A DNA stretch of 64,000 bases from Kudoa neothunni (Eukaryota > Animalia > Cnidaria): contig OZ199840.1 of NCBI GenBank assembly GCA_964304625.1, positions 321,912-385,911 on the forward strand, given 5' to 3'. How positions within the stretch are numbered: the first letter of the stretch is position 1; each line of letters starts with the position of its first letter. Shown one piece after another: positions 1 through 64,000 of this stretch. The translations under genes were made by a program, and so were the position numbers. The notes beneath the pieces were generated by a model. That model was not told the origin of the DNA. It made no database searches and was given only the letters and a program-made list of their open reading frames with translations.

Positions 1-329
1 TATATTAAATAATGGAATTTGGTCAAAAAAGTTGTTCATCTAATTTTTGGTTTTTATGACATAACATTTTCACTAAATTCAACTAATAAATAATATATAA
101 ATTATTTATTTTTACATATATTATTACATAGAGCTATAATGTATATTTTAAAGTAAAATTTGAAAGAATATCTTCTTTGTAACATTAGAAATGAACGGAT
201 TACATTTAAGTCGTGATATCGACAAACTTGAATTCTAGCGTTGCAAAGTTAACAATAAATATAGCAAAACATTCGTAATCAATATGAAAGTTAACAATCG
301 ACTTTAATATAATTAAATTAATTAGAATT

Positions 330-2721
330 TTTATTTAATTTGGCGGAGACTTTTCCTTTTTCGTTGTCTCTTAATTGCTGTCAAGCCATAACCTTTAGGC
401 CTCCCAACTGCCTTAACTTTACTAGGAAGTGTAAGATCTAAAACGTAATAATACTTTCTACATTAAGTTATATACCTTTTAATTCTGGAGGGTTTATTGA
501 TTCTCTGTTTTCGACATCAGTTATGTCCGGATTAGGAGCGGTTCCAATTACATCCTTTTCAAGTGGCTCAGGTGGAGGTGTATCCTTTATTGGCGGGATT
601 ACAACAAGACTACTTTCTAATTAAACAAATTCGTTATGTTTTCATAACTTAAATTTATGCTATACCTGAGGAAGTTGGTGCATTGAAGTCAACGTCACTA
701 TCATACCCATCAATACCTGCCTCTAAGAGTGTGCCAAACTCTAAATTAAATCATAGTTTTCAAACGTTGAAACGTTTTACCTATCAATTTCTTCAAAGCC
801 GCCAGATTATGATTTTTAATAATGTTTTCACCCACTTTGAATAATTTGATGCAGTGATCGAAATATTCCCCGCAATACTCAGCAGAAGACGAGGATAATT
901 TATTGGTATATACATTAGCCAACTTCATGCGTTTGGAAAAAGTGGTTATAATATCATGTTTCTTTTTTTATAACAATACCATTTGGGGTGATGTTTTGAG
1001 TTGAGTCATTTTTAGTTTCGACAAAATTTGATATATGTTCTTTGTTCCATCCGGGATGATATATACGTGGGTCAAACAATGGTAATAATGATTTTGATCT
1101 TTGTGTCAGAATGTGTTGGCAAGGTAGCTCATAAGATCGATAAAACTTACATGTACAAAAATTGATAGTAGAATTATAATTTAATCCACAATCAAATTTT
1201 GTTTGCATCTTTCTCAATTCTTTAATTACAAGTTTACAGGAGAATGAAGTTAAGTGATCCCAATACTTTTTTTCAACCTCATTTTCAATATTCCTAGAGG
1301 ATGTCTTAGATAATTCTGTCACTATACGGCAAATTTTTTCTGTTCTGAATGAATTCAAAAGAATAAAGAATTTATTGAAAAAATCTTCCAAAGTAGAGAA
1401 TTTTTTTATCACGCTCTTCAGTTTTGAATTAAGAGCTTCTAGTCGATTATTCGTTAAATTATTGTAGAAGTGTCGAGCTTTACTGAATGATATGATCCAT
1501 TGTGATTTAATTGGATTCCAATTTTTCTTGAAATAGATATTGAAATCCAAAATATTATAACTATAGAGCTCATCACATAAGTCTTCATATTCCATTACAT
1601 TTTTAGCATGCATCATTTTTTTAAGGGTGAATAACATAGATTCTTTTGTTTTATTATTAATATTATATTTCGTAAGTTTTAACTCTCGTTGAAAAATCTT
1701 TATAACGTGAAATTTACAAATAAACATTTCGGCATTGGGAAAATGATTCTTCATAACTTTTCGAAGCTTTAAATCCTTTCAGTAACAATCGAAAGGATTT
1801 TTTCTTTTATCCAAGGAACAATTGAAATCAATTCATTAATGTACCAGTCAACTACTACTTCAGTCTCCTCAAATATCATACACGCACTATTATATGTCAA
1901 ACCCATAGAGTCTTCAGAAACCGTCAGGTACAAGGGAGCCCTAAAATTAGGTTAGATAGATAACTTTAATATTTTAAAATAATAAAAATAACCGCGAATC
2001 AAGTAATTTGTAGGTTGCATCAATTGACAGATGTTCTGGAAAAAACGAAAAAACATCCTTCATTTTTTCATCCACGAATAGAATTGCACTAACTTGGTTT
2101 GTTTCACCTGCTAGTATTCTAACATCACAATTATAATCTTCCTTTAGTAATTTATAAAGGAAGTTCATATCAATCTTCTGCGTGGATAGATTTTTGTTAA
2201 TATTATGTATAGACTTCAATGTTATCATCTTACCGGTTTCTTGTTGGATTTTGGATTGAATCAATTTTTTGTTTGCGCACAAAGAAACTAGTTCCGATAC
2301 CCTTTGATCATTACGATTCAATTTTCGTTGTGGAGGCAAAAATTTAAAAAAAGTTTGGTTGGTTTCATGACTGTGGCTTAAATTGAGTGATTTTACTTCG
2401 AGAGTTTGTCCGTCTAAACTTTACTCTTAGTGATACATGAACAGGACAGGTGTCTTTCATGGTTTGTTTTTCTCGAATACTCTTTGACTTGTCTCGATAT
2501 TGGTCACTAAAATAACAAACATATTTGACGGAGTAGTAATTTAAGTTTTCGTTGAATTTTTTGGTGAGGACTCGCTTTATGTTTGATAGTTTTTGTGAGT
2601 CGCGCTTAATCAAGACACAGTATGATTGCTGTTCAAAATTTTGTATAAACTCTTCTAATTGCGTAAAAGAGTCAAATTTTTTACCTACTTCAAATAAATC
2701 AATATCGGTTCTATTTGCCAT
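330..2721 (-). mobile_element. Mutator-like (MULE) transposase with SWIM zinc finger, frameshifted
   Basis: Consecutive minus ORFs 2721-2365, 2339-1974 (FFPEHLSIDATYKL, first catalytic D), 1754-954 (CKFHV; SWIM CTCKFYRSYELPCQH) and 928-746; basic C-terminus GRPKG near 400. Element ends not resolved. Confidence 0.8.
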
Positions 2722-3419
2722 TTTCCGTACATGCGCCGCAAATATTTTACTTTAATTTTACAAATTTTCTAATTAAAATTATTATTAATCAATATTTACC
2801 TAACATATGTTTATATGAAACAAGTGTAATAATTTTAACTTTCTGATTTTCTTGAAACTAAACTTAATTTTTCCAATATTAATGGAAAAGTCAATACAAA
2901 AAATTTGTAACATAAATAGATATTTTAGGAGATCAATGTATGTTAAAACAATTATAAAATTTCAGAGTTGAACTATTAGTAATTTTGGAGAAATTAATTG
3001 TCGTGTCAATAGCCAGACCCGGCAAGGGATTATACACTAGCGTGTCAATAGCCACTGTCAATTCAGAAACCTAATTTTTAAAAATGATGATATTAATTTG
3101 TTTTATCCTGCAATGATTGTATAATATTGGAAAAAAATTACTAAGCGATATTTTTATTGTTTTTTTAAGTTTTTTTATATGTCAAAATTTGGTAACAAAT
3201 AATTCTCCAAAAAATGCTAATTGAGAATATTACGAGATATAAAAGTATACGTGTTAACTAAAGTTATTTATATCAGTACACGTAAAATTTCCTCTAATAA
3301 AGTAATAACATCGTATAATTGACTTCAAGATATTTACCTTTTAAAATTAAATGCTTATCTCTAATATAGTGTTGATTTATTTAAAAAAATTTTATTAGTT
3401 CTATCGGAGATTATAACTA

Positions 3420-5465
3420 CAGTCGAGATTGGATATTGCGTGACTGGATATTGCGTAATTAGAGATTTTTAAAGTTATCCTTTAAAGAGAGAAATTTAGT
3501 TTTTTCAAATTGTTATTATCTTATTGTAATGTAAAAATATTTGTTAACAAAAAATTTAAAAAAATTTATTAATACAAAAAGTCTCGTTATTGCGTGGAAA
3601 TTTTTTATTGCGTGGTTGTTAGGCGCAGCGTGACTCGTTATTGCGTGGTTTTTTGTGGTCAATTGGTTTAATTCAGATAGTGTTTTTTCATTATGTCCCG
3701 TGAACAACGCAATATTTCAGAGAAAATGGAAATCATCCATTACTACAATTCAATAAAAACGTTGAAGGGTGCGAAATCAATGACAATTTCCAAGTTTAAA
3801 TTGAGTGGTATAGTAGTCTTCTAATGAATAGTATTGTAAAATCACATTTAAGGTCATTCAACACTTGATAGAATTCTTTCGCACGAAGATAAATTCAAAA
3901 ATACAGATATTGAAAGTAAAAGGAAGAGACATTCGGCAGGCAGATTCAAAAATATAGACGATGAAGTGTATGATTGGTTTGTTAAACAACGGTCGAATGG
4001 TAACGTTCTGTCAGGAGATGCCATTATCAAAAAAGCTTCTTATATTGCAAATGAAAACAAAGTTTCCAATTTTAAAGCCAGCAAGGGATGGCTTGCAGGG
4101 TTCAAGTCAAGATATGGGATAGTTTTCAAAAAGTTCCATGGCGAGGCTGCGAGTGCAGATGTTGCATCTGTCGACTCATGGATTATTGAGAACATTGATT
4201 TGATTAGAGCATATAATCCAAAAGACGTTATTAACATCGACGAAACTGCTCTTTATTATGAGCAGTTACAAAATAGTAGTTACGTTTTAAAGGAGGAAGT
4301 CGGGATTAAGGGGAAAAAATTATCCAAAAAAAGGGTGACTGTTTTACTGTCCTCAGCTTTAAATGGGGATAAGTTCCCATTAGTTGTTATCGGGAAATTT
4401 CAAAATCCTAGATGTTTTAAAAGAGTCAAACACCTCCCTTGTGAATATTATGCACAAAAAAAGTGCATGGATGACTTCTAGTATATTTATCGAAATAATG
4501 AAAAAGTTTAACCGAAGGATGATAAATCAGAATAGAAAAGTCTTAATTTTGTTGGACCAATGTCCAGGCCATCCAAAAAATATTGATTGCTTTGAAAATA
4601 TCAAATTTTTGTTCTTACCTAAAAATACAACTAGTATTTTACAACCCCTTGATTTAGGCATCATTCGCTGCCTTAAAAGCAGGTACAAAAGTTCAATGAC
4701 CGAGCGAATGGTTTTATGCGAAGATTCTATCATAAAAAAATATACATTGCTTGACTCAATGATAACATTAACTAAATGTTGGGAAAGTATTCCGCCGCAA
4801 ATTATTATTAATTGCTTTAAAAAATCAAAAATATTTGGAGGTATTAAATAAAATTACGACAATAAAGTTATTATCAGTTTATAGACCAAGAAGATGTGAG
4901 TGAGATACCTCAAATCAGCAACTGTTCTCAAGGTAATATTTAACGTATACGTAATTAATTTTTTCTAGATGAAATCGAAGATTCAGAAAATATGTTTGAT
5001 GACGATTATGAAGCAACATGCGAGGAAGAAAATAATGAGGACTTATTGCCCATAAGTGACGAATCTGACGATAGCGAATCAATCATTGAAGACATCAAAG
5101 TTTCAATTAATCAAATGAAAAATGCAGTGAACGTTCTGAGGGAAGCTTTTATTAAAGAGGATCCGAGGGGATTGTTTGATTTACATCCCATAATGGACCG
5201 AGTTTAAAAATATCAAGAGAAAGATTCCGACAAACTAAAATTACAAAGCTTTTTCGACAAAATTTGATAAATCACATTTCATTTAATTAAATAATATATT
5301 TATATATAAAAATTTGATTTTCACTAATTGGCATCGGACGTAAACACGAAAAAATCATATTTTATAGTACACTGCGCACGCAAAGGTCTGGATATTGCGT
5401 AAAAATTTTTTATTGCGTGGGTTTTTGTTGGTCCCAGAAACCCACGCAATATCCAATCTCGACTG
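3420..5465 (+). mobile_element. Full-length Tigger/pogo DNA transposon
   Basis: Perfect 23-bp TIR CAGTCGAGATTGGATATTGCGTG at 3420 and its reverse complement ending 5465; TA on both flanks; internal TATTGCGT sub-repeats. Confidence 0.93.
3693..5268 (+). pseudogene. Tigger transposase (CENP-B-type HTH + DDE_1) with two tiny introns and several 1-nt frameshifts
   Basis: FKASKGWL..FK.RY, NIDETALYY, LLDQCPGH, LPKNTTSILQPLD.GII; introns 4841-4884 and 4933-4968 join the DDE ORF in frame to the acidic tail ORF 4992-5207. Confidence 0.85.
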
Positions 5466-5719
5466 TATTATATAAATTAACGGCGGCTTCACCACTTTGT
5501 TAAGTAAGCTCTATATTGTTCTACTGTCGGACCTGAACAAGCCGCGTGTGTGTTTATTCTAAGTCTGAGTGAGCGTGAAAGAAAACACAAGTTATAAGAA
5601 AATGCATTTTAAGAGCACGTGGTTAAGTTCTTGTTTAAAACTATTCATATTTAAAAACCAATAAAAACATGTATAGATAAAATTTAACATCGTAAACATT
5701 TTCTTTTATACGATAAAAA

Positions 5720-8081
5720 TACGAAACGAAACCGATTTATGAATGATTTTCAAAACGAGTTAAAGAACAATTCAATGTTTGTTGAAAGAAGGTGGAGGTT
5801 ACACGTGTATCCGACTGCGTTCGGATGAAAAATTCTTATTATTTTAAAGTCATTATTTTGAGCTGAATTTTTTATCTCAATATTCTTTCATCTTATTATC
5901 AAGAATCGTGAAAAACATGCACGAGAGGACGTTTTTTAGGTGCCGCATACTTTAATATTACTAAAAATATGTAAAAATGTAACTGATGCAGCATTTTAAA
6001 AAAATAAACTAGTTTTTAAAATATTAAAGGGGTAACAAATGTGATGCAGTACTTATGTGCAAAAAAAGTTCGACTAGTACATTGCATGCACACGCTAAAT
6101 TACATGGGATTGATTCGAAAAATAAGTTGTTGCAATCGCTGATATTTTTCTATTGAAATTTAGAAACATACAAATAAAACCCGTTATTGAAAGTTTTGCG
6201 AGAAAAATTCTTTGGGATTTTAACCTGAATAGTGATATTGCCAAAATTGCAAGAAGTACCACCATAAGACGATTGTTGAAAAAAGTTCACAATAAAGAAA
6301 TCTCAGTATCCTATGATGAAATTTTCGATTCTTGCGTAAAAGTAGAAGCATCTATGGTGAGCAAGATAAAAAAAAAATTTTCCGGTACCAATTCAAGACC
6401 TGCGCTCTGTTCTGATGAGTGGACGTCAAAGTCTAAAAAAACGATTTCTTAATATCCAAGCATATTTCGAAGACAAAAAAATTTCGCTCGGGGTTATTAG
6501 AGTCACTGAAAGGTGTACAGGCGTAGAATTGGCGTCCTTAATCAAAAACCAGTTATCGAAATTTGGCGTTACGTCCTTATTTATGTGTACCGATGGAGCG
6601 TCAAACATGGCAAAATGCACTTTTGAGTTAGGTTTTCAGCAGATAAAGTGCATGCTACATGGAATAAATTTAGGTAGATTGAATTATTAATTGACAAACC
6701 TACATTAACGTATAGCTGTAAAAGACACAATGTATGAAGAAGCTAATAGCCAGCAGCCAAAAAAATATCGAAACTATAACTGACGAGCTGGAATTTGATG
6801 AGCAAGAATTTGTCCTTGTGCCAAGTTTCTTAGATATTTTATCTCGGGTGAGGTCAGTTGTCAGTTACTTTTCAAGATCTGGATTGGCTTCGGACGCCTT
6901 GAGAAAATCATGTGAAAGAAAAGGCATTAAATACCTATCACTGAATATCGATTGTGTGACACGATGGTCAAGTTGTAACGATATGTTAGTCAAATTTGTG
7001 AAGATGTTCGAGGCCATTGAAGACACTTACATGATTTTGGAAACGGATTTACTGATCGAAAAAGATGAAATTATTTTGGTCAATGTAATTATCGATAAAG
7101 ATATTGTGAAAATAACTGCATGTTAAGGAATTAACATCATGTCTGGAAATTGTGCATCGCGCCGTTCTTAAACTTTCAGAGTCACAAATAAATCTTGCAC
7201 AACGTGACTTATACTAACCAACACAGTTGAGGATCTCTCTCTTATTGACGGAACAATTTCAGAAAAATTTAAATGAAATTTATCGAACGCTGCTTTGAAC
7301 GACGCACCACTTGGTCTGACATATTTATGTTTTTGAGCTTCAATTCAAACATTTGTGAAAAGAGTTTATTCTATAGAAGACCGTCAAATTTTGAGTTACA
7401 AGAAGCAATGAATTTCATCGAACCGAATGATCAAATCCACAACCATATGAACCTTCGGAAGCTGAAATGGATTTAGATGATTTGATAAATTACGCGGCCA
7501 GGCCGAAAAAGTCAAAATATTGTTCGGATTCCGACGAAATTACCAATTTTATTAATCACGGGTGTGATGTCAGATCGTTTAGAGAGGGTTCGTAAAACTC
7601 TCTCTAATATAAGGCCTACAAGTATTGACTCAGAAAGATGTTTTTCCCTATGAAACATGAAACCGTGTTATTTCCCCCTTGAGAACAAAACTGAGTGATT
7701 CGAAACTTGAGACAATTGTTTTTATTTATGAAAATAGAAATAACTAAATTGAAATTTGAACTATAGAATTTTTTATAATGCGATTGAAAAAATTTTAGCT
7801 TAAATATATATAATCGTTTTTAAAGGTAATGACAAAAAATGTTAAATAATAAAATTAATTATAACAGTAAAAGTTCACATAAAAATTAATTCTATTCTAA
7901 AATAATCCAAAATTTGGTTGAAAGAGTATGTTTAACAAAGAGTGACTAAAATAAGATTTCATTCTATCACATATTTAAATTTTTTTTCTTGAACAAAAAT
8001 TTACAATGGTAATTGAAAAAATTATTTATGAAACCGAAAACCGTTTTAGAAATAACCGAAACCGAACCGTCTTAACCCCTA
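5720..8081 (+). mobile_element. hAT (Ac-like) transposon with frameshifted transposase
   Basis: Motifs SDEWTS, TDGASNM, CMLHGINL|AV (intron 6674-6715), DCVTRWSS, PTSIDSERCFS; right end AACCGA repeats then TAACCCCTA ending 8081. Left end uncertain. Confidence 0.8.
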
Positions 8082-8871
8082 GTAATTCATACTATAGAAA
8101 GCATACGATTTCCATAAAATTTTTGCAATTATGAAAGTTTATTGTCTTAGAAAGCTTTTTTTAGTGTTCTTACGATCTATCAAATCAAAACGACATTATG
8201 AAGTTACTTAATATTCAATAACAACCTTGAAAATTCCATCATATTATATTTCCCCAAAAATTTGAAATTATTTGGAGAAAAAATCATTTATTACAAAAAC
8301 GAAACTGAAATTTTTATAGACATGTTAGTTTTCGAGTTATTTCTTCCCGTTGCAATAGCCACTGCCTTTTTACTTCTGTCCCTCATTTCACCACCAATAG
8401 AAAACAAAAGTCTCAACGTACCTGAATAAGTTACGAACCACACGTCACAACATTATAATCCAGAAAAAAACTTAATTAATTTAGAAATATTTTATTTATA
8501 TTCATAATGCTTAAATAAATGTTTTTAAATAGTTCGAGAAATAAATATCTTATCATAATCTTTTGTGTACGTTAATTTTGTAATATTTCCTCAAATTACG
8601 AACTACACGTCACCCACTGTAATAAAAACTACATCTAGAATTAGGTCACAAAGAATTAATTCGAAGTCAATGTAAGATGGACAAAAATCTTTTGAACTCA
8701 CATAATTTTATAAAAATAACCATCGGATATCCTATTTTCTCTCTAAAGTCGCAAGCGAAATTCAAAAAACAATAAATTCAACCAATTATTCAAAATATAA
8801 AATAATGCCACGTGATCGAAAAATTTCTATCTTAAATACTACCTATTAACTATAGTTAAAAAAAAATTAAT

Positions 8872-11800
8872 CTAGTCTCTTTTTTTCTTCAATAGCACGA
8901 TTCCAACTATCGCTACAACCATGACCACAGCAACACACGCAATAATGATTCTATAAAAGGTTAGTTCATGTATCAGCATTTAAGAATGTTTACATAAGTT
9001 TGGTTTTATTCCTAAAAAATATTTAATAAAATAAAAAAATATTACTAAGCTCACCCTGAGCTACTTTTTGCTCCTACGATAATTATAACATTAAATCACA
9101 CTGTGAACAAATAATATACCTTGTTGTATGTCAGCAACGCCAAAAATTGTAGCATCTTCAACATTGTAAACAGTCAAATAATAGTCATTTCCATCAGGTA
9201 AATTATTTATTTTGAATTCTTTACAGGTTACAAAGGCAGTACATCTGTCTACGCTTCTTCCCATGCAAGATTTTACTACGGCATTAGATTTGACACTACT
9301 GTTACGTAACTCCCATTTGCATTTTGATTTATCGTTCATACTGGATGGAACTGTGGTGGTTACAATGAAACTGTCCCCATCACGTGTAATGACGACTGAT
9401 ATTAATTTTGAGGAGTCCGTTGGGTTTACTTGTGGTGCAGCTAATACAAGTTTCGTTTAAAAAATTCTTAATAGAGACATTAATTGTAATACTTGGTTCT
9501 ATGATATGCTCTTGTTGTGAAGATTTTCCGATAGCTGTGACTAAAATTTTGTATGTATTTGCCGCTTCATACTCGGGAAATGTTATGGAACTGCAAGTAG
9601 GATTTGAAGAACAGGTGTTTGCGCTGTTCGCGACATCAGCAAGCTGTGTATCTGAAGTATCTGCGACTGAAGAATTCGCTTCTGACATTGGACCATCATC
9701 TGCTGTCGTCGGTATGGCAATTCTAGCTATGTTGAGATCCGCAGAACTTAAACTGGAAGTAGGAGCTGAAGCGGGTGGTGGTGCTACCGGGGCGGTAACA
9801 GGCGTCGCTACTTCCGACACCACTGGACATGTGTAATAATCTATGTAATCGCTACCAGTTTTCTTCTTTACGATATAACTGCATGTTGCAGTTGGATCCA
9901 CGGAATTTAATCTTGCCTTCAATGACAAACCATCCAATGTGATCTTGTGTGTTATCGTTAACGTTGTTAATGCTATAAAAATTTTAAAGAATAAATTATA
10001 ACTTCAATAACCTGTTTGTATATTTGTGTAATCTTTTATGTCGTAATCCTTATGGGCGATGACCCTGATGTCATAAGGTTTGTTTGGCTCAAGGTTTTCT
10101 ATCGTAACTTGTTCACTGCAAATTCCTCTACACGGGGTGTTGCCATTGCATTTTCGCATGGAAAAAGCTATCCATTCCAGTCGGACTCACCAAATACTCA
10201 CAGGTAGGTTCATTTTTCTTTTGTTCAGCTTCAGTTGCGGTAGCAACCATAGCTGTAAGAGAGACTGTCGTGTCTGTCTTTGTAGGATCAGTAGTTCCAT
10301 ACGCTTTACCATCTCCGATTTCTTTATGAATTGTTATTATTATATAAAATAAATATAATGATTCACTCGTTCTTATGAATATATGTTCTTTGAAACCACT
10401 TGGATCATTAATTCCACCAAATGTAATCTCAATTACGTACGCTTTTCCTGCTGAAAGTCCCTCAATTACCAATTTTGAGCAATCAGTGTTGCAAGTGGTG
10501 CTGCTGCTCTGAGTGGTACATGTTGTGCCGGTTGGGGTGGCTGGCTTTGGTTTATCAGCAAAATAATGTTTAAGAGTACATATATTAATTTGTGGATTAG
10601 TTCCTTCTTTAAATGGGGTACCGTCAAACGAAACGCCAACATTAGTATAAGTAGAAAGAAATCCTCCAGCTGGTTCAGTAATTGCTAATGAAAATAATGA
10701 AAAATTCGTCTTAATGTAAGAATTACCGAATTTAGTTTGCGTGTAACCATCCGGACTATCACCGGTAGCTTTTATGTCGTGATACCTTGTTTGGATTAGA
10801 ATTTTATAAATCTTTTTATCCGCGATGCCATTAAGTTCCACGTACTTACATGGGGCGTAACAATCTTTACCGGCACCACCACAAACGGACGTATATGATT
10901 GATCAGTTGCTGCATTCAAACCATCTTTTAGACGGAACAAACATATTTCAGACGACAAGGAATTAGTGAATTTAATTCCAACTTTGTTTTCAATTTTAGT
11001 TACGATATAAAACTGAGGCTCATAAATGGCTATGTTTTTCTTCATATATTGATTGGGCATATCGTAAAAGAAACTGGGGTAATTTCCGCACTTCACTTCG
11101 TAATGAGGTAACAATAAATCAAAATCAACTGTGTTTGCTGTATTATCATTAATACAATCTGTCCCTTTGTTACCATTTACATATTTAATATCTCTATAAA
11201 TAAATAGGACAATCTACAGGTGCGCAAGTTTTTGCTGCGAATTTCAGCTGCTCATTGTCTTTAGACACAGTTATTTGTGGATTAGCCAACAACGCTATAT
11301 AAATTTATTTATATATTGAATTAAATCGGTATACGTGTTGAAAATCCGAATACTTTTCCTCCTGTTGTTCGACTTCCTCCTGTAACATCCCCGGCGCTAT
11401 TCCCGACATGGACGTATATGTATTTGGTTCTTGGTGATAGCTTTTCATAGGTGATTTTATTTTCATCAGTATTACAAATGACAACACATTTACCAGTAAC
11501 ACTAGTTTCAGATTCATTAACATTAGCAGCGCAGCTAACAATGTCTGTAAACTCAGCTAGTATTGTCTGTCCAGTCTGAGCCGCTGCAATTTCTGCTTCT
11601 TTAGATCGCATTATATAGGCACCTCTGGACATTTCCATAATCTGAACCTCCAAGATTGAGTTTCATTTTGTCTGGGTCAGTGCGTGATCCTTTCACAACC
11701 TGGGTATTTGTCAATGTTTTCGTTGGTGCTGCAGATGCATATGCAAACTTGAGGAATTGTATCTCTAGTAGCATTGGCTATGCTTGATATTAAAACACCT

Positions 11801-11872
11801 AAACTTACATTGGTATTAAAATTAACATAGGAAGATACCTAAAACAAGGTAGAGAAATACGGCTATTTTCAT
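8872..11872 (-). CDS. Variable multi-FN3-like type I membrane protein, copy 1 (10 exons; at least three +1 frameshifts in exons 2-3)
   Basis: ATG at 11872 (MKIAVFLYLVL|GVLIS); same intron positions as copy 2; ends VGIVLLKKKRD*. Frameshifts near 11750, 11615 and 11200 may be sequence errors. Confidence 0.85.
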
Positions 11873-11967
11873 GGTTGACAATTAAATGACCTACTAATTG
11901 ATGGTTCGGAATGCAATTGACCCGAATTTCACTTATTTATGGATATAATGATTCATTCATTGTCAGA
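11873..11967 (-). promoter_or_regulatory. Conserved upstream element of the membrane-protein family (copy 1)
   Basis: CTGACAATGAATGAATCA...GTGAAATTCGGGTCAATTG(C/T)ATTCCGA...CATTTAATTGTCAACC-ATG, shared by all five copies. Confidence 0.65.
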
Positions 11968-13216
11968 CGGCAATATTTAGACTAGGCAACAATTATCCAA
12001 GTTACTACAAAATTAATCTAAATCAATTTTTTGCAATCTAGCTTAAATCGTTGTGGTATATTAATTATGACTTATAATGGAATTAAAATTTCTCCATGAT
12101 AAATTGTTATTACGGAAATATCGAAGTATAATGTTAAGTTTTAGCAAAATAATGATAATATTATTTATTATAGTGAGTATTCAATGGTAATGATGTGCTT
12201 ACCGTTTACCAAAATTCGACATCCTGTCGTGACTTTTTCCGAAGATATAGTTCATTCATTCTAAAAAGTTTCAGCAGACAAAAATAAATCAATTTTTTTG
12301 TTTTTAGTGTTCCTAAATTCGTTGTCTTAATCCTCGATGTGGGGCATTAATCTCTTTACAATAATATTTTGAGTATTGTTTTCCAGGTTTAACACATGTA
12401 AATAAACATTTTTGTCAACGTATTCTATCTAATTACTAAAAAATAATTTTTTAAACACGTGGAATCCCTTTATTTGCAGATTTAATCAATTAAAAATGGG
12501 TAAGGAGACGGCTATTAAATTTCAACCGCTAAACTTCATTTATTTTCGCCGATTCTCTCACGATAATTTTTTTACAATTCTACATGTTGGACAAAATCGT
12601 TCAATTCTCAAAAAATTTAGTTATAAAATTTAATAAATCATCGGATTAATCTCCCAGTTGTGTTATTTAAGCCTGTATTATATATATTAGGATTTAAATT
12701 GTTATTTCCTACTTGTATCATGTATACTTCATAGTTATGCACTTTTCATTGTCCATAATGAATCAGATATTTTTTACCAAATGATCAGATGGAATAGTTC
12801 GCGTTAATAATGGTTAGATTCACAATTCGATGGTGTAAAACTAAGGTAACTCCCCGAACTGGTACTTTGTTTCGGGTTGGAATTTGTTTTATCATCCCCA
12901 AAACATAACAGTGAAGATGATATGTATGATTATTTACAACTGGAACATGGATGAAACTATTCTATCCGCCTTTGAAAATACTAATGTAACCACAAGAACA
13001 CCGGGCTATTGTTAAAAAATTAAGAATATTCGTGCGTTTAATGTTCATAAGCGTAAGCCTTTTGATGGTAAAAAGCATTTCATTCAAAATGAAAAAATAA
13101 TCCTTCACGGAAAGCAGAAAATTATTGGGTCGTTGGCCGGCACCTTATATGAATTTTTTTGAAAACTATGGCGTGCCAATTATTTATCATTTCATCAAAT
13201 TATGTATCGCAGTAAC

Positions 13217-15776
13217 TGTAATGAGGGAGTATCCAGCTCCAAAAATTCGGCATCTTCCCGTGCACGCGCATTCCAATTGTGTTATAATTTAATTTAACAC
13301 ATTTTTAAAATATTGAGTGATCACAAATCAGACCAAAATTTTTATTCTGAAGAGTTGCAAAAAATCTCACTTCGGCAACAATCGGACAGCGCGCAATGTA
13401 ATGCTCATACCTTTTCATAACCTTTTTCAGCCTAATTTGTCATAAATAATTCATGAAATTTATATTTCTAATTTTTATAATATTATCAAATATGTTCTGT
13501 GAATTATTAATGAAATTGGACCGGAAGGATATATGTCAGTTATTTATTGTGTTTTTTAACCTTAAGTTTTCATTTTTTACGTTAACGACTCTTAATTGTT
13601 ACTTATAAATTTATTATTTAGTTCATATATTTTTTTGGTGTATTAATATTAAATATATAACGGTATACCGAATAAACCATATTGAAGAAATTGAAAACCT
13701 TATGATATTAAAAACAATATAATGAATAATTCGTTAACTATTTATAATTAGATTATAAACAAGTCCAAAATAAAATATTTAGTGTTGATTTGTACAAATA
13801 TATAAACTACTTTGAGGAACGATCCGTGATAACTATAATTCATAATTAATGTATTGCATAATCATATTGATTATCAAGACTGAGAAACAATTGTGAGTCA
13901 AAAATAAAAAAATTTGTTTTTCTTAAAAAATTTCATAATCTAATTTCATTTATAAGGAAAAATTATTTTTTCATTAATAAAGCCTTAACGGTAAATCATA
14001 AACATATATTTTAATTTATTATCATTAAACGAAAATAAGCGAGAAACCTCAAATATATTTATTGCAAATATAATTTTAATTTTTAGTTAATACTAATACG
14101 GTAAAATCTAAAGTTTTCTTAAGTTTTTTGACAAATAGCAGTATATAAAAGATGAAAGGAATCAAAACACAAATATTTTGTTTTACTAGCTATTATTTAA
14201 TTAGTAAATAGTAGCGATCGCTGGTTAAAATATATTCGAAGAAATTCCAATATCATTTATGAACGGAACGCTGACCATGATTCATGTAGGTTGGAATCCA
14301 GCTGATTTCGTGGTACACCGCTCATTTTCCGAATGAGTTTTGTTTTGAGATGATGCCACACAACCTCGACCGTATTAGTATGGTAACCCTCTGGAGTGAC
14401 ATACTCTTTAGAATGATTAACGGTTATATAGTTATAGCCGTAAATTCGGAGAGAGGTATACCCCAACCACTTGTCAGTATAGATTGTAGTCCCGTTTTCA
14501 ACTTCCTGTAAGACGAGTTGGGTCAACGTTCGTTTATCCCTTTTTTCGACAATAAAAAATCTAGATTCTAACAATTTGCGTTTGTCATCATCTACAGAGC
14601 ATTCGCAAATGCCAACAAACCCAAGGGGCGTTTATTCTGTAACCATACCATTCATTTCTCCGCTGACTTCTCAAAGGAGTCGCTTCACGGAATAACCTAA
14701 TCCTTAAGAAATGGTTAGGGCTGGCCAACCATCTGTCCATGCTTAAAAATCTTCCCCGGTTATTTTTACGGCGACCCCTTAATAAACATTCGTCAATTTC
14801 GACGATTCGATTTTCTCCGCCCATTTGCTCGCGTCGTTGGAACATTTTATAACAAATACTCCACAACGCTGAATACCAAAATGTAACGGTTTTCTCGGTT
14901 ATTTGAGTTAATGCCACCACCTTGCATCTTTGCTCTTCAATACACCAAAGTTATATTAACTCAAATAGCTGAGACACTGTTAATTTGGATACATTCGTCC
15001 CCATCGCGTTATTGATGCCAAAGAAGGTAGAGGTCCTGGGTGAAAAATGCGTTCTACAGTCGCTCTTAAAAATAATATTTTAAAAACTATACATAAAATA
15101 AAAGTCCTTTGAACATGTATACGAGTATTTCTCAATATCATCGTCACAAAGATCGATTGAAGTATTGTTTCTTTTCTCGTTGTAACTTGGAGGCGTAGAG
15201 TGTTATACCTGTGGCAATTCTTGCACCGAGCAGGTGTTTTTTGTAATAGACCCTTATTCGCTAGGTAAGTAAATAGAGCACTCACGTTAAACAAAAGTTT
15301 ATAAAATTGACGCTGAAGTGAAAATTCCGCCATCGAAAAAACTTTTGTTAATCGGATTAAATTATAAAAAAATATAAATTTTTAAATTTAATGTGAGATA
15401 GAAATATATCAGTTACTATTACATCTATAATTATTGAAAATTCAAAACACCGCTAAATAAAATATCTCCTATCCTGTGTGATTCTTTAATCGCGGGAACA
15501 TATTTGATAATATTATAAACATTAGAAATATAAATTTCATGAATTATTTATGACAAATTAGGTTGAAAAAGGTTATGAAAAGGTATGAGCATTACATTGC
15601 GCGCTGTCCGATTGTTGCCGAAGTGAGATTTTTTGCAACTCTTTAGAATAAAAATTTTGGTCTGATTTGTGATTACTCAATATTTTAAAAATGTGTTAAA
15701 TTAAATTATAACACAATTGGAATACGCGTGCAAGGGAAGATGCCGAATTTTTGGAACTGGATACTCCCTCATTACC
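13217..15776 (-). mobile_element. Merlin (IS1016/ISXO2-like) DNA transposon with about 280-bp TIRs, frameshifted transposase
   Basis: Near-identical inverted repeats 13217-13497 and 15496-15776; ORFs 15333-14257 with VEIDE, TTIYTD.W.GY, VNHS...GYHTNTVE..W. Confidence 0.9.
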
Positions 15777-16863
15777 GTGTCCTTTATGTTTAAAAGAGGG
15801 AAATTTCTGTTTTTAAGGTCCATACTCTACTTAGGACTTTACCCATACTAACTATCGTACATTCTTGTAATAGAGCATACTTGTAAAATGAGATTTAATG
15901 TCCTCTAAAAAGCTCCTAAATTGCCTATATAAAAGGACTCTCGATCTTATCACATTAGCGGCACACTTTACAGGGTCCAAAACGTGCTTGAATTTCAATG
16001 AAGATTTACACAAGCTTTCTTGATGTTTAATACAATGAAATGACAAAATTTTGTGTGATGAGAAATCTTCATTGATTTTACCATTCATCAGTTTTATTAA
16101 CCTGGAGTGTTTTCCAACGAGTGAAGGCCCTCCATCAGTAGTGACACTGGTGAGTTTGTCCAAGTTTAAACCAGAACAGTTCCAACTATTCATAACGCTA
16201 TCAAAAAAATCTTGTCCAGTTGTTGTGTTCTTCAAGTATTCGAGTGATAAGCGCTCCTCGGTAGTTTCGAAATTATGGTCAATTCCTTTTACAAAAATGA
16301 GTAATTGAGTGGTATCGGCAGCATCTTCACGTTCGTTCAAACTAATAGAATTGTACTCAAGGTTGGCAATTTTTTTGAACAAAATTTCTTGTGCATATTT
16401 GAGATATATTTTCAATCCGTCGAACAATCGTTCTTCGTGATAGAGGAATAGCTTCAATTTTTGTGATGACTTGAGGACATAAAACACTCATTAATAAACT
16501 CTACATCCGAGAATGCCTTGTTATGTTTCGCAAAGTTGTGGGAAAATATAAAGCTAATCGATGTTGCATCTCCTTGTATAGATGTTTTTCAAAATGAATT
16601 TTGTTGGGGTTTTAAATTTTGTACCATATCAGATGACTTCTTTTTCAATTCTTCCTGGGACAAGTTGCAGCCAAAATTGGAATGCTCGGTTTGATAATGG
16701 CGCCTCAAGTTGTATTTTTTGTACACAGCGATTGTGTCACGACAAATCAAACATACATCCTATTATTGATGCTGGTGAAAAAGTACTTCTCAATCCACTC
16801 GTGATTGAAACTTTGACATTCATCTTCAATTTTTATTTTTGTAGATAGATTGAAACTAGCCAT
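15777..16863 (-). pseudogene. Buster/SPIN-type hAT transposase remnant (GTF2IRD2-like), truncated by the Merlin element
   Basis: DTTQLLIFVKG, TTTGQDFF, VTTDGGPSLVGK, FHCIKHQESLC, ..VR*L. Confidence 0.8.
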
Positions 16864-17639
16864 CTCAACAAACTTTTAAAAACGAAGGTTTCATAATAAG
16901 TATAAAAGGGGTAACCGATGTTTTTAATGTCATCTTTCGGCAGATTCATCACCTTTTTTTGAGAGTGATTTGTTTTGTTAGTTTACATCACTTAATTATA
17001 GTAATAAAATTTATCTCTGTGTATATAAAATCAGAAACAATTCGAATAGAAAAATGCTCATCGATGAGTCGATCCATGAATACCGATTGAACGAAGTCTA
17101 CATTACGATATTAAAAGTTGGAAGACAATAATTTATAGTGATCTTATCACAATTAATCAGCTCCTCAGGACAAATAAGGAGAGATTTTCTAATTTTTATG
17201 ACCGATGTTATCTATTAGATATTTGAGGTCATTATTAATATATATATAGTCCTTTTTTAGAACACCCCCTTTATAGCTCAAATGTAAAAGTTAATATTTG
17301 GAAATTACATTATGAAATGAAACGATTTTTAATGAAATTATTTCCTATTTTTTTAACTATATTCTCTCTTAGGATGATCGTTTGTAGCAATATTATAATT
17401 TTAATACTTCATTCACTTATGCATGCCGTTTGTGATGAATTATTTTAAACTATTAAATACAATGCACATTTAAGTTCTTTAAACTAAAATAAACATTTTA
17501 ATTATGAGAATTAGGAACATAATTTTAAATTTATCAGAAACAAAAATAAAATTTTTGGCGACTGATGTTGGAGTCTCTCTCAGGCCGCAGTTTTCCCACC
17601 TCTGGACTGTAACATCAACAAAAACAATGGATTAAGTAT

Positions 17640-19404
17640 GATTACAAAATTTTGGTATCCGAAAAGTTTGCTCTTTGGAGATGCGAAGAAATGTATCCAA
17701 GGGTTAGAAATTACAACATAAAACTACGATGAAACAATTTTTATGTTACACAACCGATACAACAATATTATGGGAATAAAATCAAATCATTATATGCTGA
17801 TAAACAAGATCAAACCTGCAGTAAACAATATTAAATCCATTAATCAAACATTTAACGATATAGAAGTTAACGTCAGATCGTTGGAACCATGGGGGAGAAG
17901 ACCAATTCACTACAATTGGTATCCTTGATATTGAGAAAATTACCATACGAAATCACAAGCCAAATACTACTTGCTAACGATGGTAAAAAATTACAATTGA
18001 GACCTCAGAGAAGAAGTAAACAAGCTGATAGTTGTAAAAGATACAGCTGAGATGTGCTGTTACAATTATGTCAGAAGTTAGGACGGGAAGAAAACATCGT
18101 CCACATTCTCCACCACAACAGAAAACCTGTGCCTATTGTCATGGTGGTCATTGGTCTGATGAATGTACATTGTACTCAACGCTAGATCTAAAAAAGAGAA
18201 ACTAAATGATAAGTGTTTTAATTGCTTGAAAAGTGGACACAAAATACAACTTTTCTTGAGGAAAAAACCATGTTATCATTGTAAAAAAATCAAAGGTACA
18301 CCATTCAAGCCGTTGTGAAATAAAATATCCGTCTACAGAAAATTCAACCACATTGCTAAACACCAAGCAAAACACTCGCCCACAAATAGCAAAAATAACG
18401 CTAAGAAATCCTGAAAATCCACAACTTAACGTTCCTGCCTCTGTTCTGTTTGGTACTGGTAGCGAAAATTTTAAACCATAAAGTTTTGAAAAAAGAATCC
18501 ATCCACCTGTACACATTTGCTACCACCAAATCGCAAACGATAGAGAGCCAACTAATGGAATTCCTAATCGATACCATAAAGGTTCGAAACGCGTTCACGC
18601 TAATTCTACAAAGAAAATTACATATCCAGTATGTCACCAGCAAATTCCCATCAGTGTAATCAAACAATTGGATAATAATGTTATACGGATTAATGCGAGC
18701 AAGTACCAAATGATTCATATAGATGTTCTCATCGGTATGGACTACTTTGGGAAATTGTGAGATATGTGAAGGAGCAATTGGCACCGGGATTATATATACT
18801 TGATACTGATGTTGGAAACGTCTTAGCTGGCAGAATAAACCCCTCAAATTTAAAAAAGGAAAAACGCTCAACCGTTTTACTCTGTACAAACACTCACAAT
18901 GAAACATATTCCATGGTATTTAATTAAGATTCAAATGATGATAAAAATATTGAATAATTTTGGGCTGTGGAATCGATTGGTATAAAAGACCTAGACGATA
19001 ACGAACAGTATGACTTGGAAATCCAATTTGAACAGAATATCAAAAAAATGGGAAAAGATACACAGTATCACTTCACTGGAGAAAGAATAGTAAAATTCAA
19101 TCAATCAACCAACCTCAATCTATCGAAGGGTAGACTGATTAATTTGGTTAGAAGAATCAAGGGTCACATGAAATTGATAAAATAATATGTGAATGTTATC
19201 CAAACTCAATCAACAATAGGTATTATTGAAAACGTTTCAGACGAAAAGGCGTTGCCAAAAAACTCTCATTATATCCCACATCATCATGTTTTCTCCAACA
19301 GCGGCACTATAAAATTACGCATAGTTTTCGACTCTTCTGCGAGAGTCAATAACCGTATTTACAGTTTAAATCAATGTCTCTACAAAGGTCCGATTGTCAT
19401 AGGG
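17640..19404 (+). mobile_element. BEL/Pao LTR retrotransposon remnant (gag, Zn knuckles, protease, start of RT)
   Basis: SGDAKKCIQGL..NY, CAYCHGGHWSDEC, CFNCLKSGH, DVLIGMDYF, YIPHHHV..KLRIVFDSSA..SLNQCLYKGP; many stops. Confidence 0.85.
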
Positions 19405-20410
19405 CATTTTGTAAACCTCGATGTTTTAAAAATAATGCCTACTTTGCCAGTCGCTTACGAATATTCAAAAAAAGCTTGGTTGAATGGAGCCATCTTTAGG
19501 ATATATCTGTTAAAAATGAATAGTTTTTTTCAGGAGTAAAGACAAAAAAGCACTCCTATTTGTCGACAATGCAAGTTGTCATATTCATTCCTACCTAAGT
19601 AATATCACTCTCGAGTATCTACCCAAGAATAGTACGAGTGTGTTGCAGCTCTTGATCAAGAGAATATTCGTTCCTTTAAGGTTTCGTACATCTCAAAATT
19701 GATACAAAGGAATATTGCGTATGTTGAAGCCGAAATGACTCCTAACCCTCCAGACCCTCTAGATCAGCGTATCCCAACTAAAATTGGACTCACACCCCCA
19801 TTTTTTGACAAAACGAAATTCGCACCCCTTTGCATACGATAAGGCGTAACTGATTAAAAATTTATCAAGAATTATTTTCAATTTTAATCGGATCTAGCAC
19901 CACCTGAGACCATAGTTCGCACCCCCAGTTGGGAACCCCTGCTCTAGATGCTTTGATGATGATAAAAAATGTTTGACATGATGTTAATCAGCGGACTGTC
20001 ATTAATTTTTTTGAAAATGCTGGTTTTATCAAACAAGATACAAATATTTTAAATGAAGTCAACATCACTCAAGCAAATGAAAGGATAGAGCCTGAATTGT
20101 CTTTGCAAATCGACGAAATAATGAACGAGGAAGATCAGGAACAAACTAAAGCTGATTTTGAAGATTTCGAACAATATTCTGATAAACCGGATAATAAATA
20201 AGATAAGGGGTTCCAACTCGAAGTAGAAGACAGTGTCACTTCAAAATACGCACTAGAGTTTATAAATAAATTGGAAAACTATTTTAGAACTAATAGACTT
20301 TAACATTATGGACTTCTTCTGAATATTGAAGAAAACGTTGTTGGAAACATAAACAAAAATTTAGTTCAAACGAAAATAACAAACTTCTTCCCAAAAAAAT
20401 TGGATAAATC
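19405..20410 (+). mobile_element. Tigger transposase 3' remnant fused to the BEL fragment
   Basis: SKKAWLNGAIF, LLFVDNASCH, LPKNSTSVLQ, C-terminal QTKITNFF. Confidence 0.75.
19765..19941. mobile_element. 177-bp hAT MITE
   Basis: Ends CAGCGTATCCCAAC / GTTGGGAACCCCTG; perfect 8-bp TSD CTCTAGAT (19757-19764, 19942-19949). Confidence 0.9.
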
Positions 20411-20978
20411 GTAGTATAAATTTTTTTATTTTGTGTATTTTTTGGAGATAATAAATGTGGTTTAAAAGAGTATTTTCGAAGATATATTTAAAGAGCAAGG
20501 TCGATTAAATTAAGTCAAATCGCGCATTAAGTTATTACAATCTCGTCTCGAATATTCACATGATTTCCGCTCACTCTCAGTAATATTTGGAATTTTTAAA
20601 TTAGACCTTCATCGGATAGTTACGATAATACATTGAAATGAACAAAATTTATGCATAAGGATAGAAAACAACCAAGAATATAAATGAAGAAAATAAATAT
20701 ACGCATGCGCACAATAATACGTAAAATCCGTCAATCACTGTCACTGTATTGTTCGGTAATATTCAATTAATTGTCTCTAAAAACCAACATGTACTTAAAA
20801 GGCCGATATATTTAGATTTCTTCAGATCGAAGATCAGTTCGGCCAAAAAATTTAAAATTGTGATTTCGTTCGTTTTTACTTGTAACAATTTTTGTTTGTG
20901 TGAGCGAACACGAACGAAACTTACAAATTTGCCATTGCTGGTTGACTTACTTGAAAACTATTAATACATTATTTTGTG

Positions 20979-22461
20979 CAGTGTTTTCGTACAAATTTTA
21001 CAACCGTACCCCCACCCTAATTTCCGCGTTCATTTCGCATCCCCTTCTCCATGTGAATGTCAAGACTCGATTATAGTTTTTCTTTAAGTGCAAAAATAAT
21101 AATACCAATGAAGAATGCCTTAAAATCATATTTATATTATTTTAGTTTATATTTTTATTCCAAATTTCCCCAATTCTAAAATAAATTAAAACTAAAATGT
21201 TTTGGTTAACTCAACTTGTTATGTATAACTGAAAGAGGATGAACATTGTCTTTTCACTCCTCATGACTCAACACCCAATGATTGGAGTCTTTATTCATTC
21301 CTGCTCATATATACCATTTTTATGTAAAGCAATAAATAATTCTAATAAATTATGTTATTATAATTATTCCAAAATATTAGACTCAAAAAATAAATAAAAG
21401 AGTGATACTAAACTATAAAAAATGTGGTCGCTTAGTAAGTTTTGGACTTAAAGGTGAAAATTAAATAAACTAATAAAGATAACCAATTCGTATAGTTCAC
21501 AAGAAACATTATTTCGAAATCAATTGTCATTTAGTATTTATTTGATCTGGAGGCTCTCTTGTTCTCGCCGGGCTTTCATAAGTAATTCAAAGCAGGACAT
21601 TTTATTGGATTATGAAACATGAAAATCGTTTCCGGGGTTTTATGAATTCCAATACTTATTATTTGTATATAACGAAGTCGATAAGCTTGTTTTATATATT
21701 ATCTAGTGCTGAATATATCTAGCGACTTTCATATTCTATATTGGGTCGTATGTTAACTTAAATTTTGAGACAATGAGTTACTAAAAATTTAATAGATTCA
21801 AAAAATATGTCTTCTAAATGTAATTGAATAAAAATAACTAATATACATTGTTAAAACTGTCATTCATTTACTTATGTGTATAAATGAATACTTGTCCCTT
21901 GATTAACCTATATTCTAAAGAACAATTTCGCTTAGATTTATATCAGAGTAAAGATACAAATTCTAAAGTAAAACTTGAAACGTAACAATGAAAACTACAC
22001 AATTAAATGATGGATCTCAAATTTAGACAGAAGACCAAGTTAAAATTACATCGTGATTTTATTTTCATGGATATAGATTATTTCTAAATAGATAAAAATG
22101 CTGAAAACCTAGTTATAGCTTAATCATATAAATATGTTATTCTGAAAGATAACAAGGTTACGATTTTACATGAAAATAGCGATAGTTAGATTTTGTAAGC
22201 TGAACAGGCTTAATATAAACTAGTACCTTAGTGTGCTATTTCGTAAAATCAAACAGAATACGTTATACATTAAATAAATTATCATATCCCATTTTTTGAA
22301 TCGAAACTAATCGATATCAAAACAACTAGAAATATTATTGTACGCATTACGTTCTTACATGATTTAAACGGGGACTAGCTAAAATTACGAAGTGAATATA
22401 TTAAGGTTAATTTTTAAATGTATTCCAGAATGACTCCCGCACCCCTTGTAGGGAAAACCTG
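20979..22461 (+). mobile_element. About 1.45-kb non-autonomous hAT-like element, copy R1
   Basis: Collinear with 28368-29812 and the reverse complement of 47659-49059; ends CAGTGTTTTCGTAC / GTAGGGAAAACCTG. Confidence 0.8.
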
Positions 22462-23209
22462 CTTTAATGGATGAGTAATAATTAAAAATACTTATTTAAT
22501 GTCTTTAACGTTTTTATTTTATTTTCATTGAAACAAAAACGAAAATCGACGCACTAATTTAGCAATATTGTGAATGTAAAACGTACGAATCGATAAAATT
22601 AATGTTTCAAAGTTTACTTGATTACTATGCTTCTAATATTTTTAAATTCTTAATTATTTAAATCTATAAATTAAGTTTATTAGCTCTAATTTTTAATCTA
22701 GTTGGTTTAATTGATTTGATACTAGAGATTTAAAATATTGCGACAATAATTACCATTCGTTAGACATTTTCCAGCATCTAATACAGTATTTTAACTGGTT
22801 ATGTATTTATCTTCAATTGTAGTTAATAAAGAATCAATAAAAAAATTTAAAACTCGACCAATGAACACCTTAATAGCATCTACACAATTAGACTATGATT
22901 AAATAATTAAACTATGAATTGTATACTTGATAAAATTGTAATTCTTAATTATATTCATAAATGTAGTCAACATTGCGATTTTTGTGAATTATACAATAGA
23001 AAACGAAGGTTCGTAATCCCATTGTCGGCCCCAAAACTGATATATACTAAATCCTGCCACGGAAATCGGTTTCCTGTTTCACATTCACATTCGAATACAG
23101 ATTCATTATTTGCTTATGCTCATATTATTTTCGTTTGGTCTTTATACCCGGTTTTCGAAAAAAATTGTTTAATAACTTGAGTAATTAGTACCTAGCCTAA
23201 GTTTTGCTA

Positions 23210-23304
23210 TCTGACAATGAATGAATCACTATTTCTATAAATGGGTGAAATTCGGATCAATTGTATTCCGAACCAACAATTGGTTGGCCATTTAATTGTC
23301 AAAA
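23210..23304 (+). promoter_or_regulatory. Conserved upstream element (copy 2)
   Basis: Same approximately 95-bp block as the other four copies, directly before the ATG. Confidence 0.65.
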
Positions 23305-26300
23305 ATGAAAATATCTGGATTTCTCTACCTTGTTCTAGGTATTTTTCTGGGTTAATATAATATCAATGTAAGTTTAGGTGTTATAATATCAAGCATAACC
23401 AATGCTAATTCAAGTCCTCAAGCTACACCTGCAGCTCCAAGGAAGACGCTAAAATACCAGATTGTGAAAACTTCAGATGGTAACACAAATGTAATTAAAC
23501 TCAATCTTGGAGGCTCTGATTACGATGCCGGCCCAAAGTGCCGTATAATGCGATCCAACGAGGAGGAAATTTCAATTGCTACTAGTAGTACACCAACAGC
23601 TGAGTTTAAAGACATCAATAGCTGCAGTGATAATGACCAAAATGAAGCTGCTACAAATAAATGCGTGGTCGGTTGTAATACCGATGTTAACACTATTGAA
23701 TACGATAAGCTGTCACCAAGAACCAAATACATTTACGTCTACGTAGGTGCTACCGTACAGGCTGTTACAGGGGAAGATGAAAAAAAAGGGGGGAAAGTAT
23801 TCGGATATTCAATACGTAAATCAATTTAATTTAATATGAAAATCAATTTAATTTAGCATTATTGGCTAATCCACAAATTAGCGTGTCCACGCACACAGGT
23901 AGTAGTGTCGTAAATAAGCTGAAATTCGCAGCAAAAACATGTGCACCTGTAGATTGTCCTATTTATTATAAAGACATAAAATATGATGATGGTACCGCAG
24001 GGACCACTTGTGTTGAAGAAAATACTAAAAATATAGTTGATTATGATTTATTGTTACCTCATTACGAAGTGAGATGCGGAAAATATCCCAGTTTCTTTTA
24101 CAATATGCCCAATCAATATATGAAGAAAACCATAGCAATTTATCAGCCTCAGTTTTATGCTGTTGCAAAAACTGGAGACAAAGTGGGAATTAAATTCACT
24201 AATTCGCTATCATCTGAAATCTGTCTTTTCAGTCTTAAAAATGGTGAAAGTGCAGGAAATAATGAAAAATATACGTCCATTTGTGGTGGAACTGACAAGA
24301 GTTGTTATGCTCCATGTAAGTACGTCGAACTTAATGGCATTGCGAGGAAAAAGATTTATAAAATTTTAATCAAAACAAGGCATCACGACATTGAAGATAC
24401 TAGTGGTGATTTGAAAGGTTACGAACAAATTAAATATGGTAATACTTACATTAAAGAGAATTTTTTATTATTTTCTTTAGCGATTACTGAACCAGAAGGT
24501 GGATTGCTTTCTTCTTACACCAATGTTGGCGTTACGTTTGATGGTACTGTATTTCAAGGAAAAACTAATCCAACATTCACTACGTGTACTCTTAAACACT
24601 ATTTGGCAGACATAATCAAATCAGGATCTCCAACTGAAACAACATGCGACACTAGCAGTAAAAGGGAAGAATCTAGTGATAATAAATGCAAAACTGATTG
24701 CTCAAAATTGGTAATTGAGGGACTTTCAGCAGGAAAAGCGTACGTGATTGAGATTACATTTGATGGAATTAATGATCCAAGTGGTTTTAAAGAACATATA
24801 TTCATAAGAACAGGTAAATCAGTATATATATTTTATAAAATAACGAATTATATATAGCAAAGGGAACAGGTAAAGAGTATGGAACAACTGATCCTACAAA
24901 AACAGACACAACAGTCTCTCTTACAGCTATGGCTGGGCTTTCATCGGGAGAAAAGAAAGATGAACCTACTTGTGAGTATTTAATAAGTCCGACCGGATTA
25001 GATAGCTTTTTCCACGCGAAATGTAATGGCAACACCCCATGTAGAGGAATTTGCAGTGAACAAGTTACGATAGAAGACCTCGAGCCAAACAAACCTTATG
25101 ACATCAGGGTGATTGCACATAAGGATTACGACATAAAAGATTACACAAATATACAAACAGGTTATTGAAATTATAATTTACTCTTTAAATTCTTAATAGC
25201 ATTAACAACATTAACGATAACACACAAGATCACATTGGATGGTTTGTCATTGAAGGCAAGATTAAATTCCGTGGATCCAACTGCAACTTGTAGTTATGTC
25301 GTACAAAAGAAGACTGGTAACGATTACACAGACTATTACACATGTCCTGTGGTATCGAAAGTAACGACACCTGTTACCGCCCCAGTGGTACCACCACCCC
25401 CTTCAGTTGCTCCTCCCAGTTTAAGTTCAGCAGGTCTCAACATAGCTAGAATTGTTGTGCCAATGGTAGCAGATGGTGGCCCAATGACAGCAGCGAAATC
25501 TTCTGTTCCGGGTACTCCAGATACACAGCTTGCTGATGTCGCGAACAGCACAAACACATGTTCTTCAAATCCCCTTTGCAGTTCCATAACATTTCCCGAG
25601 TATGAAGCAGCAAATACATACAAAATTTTAGTCACAGCTATCGGAAAATCTTCACAACAAGAGCATATCATAGAACCAAGTATTACAATTAATGCTTCAA
25701 TTAATGTCTCTATTAAGAATTGTTTAAACGAAACTTATATTAGGTGCACCAAAAGTAAACCCAACTGACTCCTCAAAATTGATATCAGTCGTCATTACAC
25801 GTGATGGGAACAGTTTCATTGTAACCACCACACTTCCAGCCACTATGAACGATAAATCAAAATGCAAATGGGAGTTACGTAACAGCAGTGTCAAGTCAAA
25901 TGCGGTAGTAAAATCTTGCATGAGAAGAAACGTAGACAGATGTGCTGCCTTTGTGACCTGTAAAGAATTCAAAATAAATAATTTACCTGATGGAAATGAT
26001 TATTATTTGACTGTTTACAGTGTCGAAGATGATACAATTTTTGGCGGTGCTGACATTCAACAAGGTATATTATTTGTTACCAATATAATTAAATGTTATA
26101 TATCGTAGGAGCAAAGAGTAGCTCAGGGTGAGTTAAGTAATATTTTTTTATTTTATTAAATATTTTTTAGGAATAAAACCAAACTTATGTAAACATTTTT
26201 AAATGTTGATATTTGAATTAACTGATTTTAGAATCATTATTGCATGCGTTGCTGTGGTTGTGGTTATTGCAATAGTTGGCATCGTGGTATTGAAGAAGAA

Positions 26301-26310
26301 AAGGGATTAA
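23305..26310 (+). CDS. Variable multi-FN3-like type I membrane protein, copy 2 (intact, 868 aa)
   Basis: Exons 23305-23338, 23378-23815, 23857-24438, 24481-24813, 24858-25160, 25200-25679, 25744-26064, 26109-26127, 26171-26188, 26232-26310. All introns GT-AG; 2607 nt open frame. Signal peptide MKISGFLYLVLGVIISS; TM IIIIACVAVVVVIAIVGIVVL; tail KKKRD*. Confidence 0.9.
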
Positions 26311-26474
26311 ATTAATTTTTGTTAACTATAGTTTATAGGTAATATTTATTAATAAAATTTTTCGATCACGTAACATTATTTGATATTTTGAATCATTAGT
26401 TGAATTTATTGTTTTTTAAAATTTGCATGAGGCTTTTGAGAGGAAATATGATCTCCGATATTTTTTTACAATTA

Positions 26475-28279
26475 AAGTAAACAACCAATTTTCCGTAATC
26501 CTCTCGGGATCATGGAAAAGTTACTGAAAATGCGTCAGTGATGTATTTTCCGTAACTTTCCGCGTGCGCCACAATTAAAAAAACAAACCTGTTTTAAAAA
26601 AAATTCATTTCATTTATACAATCATCTACCTTTATTTAAACAATATGTTATTTTATGTTAAATTTAATTATATTTTTAAATGTGTATGCTGTAATTTTAT
26701 GATGTGAATTCATTATTTCGTTCGGATAATCAATTCCTCTCTGTAGTATATTTTTTCTGCATGTTTAAACATTTAAACGAATCTTTTGATGATATAAATT
26801 CTACCACACGTTCATCTTCATTATCAAAATATATAGATTCAATAATCAAAAGAGTAAGCTTATCAAAGTGTTTTGATGTAGGCATATTGATTTCCTTTTT
26901 AATAATCTCGGAATCTCCAGCTGAGAATTCTTTATTGCTAAAATTAATATTTGATGAACGCTCGCATTCATGGGCTGCAGGAAACCCATATTTCCTGAAA
27001 CAATTAAATACAATATCCTTTGAAACAGCGTCCCAAGGTTCTTTAATTACTAACAATGTTTTAAGCGAATCTTGGGAGGATGTATTTATATCACTGTCAA
27101 TTGCAGCAATATTGTTTTCCATTGAATTATTTTTGTAATTTAATAGGAATAAGAAAATGATTCTATGGTCTAATAGTTGCAAAACGCCAGTTGAATTTTT
27201 TGTAAGTAATATAAGAGAGACATTGGACAAATGAATTTCGGCGTAGCAAGTGGCATTATTAAGAAGTAGCAAAACTTTCTTGTATTTCGTTTTGAATACA
27301 TTGTCAAAATTAGAAGGATATTTGTTAAATGTTTCCCAAATTATCTATTCTTTCCTTTTTGATTTGTATTTTACTATAAATATTTTAGAATTTTTAAAAC
27401 AACACGGTTTTTGTGATTCCCAATCACAAGAGATTCAATGAAAACTTCAGTCATAGATACATGTCGCAAACAGTAATTATTTTTTCGATTTTTTTTCTAT
27501 CGACAAAACATGGCTTTAAAAATAATGGACCTCTATGTTGTTAATAAAATAATGCAGTTGCGTCAAGGTTATGGATACAGTCATCGTTGTTACCTTTGAC
27601 TTATTCATTTTAGATTAGCAATTTCCTACAAAACATTAGCCAACATAAGCAGCATCACTATAGGTAGTGATATTCTTAAATTCCATCGTGATTTAAAACC
27701 AATAAATCAATTAGGGGTCATTACTATGCTTAGGTTCAATTCTTTTGTTAATTGGTTTTATTTATGTATATCATGAGCAGATAGTTCAATTTTTTGTTCT
27801 CTCAAGTAATTCACCCAGTTATATACTAAAGATCAATGTCGTGATTTGAACATGTTTTAAATTTTTTCTCCCTGAAAAAGTCAAGCCAGTTTATAAAACT
27901 CTCTCTCTTCCAAATCAAGATGATATCTAGAGTAGAAATAGAAAGAAGCTTAAATTTACGAAAAGTATTTTTTTATAATACTGTTTAGTATATTTTAAAA
28001 AAATCAATAAATTTATATTTTGGTATTATTATTTCCCCATTTTTAAATTTTCCAAATATTATAAATGTAAAAAAAGGCACATAACTAAATCCGCCAAAAG
28101 CTGAAAAGTTTTGTAAAATCGGTTAAGCGCTAATAATAGGAAAAAACCACTTTCCAATGTTAAATTTTTAAAATTGTTGTAAATTATCATTAAAACCATC
28201 AATAAAATATATGGTTTAAAATAGTAAAATAATATTTTAAAGGAAGTGTCTGAAATTACCGAAAATCGGTTACCTACTG
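26475..28279 (-). mobile_element. Decayed Tigger/pogo element
   Basis: TIR CAGTAGGTAACCGATTTTCGGTAA (reverse complement ending 28279, then TA) with a degenerate partner at 26475; LLLNNATC, LTKNSTGVLQLLD, NCFRKYGF. Confidence 0.8.
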
Positions 28280-28367
28280 TATATACACATTTCTTTTTTG
28301 GGGAAATTTAGGATTAAGGGATTATGCATGGATTAGTGCTGGTGCACACCACCAGCACTGCCTAAAT

Positions 28368-29812
28368 TAATATTTCCTACAAATTTTACACCCGTATCTC
28401 CATCCTAATTTCCCCGTTCGCTTCGCATCCTCTCTTCCACATGAATGTCAAGACTCAATTATACTTTTTATTTAAGTGTAAAAATATCTCAATGAAAAAT
28501 TTCTTATAACTAAAATTTTTATTATTTTTCTTTATATTTTAACATCAAATTTTCTCAAATACTTATAAAATAAATTAATACCAAAATGTTTTGGTTAATT
28601 AAATTTTCTATGCATAATTGAAAACGGATGAACATTATCTTTTCACTACTCATGACTTAACATTCAATGATTGAAGCTATTATTCATTCCAGCTTATATA
28701 TACCATTTTTAAGGAAGGTAATAAATAATTCTACTAAATTATGTTATTATAATTATTCCAAAATATTCAATTAAAAAAATAAATATAAACGTAATACTAA
28801 TGTATAAAAAAGTATGGTCGTTTAAATAAGTTCTGTACTTAAAGGTGAAAATGAAATGAGCTAATCAAAAATATCCTATTCGTATAGTTCACATGAAACA
28901 TTATTTAAAAATTAAATGTTATTTAGTATTTATTTGATCTGGCGGTTCTCTTGCTCTCGCTGGGTTTTCATAAGTAATTTAATGTAGGACCTTTTGTTGG
29001 GCTATGAAACTTGAAAATCGTTTTCAGAGTTTAATGAATTCCAACACTTATTATTTGTATTTAATGAAGTCGATAAACTTGTTTCATATGTTATCCTGTG
29101 ATGAATAAATCTAGCGGCTTCCTTATTCTATATTGACTCATATGTTAATTAAATTTTGAGGCTGTGGGTTAATAAAAATTCAGTAGATCCAAAAATATGT
29201 CTTCTAAATATACTTGAATAAAAATAACTAATATGTATTGTTAAAATTGGTATTCATTTAATTATGTGTATAAATGAATGCTTTGATCCTTGTTTTACCT
29301 ATACTCTAAAGAACAAATTAACATAGATTTACGTCATAAGAAAATTACAAATTCGAAAGTAAAACTTTGAACGTAAAATAATAAAAACTATACCGTTAAA
29401 TGATGGATCTCAAATTTAGACAGAAGACAAATTTAAAGTATATCGTGGTTTTATTTTCGTGGATTTAGATTATTCCTAAGTAGACAAAAATGTTGACAAC
29501 CTAATTAAAGCTTAATCATATAAATATGTTATTATGAAAGATAATAAAGTTACGATTTTACATGAAAATAGCGGTAGTTAGACTCTGTAAGCTAAACAGG
29601 CTTAATATTAACTATTATCTTACTGCGCTATTAGCTAGAATCAAACAGAATAAATCATCGAATCTAATATCAAAACAATCAGAAATATTATTGTACATTA
29701 CGTCCTTACATGATTTAAACGGAAACTAACGGAAATTATGAAATGAATAAGCTAAGATTAATTTTTAAATTTATTCTAGAATGACTCCCGCATCTCCCGT
29801 ACTGAAACACTG
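28368..29812 (+). mobile_element. About 1.45-kb non-autonomous hAT-like element, copy R2
   Basis: 8-bp TSD GCCTAAAT / GCCTAAAG (28360-28367, 29813-29820); right end GTACTGAAACACTG. Confidence 0.85.
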
Positions 29813-30149
29813 GCCTAAAGTATTCTCATATTGTCGCGAAGAGGAGATAAGCTCATAAAATAATTTGATATAGTCACTTCCACCAAGTTAATTTAATATA
29901 TGCAATAATCTGTCTGTCAGCTTTTTGTTTTTCTCGTTATTATTAATTTCATACATTTTTGTTCCATTATGTATTTAAATGAAATCATTACAGATCAAGC
30001 TGCAATTTGAGTCGATTCATGGGGACTATCGGAAGAAGCCGTATATATAAAATAAAATGTGCAAAATGCATTATTAATGAAAGTACCATTCATTAATTGT
30101 TTATATAGATATATATTTTATGAAAGTTTTAAAAATAAATTTTAGCGCG

Positions 30150-30720
30150 AAATAATCTGACAGGGAACAGCCTCTCAAATGGTTTCCATACAATTTGTGT
30201 AAATCTCATCCGTTCTTTTTAAATCGGTTTTATGTAAATTAATTTCAAATTGGTAACCATTCAGAGAAAAATCTTCCTACTTATTCAAATCATAGAACAC
30301 TTTTCCATAATATTCCGTATATTTTCTATCGTAGGTTAATCTCGACCGTAAGTAATTTTCTGGATAATACTAGATATTTGTCAATTCCATCGACAATCCA
30401 ACAAGATTAGCCGACTTAAATTCATCCTCGGTGTTATTGCTTCCTAAAAAAATAAGACCCATCATTTTTTGACAAACAAACTAGGAGAGCCAATTTTCCA
30501 TCGTGAGAGTTTAAGCGCTCTGAGTGAATTCTACAGATATATTTCATTCAATCAAGTAAAGGGTACTCTGAACCGATACACAGTAGTTTATATATACATA
30601 TGGATCGATTTAATAGTCTTTTCTCATTGATATTAAAATAAATTAAGGCCAAGATCTGTTTTAATGATAAATGCTACTCTTTAAAAATTCCCCATTTCTG
30701 ACAAAATATTTTTTTTGCGA
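30150..30720 (-). mobile_element. Possible heavily decayed non-LTR (LINE) endonuclease-region remnant
   Basis: Scattered peptides RVAFIIKTDL, TTVYR, DEIYTNCMETI*EAVP only; weak. Confidence 0.3.
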
Positions 30721-32029
30721 ATGCTGAAAAGAACATGCATGAATTATATTTATTATTGTGATTGATCATATAAATATCTGATAAGCATTTATAATACTTT
30801 TTAAACTTTAGCTAGAGTTTTAGATTTTTTAACAAGTTAATAAATTTTTTAAAATTATTTTTCGATAAAAACAAGTCTTGTAACAACATAAGATCTATAT
30901 TAACTAATGAAAACTCCATTTTTGAAACCGATTCGCGATTTCTTTTGATAGTCCTCGATAAACCGCCCAACCTGCAATTTAGCTATCATTACAGTTCGAT
31001 TTATTATCTTTTTCTATGTATGCGTTCGGATCAGTTGATATATCTCTGTTCATTATTAGTTCGTCATGATGTCTTCGTCCATCAGTCGCAATAACAAACG
31101 TAAATGCAGTAAATAACAAACAGTAGATCACTAACTAAAAGCTAACAAGGTTAACCCCCGCCGAGTAAACTCCGTCCTCTGAATAGCCAAACAAATGATT
31201 AACGACATTCACGATAATTATCACACGCCGTACTCAGGTGAAATCTAATTTTTTAATCTGTTAGATTATTGTTTATAATTAGAGACCGTAATTTTCGACG
31301 ACTATTTTTAAAAAATTTGACGATTATTTTAAACTCGCGCATGCGTGGCATTAAACTTTATTATCGAGCTAATGTCAATGAAATAAACATGAATATAATT
31401 TTCTATAAAATTTATCCTTAGAATATAATAATTAATGCATTCCCATTCATTCAAACGCTAGATTCACTGTATAACTTTTGAGAAAATTCATTCCACGTCT
31501 GTAGATGATAGCGATGTATGCACCGAATCTTGACCCACCCTAGATAATATGGAGTATTTCGATTTGTTAATTCTCTAAAATCCAGGTTCTATCATTTTAT
31601 CGTTTCAATAAAGTGAGAATTTCGACAACTCTTGCTGTGGAATTTCTCGTTGATCGATGTTACCAAATTTTGGTATATTTTTTAGATCAATTTCCTAATT
31701 TTAATCTGTTTATTCGCCCATATAACTGTCAAATCATCTGCTTTTTCTGTCCACAATGAAAAGAAAAAGTGATTGACGAATTATCTCGATTATAGTTGAA
31801 AACGTAATAATATTTTAAAAATTCGACGCTTTTTGACGTTTATCGATTTTAATCTAAAGTTACGGTCTTTATTTATAACCCTTATGAGAATTATAAATGT
31901 TTCTATACTGCCCTTAGATAGTTTTACCAGTCTTAGTACGCAGTTACGCGATATTTAATGCAAAATAAAAAAGGAACGTCGCAAAAATTTGCTTTCATAC
32001 TTCTGATGACCATGGTATAGTATAGTTAA

Positions 32030-34290
32030 CCTTCCAAATAAAATGGAGTAGAAATCTCTCCCACGTAATGTTCGAAGTCATTTTTTGACCTTATAAATAA
32101 AAGATCAATGTTTAAAATTCAGTCTAATCTTGTAACCTATTTTATAGTATAAATATAAGGAATAAATAGGTGTGTCAGTTAAATATAAAAAATTTTATTT
32201 CAACAATACCTTCCAAGTGAAAATGGGATAGAAATCTACCCCAGCCTTTTTTTGTTAAAGTAGTTTGAAATATAATGTTATATAATATTAATTAGTTTTT
32301 ATAAATTCTATCGATTAGATATCGAGTAATTCAAGAAACTTTATTATTAACTCACTGGCGCACATGCTCTCCTCTGGTTTTGTGTGCGATGAGTTCGTGC
32401 GAATTCACTGAAAGTTGTTCAAACTCCGACTCATCGGGCACTTATTACGGTCTTTGGATGAAGAATCTTCAGATAGACGCGATTTTTATATAAATATTCC
32501 AATCAACAATCTTATTGAAAAGAATGGGACATTATGGGAGACTGAAGCTCCATTATCTACTCGAACACCAGCCGAAAACCACTTGTATAATCGTTTCGGC
32601 ATTTCAACCTTCATAAAACAGAATATTAACTCGATGGTCGATACATTTCGGATATTCTTCAATCAATAAATGTACGACCTGATTTTAAAATACACGAATC
32701 AATCTGGACCCCACATTTATGGTGATACGTAGATACAACTAGACGCGTTTATTTGTTGTTTGTTAGTGATGGGTGTCCACAAAAATAACCAAGAACCGTT
32801 AAAAGAATTGCTTAATCCTGAAGAGGGTAGAAAAGTATACCGTGATTTGTTTTCTCTCAATAGATTCTGTCAAATCATGCGTTCCCCTCATTATGATGAC
32901 ACAGAAACAAGAGAAGTAAGGAAGGCTGGGACTAATTTTGCCATATACGTGAGATTTGGGGAAGTTGGATAGATTTATTTGCTTCACGTTTCCGCCCATA
33001 CGAGGATATTTGCAGTGATGAGTAACTTGTTGTTTTTGGGCGTTGTTGTAAATTCAAACAATATATGCCAATGAAACCCCCCAAGTGTGGGATAAAATTT
33101 CTCTTGTTAGTGGATCATCCTCTATCGACTTATGTATCCAATATATGTCTATATCCGGGAAAGCGTAGTTGTGACGCTGTAAGAGCTACAAATGCAGGCA
33201 AAGAAATCGTGTTACATTTGATAGAGCCCTTCAAGGTTCGGGACGAAATTTGATATGCGATAATTTTTTTACGTCTGTAGGATTGACGGATAAATTGTTG
33301 ACCCAACAAATTACATTGGTGGGAAAAATATGCTCTAATAAACGAGAGATTCCAACTTATTTGAGGCCCACTGGAGCAAACATCGTAAATTCTTCTCTTT
33401 TTGTTGTTAAAAACAAAAAGATGATATTGTGATATTTGACAAAGAAAAACAAGCATATTTATATGCTCTGTACTTCTTCATCAAATACAAACATAGCTGA
33501 TGAACCACCACATAAGCCAGAAGTTAAAACTAATAACAACTCACTCAAGGATGGAGTTGATACCATCACGAGAATGTTGACATCCTTTATTGTAAAAAGG
33601 ACCACCAGACGTTGGTCTCATGTATTTTTCAACGCGTTAGAAATCTCGTTGATCAATGCTTTCTGTATTCATAAGGAAATATTTAATTCTGCGAATCTAC
33701 TGAGGAGAGATTTTGTTAAAAAATGGCCGAAGAAATGATCTCCCCATGATATCTAAGAATTGCCAATATGTGAATAATGTTCCACTAATTCGAAGAACAG
33801 GCACAATTAGTCAAACCAACCAAAATAATGGAAGATGTCAATTGCTTGGAAGCAACGACGGCATAAAAACTGTCAATGGATGTGATGTTTTCTCTGCGTT
33901 TTCCTGTAAAAAAAACATTTTTGACATGTTTCAAGAAATAACACCATTTTCTCGTCATATTTGTTGATTCTTGTGTAAATATTACATTTATTAGTGCGCG
34001 ATAAACTGACAAAAAATATTTTGCGTTAAAAGAATATCTTCAAGTTAAACAAGTAAATTTACTGTTGATAAGACAAGCGCGTACAGTGAAAAGCACTAAG
34101 TACTTTATAATCGGCGCACGGGGCTAATAATAATGTTGCTTGAATTATTTGAAATCAATTCAATAGAATTTATTAAACTATTTGAGATTATATAACTTTA
34201 TATTTCAAGAAATTTTAGAAACAAAAATCTTGGGTAGATTTCTACACCATTTTTACTTGGAAGGTGTAAATTTTCGTGTGACCCAGAAGG
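32030..34290 (+). mobile_element. piggyBac element with decayed PGBD-type transposase
   Basis: TTAA at 32026-32029 and 34291-34294; CCTTC termini; subterminal repeat CCTTCCAAGT.AAAATGG..TAGAAATCTACCC at about 32209 and inverted at 34231-34265; YMPMKPPKCGIK, DNFFTSV, GVDT, RRW. Confidence 0.88.
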
Positions 34291-34682
34291 TTAAAGTTGA
34301 AATGAACAAAAAAGTTAAGCTCTGATGTCTATGATATTGTGATATAATTAGAGTTACGAATATCTAAAAAAATTCTGCTCCAAAAAGAATAAACCTGAAA
34401 GTGTGTTTACTACTACATTCCCAGTCATTTTGTAAGTATTTATCGATACCTTCTTTCTCTTAATAGGATGGCCTTTTTCCAAAATGTTTTTTACCGCGAT
34501 TAAATATTAATAATTAATTTTAAAAATATAGTATAGTATTTAATTCTTTATATGTTGTCGCATGTTTTTCTAAACGTTAGAATTAGTCGTATACATTGTT
34601 TTCGTGGTGGAATAAAATATAAAAATATAATGTGTGTAGTATCGTTACTATGAGCATTATTGCAGGCGCTAACATTAGCGCA

Positions 34683-35325
34683 ATGGCGAATTTGAATCTT
34701 TTGGAGGGAAATGATGTGAACTCTTGGATGACCAAATTTGATATGGTCATGCTCCATAGAAAGATTTCCAAGGAGAGATAGACGCTAGAGCTCCTTGTTT
34801 TATTGGCATCACCTGTCTTTTCAGTCATCCAGGTGACTGGTTTTGGTATTCAAACTCCATATGAAACTATAAAAGAGTTTCTAAAAGGTATATATGGAAC
34901 AATCAAAGATACATTTGTGTCCCAACGAGAATTCTACACATGTGTTCAAAATGAAACTCAGAGTTCAGTTGAGTTCGCGGAAGATATGCGAGGGAAGGAA
35001 AAGAGGCTTATCCAATGATACCTCATGTACAGCTCGACGAAATACCAAAGAATCAATTTGTTTACGGTTTAGCATCTGCAGAAACGAGGAAGAGCTTGTT
35101 GGTGACAGATCCGTCATGTTTAAACGAAACGATGGTTTTTGCTCAAAAGTTAGAATTGGCTGTAAAAAAAGTTGATATTATTGATGAAAAAAACTTGTGA
35201 CTCAATTGGTATTTTTTTAAAAAGAACGATATGCTGAACAAAATATTGAGCGGATTGAAATCGTTGGAAAATAGAAAGAAACGAGATAAATGTTATAATT
35301 GTGGTAAGCTTGGTCATTGTAAACA
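34683..35325 (+). mobile_element. LTR retrotransposon (Ty3/gypsy-like) gag remnant
   Basis: WMTKF..., FYTCVQ.ETQSSVEFAEDMR, NQFVYGL, truncated Zn knuckle CYNCGKLGH; stops and frameshifts. Confidence 0.65.
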
Positions 35326-35773
35326 CAGCTTCTATCAAATTTCCAAGACAAGTATGCTCTAATAATTTGATTGATTGTTATTTAGTTATTTGCTTTATAA
35401 CATACAAAATTAATGGAAATAGAATTAATCTTATAATCTTTGTGCATGTACCATTGTTGTGGAATGAAACGCTATCATATTAATTCAGAATTATTACCTT
35501 AAAATGCTAAATAAAATAAATGATTGATATAATTTTGATTGTAAATAATAAGTATAATATTTTCGATCATTTCTGAAGCTCTTCTTAAGCCAAAATTACT
35601 ACTGGATAATTTTCAGCCTTAATCGTTATTGGTTTTTAACAACAATAGGTGTACGCGATTCATTGATAATGATAGTTCGAACCCGATTAAGAATTAATGA
35701 ATAAAATTATTCACGAATTACCTAACACAACTATAATCTACCTTTTATATTAAGAAATTAAATTAACCCGAGT

Positions 35774-37293
35774 ATGAAGTTTTACTTAACAATCTTCATC
35801 TATATTATTTTAACCTTCATACCTTTTTCTTCTCTAAATAGTAATTCAACTTTATAAAAACTCCATTCTCAATAATTTTAGAAAGTACCAAATATGAATT
35901 TAGTAATGAAAAAAATTATAGAATACCGTTAAGATTATATCCTATAAGATATTATCTTGATAAAACGACAGCTACATGCAAAAAATTTGAGTACAGAGGA
36001 GCTGGTGGGATTAACTTCAATAATTTTGCGTCACTAGAAGAATGCAACAAAGAATGTACTCTTACACTTTATTATTTATATATATGATGAATTAGTTGAA
36101 TATGACTATGCGAGCCGTGTTGATGTTTGCACAGATAGTAATACTTCTACAGAAGAACTTAATAACAATGGGGACGAAGATTTCAACGTTTGTGAAAAAA
36201 CTCTCCTCACCAGATATTATTTCAAAAAAGGCACTGGTACTGAGGCAGGAGAATGCAAACCATATAATTATAAGGGATGTAATGAGCCTAAATATTCGTT
36301 TCCAAGTGAAGATGCATGCAAGGGCATGTGCACAAGTAATGTATTATTCATTTGTGGTATTTTTAATTTAAAATAGCGAAAGTATCACCGCTCCCAAAAC
36401 CAAACAAGGTTGACTGCGAAGTGGGTGCGATTTTAACCTCAACTGCAACGGGTGCAGAAAGAGAAATCAAGATCGTACGTGACAGTGAAAAGTCTACATG
36501 TGTCCATGCGATAGTAGACAAAACAAATGGATTACGTGGTGTCTTCGAGTCATTTTCTCAATGCCAAAAGAAGTGTCACGGTAATAAAAATAAATTAATT
36601 AAATAAGATTAATAAATGAATTTAGTTGGTGCCGTCGCAACTAAAAGATGCGAATCTGCCCCATATCAACCAACAACTGAAGGGCACATAACAACTAAAT
36701 ATTATTATAATTCAAAAAATAAATTCTGTATGCAAATGTTGGCGGTCGATATTGAAGTAGATTCAACCAAAAATTATTTCGATACTGCTGGAGAATGTAT
36801 TAGTGCCTGTCCAGCTCGTATGTTTCTGTTATAACCTAAATTATATTATTTAATTTTTAAAGTTAACGACGATCCAACAGAAACCAATTTTCCCGATATA
36901 TCCCCCGTATGCAGCGAACCAAAAGAATCTGGTAATGGAAATGAAGCAAGCACACTGCCAAGATGGTACTATAATGATACACAAAAGGCGTGTAAACGAT
37001 TTGCATATACTGGAATTGGTGGAAACGCGAACAACTTTGAAAGCGAAGCTCTTTGCAATTACATTTGCATTGAAGGAATGATTGAAGTTACTTTACGCGA
37101 ACTAACAACTACTCCGGCAACTACAACTGAGACTACTACAACTTCTACGAGTGACGACGAATCTGAATCAACCTCTTCTGATACCCTTCCTGATTCACCA
37201 GTGGCTGAGGATCTCGATAACCACGAAGATACAACAAGTGAGCACGATCTAGCTGAAGCAGCGGAGGAAATCGAACAGCCGGATGAAGAATAA
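35774..37293 (+). CDS. Secreted protein with five Kunitz/BPTI-like domains and a Thr-rich/acidic tail, copy A (435 aa)
   Basis: Exons 35774-35840, 35882-36055, 36096-36335, 36377-36580, 36626-36817, 36863-37293; phase-1 GT-AG introns of 40-45 nt; signal MKFYLTIFIYIILTFIPFSS; RWYYN..C..F.YTGIGGNANNF.S...C...C. Confidence 0.88.
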
Positions 37294-38559
37294 CATACGA
37301 TATAACCTTATGCAATTATTACTTCTGAAATAAAATATATTACAGAATATTTTTATTATTTTTATAATTTATTAGTAAACATATTATTTAATGATATATT
37401 AGTTATTATATTTATTGATAACGTTATTTTATAGTGTTAGAATAGATCTAATTATTTTATTATTAAAATATCATCCATTTAATCAAACATTTTCTTAGAA
37501 AATTTAAGCTAAATTTATATTTTGAATACGCACATTTACTTTTTTATAATTCTTTGCAAAAAAGCCAGAAATGCTATAATGGAACTAATTTTATCAAATA
37601 ATTACCAAAAAATAATTTCTTAATTTATAAAAATTTATTTTGTATCCAATTATAAAAAACAAATTCCAATTATGTGTCGCCTTAATAATAATGAATAATT
37701 AAATTTGGCAGGGCACCTAGTTGACGCATGAGTTATAAAAGGTTGTACAATACCCTAGTTATTAGAATTTTCAACTTAATAATATAACTGCCTTATTATC
37801 ATTAAAAGCTTATTTGTTTGAAATAACAAATTTGTCGTTACCTATAAGTGCGTTAGAAATATACTGAGATTATATTTTTGTAGGTATATTTTCAGCTGCA
37901 TCATAATTACTACTTATAACTACATCGATTATTTAAAGCGGTGGTTTATTATTGTCAATTTATTGCGAAAAAGATGAATAAATAATCCAATGTCATGAAA
38001 GGAGGCAAATTTTTAATTCTGACAATTTCTAAAATAAGGAGTAAAATCAATTTATTGGATTTTCTCATTTTATAATTATTATAGCTATCGATCGATTTAA
38101 TTCTACTCTACATTTGGTATTTGTAGCCAATGATTATTTATGCAGAATAGTCGTCAAACTTGATTCTTGTGAATCCGGAAGTTTAGTGAAAATTTTAGCG
38201 AAGATTCTAAGCCACGCTTCAATCCTAGATATTGAGTTATACGAGAAGTTACCATTGGACGAAGTTGAGTCTACCTCATTTTATATATCTGCAGTATCAA
38301 CAGAAACCAATACTGAAAAAGGAAAAAAATTGAATAAGATTAATTATAATAATTCCAAAAACAAATAAGGCTATTATGAAGAGCCATTATCTTTTTCTGG
38401 CGATGACTTCGGTCGTATGGATTGTGTAGCACATAAAACAGTCAAAAATTATTAACCTATTGATTGTAATGTTGATTCCGAATAAATTGTAGAAAATAAA
38501 CCCGACTATAATTATAGCTTGATTTATGTCACTGTAGATGGTTGTGTAATTTGTTGGAA

Positions 38560-39460
38560 TAGAATATATAATAAAAACAGGAATATAATTATCGACACTT
38601 TGGACACCACCTCAACATCAGTTTATTTCTGAAGAAAAAGTGTAGATTCGCCTCAATCGTTATCGTTAGTAATTGAGACCAACAATGGCAGCATACGATT
38701 CTTTTATATTGATGGTATAACAAGGACAACTGAAAGATTCGATCAATCTGTAGTCACCCCCAGAACTGCTAGACATAAAGGGCGTGTATTTGGGCTGGTA
38801 TGTCACGCTGTTGAAGCAAGCCCACATAGATTGCATTATTGTGCAAGCGTTGGAGAGGATCGTTCTTATAATATGGAAACAATGTGAACAATAGCTTACA
38901 AATAAAAAAGTCTATTTTACATTATCAAGATTTTTTTCAATGACGATTGTGCCTCATTATGATTACAATACAGATACAGACAACAACGATTATTGGGTAG
39001 GTGGATATTGCGAATTTGTTGTTATGTATCCTTATTTTATAGTTTTATAAGGTGCAGTTCTATATTAAAGTCTTGAAGCTATTACGGAAACATTTTGAAT
39101 TATTTATTAAGGTAAAGTTTTATATGCTGAAACTTTTTAGAGTGAATGAACTATATCTACGAAAAAATCAGCCGAAAAAAGTCACGACATCATGCCGAAT
39201 CTTGGTAGCCGGTAAGTAGTATCCCATTACCCCCAAAAATATATCTAAGCAGTCAGTAAATCCTTATATTCTGTGTTGCATAAGCAGTAACACCTGGGGC
39301 TTTGTTCAAAATATTTTCTTTGCACACTTTCGATGTTTTTGGGGACTTCAGTATTCCATATTATACCATTTTTGTCGGAGTATACATCAAGGAATTCAAT
39401 ATCATTACCACCAGATTCGAAAGAATTATACGAGTTATCGCTATACTGTTCCACATCAAC
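38560..39460 (-). mobile_element. Probable decayed piggyBac fragment
   Basis: Acidic N-terminus with DKNGIIWNTEVP resembling EKNGTLWETEAP at about 32520; GGVQSVD-like motif near 38600. Confidence 0.4.
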
Positions 39461-39649
39461 GGATTCACTGCAGTAACTTTCAGAACTATCTGAATATAGT
39501 AAGGCCTCTGTTATGTGTTAGAGAAGGGACACGTATCCAAACCAACAAATAATACTAATAACTAATAAGGCCCTATATTCACGTTCGGGGTCCGCCATAT
39601 CTAATAAGGAATTTTAACAAACACTTTGTTTGTTATTTTTCCTCTCACA

Positions 39650-40856
39650 ACAGTCTCGATATTGCGAGGTGTGATATAGGGTAGTCGACATTTTTTTCAG
39701 ATTTCTGTAACCAACATTGTAACCTTTTCGATGTATATAGGCTTCTACTCTAGCGCTATACCTAAAGATACGAAATAACATTTAAAAAGTGCATTTTTTG
39801 TAAAATTCAGGGTTTTTTTATTGGACAGTGGTTACTTCAATTTTAATCCGATGAATCCACAACATTACACATTCGAACGATCGGTATTGTGGGGAAGAAA
39901 AAAATTTTGTTACAAAATTGGAACTACTAAATATTATGATTCAATTATCTCAACCTGAAATGCCAAAAAGTCCCTCTATAGCGCCAGAGGATACCATGAA
40001 TTCTGTTATTGTGAGTTTTATTCAAATTAAAATTAGTTATCCTTCTCTGAATAGAATTGTATTTAATAAATCTGATATAATGAACTTCAATGTTGTTCTC
40101 TCAGTAAAGGAATTACAAATAAAAATACATTTAACTTCAAATTATGTTATATGTTTGGATTGTACCATACTACCAAAAAGGCAAATATTCTAGTGTTTTC
40201 AACACTGAGAAAGCAAACTTTTTGCTAATGATCTTAAATTACTGGTTTAAGTGGAACAGAAGGTTTCCTTCAAAATTTAAAGATGCTCTGTTTTTTAAAA
40301 ATTCACTCTTCCTGGAGAAAGGAGGAAAAGTTGACGATAATACTGTTACTGATTAAGTAATTAAATTTTATAAGGTAAAAAGTAGATATGAAATATAAAA
40401 CATTAAATCTCGATGAGACCGCTTTTTCCTACGAACAATGCACTCAACGAACATATGATACAAAGAAAGAGTTGAATTAAAAGGAAATGAAACAATAAAA
40501 AATCATGAAATAGAATTATAATGTGCTTTATTTATAGGAGTAAAATTTCCACATAGTGTCATCGGTAAATTTAACGAGACAACCTGTTTTAAAGGAATTT
40601 ATGAACTTTCTTTTAAATATTAACGATCAAAAAAGTGGTTGGATGTCTTAAATTATCTTCATGATATTTTAAAAACCCTTGATAAAAAGTTCGTATATTA
40701 TTAGATCGACGCCTTTCACATCTTTAATTTAATAATACAAACAAATAGGTGTTTTTCTAGTCGCGCACGCGCAAACCTCAGATATTGGGTAGTGATTTCT
40801 TATCAGGTAGTAAAAGTTCAGGTCCCGATTTAATTCGCAATATCGAGACCTTACTG
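39650..40856 (+). mobile_element. Internally deleted Tigger remnant
   Basis: GTCTCGATATTGCGA at about 39653 with its inverse before TTACTG-TA at 40856; NLDETAFSYE, KFPHSVIGKF...CFKG. Confidence 0.65.
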
Positions 40857-41011
40857 TATATATTGTCGGATGCACTCACATCTACAGTGGTGTGATTCGA
40901 TATTCTCTCCAGATTATCGTCGTTGTTTGTTTCGTTATTTTCTCTTATTTTATTCGATAGAATCTATTTAATTTTAATAAGATGCGTATAATAATTTTTA
41001 CACTTGTTTAA

Positions 41012-41232
41012 ACTAATAAAAACGTGGAGTCTAATAGACCCCCAAAAGCGCAAAGTGTATTAAGTTTACTTATTTCCCTTATAACTTTAATATTTTTATA
41101 AAATAAAATAACATCCATATGTTCCTTTTTAGAGAATACACCGGATATAAATCTTATCTGATTCCAATAAGTATATAAAGTTAGTAACACAAAATGCTTT
41201 GGGGTCTAATAGACCCCAAAGCGCTCGAAAGG
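41012..41232. mobile_element. Small piggyBac-type MITE with palindromic subterminal repeats
   Basis: TTAA on both sides, AAAGG end, GG(A/G)GTCTAATAGACCCC twice; hairpin GCTTTGGGGTCTA-A-TAGACCCCAAAGC at 41196-41222. Confidence 0.55.
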
Positions 41233-42216
41233 TTAAAACTTCGCAATTGTCATAATTGAAAGTCATGGATGTTATCTTCTACATCAATGACTTTGTCAAT
41301 GTTTTCTGGCGGTAAAATGACAATATAGGTACATTCATCAGGGAAAAATTCATCAACCTGATCATATAGCATCGCTTAGTCTGACTAGCCTCTCGAAACT
41401 CATGACAGGGAATTAGGGAACCTCGTGGGTTAATAATAAAGACATAATATTGTGAAGCATTTCATCATATAAAGAATAAAACAACTTTTTTTAATTTTAC
41501 ATAAAATAAACTTTAAGTTATTTAGAATATTTTTAAATAAAACGTATTATTATGAAAAAATTTCTGTTTTTCTATTTAAGTCAATTATTAGTAAGAAAAT
41601 TTGAAAATGTGAGTACTCACCTATTATCTATTATGTATAAATTAACTTTTCATAATTCTTAATTGCTACTTGAAAATCGTAAAATTTCGTCATTTCAAAA
41701 TTTTTTTATAAATTTTCGTTAAATATTTAAAAAATATAGATAGAAACTTAGAAATTATTAAAATCAAGCATCACGATTATTTGAATATTCATTAATTTTA
41801 ATATCGTCCACAATGTTACGTAGAAGGTTCGTTTTATATTGACTTAGAAAATTATATTATTCTCAATTAACAAGAATTATTTACTCAAGCTTTTTATCAT
41901 AATTTTTTTCCAATAAAGTCAAGCTCAAAATATTAATATTTTAATCTTGAAATTTATTAACATAATCAAATCACAAGAGCTTAAACTATAATTGCAGTCA
42001 TAACAAACTAATTCGGGATTAATATAAAATAGATGAAAATTTATGAAATCACATAATTAAAAAAAGCATCGGAGATCATATTTTCTCTCTAACGTCGCAA
42101 ACAAAATTCAAAAAACAATAAATTCAATCAATGATTTAAAATATCAAATAATGTTACGTGATCGAAAAATTTTTATCATTAATATTACCTATAAACTATA
42201 GTTAACAAAAATGAAT

Positions 42217-45200
42217 TTAATCCCTTTTCTTCTTCATTACCACGATACCAACTATTGCAATAACCACAACCACAGCAACGCAAGCAATAATGATTCTAAA
42301 ATCAGTTAATTCAAATATTAACATTTAAAAATGTTTACATAAGTTTGGTTTTATCCCTAAAAAATGTTAAATTAAAAAAATCATTTTACTAAACTCACCC
42401 TGAACTACTTTTTGCACCTACGATATATAACATTAAATTATATTGGGAACAAATAATATACCTTGTTGTATATCAACACCGCCAAAAATTGTATCATCTT
42501 CAACACTGTAAACAGTCAAATAATAGTCATTTCCATCAGGTAAATTATTTATTTTGAATTCTTTACAGGTCACAAAGGCAGCACATCTGTCTACGTTTCT
42601 TCTCATGCAAGATTTTACTACCGCATTTGACTTGACACTGCTGTTACGTAACTCCCATCTGCATTTTGATTTATCGTTCATACTGGATGGAACTGTGGTG
42701 GTTACAATGAAACTGTTCCATCACGTGTAATGACGACTGATATCAATTTTGAGGAGTCAGTTGGGTTTACTTGTGGTGCACCTAATATAAGTTTCGTTTA
42801 AGAAATTCTTAATAGAGACATTAATTGAAGCATTAATTGTAATACTTGGTTCTATGATATGCTCTTGTGGTGAAGATTTTCCGATAGCTGTGACTAAAAT
42901 TTTGTATGTATTTGCTGCTTCATACTCGGGAAATGTTATGGAAATGCAAAGGGGATTTGAAGAACAGGTGTTTGCGCTGTTAGCATCCTCAGCAAGCTGT
43001 GTATCTGAAGTATCCGGAACTGAAGATTTCGCTGTTGGTATTGGATCACCATCTGCCACTATGGCACAGCGATTCTAGCTATGTTGAGATCTGCTGAACT
43101 TATACTGGGAGGAGCAGCTGAAGGGGGTACTGGTGCTGGTGCTACTGGGGCGGTAACAGGTGTCGTTACTTTCGATACCACAGGACATGTGTAATAGTCT
43201 GTGTAATCGTTACCAGTCTTCTTTTGTACGACATAACTACAAGTTGCAGTTGGATCCACGGAATTTAATCGTGCCTTCAATGACAAACCATCCAATGTGA
43301 TCTTATGTGTTATCGTTAATGTTGTTAACGCTATTAAAAATTTAAAGAGTAAATTATAACTTCAATAACCTGTTCGTATATCTGTGTAATCTTTTATGCC
43401 GTAATCCTTATGTGCGATCACCCTGATGTCATAAGGTGTGTTTGGCTCAAGGTCTTCTATCGTAACTTGTTCGCTGCAAATTCCTCTGCACGGGGCGTTA
43501 CCATTGCATTTCGCATGGAAAAAGCTATCTAATCCGGTCGGACTTATTAAATACTCACAGGTAGGTTCAGTTGTCTTGTCTGATGGGGAATTCCCACCAA
43601 TAGCTGTAAGAGAGAGTGTTGTATCTGTTTTTGTAGGATCAGTAGTTCCATACGTTTTCCCATTCCGTTTGCTTTATAATTCATTATTTTTTAATATAAG
43701 TATGATGATTTACCTGTTCTTATGAATATATGTTCATTAAAATCCTTTGCAGAATTACTCGCTTCAAACGCGATCTCAATCATGTACGCTTTCCCCGGTG
43801 TAAGTGTTTGAATCACCAATTTCGTTGAGCAATCAGTTTTGCAACTGGAACCTTCTGTACTAGTATTATCACATGTTGTTGTAGTTAAGGTGTCTGGTTT
43901 GATTTTGTCTGCAAAGTAGTGTTTTAGAGTACATTTATCGATTATTGGTTCAGACTCTCTTTTAAATAAGGTACTATCAAATGACACTCCCTGATGCGTG
44001 TACACTGACAGGAGTCCTCCAGTTGGTTCAGTAATAGCTAATAAAAATAATACAAACTGCATATTGATTTAAGGATTACCAAATTTAGTTTGTTCGTAAC
44101 CCTTCAAATCACCACTAGTAGCTTCTATGTCATGATGTCTTGTTTTGATTAAAATTTTATAAATCTTTTTCCCCGCAATGCCATTAAGTTCGACGTACTT
44201 ACATGGAGCATAACAACTCTTGTCAGTTCCACCACAAATGGACGTATATTTTTCATTATCTCCTGCATTTTGAACATTTTTAAGACTGAAAAGACAGATT
44301 TCAGACGATGGAGAATTAGTAAATTTAATTCCCACTTTATCTTCAGTTTTGGCAATAATATAAAACTGGGGCTTATAAATATCAATATTTTTCTTCATAT
44401 ATTGATTGGGCATATTGTAAAAGAAACTGGGATAATTTTCGCACCTCACTTCATAATGCGGTAACAATAAATCAAAATCAACTGTGTTTGCTGTATTATC
44501 ATTATTACAATCGTTCCCTTTGTTACCTTCCGCATATTTAATATCTTTATAATAAATAGGGCAATCTACAGGTGCACATGTTTTTGCTACAAATTTCAAT
44601 TTATTTTTGTCGGTTTCTACTGTAACCGTAGACACGCTAATTTGTGGATTAGTCAACAATGCTATATTCAGTTTATTTTTATGTTAAATTAAATTTATTT
44701 ACGTATTGAATATCCGAATACTTTTGCTCCTGTTCCGTTAGTTTTCTCTTTAATTTCACTTGTGTTGTCGCCTACGTAGACGAATATGTATTTGGTTCTT
44801 GGTGAGAGTTTATCGTAAGTGATTTTATTCACGTCAATATTACATACGACAATACATTTACCCTCAGCACCAGAATCGCTAACCTTAGCAGTGCAGCTGT
44901 CGATATCTTTGAATTCAGCTGCTGTCGTAGTAGTAGGAGTAATTGAAATTTCCGCCTCGTTAGATCGCTTTAAAAGGCACTTTTTGTTAGCACCATAATC
45001 AGAACCTCCGAGGTTTATGTTAATTTGGTCTGGGCTATTAGTTTCACCTTTCACAACCTGATACTTGAGCGTTTTCGCTGGAGTTAGAGTAGGAGATGCT
45101 GCTGCTGCAGCTGGAGAATGTTGGCTTACTGCAGCATTGGTTTTTATTGATATTAAAACACCTACACATACATTAATATTAAAATTAACTCAGGAAGGTA

Positions 45201-45235
45201 CCTAACGCAAGGTAGAGAAATCCAGCTATTTTCAT
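42217..45235 (-). CDS. Variable multi-FN3-like type I membrane protein, copy 3 (about three -1 frameshifts)
   Basis: ATG at 45235 (MKIAGFLYLAL); conserved introns; ends VVMKKKRD*. Single-base deletions near 43660, 43060 and 42718. Confidence 0.85.
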
Positions 45236-45330
45236 GGTTGACAACTAAATGGCTTACCAATTGATAGCTCGGAATACAATTGACCCGAATTTCACTCATT
45301 TATAGATAAAGTGATTCATTCATTGTCAGA
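45236..45330 (-). promoter_or_regulatory. Conserved upstream element (copy 3)
   Basis: Same block; nearly identical to copy 4's proximal part. Confidence 0.65.
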
Positions 45331-45738
45331 TAACAAAAATCAGACTAGATAATATTTATTCAAGTTATTAAAAAATTAATCTAAATCAATTTTGTTACCC
45401 AACTCAAATCGATATGGTAAATTAATTGACTTTTAATGGAACTAAAAGTTTCCCCATGCTGCATTTTTTAAGGAAATATCGACGTAAAATACTAAGCTCT
45501 AAAAAAATAATAGTAATACTACTTATTATAGGGAATATTTAATGGAGAATACCGCTAATGCCCAGTTATGCCTGGCATTCTGTGATTAAAAATTTGAACT
45601 TTAGTTTTATTTTTGAATGGAGAAATTCTATGTAAGATTTAATCTAATTAGAACTTAAAACCTTGTAAATTTTATTTTTCTATTATAATTGATGCATTTT
45701 AAAGCTTATCATTATTTTTGTAATGTGATGATTTAAAT

Positions 45739-46281
45739 CGGAGGCCGGAACCTTTTTTGGTGAGAGAACCACAAAGGCCACATATTTTTAAACCTAATTC
45801 CTCGAGAGCCATACGATATGTTTTAAAACTAAAAATAGAAGTGCATATGCACGCTATATGTAATTCCGACACTTTAAACTAAAAAAAGTCATTAAATTAT
45901 TCTTAATAGCAATTTTAAGCTATTGCTAATCAATGAAGAATATTTCTCATCATCAGTTTGACTTCGGATTCTGCACGGTTTTGCAGACGGCTTTGTAGTC
46001 TGGTTGATAAGGGTTAAAATTAAACATCACTCAGGCTTTTAGATATTCATCCGTTAAATGTCGTTGTAGTTTTGTCTTAATATTTTTAAAATGTAGAAAG
46101 GCTGCTCAAATACATGCGCGGAGCTAAACACTTTCGCTATGACAAACTCACACGCAGCAGTGTATGATACAGTAGGTAACCGATTTTTCGCGGTGATCGT
46201 TTCGGTTATGCACAAAGAAGTTTAATGAAACATTTTTTTTAATTGAAAATTTGTTTGAGAATCATAGGTTCCCGATCCCTG
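45739..46281. mobile_element. 543-bp non-autonomous hAT element containing a Tigger TIR fragment
   Basis: Perfect TSD ATTTAAAT (45731-45738, 46282-46289); ends CGGAGGCCGGAACC / GGTTCCCGATCCCTG; TA-CAGTAGGTAACCGATTTT at 46170. Confidence 0.8.
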
Positions 46282-47658
46282 ATTTAAATAAACTAAATTA
46301 TGCGCACATTATACATTCAAATATAAATAGAGGTATTGGGCGAAATTAATGAGTATTTTAAAGTTTATTTTACAAATTATTGACCAAAAATATAAAGACC
46401 TTAATTTTATGGGCAATTTAATTAACGACTAAAGTTCATTAATTTACTAAACAAAATCATTTAGTAATTTAAATAGGACTCAGTTCTATTCACAATCTTA
46501 CGATAATAATTAATCCTTCTAGTTATAAAATTTTTTATCAGTCTACAAGCGATAAAAAAATAAAATCAACCTAAGATGCGTCAAAATTTAAAATATTAAT
46601 TGTTACTCTTTTTTTCAATTTTATAAAGGATATTAATGAGGTTTGAATAATCTGTGCGTTGTAACTTTCGTATTCACTATTTTAACATGATTTCCCTATT
46701 TTTAAATAATTGAAACCTTTCTTTTTAACAAAAATACTCATTAGTTTAAATAAAAAAAATTTGATTAACAAAATATGATTAAATCTAAAATATTACGGTA
46801 TCTCTGGTTTTAAAAATTATAATCATGCTTTAACATCAACTGGTTTTCTTGGAGGAATGCACCCTTTTAAAAATTAACGCACTGTTTGATTTCCCTAAAA
46901 AAATTTCTTCGTATTGAACCATTCTTAGATTAACGAAAACTTTGCGAATACATCGGTTAGATCAAATCGACAAATAATTTCTTATTAACAACATGACACG
47001 TATTGAGAGTGGACTGTATTTTGTACGAAAGCAATTGTGAATAAAATTCTTATACTAAGTATAGAATGCGACGTCGTATATTTTCTTGCAGTATTTATAT
47101 CATAATGAATTATTATTCGCGAAAAAATTATATAATGATTTGAATATTAACCTTAAGGTTTGGGGGTAAGGAATAATTAGGTCACTAAGAACAAAAACAT
47201 TATTTAAAAAATTGTCTTATCAAATTTATAAACTTATCGAATTAGTTATTCCGACTGTTTTGTAAGAAAGTTTAGAAAAACCAACAAATGAGTAAAAACT
47301 TATCGAAACGACGAATATAGTTTCAATCTCAATCGATATATTTGATAAAAAGAAATTTTCACATCTCAGGGATTCCAATGGAGCATAATTTTCATTTAAG
47401 GAGTTATCACAAAAATTTAATTATTTGACAACTCTAAACACATCCTACATTGTTTTTAGTATGTGTATAGAGACGAAAATTATTCCAATATGGCATCAGC
47501 TTATAATCTCAAATTACATGTTTTATTTAAAATGATTACAATCGTTTTCGCTTAAATATACCCCTAATGTATGAAAATAAAAAATGCATCCTAGATAATT
47601 TGGTTACGATTTAAATTTTAAGGGAAATGCTACATCTCTTGTAAATATGACTCTAATG

Positions 47659-49059
47659 CAGTGTTTCAGTACAGGGGGTGCGGAGGTCATTTTAGAATAA
47701 ATTTAAAAATTAATCATAATTTATTCAATTCGTAATTTTCGTTAGTCCTCGTTTAAATCATGTAAGGACGTAATGTACAATAATATTTCTGGTTGTTTTT
47801 ATATTAATCAGTTTCGATTCAAAAATCGGATTTGATAATTTATTCTGTTTGATTCTAGCTAATAGCGCAATAAGATAATAGTTAATATTAAGCCTGTTCA
47901 GCTTACAGAGTCTAACTATCGCTATTTTCATGTAAAATCGTAACTTTATTATCTCTCATAATAACATATTTATATGATTAAGCTATCATTAGGTTGTCAG
48001 CATTTGTATCTACTTAAAAATAATCTATATCCATGAGTAAAAAACAACGATGTAATTTTAACTTTGTCTTCTATCTAAATTTGAGATCCATCATTTATTT
48101 TCATAGTTTTTATTATGTTACGTTCCAAGTTTTACATTCAAATTTGTGCCTTGCCTCTGATATAAATCTATGTTAATTTATTCTTTAGAATATAGGTAAA
48201 ACAAGGATCAGAGCATTAATTTCTACACATTCATAAATGAATACCAATTTTAACAATACATATTAATTATTTTTATTCAAGTATATTTAGAAGACATATT
48301 TTTGGATCTGTTGAATTTTTATTAACCCACAGCCTCAAAATTTAATTAACATATGAATCAATATAGAATAAGGAAGCCGCTAGATTTATTCAGCACAGAA
48401 TAACATATGAAACAATCTTATCTACTTCATTATATACAAATAATAAATATTGGAATTCATTAAACTCTGAAAACGATTTTCATGTTTCATAGTCCAATAA
48501 AAGATCCTGCATTGAATTACTCATGAAAACCCAGCGAGAGCAAGAGAACCGCCAGATCAAATAAATACGAAATAATATTTGATTTTTAAATAATATTTCA
48601 TGTGAACTATACGAATTGGGTATTTTTATTTGGCTCATTTCATTTTCACCTTCAAGTACAGAAATTATTTAAGCGACCATACTTTTTATAGTTTAGTATT
48701 ATGTTTATATTTATTTTTTACGTCTAATATTTTGGAATAATTATAATAACATAATTTATTAGAATTATTTATTACTTTACATAAAAATAGAATATATAAG
48801 CAGAAATGAATAATAGCTACATTCATTGAATGTTAAATCAAGAGGAATGAAAAGATATGGTTCCTCCGTTTTCAACTATGCATAGCAAATTGAGTTAACC
48901 AAAACATTTTAGTTTTAATACATTTTTCATTGGTATTATTATTTGTATATTGAAATAAAAAGTATAATTGAGTCTTGACATTCATATGGAGGAAGGGGTG
49001 CGAAATGAACGCAGAAATTAGGATGGAGGTAGGGATGTAAAATTAGTAGGGAAACATTG
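47659..49059 (-). mobile_element. About 1.4-kb non-autonomous hAT-like element, copy R3 (inverted)
   Basis: CAGTGTTTCAGTAC...GTAGGGAAACATTG; reverse complement of R2 and R1, closest to R2. Confidence 0.85.
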
Positions 49060-49479
49060 CGTTAGACAAGCACAACTCACAAACAAACAATTAATCAGTA
49101 AATAACGCTGCCTTCCGATAATTACCGACAGTTAACATCATAAGAAGATTGGCACTACAATCTGTGTCAGGTTTTCAAATTAAAGAACTTTTCGTTAGCA
49201 CCCAATAACAAACGAACGAAAGAGTGAGTATTGCCTGATCGGAACACGTTCTGATCATTTCAGGTCGCATGATGAGTTAAGTTTTTACTGTTTTCCGTCT
49301 TGAAATGTGCTACGTTACTCATAAAACAATAATATGTAACTTAATTCAATATAATATTTGCATTAAATCAATATAAATCGAGTTCAAAGTTAAAATAACA
49401 TTTTCTAACCTGAGGGTATCCTACACGGCAAGGTTCCGCGTTTTCCTGCGCCGTCCAAATTAGTCAAAAAATTTTTCAT

Positions 49480-52400
49480 GACCCAAGGTTGGGAAACATT
49501 GAAATAGGCGATAACGAAAAATATGACTTGGAAATCCAATTTATATAAAACATCAAAAAGTGGGAAAAGATACACGGTATCACTCCTTGGAGAAAGGATA
49601 GTGAAATTCTTCCAACCAACTTCAATCTATCGAAGGGTAGATTGATTAGTTTGATTAAAAGAATCAAGGGTGACAAGAAATTGATAAAAAACATGATGAT
49701 ATCATCCAAACTCAATTAACAGATGGTATTATTGAAAAGGTTTCAGGCGAAAAGGCGTTGCCAAAAAACTCTCATTATATCCCACGTCATCGTGTTTTCT
49801 CCAACAACGACACTACAAAATTACTCATAGTTTTCGACAATTCTTCCAGGTTCAATAACTCTATTTGTAGTTTAAATCAATGTCCCTACAAAGATCCGAT
49901 TGTTATAGAGGATATGTGTGGTATCTAATTACGATTTCGTCTCAAAAGAATAGCATTTACGGCTGACATTGAAAAGGCGTATCATCAATTAGAATTCTCG
50001 ACGGAGGATCGTGACTATATTCGCTTCCTAGGGATACAGAATATAGTAATGCCGATGATGGATCAATGCATCGCTATTTTCAGGTTCAAAAGAGTACCAT
50101 TTGGTATCATCTGTTCACTACTCCTACTCCAAGCCACAATTTCCCACCATATTCGAAATCAACCCGATGATAGTTTGGTCGAACTCCAACACTCGATATA
50201 TGCTGATAATTTTCTACATGGTTGCAATAACGAAGACGAAGCATTGGAATTATATTACAAAGTTAAAGACTTATTCAATGAAGTATCGCTAAATACGAGA
50301 CAATGGAATCCGAATTTAAACAAGATTCTATCTCAGATAACCCTTGTGAAATGAATGGAAGTAAGCATCTGAAAATACTTAGGTTGATGTGGAAAACAAT
50401 TGATGACACAATAAGCATAAGATGTACATTCAATTTGACGATGAGAAATCACCTATCTAAAAGAATTGTCTTACTAGTTATGGCAAAAATATATGATCCA
50501 TTTGGTTTCGTTACACCTGTAACTATTACCAGCAGAATATATCTTCAATCTTTGGGGAAAATGAAATTATAATTGGATACACCTCTAGAAAAAGAACGCG
50601 TTGGTTAAATGGAATCATCTGGTAAAACAGTTCAATAAAATACCAAGTCTAAAATTCAGTAGAACATTCATCACACTTTTAGTAGATAGCGAAACCGAAC
50701 TGAATCTATTTTGTTTTCGTGATACCTCTCAAAATGTAGATGCATGTGTTGTTTACCTATTGTTGGAAAATCATGCTACCAAGGAATCATTATTTATTCT
50801 CGCAAAGTCGAAATAATCACCATTGAAAACAACGACTATTCCCAAACATGAACTCATGGGAGTGCTTCTTGGCGTAAAAATGTTAAAATATGTCTCAACG
50901 ATCATAAAACAACTAATAATGAAAAGATACATTTTTTTCGATTCGAAATGTGTATTGTATTGGGCAAAGAATGGCAAATCTTCTTCAATTGCAGCAAACA
51001 AAATCATAGAAGGAATACTAGAAATGAACAATATTTCCCTAAATTTCATTCCCTCAAATTTAAATCCAGCTGATGTGACAACGAGAGGAATTGACATAAA
51101 TGACAACGAAATGTTAAAAAATTGAATGAAGGGACCTCAATTTATCTTAGAAAAAAACACGGAAGACATGTTACAGCATTAATGCAACCTAGATCAAGTA
51201 ACTCAATAAATGATAATGAAATTTTATGTTAAGGTATCGACGCGAAAAGATTTTCAAATTTTCACACTTTGATACGAACAGTAGCTTTGTGGAAAAGATT
51301 TATTACGCTGTGCAAGAAAATACCAACATCATCAAACAAATTAACAATAGAAGAAATTAAAGCAGCAAAATTATTAGTTATAAGATGTTGTCAAGAATTT
51401 TATTTCATGAAAACCTTCAACGTAATAAGGAAGGAGGAAAGGGCTAAATTGTGCATTCAGTTTGGATTATTCATCAAAAGAAATGGGTTGCTTAAATGTG
51501 GCGGTAGATTCGGTTTGTCAAATTTGTCAGAGGATAAAATTCATCCATTGTAGCTACCTAAGAAAAGTCATGTAACTAAATTAATAATAATGCAAATACA
51601 CCAAATGATTGGACATGGCGGAACGAATGCAACTCTAGCTCGACCGATAAAAATTTACTGGCCATAACATGCAAGATCTGTTGTATGGAAAACACTAAAA
51701 TCATGTCATCATTGCAATGGTTTTAATAAACGACCATACAAATTACCATCGTTTCCAAACCTACCTGATTTCAGACTGAGAATCACCCAACCATTCAATT
51801 TTACAGGTATCAACTACGCTTGACCTTTTCAAATCTATGAACGAAACGACATATCAGAAGTATTGATCTGCCTGCTTACCTGCACTACTATCCGAGTTGT
51901 CCATCTGGAAATCACAAAATCTCTAGGTGGTGAAGAATTTCTAAACTATCTTAGAAGATTTATTGGTAGACGAGGATTACCTGAACTTATCATATCATAT
52001 AATACCAAACAATTCAAATTGATGTCGAAGGTATTATCAAAACTATAAAAACAAAAGGAGATCACACCACCATCAATTGAGAACTACTCTGATCAAGGCT
52101 TGATCAAATGGAAATTCATCGTAGAGTTTTCTCCGTGGATGAGGGGATTCTACGAAAGGTTGATCGGTCTTGTCAAATCTTCTATGGAGAAATTACTCCA
52201 ATCCACAAAATATGACTACGAAAAATTCCTTACCTTGCTTGTGGCGATGGAATCCATTATCAACATTCGCCTGCTGACTCATATCGATCCAAATGATCCA
52301 ATAACTCCATTACCTCCAACAAACATTCTCTCTCTAAACCCAAGATTATTAAACACTGAAAATCTGGAGACCACTGAAGAAGAATTCATACCTAATCGTG

Positions 52401-52860
52401 TGTCAACATTACAGGAAATTATTCTTCAAAACTGGAAAAGGAGACAGAACCTTCTAATAACATTTTGGAAATCATGGAAATATGGTTACCTCCTACAATT
52501 AGGAGGAAGATATAATTCCGAGCACATACAACACAAAATAACCTTACTCCAAGATCCAAAAATCGGTGAAATTGTCCACATCATTGAACCAACAAAGAGA
52601 AATTGCTGGCGTATTGGACGTATATCACTCTTGCACTAATATTCAGAAAACCAACTAATCTCCGCACCTATCAAATGCTCTGACGGCAAAGAAATCAGGT
52701 GTTCCATCAAATTTCTTTGCAAGTTTGAAAATGGCCCCTCGGAATGTTGTCGATTATTGAATCAACAAACAAATAACTAATATTATTTCGAATTTATTCG
52801 GTTTTACGATAGCCTTACTAAAGAAATAAGTGTCGTGTTCGTGCACATTAAATAAAATCA
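49480..52860 (+). mobile_element. BEL/Pao remnant: RT, RNase H, integrase and probable start of the 3' LTR
   Basis: ADIEKAYHQ, RFKRVPFG, YADN, KIYDPFG, TIPKHEL, NPADVTTRG, VHLEI, SPWMRGFYERLIG; GGCCCCTCGGAA-TGTTGT at about 52745. Confidence 0.9.
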
Positions 52861-53989
52861 AAAATTATACAATATATGACTTATTTATGCTAACTTAAAT
52901 GTATTAAGAAAATGCGAGTTAGGCCAAAATTATAATTTAAAAGAAATATATCTAGACTTAAACGAGGTTATTATTTGAATGTTTCCCATCGATTACTGAG
53001 TGAAAACTAAAATGTTGAAGCATGCATATTGTAATTCCCGAGTACCGCTGACGCCCCAAGGCGTGTTATTAGGAAATTGTTAAAATTAAAACTATTGTTA
53101 AATTTTTATTTGTTACCATATTCTAAAATCATGAAAAGTTGAGTCATGTTTAAGCCGGGAATTTTGGTTGGGCTGAACAAGCCGAACTTAAGGGATTGGA
53201 TACTTCTCCATTACCCAAGTTTCATACCAAAATGACATTATGATTTGAAATTATTGTAATTTTTAATTATATTTTTTAGATATTGATTCCGGATAAAATT
53301 TAGAATAATACTTGTCATTGTTTTATGGTATTAATTTGATATTTTCTTTTTTAAATGGTATTTACTGGAATTTTATGTGTTTCATTGATAGAAATATTTT
53401 AAGTTACATTTTATTAGACTGCGCTAGATGAGTATTATTTAGTTACATCATACTTTTTAAATATATCGTTAGTAATAATCCCATTTAATATCATAAAACG
53501 TAACAACGTGGTTATGATCATACTTTTCTTGAATAAACAAATATTTGACAATAGTGAAATGATAAGACGTCTGTTTCTAGTACGTTTTTTACATATTTAA
53601 TATTTATTTGAATTAGATTTATGGTCATTACATAAAAATAACCATCATACAAGAATTTATCCCTTCCTATCTGTGTTCTTATAATGATATATCATTGTTG
53701 GTGTTTTTATCTCTCATTAGAAAAGAAAAATATCATTTTAAAATAAATAGTAATCACAATCATAATAGGAAATATAACAAGCCAAATACCCTAAAACAGT
53801 TTTTGAGTTTGGTGAGTTATGGCCACGCCCTGAATTTTTGTTAGGGTGCATCCGTAATAGAGGGCGAAATTTCGTCATGTCAAAGTTCTAATTAATTTAC
53901 CACATCGACGCGGGCTAGATGCTAAAAAATTGGTTGAGATTAATTTTTTAATATCATGAATAATTATTATCTAGTCTAAGTTTTGTTAT

Positions 53990-54083
53990 CTGGCAATGAA
54001 TGAATCACTATATCAATAATTGAGTAAAATTCGGGTCAATTGTATTCCGAGCTATCAATTGGTAAGTCATTTAGTTGTCAACC
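53990..54083 (+). promoter_or_regulatory. Conserved upstream element (copy 4)
   Basis: Same approximately 95-bp block. Confidence 0.65.
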
Positions 54084-57076
54084 ATGAAAATAGCTGGATT
54101 TCTCTACCTTGCGTTAGGTACCTTCCTGAGTTAATTTTAATATTAAAGCTAATATAAGTTCAGGTGTTTTAATATCAACCACAGCCAATACTAATGAAAG
54201 TTCAAATCCTCAAGCTGCACCTGTAGCCCCAACAAAAACGTTGGCATATCAAATTGAGAAAGATGCGACAAGTAGCGCAGACCAAATTAAAATCAAACTT
54301 GGAGGCTCTGAATATGGAACTGGCAAAAAATGCCTTATACGTCGATCTAACGAAGCAGAAATCGCGGCGACTACCTCTGGTCAGGTACCAGCAGCTGAGT
54401 TTAGAGACATCGACACTTGTGTTGCTAAAGTTAGTGATTCGAGTGTTATTAATAAATGTGTTGTCGAATGTAATACTGACGCGAATAAAATCACCTACGA
54501 TAAACTCTCACCAAGGACCAAATACATATATGTCTACGTAGGCACCGTTGCAACTGAGGTTCAAAATAAAGTTCAGGGAGCAGAAGCAAAAGTATTCGGA
54601 TACTCAATACGTATATTATATTTTTAATTTGAAAATAAATTGAATTTAGCATTGTTGGCTAATCCACAAATTAGCGTGTCTACAGAAACCAATCAGTTGA
54701 AATTCGCAGCAAAAACATGTACACCTGTAAATTGCCCTATTTTTTACAAAGATGTCAAATACGCCAATGGTGCCAAGGTGGAAAGTTGTAATGCTGGGAA
54801 TTCGGAAAACATAGTGGATTTTGATTTATTGCTTCCGCATTACGAAGTAAGATGCGAAAATTATCCCAGTTTCTTTTACAATATGCCCAATCAATATATG
54901 AAGAAAAACATAGATATTTATAAGCCTCAGTTTTATATTGTTGCAAAAATTGGAAACAAAGTGGGAATTAAATTCACCAATTCCCCGTCGTCTGAAATAT
55001 GCCTATTCAGCCTTAAAGATGATCAGCAGACGACGAGCAATCCACCATACATTTCTCAATGTGGTGGAACTGACAAAAGTTGTTATGCACCATGTAAGTA
55101 CGTCGAACTCAATGGCATTGAGGGAAAAAAAGTTTATAAAGTTTTAATCCAAACGAGGCATCACGACATAGAAGCTACTAGTGGTGATTTGAAAGGTTAC
55201 GAACAAACTAAATTTGGTAATCCTTATATTAGGACGCATTTTTTTATATTTTTTTAGCATTTACTGAACAAAATGGAGAATTGCTGTCAGCCTATACGAA
55301 TATTGGTGTTACGTTTGAAGATGCCACATTAAAAACAAGAACTACTCCAATAATGAATACGTGTACACTTGATCATTATTTTGCTGATAAACCAAAGCCA
55401 ACCACTCTAACTGCCACAACATGTGATGATACTAGTACAACTAATAACAGATGCAACATTGATTGCTCAAAATTGGTAATTCAGGGACTTTCAGCGGGAA
55501 AAGCCTACATGATTGAGATCTCATTTGAAGGCGCTAGTATTACACAAGGTTTTAAAGAACATATATTCATAAGAACGAGTGAATCATTATATTTATTTTA
55601 TATAATAATAACAATTCATAAAGAAATCGGAATTGGAAAAGCATATGGAACTACCGATCCTACAAAAACAGACACAACAGTCTCTCTTACAGCTATGGCT
55701 GGGCTTTCATCGGGAGAAAAGAAAGATGAACCTACCTGTGAGTATTTGGTGAGTCCGGCTGGATTGGGCAGCTTTTACTATGCGAAATGTAATGGGAACA
55801 CCCCGTGTAGAGGAATTTGCAGTGAACAAGTTACGATAGAAAACCTTGAGCCAAACAAACCTTATGACATCAGGGTCATCGCACATAAGGATTACGACAT
55901 AAAAGATTACACAAATATACAAACAGGTTATTGAAGTTATAATTTATTCTTTAAAATTTTTATAGCATTAACAACGTTAACGATAACACACAAGATCACA
56001 TTGGATGGTTTGTCATTGAAGGCAAGATTAAATTCCGTGGATCCAACTGCAACATGCAGTTATATCGTAAAGAAGAAAACTGGTAGCGATTACATAGATT
56101 ATTACACATGTCCAGTGGTATCGGAAGTAGCGACGCCTGTTACCGCCCCGGTAGCACCACCACCCGCTTCAGCTCCTACTTCCAGTTTAAGTTCCGCAGA
56201 TCTCAACATAGCAAGAATTGCTGTGCCAATGGTAGCAGATGGTGGTCCAATGCCTGCAGCGAAATCTTCAGTCGCAGATACTTCAGATACACAGCTTGCT
56301 GATGTCGCGAACAGCGCAAACATATGTTCTTCAAATCCCCTTTGCAGTTCCATAACATTTCCCGAGTATGAAGCAGCAAATACATACAAAATTTTAGTCA
56401 CAGCTATCGGAAAATCTTCACCACAAGAGCATATCATAGAACCAAGTACTACAATTAATGCTTCAATTAATGTCTCTATTAAGAATTTCTTAAACGAAAC
56501 TTATATTAGGTACACCAAAAGTAAACCCAACTGACTCCTCAAAATTGATATCAGTCGTCATTACACGTGATGGGAACAGTTTCATTGTAACCACCACACT
56601 TCCAGCCACTATGAACGATAAATCAAAATGCAAATGGGAGTTACGTAACAGTAGTGTCAAGTCTAATGCGGTGGTAAAATCTTGCATGAGAAGAAACGTA
56701 GACAGATGTGCTGCCTTTGTGACCTGTAAAGAATTCAAAATAAATAATTTACCTGATGGAAATGATTATTATTTGACTGTTTACAGTGTCGAAGATGATA
56801 CAATTTTTGGCGGTGCTGACATTCAACAAGGTATATTATTTGTTACCAATATAATTAAATGTTATATATCGTAGGAGCAAAGAGTAGCTCAGGGTGAGTT
56901 AAGTAATATTTTTTTATTTTATTAAATATTTTTTAGGAATAAAACCAAACTTATGTAAACATTTTTAAATGTTGATATTTGAATTAACTGATTTTAGAAT
57001 CATTATTGCATGCGTTGCTGTGGTTGTGGTTATTGCAATAGTTGGCATCGTGGTATTGAAGAAGAAAAGGGATTAA
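54084..57076 (+). CDS. Variable multi-FN3-like type I membrane protein, copy 4 (intact)
   Basis: Exons start at 54084, 54164, 54650, 55258, 55624, 55966 and 56510, followed by the two micro-exons and the TM exon; frame open throughout; ends KKKRD*. Confidence 0.9.
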
Positions 57077-57240
57077 ATTAATTTTTGTTAACTATAGTTT
57101 ATAGGTAATATTTATTAATAAAATTTTTCGATCACGTAACATTATTTGATATTTTTAACCATTGGTTGAATTTATTGTTTTTTGAAATTTGCATGAGGCT
57201 TTTGAGAGGAAATATGATCTCCGATATTTTTTTATAATTA

Positions 57241-58210
57241 AAGTAAACAACCAATTTTCCGTAATCCTCTCGGGATCATGGAAAAGTTGCTGAAAATGCG
57301 TCAGTGATGTATTTTCCGTAACTTCCCGCGTGCGCCACAATTAAAAAAATAAACCTGTTTTAAAAAAAATTCATTTCATTTATACAATCATCTACCTTTA
57401 TTTAAACAATATGTTATTTTATGTTAAATTTAATTATATTTTTAAATGTGTATGCTGTAATTTTATGATGTGAATTCATTATTTCGTTCGGATAATCAAT
57501 TCCTCTCTGTAGTATATTTTTTTCTGCATGTTTAAACATTTAAACGAATCTTTTGATGATATAAATTCTACCACACGTTCATCTTCATTATCAAAATATA
57601 TAGATTCAATAATCAAAAGAGTAAGCTTATCAAAGTGTTTTGATGTAGGCATATTGATTTCCTTTTTAATAATCTCGGAATCTCCAGCTGAGAATTCTTT
57701 ATTGCTAAAATTAATATTTGATGAACGCTCGCATTCATGGGATGCAGGAATCCCATATTTCCTGAAACAGTTAAATACAATATCCTTTGAAACACCGTCC
57801 CAAGGTTTTTTAATTACTAACAATGTTTTAAGCGAATCTTGGGAGGATGTATTTATATCACTGTCAATTGCAGCAATATTGTTTTCCATTGAATTATTTT
57901 TGTAATTTAATAGGAATGAGAAAATGATTCTATGGTCTAATTGTTGCAAAACGCCAGTTGAATTTGTTGTAAGTAATATAAGAGAGACATTGGACAAATG
58001 AATTTCGGCGTGGTAAGTAGCATTATTAAGAAATAGCGAAACTTTCTTGTACTTCGTTTTGAATACATTGTCGAAATTAGAAGGATATTTGTTAAATATT
58101 TCCCAAATCATCCTTTCTTTCCTGTTTGATTTGTATTTTACTATAAATGTTTTAGAATTTTTAAAACAACGTGGTTTTTGTGATTTTCAATCACAAGAGA
58201 TTCAATGAAA
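57241..58210 (-). mobile_element. Duplicate of the left part of the Tigger remnant at 26475
   Basis: Near-identical to 26475-27443 and at the same distance from the gene's stop codon. Confidence 0.85.
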
Positions 58211-58330
58211 CATACGAAGTGAGTAAACTAAGATTAATTATTAAATTTATTGTTGAATGACTCCGGCATCCCCAATGATTGTTCTTCGCACCCCTAAGAG
58301 GTTGGGACACAACCTGTAGGGATACACTAG
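58211..58330 (+). repeat. Right-end fragment of the R1/R2/R3 hAT-like element
   Basis: TACGAAGTGA..AAGATTAAT..GAATGACTCC.GCATC resembles 22386-22445 and 29737-29795; ends GTAGGGATACACTA. Confidence 0.65.
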
Positions 58331-58561
58331 GCTATAGGTTGATTCTAAAAAATGAATGGATTAATGTATGTATTTATTTATAATCCTCTATAATTTTATT
58401 ATTATGCTATAGAATGAATAGATATTTGTTTGTGTTTGTCAATTGGCTATATGCAATAGAGAAATAACCATTAAGTCAGAATATCGAATAATTTCATTCA
58501 CAAGCATTATAGTATAATTTTAATCCTTCTGGTCTAGTCAGTAGTTTAAATAACTTCCAGT

Positions 58562-60087
58562 ATGAAAGTCTTTTTACTTATCTTTATCTGTGTTGTCTCT
58601 GCATACATCCCTCTTTCTTTTCTCACTGGCGCTAGTAGTTTAATCGAATGTGATTACGTTTATATTAATTTTAGCATATACAACATATGATTTTGATTCT
58701 ACAAAAAATCATAGGCTTCATTTACAATCTTTTCCTACCAGATATTACCTTCATAAAGATACAGCTACATGCAAAAGCTTTTCGTACAGAGGAGCCAGCG
58801 GATCTAACTTCAATAATTTTGCGTCGTTAGAAGAATGCAACAAAGAACGTAACATTACAGTTTATTTTATATTTCTATATTAATTTAGTTGAATATGATT
58901 ATGCGAGTCGAGTTGGTGCTTGCCAGGCTGTAGGAAACCCTAGTTTGAACAGTGACCTTCAGAGAAATGGTGATGGTTCATTCAACGTTTGTAACAAATC
59001 GCCCATCGACAGATATTACTTCAAAAAAGGATCTACTTCAGATGATGCAGGAACTTGCCACACATGTAAATATAAAGGATGCAATGAGCCAAAGTACTCA
59101 TTCCCAAGTGAGGAAGCTTGCAAGGGCACGTGCATAAGTAATGTATTATTCATTCGTGCTATTTATAATTGAAAATAGCAACTGACGACGCCTACAAAGT
59201 ACCTAACATGGTTGACTGCGAAGTGGGTGCCATTTTAACTTCAAATAATGCTGCTGCAACAGAAATCAATATCGTGCGTGACAACGAAAATTCCACATGT
59301 GTCCATGCGATCGTAGACAAACAATCAGGAGTACGTGGTGTTTTTGAGTTATTTTCTCAATTCCAAAAGAAGCGTGACGGTAATAAAAATAAATTCATTA
59401 AATAAACTTAATACGTAAATTTAGCTGATGAAGCAACAACTAAAAGATGTGATGTGAATCTGCTGCATACCAACCAACAACCGAAGGGCATATAACAACC
59501 AAATATTACTACAATTCCACAAATAAATTCTGCATGCAAATGATGGCAGTTGATATTGAATTGGACTCAACCAAAAATTATTTCGATACAGCCAGAGAAT
59601 GTATTAGTGCATGCCCCGCTCGTATGCTCCTTTTATTAGTTAGAATTATACAATTTAATGTTTAAAGTTAATGATGATGAAACAGTTGTTAATTTGCCGG
59701 ATATCCTCACTGTATGTAGTGACCCCAAAAGAACCTGGTAATGGAAACGAAGTAAGCACATTGCCAAGATGGTATTATGATGAGATAGAAAAGTTGTGTA
59801 AAAGATTTACATATACTGGAATTGGTGGAAATGCGAACAACTTTGAAAGTGAAGCCCTTTGCAATTACATTTGCATTGAAGGTGTTAATGCAGTTATTTT
59901 ACCCGAACCAACAACTACCCCATCAACTAAAACTGAGACTACTACTACTGCCACTACAGCTTCTGAAAGTAACGAAGAACCTGCACCAAGCAATACTGCA
60001 ACAGAACCTGATGATGATGAGGAAGAGGCGGTTGATCAACCAGAAACGGAAGAGACACAACCTGAAGCAGAAGGTGTCATTTCTTGA
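58562..60087 (+). pseudogene. Five-Kunitz secreted protein, copy B (probable pseudogene)
   Basis: Same exon structure as copy A; 5-nt duplication GATGT near 59450, +1 near 59724, and two Cys lost in domain 3 (SQFQKKRD vs SQCQKKCH). Confidence 0.8.
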
Positions 60088-60274
60088 ACATCTGGAATAA
60101 TTCTATTTATCTAACAATGGTTACTAAATATTTTTAATTATTATCAGTTTTTGTCGTTTTATAAATTACTTAAATTAACCAATATTATTTTTAAACATTA
60201 TATGGATTATATATTGATAACTCTTTTTATGAACGTTTAAATAGATTTAAAACTTAAGTCGCTAAAATATACTA

Positions 60275-62200
60275 CAATAGGTAACTGGTCTCACGCATTT
60301 CTTGGTGAACAAGAAAAAAAATTCGTAAAATTGGTCACGCCCGGTTCCACATACTTTAATGCTTGCGAAAAATGATGAGGAATTTATTTTTTATTGCAAC
60401 GAACTCATTCAAAAAAATTCTTTATTATTCAATACTGAAATATAAATATGTGTTATAAATGAAAAATCGAATAGATTATGTACGAGAAAAATATTTTGTT
60501 ATTTTAGTTTGTTTCATATTGTTTGAAATAATCTTAAATATCGACTCTTCTGCTGCATTAAAAATAATATTTTGACTATTATCATGCACCCTAAAAATGG
60601 TTTTAATTCCTTCAAATATTCTAAAGCCTTTTTGCTGGTAATAATTTTGTTTCTGTGGAGTTCTTCCTCATTATGTGTTCCATCCTTGTCAGATTGTTCT
60701 GCATCGTTAGTGTTTAAAACCTTAAAAAATTTAATTAAAATAAAAGTGTCAAATATCTTATTGGTGTCTAGTATTTGATCATTTTGGTTATATCATTTGC
60801 AGTCAAGTCATAAGTAAATTTTTCATCATTATCAATTAATAAATCACTCTGAGTTGAGGCAAATCTTAGCGAGAAAAATCCTGCTTTTACGAAAAAATTT
60901 TGATTGTATTTTTGGAAACGCTCTCCCAGGTAGTTTTAATTAAACCTATTGCTTCCAAAACGTTTGGTGGAGTTAGTTTGTTGAGGGTTAATCTAATCCT
61001 ACCTCCACAATAATTTACACATTATATTTACGTAGTTAGTCGTTAATCTGTATTATTATTATTACTGTGAAAAACGTGTCTCTATCAGCGTACATAACAT
61101 TGTTCTAATCCCATTTCAACACAAGAAATGAATCGTTCTATCATCGACTTCTTGTAGCATCATTATAGGAATGGATGACGCCCTCATCTAACGCGTAACG
61201 CTAGTGGTGTTTGGGGGGGGGGGGGGGATATTAATTTTACGTTAGAAAAATCTTTTTGACTTTTTTAGTAAAGTTTTCATTAATTTTTGAAATGTATCTC
61301 AAGAAAATATCCCCAGTCATCCAAGCCTTTTTGTTGGATTCGAATAAAAGGGTTAACTTCTTAATATTCTTGAAGCAACGTGGTTTTTTATTCGGTCTGA
61401 TTATCAATGGATCTAGCTTTTCTCCGCTCAACGAAGCTTCTAATAAAATCGTCAAACGTTTTTTTGATTTTTTTTGTCCCGCCTGTATTGTTCTCGGATG
61501 AATGAACATAACTATTACCTTAAAACCCATTACAGAATAAATTGAGAAATATTCAACACACTGCTGTTGATTTTTTTTTACGAGGTAAAACCCCTTGCGC
61601 AACTTATTAGGTTGTAGAATTCTGGTTGGTCAGACCTCTTCCATTAACGCTTTAGGCACCGCGGGACGTAACATGAAACCCCGCCCCTTATCTTTATACG
61701 GTAGTGTGGGACTATAACCCATTAAACATCCTCGTCTCAGAGCGACCACAACCCCAAACCCTATTATCCCTTTAAGGATGTTGGCTCTGTGAGGACTACA
61801 AATTACTTGCCTTTCGATTGGTTCCGGAGATTCAAACTCCTATTCAAGCTCATCCCACTTCACGCGAATTTGGTTGCTAATGCATCCCACTCGACAGCGA
61901 GCGTACACTTTAACCAGAGCTCCCTAACATGGGATAGAGACCCACCGACATGGAAGCAGTAATCTGACCATTGGCGGATTCGAACCCATTACCTCAGGGT
62001 TCTGAGTCCGAGCGTCACACAGATGTGCTATCTGTCCTCGGCTGTTAACATTGTTGAATTAAGTCGATTCCCTGGATAAATTGGTTTTATAAAGTCACAG
62101 CTAGTTTGTGATTAAACAGTCCAATAAATTCCATTTTTATATTTTATTACTCATGAAAAGATATATGGGAGTTTATGTTTACCCGCGATTTGTTCGTTCA
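60275..62200 (-). mobile_element. Decayed Tigger element interrupted by a SINE
   Basis: KKSKKRLTILL..SLSGEKL.PLII...KPRCFK, SNKKAWMTGDIF, PPNTTSV..LDEGVIHSY; TIR-like TA-CAATAGGTAAC at 60275. Confidence 0.75.
61571..62040 (-). mobile_element. tRNA-derived SINE (about 470 bp)
   Basis: On the minus strand: A-box-like TAGCACATCTGTG, B-box GGTTCGAATCC, GC-richer body and A9 tail; TSD GCTGTT(G/A)A at 61563-61570 and 62041-62048. Confidence 0.75.
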
Positions 62201-62932
62201 CCATGAGCATGGTTTCATTTTGTTCATAAAATATTATATTATCTACATTACGTTATTTTTATTAATCAAACATAAACTTAAATTGAATAAATAACGAACA
62301 TATATATCTAAAAAATGAATATAGGTGCCATTTTAACCTGGCACCAATCCAGAATTCAAGGCATTTTTATCCGAAAATTCCAGCAAAGAGTTGTTGCAAA
62401 TTATGATTGCTGAAATTTCGATTAAACGAAATGTTTTATTTAGAATCTACAACGTTTTCAAATATATTTTAAAAAATCATTCGTATAGCGGGATTTTAGG
62501 ATAAATGGGGTTCGACTTTATATATAAAAGTAATTATTTTAGAATAATTAGAACTTATTATTTTATGTCTTTAAGGCTGCATTAGAAAAAATATTCAGAT
62601 TACGCTTTCCGAGGTCCTTCCGCATTGGTACAATAAACAGAAGGGGCATGTGTCTATTTAGACATGATTTTTGTCTCGAGGAAACTTATCCATTTAATAC
62701 ATGACTGGAACAATACTAAATACTCTCTATAATAAATAGTATTACCGTTATTTTTCTAAAGTTTAATATTTTACTTCCATATTACCCCAAAAAACAATGT
62801 AATGAGGGAAAAGTTTTGTTCCATTAAAAGTTCTAATTAATTTACCACACCAATATGAGCTAGATTTCAAAAAATGGTTTATATTAATATTTCAATAACT
62901 TGAAAGATTGTTGTCTAGTGTAAGCTTTGCCA

Positions 62933-63027
62933 TCTGTCAATGAATGAATCATTATATCCGTAAATGAGTGAAATTCGGGTCAATTGTATTCCGAACCATC
63001 AATTGGTAGTTCATTTAATTTTCAATC
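62933..63027 (+). promoter_or_regulatory. Conserved upstream element (copy 5)
   Basis: Same block; homology to copies 1 and 3 extends upstream to about 62730. Confidence 0.65.
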
Positions 63028-64000
63028 ATGAAAATAGCTGGATTTATTCACCTTGTTTTAGGTACCTCTTCGTGAGTTAATTTTAATACTAATGTAAGTT
63101 TAGGTGTTTTAATATCCGGCACAATCAATACTCCTGCAGCTCAAGGTCCTCAAGCTGCAAGCTGCGCCTTCAGATTCAGTACCAACGAAAACACTGAAAT
63201 ATCAGATCGTGAAAGATGCAGCTACTAGCTCGGACCAAATTAAAATCAAACCTTGAAGGCTCTGGTTATGAAAGGAACAAATTTTGTCGTATAATGCGAT
63301 CTAACGAAGCAGAAATTACAAAGGCTGCCACTCCTGCAAATACGCCAGCTACATTTATAAGCATCGCTGCCTGCAGTGCTACCTCTGCTGACGCTTCTGA
63401 TCAATGTGTTATCACTTGTAACACTGATGAGAATAAAATACCCTATGAAAAACTATCACCAAGAACTAAATACATATTCGGTCTATGTTGGCACTGCAGC
63501 AACTACTATTAAAAGCATAGATCACGGACCTGAAGCAAAAGTATTCGGATATTTCAATACGTGAGTCAATTTATTTAATATTAAAATAATTTGGATTTAG
63601 CATTGTTGGCTAATCCACAAATTACCGTGTCTACAGAAACTAATAAGCTGAAATTCGTAGCAAAAACTTGCGCACCTGTAGATTGTCCTATTTATTATAG
63701 AGATATTAAATATGTAAATGGTAACAAAGGGACAGATTGTAATAATGATAATACAGCAAACACAGTTGATTTTGATTTATTGTTACCTCATTACGAAATA
63801 AGATGCGAAAATTATCCTAGTTTCTTTTACAACATGCCCAACCAATATATGAAGAAAAACATAGCCATTTATAAGCCTCAGTTTTATATTGTATACAAAA
63901 CTGAAGGAAAAAATCGGAATTAAATTCACTAATTCGCTTTCATCTGAAATATGCTTGTTCAGTCTTAAAAATGGTCAAAGTGAAGGAAATACTGCAAAAT
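63028..64000 (+). CDS. Variable multi-FN3-like membrane protein, copy 5 (5' part; runs off the window; about five +1 frameshifts)
   Basis: MKIAGFIHLVL|GVLIS, KLSPRTKY, LLANPQI, LLLPHYE.RC.NYP; single-base insertions near 63160, 63251, 63480, 63553 and 63912. Confidence 0.8.

What the first reader, a model, noticed from the sequence alone, without database searches (positions are those of the whole stretch)
8872..64000. Cluster of five paralogous, hypervariable single-pass surface proteins: candidate undescribed variant-antigen or recognition system
Seen: five copies within 55 kb share exon-intron structure, signal peptide and Cys skeleton, and the four complete copies share the TM helix and tail. 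Exon 2 (membrane-distal) differs heavily, with indels, while exons 7-10 are nearly invariant. I do not recognise the protein. Established: a variable distal part on a conserved anchor with a minimal tail is the design of parasite variant surface proteins (e.g. Giardia VSPs) and of clustered invertebrate allorecognition receptors. Inference: a host-interaction or self/non-self family under diversifying selection.
Basis: partly seen in the sequence, partly recalled or inferred. Interest (0 to 1): 0.9.

Follow-up and report, generated by a model that had tools for sequence, protein, structure and literature searches.

The report
Huge variable surface-protein family, fish parasite
A microscopic parasitic relative of jellyfish that lives in tuna muscle devotes more than 200 of its roughly 5,300 predicted genes to one family of membrane-anchored proteins with variable tips, which I did not find described in the papers I could search; they are the best candidates for how it changes its face to the fish immune system, though nobody has yet shown them expressed or switching.

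Summary
Observation confirmed and much enlarged. The genome matches the myxozoan Kudoa neothunni (size, three chromosomes, GC, TAAACC telomere). The five copies are 10-exon genes for ~865-aa type I membrane proteins: signal peptide, seven FN3/Ig-like beta-sandwich domains each with four invariant Cys, one TM helix, tail KKKRD. They belong to a ~35-gene subfamily within a family of at least ~225 loci, nearly all with open exon-3 frames. Paralogs are mosaics (exon trees incongruent, long identical tracts). Domains 1 and 4 are most variable (56-59% identity); the near-constant base is largely homogenised by gene conversion. dN/dS is below 1 for every exon; only two loops of domain 1 exceed 1, robustly against a recombination control. 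Frameshifts in copies 1, 3, 5 look like low-coverage assembly errors (one tested). Multi-member homologs with the same introns occur in five other unnamed samples. Not Giardia-type VSP (no CXXC), not Hydractinia Alr. Best reading: host-facing variant surface repertoire under immune selection; expression and switching untested. The scan's readers noted this family in other windows of this genome.

The parts
8872..11872 (-). Copy 1, 10 exons (11872-11839, 11798-11335, 11294-10727, 10684-10367, 10321-10012, 9972-9493, 9440-9120, 9073-9055, 9011-8994, 8950-8872); three 1-bp frameshifts as assembled (about 11616, 11200, 10154)
   Evidence: the extra base at 11198-11200 is absent from every covering contig of three runs of the source sample, so probably an assembly error
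23305..26310 (+). Copy 2, intact, 868 aa; exons 23305-23338, 23378-23815, 23857-24438, 24481-24813, 24858-25160, 25200-25679, 25744-26064, 26109-26127, 26171-26188, 26232-26310
23378..23815 (+). Exon 2 of copy 2 = domain 1, FN3-like beta-sandwich; strands dN/dS 0.25, loops about 1.0, the A-B and F-G loops 3.6 and 2.5
23857..24438 (+). Exon 3 of copy 2 = domains 2 and 3 (two beta-sandwiches, 8 invariant Cys)
24858..25160 (+). Exon 5 of copy 2 = domain 5, the one with a sequence-level fn3 match
   Evidence: Pfam fn3 E 2.6e-4, below the curated cut-off; FN3 domains of titin, NCAM2, contactin by profile
26109..26310 (+). Micro-exons 8-9 (Ser/Gly linker) and exon 10 (TM helix and 5-residue basic tail) of copy 2
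42217..45235 (-). Copy 3, 10 exons; three 1-bp deletions as assembled (about 43662, 43062, 42719), two of them in base runs
   Evidence: not tested with reads
53880..54083 (+). About 200 bp upstream of the ATG, shared by the subfamily (82-91% column identity, higher than introns 1-4): probable common promoter/5'UTR
54084..57076 (+). Copy 4, intact, 862 aa; mosaic (exon 2 nearest to L001, exon 6 to copy 1, exons 7-10 and ~970 bp downstream to copy 2)
63028..64000 (+). Copy 5, exons 1-3 (part); four 1-bp insertions in base runs as assembled; continues beyond the window (G000 C3 to about 388.2 kb)

Best explanation
A lineage-specific repertoire of host-facing surface proteins of the myxozoan parasite Kudoa. 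Each gene encodes a secreted-pathway type I membrane protein: a rod of seven disulfide-stapled FN3-like domains held by one TM helix and a basic stop-transfer tail with no signalling motif (architecture shown from sequence, fold predicted, surface location inferred). The repertoire grew by DNA-level duplication into at least ~225 loci (shown, lower bound). Segmental gene conversion or recombination between paralogs homogenises the membrane-proximal exons and reshuffles domain-sized variable segments (shown), while the fold core is under purifying selection and exposed loops of the tip domain are neutral to positively selected (shown, with caveats). The inferred driver is recognition by fish antibodies or cells; the inferred use is display of different members in different cells, stages or times so that the surface changes (not shown). 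Strict one-gene-at-a-time switching is only about 0.25 likely; stage-specific subsets are as plausible.
For: Organism match to K. neothunni. FN3-like fold. Mosaicism: exon trees share 0-3 of 15 splits and reject each other (AU p<0.001); 23 of 276 pairs have identical tracts longer than any of 200 permutations. Selection: exon 2 M2a vs M1a 2dlnL 26.1 against a maximum of 12.7 in 16 null simulations with mosaic trees; A-B and F-G loops dN/dS 3.6 and 2.5, 2dlnL 12-14 each. Same architecture with a YKKK tail and the same introns in a 17%-GC relative; several <50%-identical members per sample in other samples. Stage-specific antigen change is reported for myxozoans including K. thyrsites (PMC8481699).
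Against: No RNA or protein evidence: the one RNA run laid gave no reads and is no test. Whole-exon dN/dS is below 1 everywhere; site-model signals in exons 3-7 (2dlnL 3.7-10) lie within the recombination null. The two loops were picked among seven after the fact. Sporogonic Kudoa stages sit inside muscle cells, partly hidden from antibody (PMC8481699). Copies share a similar promoter and no expression site was seen.
Confidence: 0.55

Rival explanations
1. A co-expressed repertoire of adhesins or ligand-binding/decoy receptors: the variable loops bind different host molecules (matrix, muscle-cell or annelid-host surface proteins, cytokines); diversity serves binding range, not escape.
For: FN3 tandems are adhesion/receptor modules (established knowledge); closest folds of domain 1 are cytokine-receptor FN3 domains (IFNAR1 Z 7.0); variable loops on a conserved sandwich resemble binding scaffolds; taeniid EG95 is an FN3 invasion-stage antigen (PMC2671473).
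Against: Z 7 is within the background range for this search (note); more than 200 mosaic genes exceed what a fixed set of ligands needs; loops are mostly near neutral.
Confidence: 0.2
2. A self/non-self or cell-identity code inside the parasite (homophilic adhesion between cells of one clone, cell-in-cell development, or mate recognition in the invertebrate host), analogous to Hydractinia Alr.
For: Myxozoans are cnidarians; Alr genes are clustered single-pass proteins, one domain per exon, with an Fn3-like domain (PMC9546547); here too mostly one domain per phase-1 exon.
Against: No Alr or other free-living cnidarian protein among the profile hits; tip domain is FN3-like rather than V-set; no Tyr motif in the 5-residue tail; genes lie on all three chromosomes.
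Confidence: 0.1
3. A structural or intracellular protein (spore valve, capsule, plasmodial coat, or ER/Golgi-retained through the C-terminal dilysine) whose loops drift neutrally; expansion is for dosage.
For: Loops overall have dN/dS 0.98; KKKRD formally fits KKxx/KxKxx ER-retrieval motifs (own knowledge).
Against: Two intact copies end at KKK and the distant homolog ends YKKK, which break the motif; the lysines abut the membrane; dosage does not explain deep divergence among subfamilies or dN/dS above 1 in two loops.
Confidence: 0.1
4. Selfish or neutral expansion (transposon cargo, decaying duplicates) without function.
For: Copies sit among transposon fragments; three of five window copies are frameshifted as assembled.
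Against: Invariant Cys and splice sites, in-frame indels, strand dN/dS 0.25, open frames in nearly all loci; homology fades gradually about 200 bp upstream and 250 bp downstream with no sharp common ends; breaks look like read errors; conserved in other species.
Confidence: 0.05

Closest known systems
Giardia / Spironucleus VSPs, and the VSP-like genes reported in Sphaerospora molnari (bioRxiv 10.64898/2026.02.11.705288)
   Same: Multigene family of type I membrane proteins with signal peptide, variable Cys-containing ectodomain, conserved TM and very short tail.
   Different: No CXXC or CXC, 3.3% Cys, FN3-like fold, intron-rich, at least ~225 loci versus 18 in S. molnari; switching not shown.
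Taeniid oncosphere FN3 antigens (EG95 family; PMC2671473)
   Same: FN3-domain surface antigens of an animal parasite with positively selected sites.
   Different: EG95 is GPI-anchored with one FN3 domain; here seven 4-Cys domains, a true TM with basic tail and hundreds of loci; no sequence match found.
Hydractinia Alr family (PMC9546547)
   Same: Cnidarian clustered single-pass proteins, domain-per-exon, includes an Fn3-like domain.
   Different: [quoted passage not shown]
Protozoan variant surface families (Plasmodium rif/stevor/pir, Toxoplasma SRS, trypanosome VSG) - from own knowledge
   Same: Large, partly sub-terminal arrays, mosaic evolution by gene conversion, variable distal part on a conserved anchor.
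   Different: No sequence or Pfam match; different fold; occurs in a metazoan.
FN3-repeat ectodomains of R3 receptor tyrosine phosphatases (DEP-1/CD148) and cytokine receptors
   Same: Language-model features and fold searches point to these FN3 domains (scores 0.84-0.88): a lead for the family's origin.
   Different: No phosphatase or any cytoplasmic domain; no significant sequence similarity; four extra Cys per domain.

Membership tests
VSP (diplomonad type) | >10% Cys and more than 5 CXC/CXXC motifs | tested here: not met
   3.3-3.5% Cys, 0 CXXC, 0 CXC; definition
VSP (diplomonad type) | Signal peptide, single C-terminal TM, short conserved tail | tested here: met
   hydropathy and tails; the tail does not fit the S. 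molnari [KR]X[KR]XK[KR] motif
Antigenic-variation system (functional class) | Large paralogous repertoire with variable exposed part and recombination between copies | tested here: met
Antigenic-variation system (functional class) | Positive selection on exposed residues | tested here: inconclusive
   met for two loops of domain 1; not separable from recombination in other exons
Antigenic-variation system (functional class) | Surface location, mutually exclusive expression and switching | not testable with these tools
   no parasite RNA among served runs
Fibronectin type III superfamily (fold) | Beta-sandwich of FN3 topology with the E-F strand signature | tested here: met
   domain 5: Pfam fn3 E 2e-4 (under cut-off) and PDB FN3 hits; domain 1: model pLDDT 73, best matches FN3 domains, Z up to 7; domains 4, 6, 7 by repeat pattern only
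Hydractinia Alr | N-terminal V-set Ig domain followed by I-set domains | tested here: not met
   domain 1 matches FN3 folds best; no Ig Pfam hit at E<10; domain 2 is a small Ig-like sandwich of low confidence
Hydractinia Alr | Cytoplasmic tail with ITAM/ITIM; single gene complex | tested here: not met
   5-residue tail without Tyr in the 24 copies read; loci on all three chromosomes; tails of the other subfamilies not read
Hydractinia Alr | Allele-specific homophilic binding | not testable with these tools
   needs a cell assay
EG95/45W taeniid antigens | GPI-anchored, FN3-containing; sequence homology to EG95 | tested here: not met
   basic residues follow the hydrophobic helix; no such hit in profile searches
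Receptor tyrosine phosphatase / kinase | Cytoplasmic catalytic domain | tested here: not met
   stop codon 5 residues after the TM; the four PTP matches of the genome lie outside the subfamily's genes

The most novel reading that the evidence does not exclude
A true antigenic-variation system in an animal parasite: several hundred FN3-rod surface genes, one or a few expressed per parasite cell or per cell generation of the cell-in-cell cycle, with new variants made by domain-wise gene conversion; the molecular basis of the antigen changes long inferred for myxozoans.
Probability: 0.25. Interest if true: 0.85.

Novelty: new variant of a known kind. Interest (0 to 1): 0.62.

Why it matters
Myxozoans have among the smallest animal gene sets and cause losses in fisheries and aquaculture with no vaccine; antigen change during infection has been inferred but its genes are unknown for Kudoa. 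A family equal to about 4% of the predicted gene count, not mentioned in the genome paper or found in my literature searches, gives named, testable candidates (which member is expressed in which cell; do fish antibodies see domain 1; is the conserved domain 7 a shared marker for diagnosis). Repertoires of this size and mosaic type are typical of protozoan parasites and rare in animals (own knowledge).

Tried and rejected
PDB sequence search with exons 3-4: nothing. Foldseek with domain 1: no match at E<=0.001; Atlas shape search TM<0.5. Word-based homolog searches: none for exons 3-4, one fragment for exon 5; these are length-limited. Bacterial FN3-repeat hits (P0015-17) match only a 36-44-residue C-x3-C stretch: shared FN3 signature, not membership. 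Profile-profile comparison between the family's own domains is weak (E 0.025-0.16). Conserved hairpin in the 5' leader: z -1.4, not supported. Literature searches for Kudoa or myxozoa with fibronectin, and for the sample accessions, found no description. Site-model positives in exons 3-7 rejected as within the recombination null. Reading copies 1, 3, 5 as pseudogenes: not accepted, breaks look like read errors.
Full report
Observation. The window holds five similar ~3.3-kb segments, 77-87% identical, in alternating orientation. Aligning them gave a ten-exon model with GT-AG introns of 39-64 nt; copies 2 and 4 translate without a stop into 868 and 862 aa, while copies 1, 3 and 5 carry single-base indels. 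The same exon borders hold in 20 further copies taken from the genome, 18 of the 24 complete copies having all internal exons open. The product has a hydrophobic N-terminus, one hydrophobic helix at the very end and the tail KKKRD. Twenty-eight cysteines, four per domain, are invariant.

Source organism. The window is C3:321,912-385,911 of a 40.26-Mb assembly with contigs of 17.15, 12.04 and 11.05 Mb and one of about 18 kb. A (TAAACC)n array sits at one end of one chromosome only. Weber, Paulini and Blaxter (PMC12239612) report for Kudoa neothunni, assembled from about 7-fold reads in a yellowfin tuna sample, 40.2 Mb, N50 12.0 Mb, three chromosomes, 30.4% GC, 49-bp introns, 5,316 predicted proteins and that same telomere motif at one end. 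The runs that hold the sequence have 830-880 million letters of contigs, a host-sized genome.

Size of the family. A DNA search with copy 4 found about 35 close copies on all three chromosomes. The union, counted by eye, is about 225 loci, a lower bound and about 4% of the predicted gene count. Exon-7 matches lie 1.5-1.9 kb behind exon-3 matches, so the wider family shares the layout at least to domain 7. About 30 loci lie in the first 461 kb of chromosome 3, which includes this window; other clusters are both sub-terminal and internal.

Protein anatomy. Exon 5 matches Pfam fn3 (E 2-3e-4, under the cut-off) and its profile finds FN3 domains of titin, NCAM2 and contactin. AlphaFold2 models give a beta-sandwich for exon 2 (pLDDT 73) and two sandwiches for exon 3 (pLDDT 63). 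The best structural matches of domain 1 are FN3 domains of cytokine receptors and adhesion proteins, but at Z 7.0 or less, which shows a fold and no function; domain 2 resembles small Ig-like sandwiches. Language-model neighbours are fn3 clusters at lead-level scores. Domains 4, 6 and 7 are assigned by the repeated four-Cys and strand pattern. So: signal peptide, seven FN3/Ig-like domains, a Ser/Gly linker on two micro-exons, TM, five-residue basic tail. There are no CXXC motifs and Cys is 3.3%.

How it varies. Mean protein identity over 18 copies is 59, 72, 56, 79, 81 and 90% for exons 2-7 and 90% for the TM/tail; synonymous divergence falls the same way (0.43-0.63 in exons 2-4, 0.14 in exon 7), as do introns (0.19-0.26 for introns 1-4, 0.08-0.10 for introns 5-6). 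The constant base is therefore largely recent homogenisation, not only stronger constraint. Each copy's nearest relative changes from exon to exon, 23 of 276 pairs share identical tracts longer than any in 200 permutations, and trees of different exons share 0-3 of 15 splits and reject one another. Codon models give whole-exon dN/dS of 0.27-0.50. A positively selected class is favoured in exon 2 (2dlnL 26.1; 7% of sites, omega 2.9); in 16 simulations without positive selection on mosaic trees the statistic reached 12.7 at most, so exon 2 passes and exons 3-7 (3.7-10.0) do not. Using the predicted structure, strands of domain 1 have omega 0.25, loops 0.98, and the A-B and F-G loops 3.6 and 2.5 (2dlnL 12-14 each; two of seven loops examined). 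About 200 bp upstream of the start codon is better conserved than introns 1-4 and occurs only in front of subfamily members.

Broken copies. The ten breaks in copies 1, 3 and 5 are single-base indels, nearly all in base runs, all insertions in copies 1 and 5 and all deletions in copy 3, without other decay. For the one that could be judged, the extra base of copy 1 at 11198 is missing from every covering contig of three runs, including one otherwise identical over 135 nt. They are probably consensus errors of a low-coverage assembly; the others remain untested. The RNA run laid gave no reads and is no test of expression; the genome paper also found very few parasite transcripts.

Relatives. 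A profile search of 1.84 billion proteins returned 16 family-like fragments and three bacterial FN3 repeats matching a short motif. The eleven fragments traced come from unnamed contigs of five samples, three of which hold three mutually distant members each. They have small AT-rich introns at the same positions; one has lost intron 2 and reads straight through the predicted junction, which independently supports the splice model. One 17%-GC contig holds a whole gene with seven domains, linker micro-exon, TM and the tail YKKK. A neighbour on another contig of that sample, a ribosomal S14 gene, has its only outside match in this genome (51%), 10 kb from a family cluster. These are most likely other Kudoa or related myxozoans (inference). 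The exon-3 profile returned no named animal protein.

Mechanism. Shown: architecture, size, mosaicism, purifying selection on the core, elevated dN/dS in two tip loops, conservation across species. Inferred: surface display; selection by fish immunity; differential expression. The best reading is a variant surface repertoire (0.55), followed by a co-expressed adhesin or decoy repertoire (0.2), a self-recognition code (0.1), a structural or ER-retained protein (0.1) and neutral expansion (0.05). Myxozoans, K. thyrsites among them, are reported to change antigens between stages, and cell-in-cell development has been proposed as a frame for this (PMC8481699).

Comparison and novelty. It works like protozoan variant surface families in design but fails the VSP sequence definition used for Sphaerospora molnari, differs from Hydractinia Alr in tip domain, tail and distribution and from taeniid EG95 in anchor, domain number and scale. 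The genome paper does not mention fibronectin, surface proteins or gene families, and searches for Kudoa or myxozoa with fibronectin found no description; the library lacks most subscription papers. I rate it a new variant of a known kind. First-stage readers noted the same family in many other windows of this genome; those notes are not independent support.

Limits. Database searches were made exon by exon (or with natural read-through ORFs) by reference; the joined spliced protein was not sent to any database search, and was built only inside scripts for translation, statistics and local comparison with contigs already fetched. No contig taken for human was met.

Noticed in passing
window ~35776-37310 (+) and ~58563-60087 (+): Two paralogous multi-exon genes with a hydrophobic N-terminus, several Kunitz-like Cys domains (last one Pfam Kunitz E 1.7e-15) and an acidic Thr-rich tail; 78% identical; probable secreted protease inhibitors inside the array.
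   Followed up: partly
window 20978-22466, 28369-29812, 47654-49060: A 1.44-kb non-coding dispersed repeat with at least 40 copies genome-wide; ends resemble short hAT-type terminal inverted repeats.
   Followed up: partly
window 26474-27443 and 57240-58210: Copies 2 and 4 share about 970 bp downstream, including a decayed DDE_1 (pogo/Tigger) transposase: a conversion or duplication tract running past the gene end.
   Followed up: partly
window 954-1754, 3966-4851, 52100-52639, 61237-61602: Transposon remnants between copies: SWIM-bearing (MULE-like) transposase, Tc5/DDE_1, and a DUF5641 (BEL/Pao-type, own knowledge) fragment.
   Followed up: partly
G000 C3:2961522, C3:2976712 (-) and C2:7951426 (+): Three of the genome's four tyrosine-phosphatase matches lie within about 6-25 kb of family members; possibly chance, possibly a trace of a receptor-phosphatase origin.
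   Followed up: no
G000 C1:13258309 and 13258724: One family member has two tandem copies of the domain-7 exon.
   Followed up: no
L021:2130-2166 and L027:3100-3400: Distant homologs carry a Pro/Thr repeat after domain 6 (L021) or a long Asn/Asp-rich insertion inside domain 6 (L027), where the window's copies have a Pro/Ala/Ser-rich insertion.
   Followed up: no
window 13215-13497 / 15496-15778: A 283-bp inverted repeat pair, 97% identical, about 2 kb apart: probable terminal repeats of a DNA transposon.
   Followed up: no

Follow-up and report, generated by a model that had tools for sequence, protein, structure and literature searches.

The fourth copy of a gene repeated along this DNA (64,000 nt, the whole of which is termed here the window) raises the question of whether it has a single history or, as an earlier note proposed, was pieced together from copies 1, 2 and 3. 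Self-BLAST and genome-wide matches place the copy 4 repeat unit at 53883-58210 on the forward strand, where the gene is preceded by about 200 nt of upstream DNA and followed by a 3' flank common only to copy 2 and a further copy, L002. Based upon the sequence and its conservation across 31 copies, the gene is predicted to span 54084-57076 (+), with exon 1 (54084-54117) encoding the putative start of a signal peptide, followed by exons 2 (54164-54610), 3 (54650-55216), 4 (55258-55578), 5 (55624-55926), 6 (55966-56520) and 7 (56555-56830), a 19-nt exon (56875-56893) and a transmembrane exon at about 56997-57076. The introns of this model are all GT-AG, in phase 1 and 34-46 nt long, apart from the last of ~100 nt, and two alternative acceptors are predicted ahead of the transmembrane exon. 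When the exons were joined by script and stops were counted, every exon had an open frame and all splice sites were kept. Self-BLAST also located the other copies in the window: copy 1 (L006; 8703-12073, reverse strand), an inverted partner of copy 4 with private +/-1 indels in exons 2, 3 and 5; copy 2 (L003; 23163-27443, forward), which is intact and oriented as copy 4; copy 3 (L005; 42054-45427, reverse), also inverted, with single-base deletions in exons 5, 6 and 7; and copy 5 (L032; 62799-64000, forward), truncated by the window end. A pogo/Tc5-type transposase fragment (DDE_1; 57479-58111, reverse; Pfam E 5.4e-9) sits in the 3' flank common to copies 2 and 4 and L002, and an exact-protein look-up of this flank ORF returned no record.

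A single history for copy 4 is rejected by permutation tests, by PHI and by AU tests on segment trees. In the Sawyer-type analysis, the runs of polymorphic sites at which copy 4 is identical to a partner are as long as 281 with copy 2, 149 with L004, 121 with copy 1 and 103, 81 and 65 with L002, the global 95% limit from permutation being 65. The tract shared with copy 3 is significant in the pairwise test only (p 0.001; global 0.12) and has a tree support of 98, while the shortest tracts (52-110 nt) are individually below significance. PHI was 0.553 vs. 0.660 ± 0.003 (z ~ -42), and none of 500 permutations gave so low a value. Six segments of copy 4 yielded six different sisters with UFBoot values of 86-100: copy 3 (98), L002 (100), L007 (100), copy 2 (100), a clade with L008 and L025 for 54716-54938 (86), and copy 1 for 55785-56155 (98, or 100 with L004 added). 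Each segment rejects the trees of all other segments (AU p <= 6e-4).

Read from 5' to 3' along the forward strand, copy 4 repeatedly changes its best partner and is a patchwork from at least six neighboring sister genes. The first tract (53981-54142) covers exon 1 together with the proximal upstream region and a portion of intron 1 and is closest to copy 3, as had been claimed, with 96.3% identity, 6/6 differences in non-coding positions and a sliding identity of 99% over 54027-54125. Nearly the whole of exon 2 (54143-54556; 95.9% identity) is closest to L002 (G000:C3:302839-306983), a gene outside the window, 19 kb upstream of it; here the identity is ~96% to L002 vs. 55-78% to any window copy. 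An older tract at 54716-54938 is 93.7% identical to L008 (G000:C3:457863). Two exon 3 peptides previously assigned to copy 3 are indeed present there, but L008 carries them as well and matches the DNA better at this point. A private stretch (54940-55450) then follows, nowhere else in the genome more than 79% identical, and it gives way to a tract closest to the inverted L007 (55452-55553; 95.1% identity; G000:C3:232998). From the last part of exon 4, across intron 4 in full and into exon 5 (55554-55652), copy 4 is closest to copy 1, with 96% identity to this inverted copy vs. about 76% to copy 2 and L004 (sliding identity 95% over 55562-55662), after which a short tract (55653-55725; 98.6% identity; 96% sliding identity over 55662-55756) is closest to copy 2 and includes a peptide present in L004 as well. 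A tract that runs from late exon 5 through intron 5 into exon 6 (55785-56155) is closest to copy 1 and L004, with an identity of 98.9%, differences at 0/39 intron sites and 4/110 third-position sites, and a sliding identity to copy 1 of 99-100% over 55805-56155. A short tract closest to L009 (56156-56264; 98.2% identity; G000:C3:290375), weakly supported when taken alone, precedes the long copy 2 tract (56317-57960), which includes the rest of exon 6, exon 7, the transmembrane exon, the 3' UTR and flank. The latter tract is 98% identical overall, without differences at 56678-57155 (sliding identity 100% over 56550-57150), and over 57240-58210 copy 2 is the sole homologue among the window copies. 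Lastly, 11 consecutive informative sites mark an L002-like switch in the non-coding flank (58012-58124).

The patchwork itself was therefore correctly recognized by the earlier note, whose listed peptide matches and identical intron 4 are all present. GINDPSGFKEH in copies 1 and 2 and NDNTANTVDFD in copies 1, 3 and 5 occur exactly in the copies named, and the copy 2-like segment of exon 5, the return to copy 1 over intron 5 and beyond, and the adherence to copy 2 from about 56330 past the 3' UTR all correspond to tracts described above. PMVADGGPM is likewise found in copies 2 and 4, but it is common to eight copies and hence not a copy 2 marker. The donor pool, moreover, is not copies 1-3 but an entire 14-copy cluster.

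In principle, such segmental similarity could be due to selection on the protein alone, whether convergent or purifying, with no DNA having been exchanged, and framework blocks with invariant cysteines are in fact conserved across all copies. However, the silent sites refute this reading, which we regard as having practically no chance of being correct. The difference at introns and third codon positions is 0-4% inside the tracts, whereas away from them the differences amount to 14-22% for non-coding sites and 21-29% for third positions. Introns 4 and 5 are both identical inside tracts, and intron 4 of copy 4 (55579-55623, 45 nt) is the exact reverse complement of 10322-10366 in copy 1, a letter-for-letter identity that the earlier note had rightly placed beyond the reach of protein-level selection. 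Silent sites, introns and flanks were transferred along with the coding sites, and one of the switches lies in the non-coding flank, which is of transposon origin. The low silent-site and intron differences in the tracts consequently indicate DNA transfer.

Copy 4 is not exceptional in this respect, as all 14 copies of the cluster (270 kb, G000:C3:186-462 kb) are mosaics and the donors of copy 4 are mosaics of one another too, with differing boundaries. Exchange is limited to linked copies and independent of orientation. Significant tracts were detected in 31/91 pairs inside the cluster, 0/238 cluster-to-dispersed pairs and 4/136 pairs among dispersed copies, two of the latter four joining copies no more than 0.42 Mb apart. 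The rates for same-orientation (16/42) and inverted (15/49) pairs are equal, and the inverted partners of copy 4 include copies 1 and 3 as well as L007. The dS in exons 6-7 is 0.10-0.14 among cluster copies vs. 0.30-0.33 among dispersed copies. The preferred explanation, to which we assign a probability of roughly 85%, is that copy 4 is a genuine mosaic formed by interlocus gene conversion that recurred among linked paralogs without crossover, in short tracts of about 70 to 1,600 nt or more. In keeping with non-crossover exchange, flanks and gene order are kept, orientation is irrelevant and the tracts are nested.

Reciprocal exchange, either as unequal crossing-over between tandem copies or as exon shuffling within introns, could also create hybrid genes, and several features of the locus are compatible with it: the copies are clustered, the breakpoint at 54142/54143 falls within intron 1, and the duplication of the 3' flank with its pogo fragment in copies 2 and 4 and L002 implies that an unequal-exchange duplication once occurred. 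Nevertheless, we consider it quite improbable as the source of the mosaic. At least 10 switches occur in 4.3 kb of copy 4, with each tract nested between sequence of other origin, and most breakpoints lie within exons, their positions being less sharply defined where the sequence is conserved. Furthermore, a crossover with copy 1, copy 3 or L007 would invert the intervening DNA, and inverted pairs exchange no less often than those in the same orientation.

Under the gene conversion reading, a break in one copy would be repaired from a neighboring copy on the same chromosome arm, and the repair would copy exons, introns and flanks alike. Conversion events of differing age would overlap, as the range of tract identities (93.7-100%) suggests, leaving each cluster copy with a different combination from a limited set of segment types. 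Alternatively, the whole patchwork could stem from a single complex repair of the SDSA, BIR or MMBIR type, during which the template was switched several times. The short tracts of different donors that adjoin at 55452-56316 do resemble multi-template repair; however, the tract identities point to different ages, and the same donors are themselves patchworks of one another whose boundaries lie elsewhere, both of which make a single event unlikely. With conversion recurring over time, variants in the variable 5' exons would be reshuffled, whereas the more similar 3' exons would be homogenized through concerted evolution. The proposal that short-tract exchange generates combinatorial variants accordingly stands for the variable 5' exons, but exons 6-7 exhibit net homogenization. 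We infer, rather than observe, the repair mechanism, the direction of each transfer and any benefit of the diversity; a polarity analysis from nested tract extents was dropped, since the partners are mosaics themselves.

The mosaic could also be an artifact absent from the organism, if paralogs had been blended during short-read polishing or in a noisy consensus of long reads. The family does contain patches that look unpolished, such as the ~20 single-base insertions in L024, which constitute a local assembly defect, and there are 200-N gaps in L011, L014 and L034. Apparent frame breaks are present in copies 1 and 3, L007 and L024. Moreover, the phase of the whole gene rests upon the assembly, from which it was taken over shared tracts of at least 370 nt. 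In opposition to this are unitigs derived solely from the reads of a public run (X1, possibly the assembly's own sample), which match copy 4 with zero mismatches across four tract junctions at a single-copy depth of about 5-6, covering 54110-54545, 54516-54661, 55202-55489 and 55573-55685. Since these unitigs bridge the junctions without mismatch, an assembly chimera is unlikely. In addition, the 15-25% background divergence outside the tracts is too high for mis-mapped paralog reads to overwrite 100-400 nt, the frames and splice sites of copy 4 are all preserved, and the same mosaicism is found in every cluster copy while being absent from equally similar dispersed copies. Polishing with short reads could still have pushed tracts of 95-98% identity towards 100%.

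Judging from sequence, the family appears to encode a signal peptide, cysteine-rich FN3-like modules, of which each phase-1 exon carries one or two, a Pro/Ser/Ala linker and a transmembrane anchor. In protein searches run exon by exon, exon 5 scored 21.7 bits against Pfam fn3 (PF00041; cut-off 25 bits), and 28/28 of its paralogs matched at E <= 0.01 (best 4.8e-6); the other exons had no Pfam match. The AF2 model of exon 5 (pLDDT 84.5) is a predicted seven-strand beta-sandwich of the FN3 fold, and its top Foldseek matches in the PDB are nearly all FN3 domains or monobodies (TM 0.54-0.66, probability 1.00, with E only ~1e-3). For exon 3, the AF2 model is of low confidence (pLDDT 60.6) and an ESM Atlas feature search gave only weak FN3-like leads (0.78). 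At least 43 places in the 40-Mb genome match the family, mainly near contig ends, with further copies just 68-74% identical, and almost no relatives exist in public protein data, although relatives were seen in SRR31175926 and ERZ795007. Given these many genomic locations and the near lack of public relatives, the family is a large group of surface proteins that evolves fast and is confined to its lineage. Each of the 31 aligned copies possesses a start codon and upstream region, and in 27 of them exons 1-7 show neither private frame-shifting indels nor multiple frame breaks; cassette-only copies were not seen among the 31.

Interlocus gene conversion and concerted evolution are familiar from clustered families such as the chimeric type I NBS-LRR clusters of plants, MHC and KIR. 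Based upon established knowledge rather than sequence comparison, the C3 cluster resembles these in that linked paralogs share identity tracts tens to hundreds of nt long, segment trees are incongruent, silent sites are co-converted and exchange is restricted to physically close copies, with variable parts mixed and conserved parts homogenized. It differs from them in its cysteine-rich FN3-like modules, its single-pass membrane anchor and its setting in an AT-rich 40-Mb genome with 34-46-nt introns. Diversified invertebrate immune-type families, including snail FREPs, sea urchin Sp185/333 and Dscam with its FN3/Ig domains, offer a second possible parallel, and the mosaic element patterns of their clusters are attributed to recombination or conversion. 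Shared features are extracellular modules of Ig/FN3 fold, variable patches between conserved framework residues and multicopy clusters, although there is no sequence relationship past the FN3 fold.

Segmental gene conversion also underlies antigenic variation in Trypanosoma brucei VSG, Anaplasma msp2, Borrelia vlsE and Plasmodium var (PMC1934917, PMC5093961). The present family is like such systems in being a large set of variable surface proteins that lie for the most part near contig ends, in assembling new combinations out of segments of other copies, and in having some partners that appear defective. It departs from them in that most copies are complete genes, each equipped with an upstream region, a start codon, a signal peptide and a transmembrane anchor of its own. 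Neither an expression site nor a truncated-cassette archive, as expected for programmed antigenic variation of the VSG/vlsE/msp2 type, was found among the 31 aligned copies. A broader possibility is that the cluster serves as a dedicated system for shuffling cassettes, in which ~14 linked genes, some of them defective, continually recombine hypervariable FN3-loop segments by conversion within a surface receptor or antigen repertoire, possibly also somatically. Its logic would be comparable to VSG/var mosaics or plant R-gene clusters, yet we hold it to be unlikely.

Gene conversion between paralogs is textbook knowledge, whereas this FN3-like surface-protein family is itself undescribed; the value of the locus lies in the new family and in an unusually clean, quantifiable example of a known mechanism. 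Short-segment exchange among clustered members explains the upkeep of both diversity and a conserved 3' half, and any ongoing diversification would best be sought in the C3 cluster. For annotators and phylogeneticists there is a warning as well, namely that these genes have no single gene tree. Among minor observations, genome searches for nematode SL1, Col_cuticle_N and Chitin_bind_4 found none of these, nor were telomere repeats found at contig ends. On the mitochondrial contig, COX1 was matched only weakly, and a tRNA search in bacterial mode found none. The host genome is AT-rich and compact, at 40 Mb, and its introns measure 34-46 nt.

Copy 4 of the family (53883-58210, +) is a patchwork, as the earlier note had proposed, and each element of that description holds. 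Self-comparison places five paralogs in the window, namely copy 1 (8703-12073, -), copy 2 (23163-27443, +), copy 3 (42054-45427, -), copy 4 and copy 5 (+, from 62799 and cut at the window end). Overall, copy 4 is 87% identical to copy 2, 84% to copy 3 and 83% to copy 1, and among window copies its 3' flank (57240-58210) is common to copy 2 only. The peptides quoted in the note are present exactly in the copies it named, intron 4 (55579-55623) recurs unchanged on the opposite strand at 10322-10366, in copy 1, and sliding identity displays the alternation of best partners along the gene. The assembly (40.26 Mb) comprises three chromosome-sized contigs and an 18.2-kb mitochondrial contig. Family matches occur in at least 43 places, and 14 full-length copies are clustered at C3:186-462 kb, on the contig that carries the window. 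More distant members with 68-74% identity to exon 3 of copy 4 (C3:1361616-1473450, C3:3514530-3515180 and C1:3329772-3330092) were left out of the alignments, and the 31 copies analysed therefore do not make up the whole family.

When copy 4 was parsed against all copies rather than window copies alone, it became evident that the latter reveal just part of its partner set. From its 5' end, copy 4 is closest to copy 3 (53981-54142, 96.3%), to L002, a cluster copy 19 kb upstream of the window (54143-54556, 95.9%), and to the cluster copy L008 (54716-54938, 93.7%), followed by a private stretch with at most 79% identity anywhere (54940-55450). The closest copies are then L007, also of the cluster (55452-55553, 95.1%), copy 1 (55554-55652, 96%), copy 2 (55653-55725, 98.6%), copy 1 together with the family copy L004 (55785-56155, 98.9%), the cluster copy L009 (56156-56264, 98.2%) and copy 2 (56317-57960, ~98%, with no differences at 56678-57155). 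In the non-coding flank, 11 consecutive informative sites match L002 (58012-58124).

In a Sawyer-type test of 2,011 polymorphic gap-free columns from the 31-copy alignment, runs of sites identical to copy 4 reached 281 with copy 2, 149 with L004, 121 with copy 1 and 103, 81 and 65 with L002, against a global 95% permutation limit of 65; the run with copy 3 (59 sites) was significant only pairwise. PHI was 0.553 versus a permuted 0.660 +/- 0.003, and none of 500 permutations was as low. Since rate heterogeneity can inflate both run and PHI tests, maximum likelihood trees were built for six segments. The sisters of copy 4 were copy 3 (UFBoot 98), L002 (100), L008 with L025 (86), L007 (100), copy 1 (98, or 100 with L004 added) and copy 2 (100). 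Every segment rejected all other segments' trees by the AU test (p <= 6e-4), which speaks against a single tree for all windows, the outcome that the note had named as refuting its reading.

Protein-level selection, which might also render segments alike, is ruled out by near-identical silent sites within tracts and by a partner switch in non-coding DNA. Non-coding and third-position sites within tracts differ by 0-4% (in the copy 1 tract, at 0/39 intron and 4/110 third-position sites), whereas the same pairs outside the tracts differ by 14-22% and 21-29%, respectively. The additional switch sits in the flank derived from a pogo/Tc5 transposon. The argument that identical introns lie beyond the reach of such selection is therefore borne out, and run tests, segment trees and silent-site co-transfer all support the proposed short-tract exchange.

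A chimeric assembly could likewise mimic a mosaic, and the assembly does contain flaws. The family copy L024 (G000:C2:6643281-6646379) has ~20 private single-base insertions across all exons, which look like unpolished long-read patches rather than normal pseudogene decay, and 200-N gaps lie in the loci L011, L014 and L034. Polishing could have raised 95-98% tracts towards 100%, but it cannot make tracts from a 15-25% divergent background. Furthermore, four read-derived unitigs from one public run, X1 (possibly the assembly's own sample), match copy 4 with zero differences (54110-54545, 54516-54661, 55202-55489 and 55573-55685), each bridging one tract junction at a single-copy depth of ~5-6; beyond these four junctions, the order of tracts across the whole gene is taken from the assembly. 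The sole variant contig at copy 4 from this run is the L007 paralog. As assembled, copies 1 and 3 and L007 each carry 3-6 private +/-1 indels that break exon frames, reflecting either real defects, and hence defective donors, or assembly errors.

Interlocus gene conversion without crossover, acting repeatedly, is consistent with these data and would have built the copy 4 mosaic. Unequal crossing-over or intron-mediated exon shuffling could also combine segments of different copies, yet neither fits: three partners of copy 4 are inverted, its tracts are nested, most breakpoints lie within exons, and significant exchange is equally frequent in same-orientation (16/42) and inverted (15/49) pairs. 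These same features favor non-crossover conversion. In a copying-model parse, every cluster copy has 4-8 tracts of at least 97% identity with several partners, while dispersed copies have few or none. Within the cluster, 31/91 pairs are significant, compared to 0/238 between cluster and dispersed copies and 4/136 among the latter (two within 0.42 Mb, one on C1 at a separation of 10.5 Mb, and one across contigs). Tract identities of 94-100% indicate conversion events of different ages. The type of a segment is independent of the flanks around it, as illustrated at 55554-55652, where copies 4 and 1 are 96% identical and L004 and copy 2 are 99% identical, with ~76% between the pairs; immediately upstream, the identity of copy 1 to L004 is 98%. 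Consequently, the direction of transfer is not assignable from tract pairings.

The gene model inferred for copy 4 (+) comprises exons 1-7 (54084-54117, 54164-54610, 54650-55216, 55258-55578, 55624-55926, 55966-56520 and 56555-56830), a 19-nt exon from 56875 and a transmembrane exon that extends to 57076. The phase 1 introns have a length of 34-46 nt and GT-AG borders, and every exon frame is open. The encoded protein is predicted to combine a signal peptide with Cys-rich beta modules, a Pro/Ser/Ala linker, a transmembrane helix and a short basic tail. Searches were run exon by exon. Exon 5 has a sub-threshold match to Pfam fn3 in 28/28 paralogs, and its model is a sandwich (pLDDT 84.5) whose best PDB matches are nearly all FN3 domains; exon 3 has eight invariant cysteines and a structure model too poor for use. 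Within 56875-57076, two candidate acceptors lie downstream of the 19-nt exon, the near one (56937) leading to a stop after seven codons and a predicted secreted form, and the far one (~56997) to the transmembrane helix with its KKKRD tail. Use of both acceptors could possibly yield secreted and anchored forms by alternative splicing.

Among intact cluster copies, dS falls from 0.46-0.61 in exons 2-4 to 0.14 in exon 6 and 0.10 in exon 7, compared to 0.30-0.33 in exons 6-7 of dispersed copies, and the 3' half is therefore undergoing homogenization. The variable 5' exons retain deep lineages that are reshuffled among copies. Per-exon dN/dS is 0.26-0.61, with local windows near or >1, and in the older tracts of copy 4 post-transfer changes are not depleted at codon positions 1 and 2, which suggests weak constraint, short of proof for diversifying selection.

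The same process is familiar from clustered multigene families, and segmental conversions in antigen families resemble the copy 4 pattern. Unlike programmed antigenic variation, there is no cassette archive among the aligned copies, as most of them are complete genes. A known process has a new example in an undescribed family of predicted surface proteins. The family has almost no public relatives: among 1.84 billion representatives, an exon 3 profile matched just 13 proteins at E < 1e-10, each of them an ORF of exon size, and these come from a single Logan assembly and a single ENA metagenome. The sole outside relatives, L038 and L039 (Logan SRR31175926; 17-21% GC, no DNA-level similarity) and L040 (ENA ERZ795007; 35% GC, 71-78% identical to exon 3), could act as outgroups.

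Fragments of pogo/Tc5-type transposases (DDE_1, HTH_Tnp_Tc5) lie at 57479-58111 (-), 26730-27272 (-) and 3966-4481 (+). The first is part of a 3' flank exclusive to copies 2 and 4 and L002, and the three therefore share a duplicated backbone. Adjoining copy 4 is a Kunitz/BPTI-domain ORF (59671-60087, +; Pfam E 1.7e-15), whose neighborhood has a related stretch 22.8 kb upstream (35873-37148) as diverged repeats 77-87% identical. Together with pogo and Kunitz, a weak BEL/Pao-like match points to an animal genome, in which searches for nematode and arthropod markers found none. A 1.3-kb repeated element, 84-87% identical and probably a transposon, lies on both sides of copy 2 (21178-22466 and 28524-29812) and, inverted, between copies 3 and 4 (47654-48968). 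The mitochondrial contig (G000:C4, 18,219 bp; its first 10 kb are L037) has 42-45% GC versus ~31% in the nuclear window. Its COX1 match is only weak and ARAGORN in bacterial mode found no tRNA, making this an unusually divergent mitochondrial genome.
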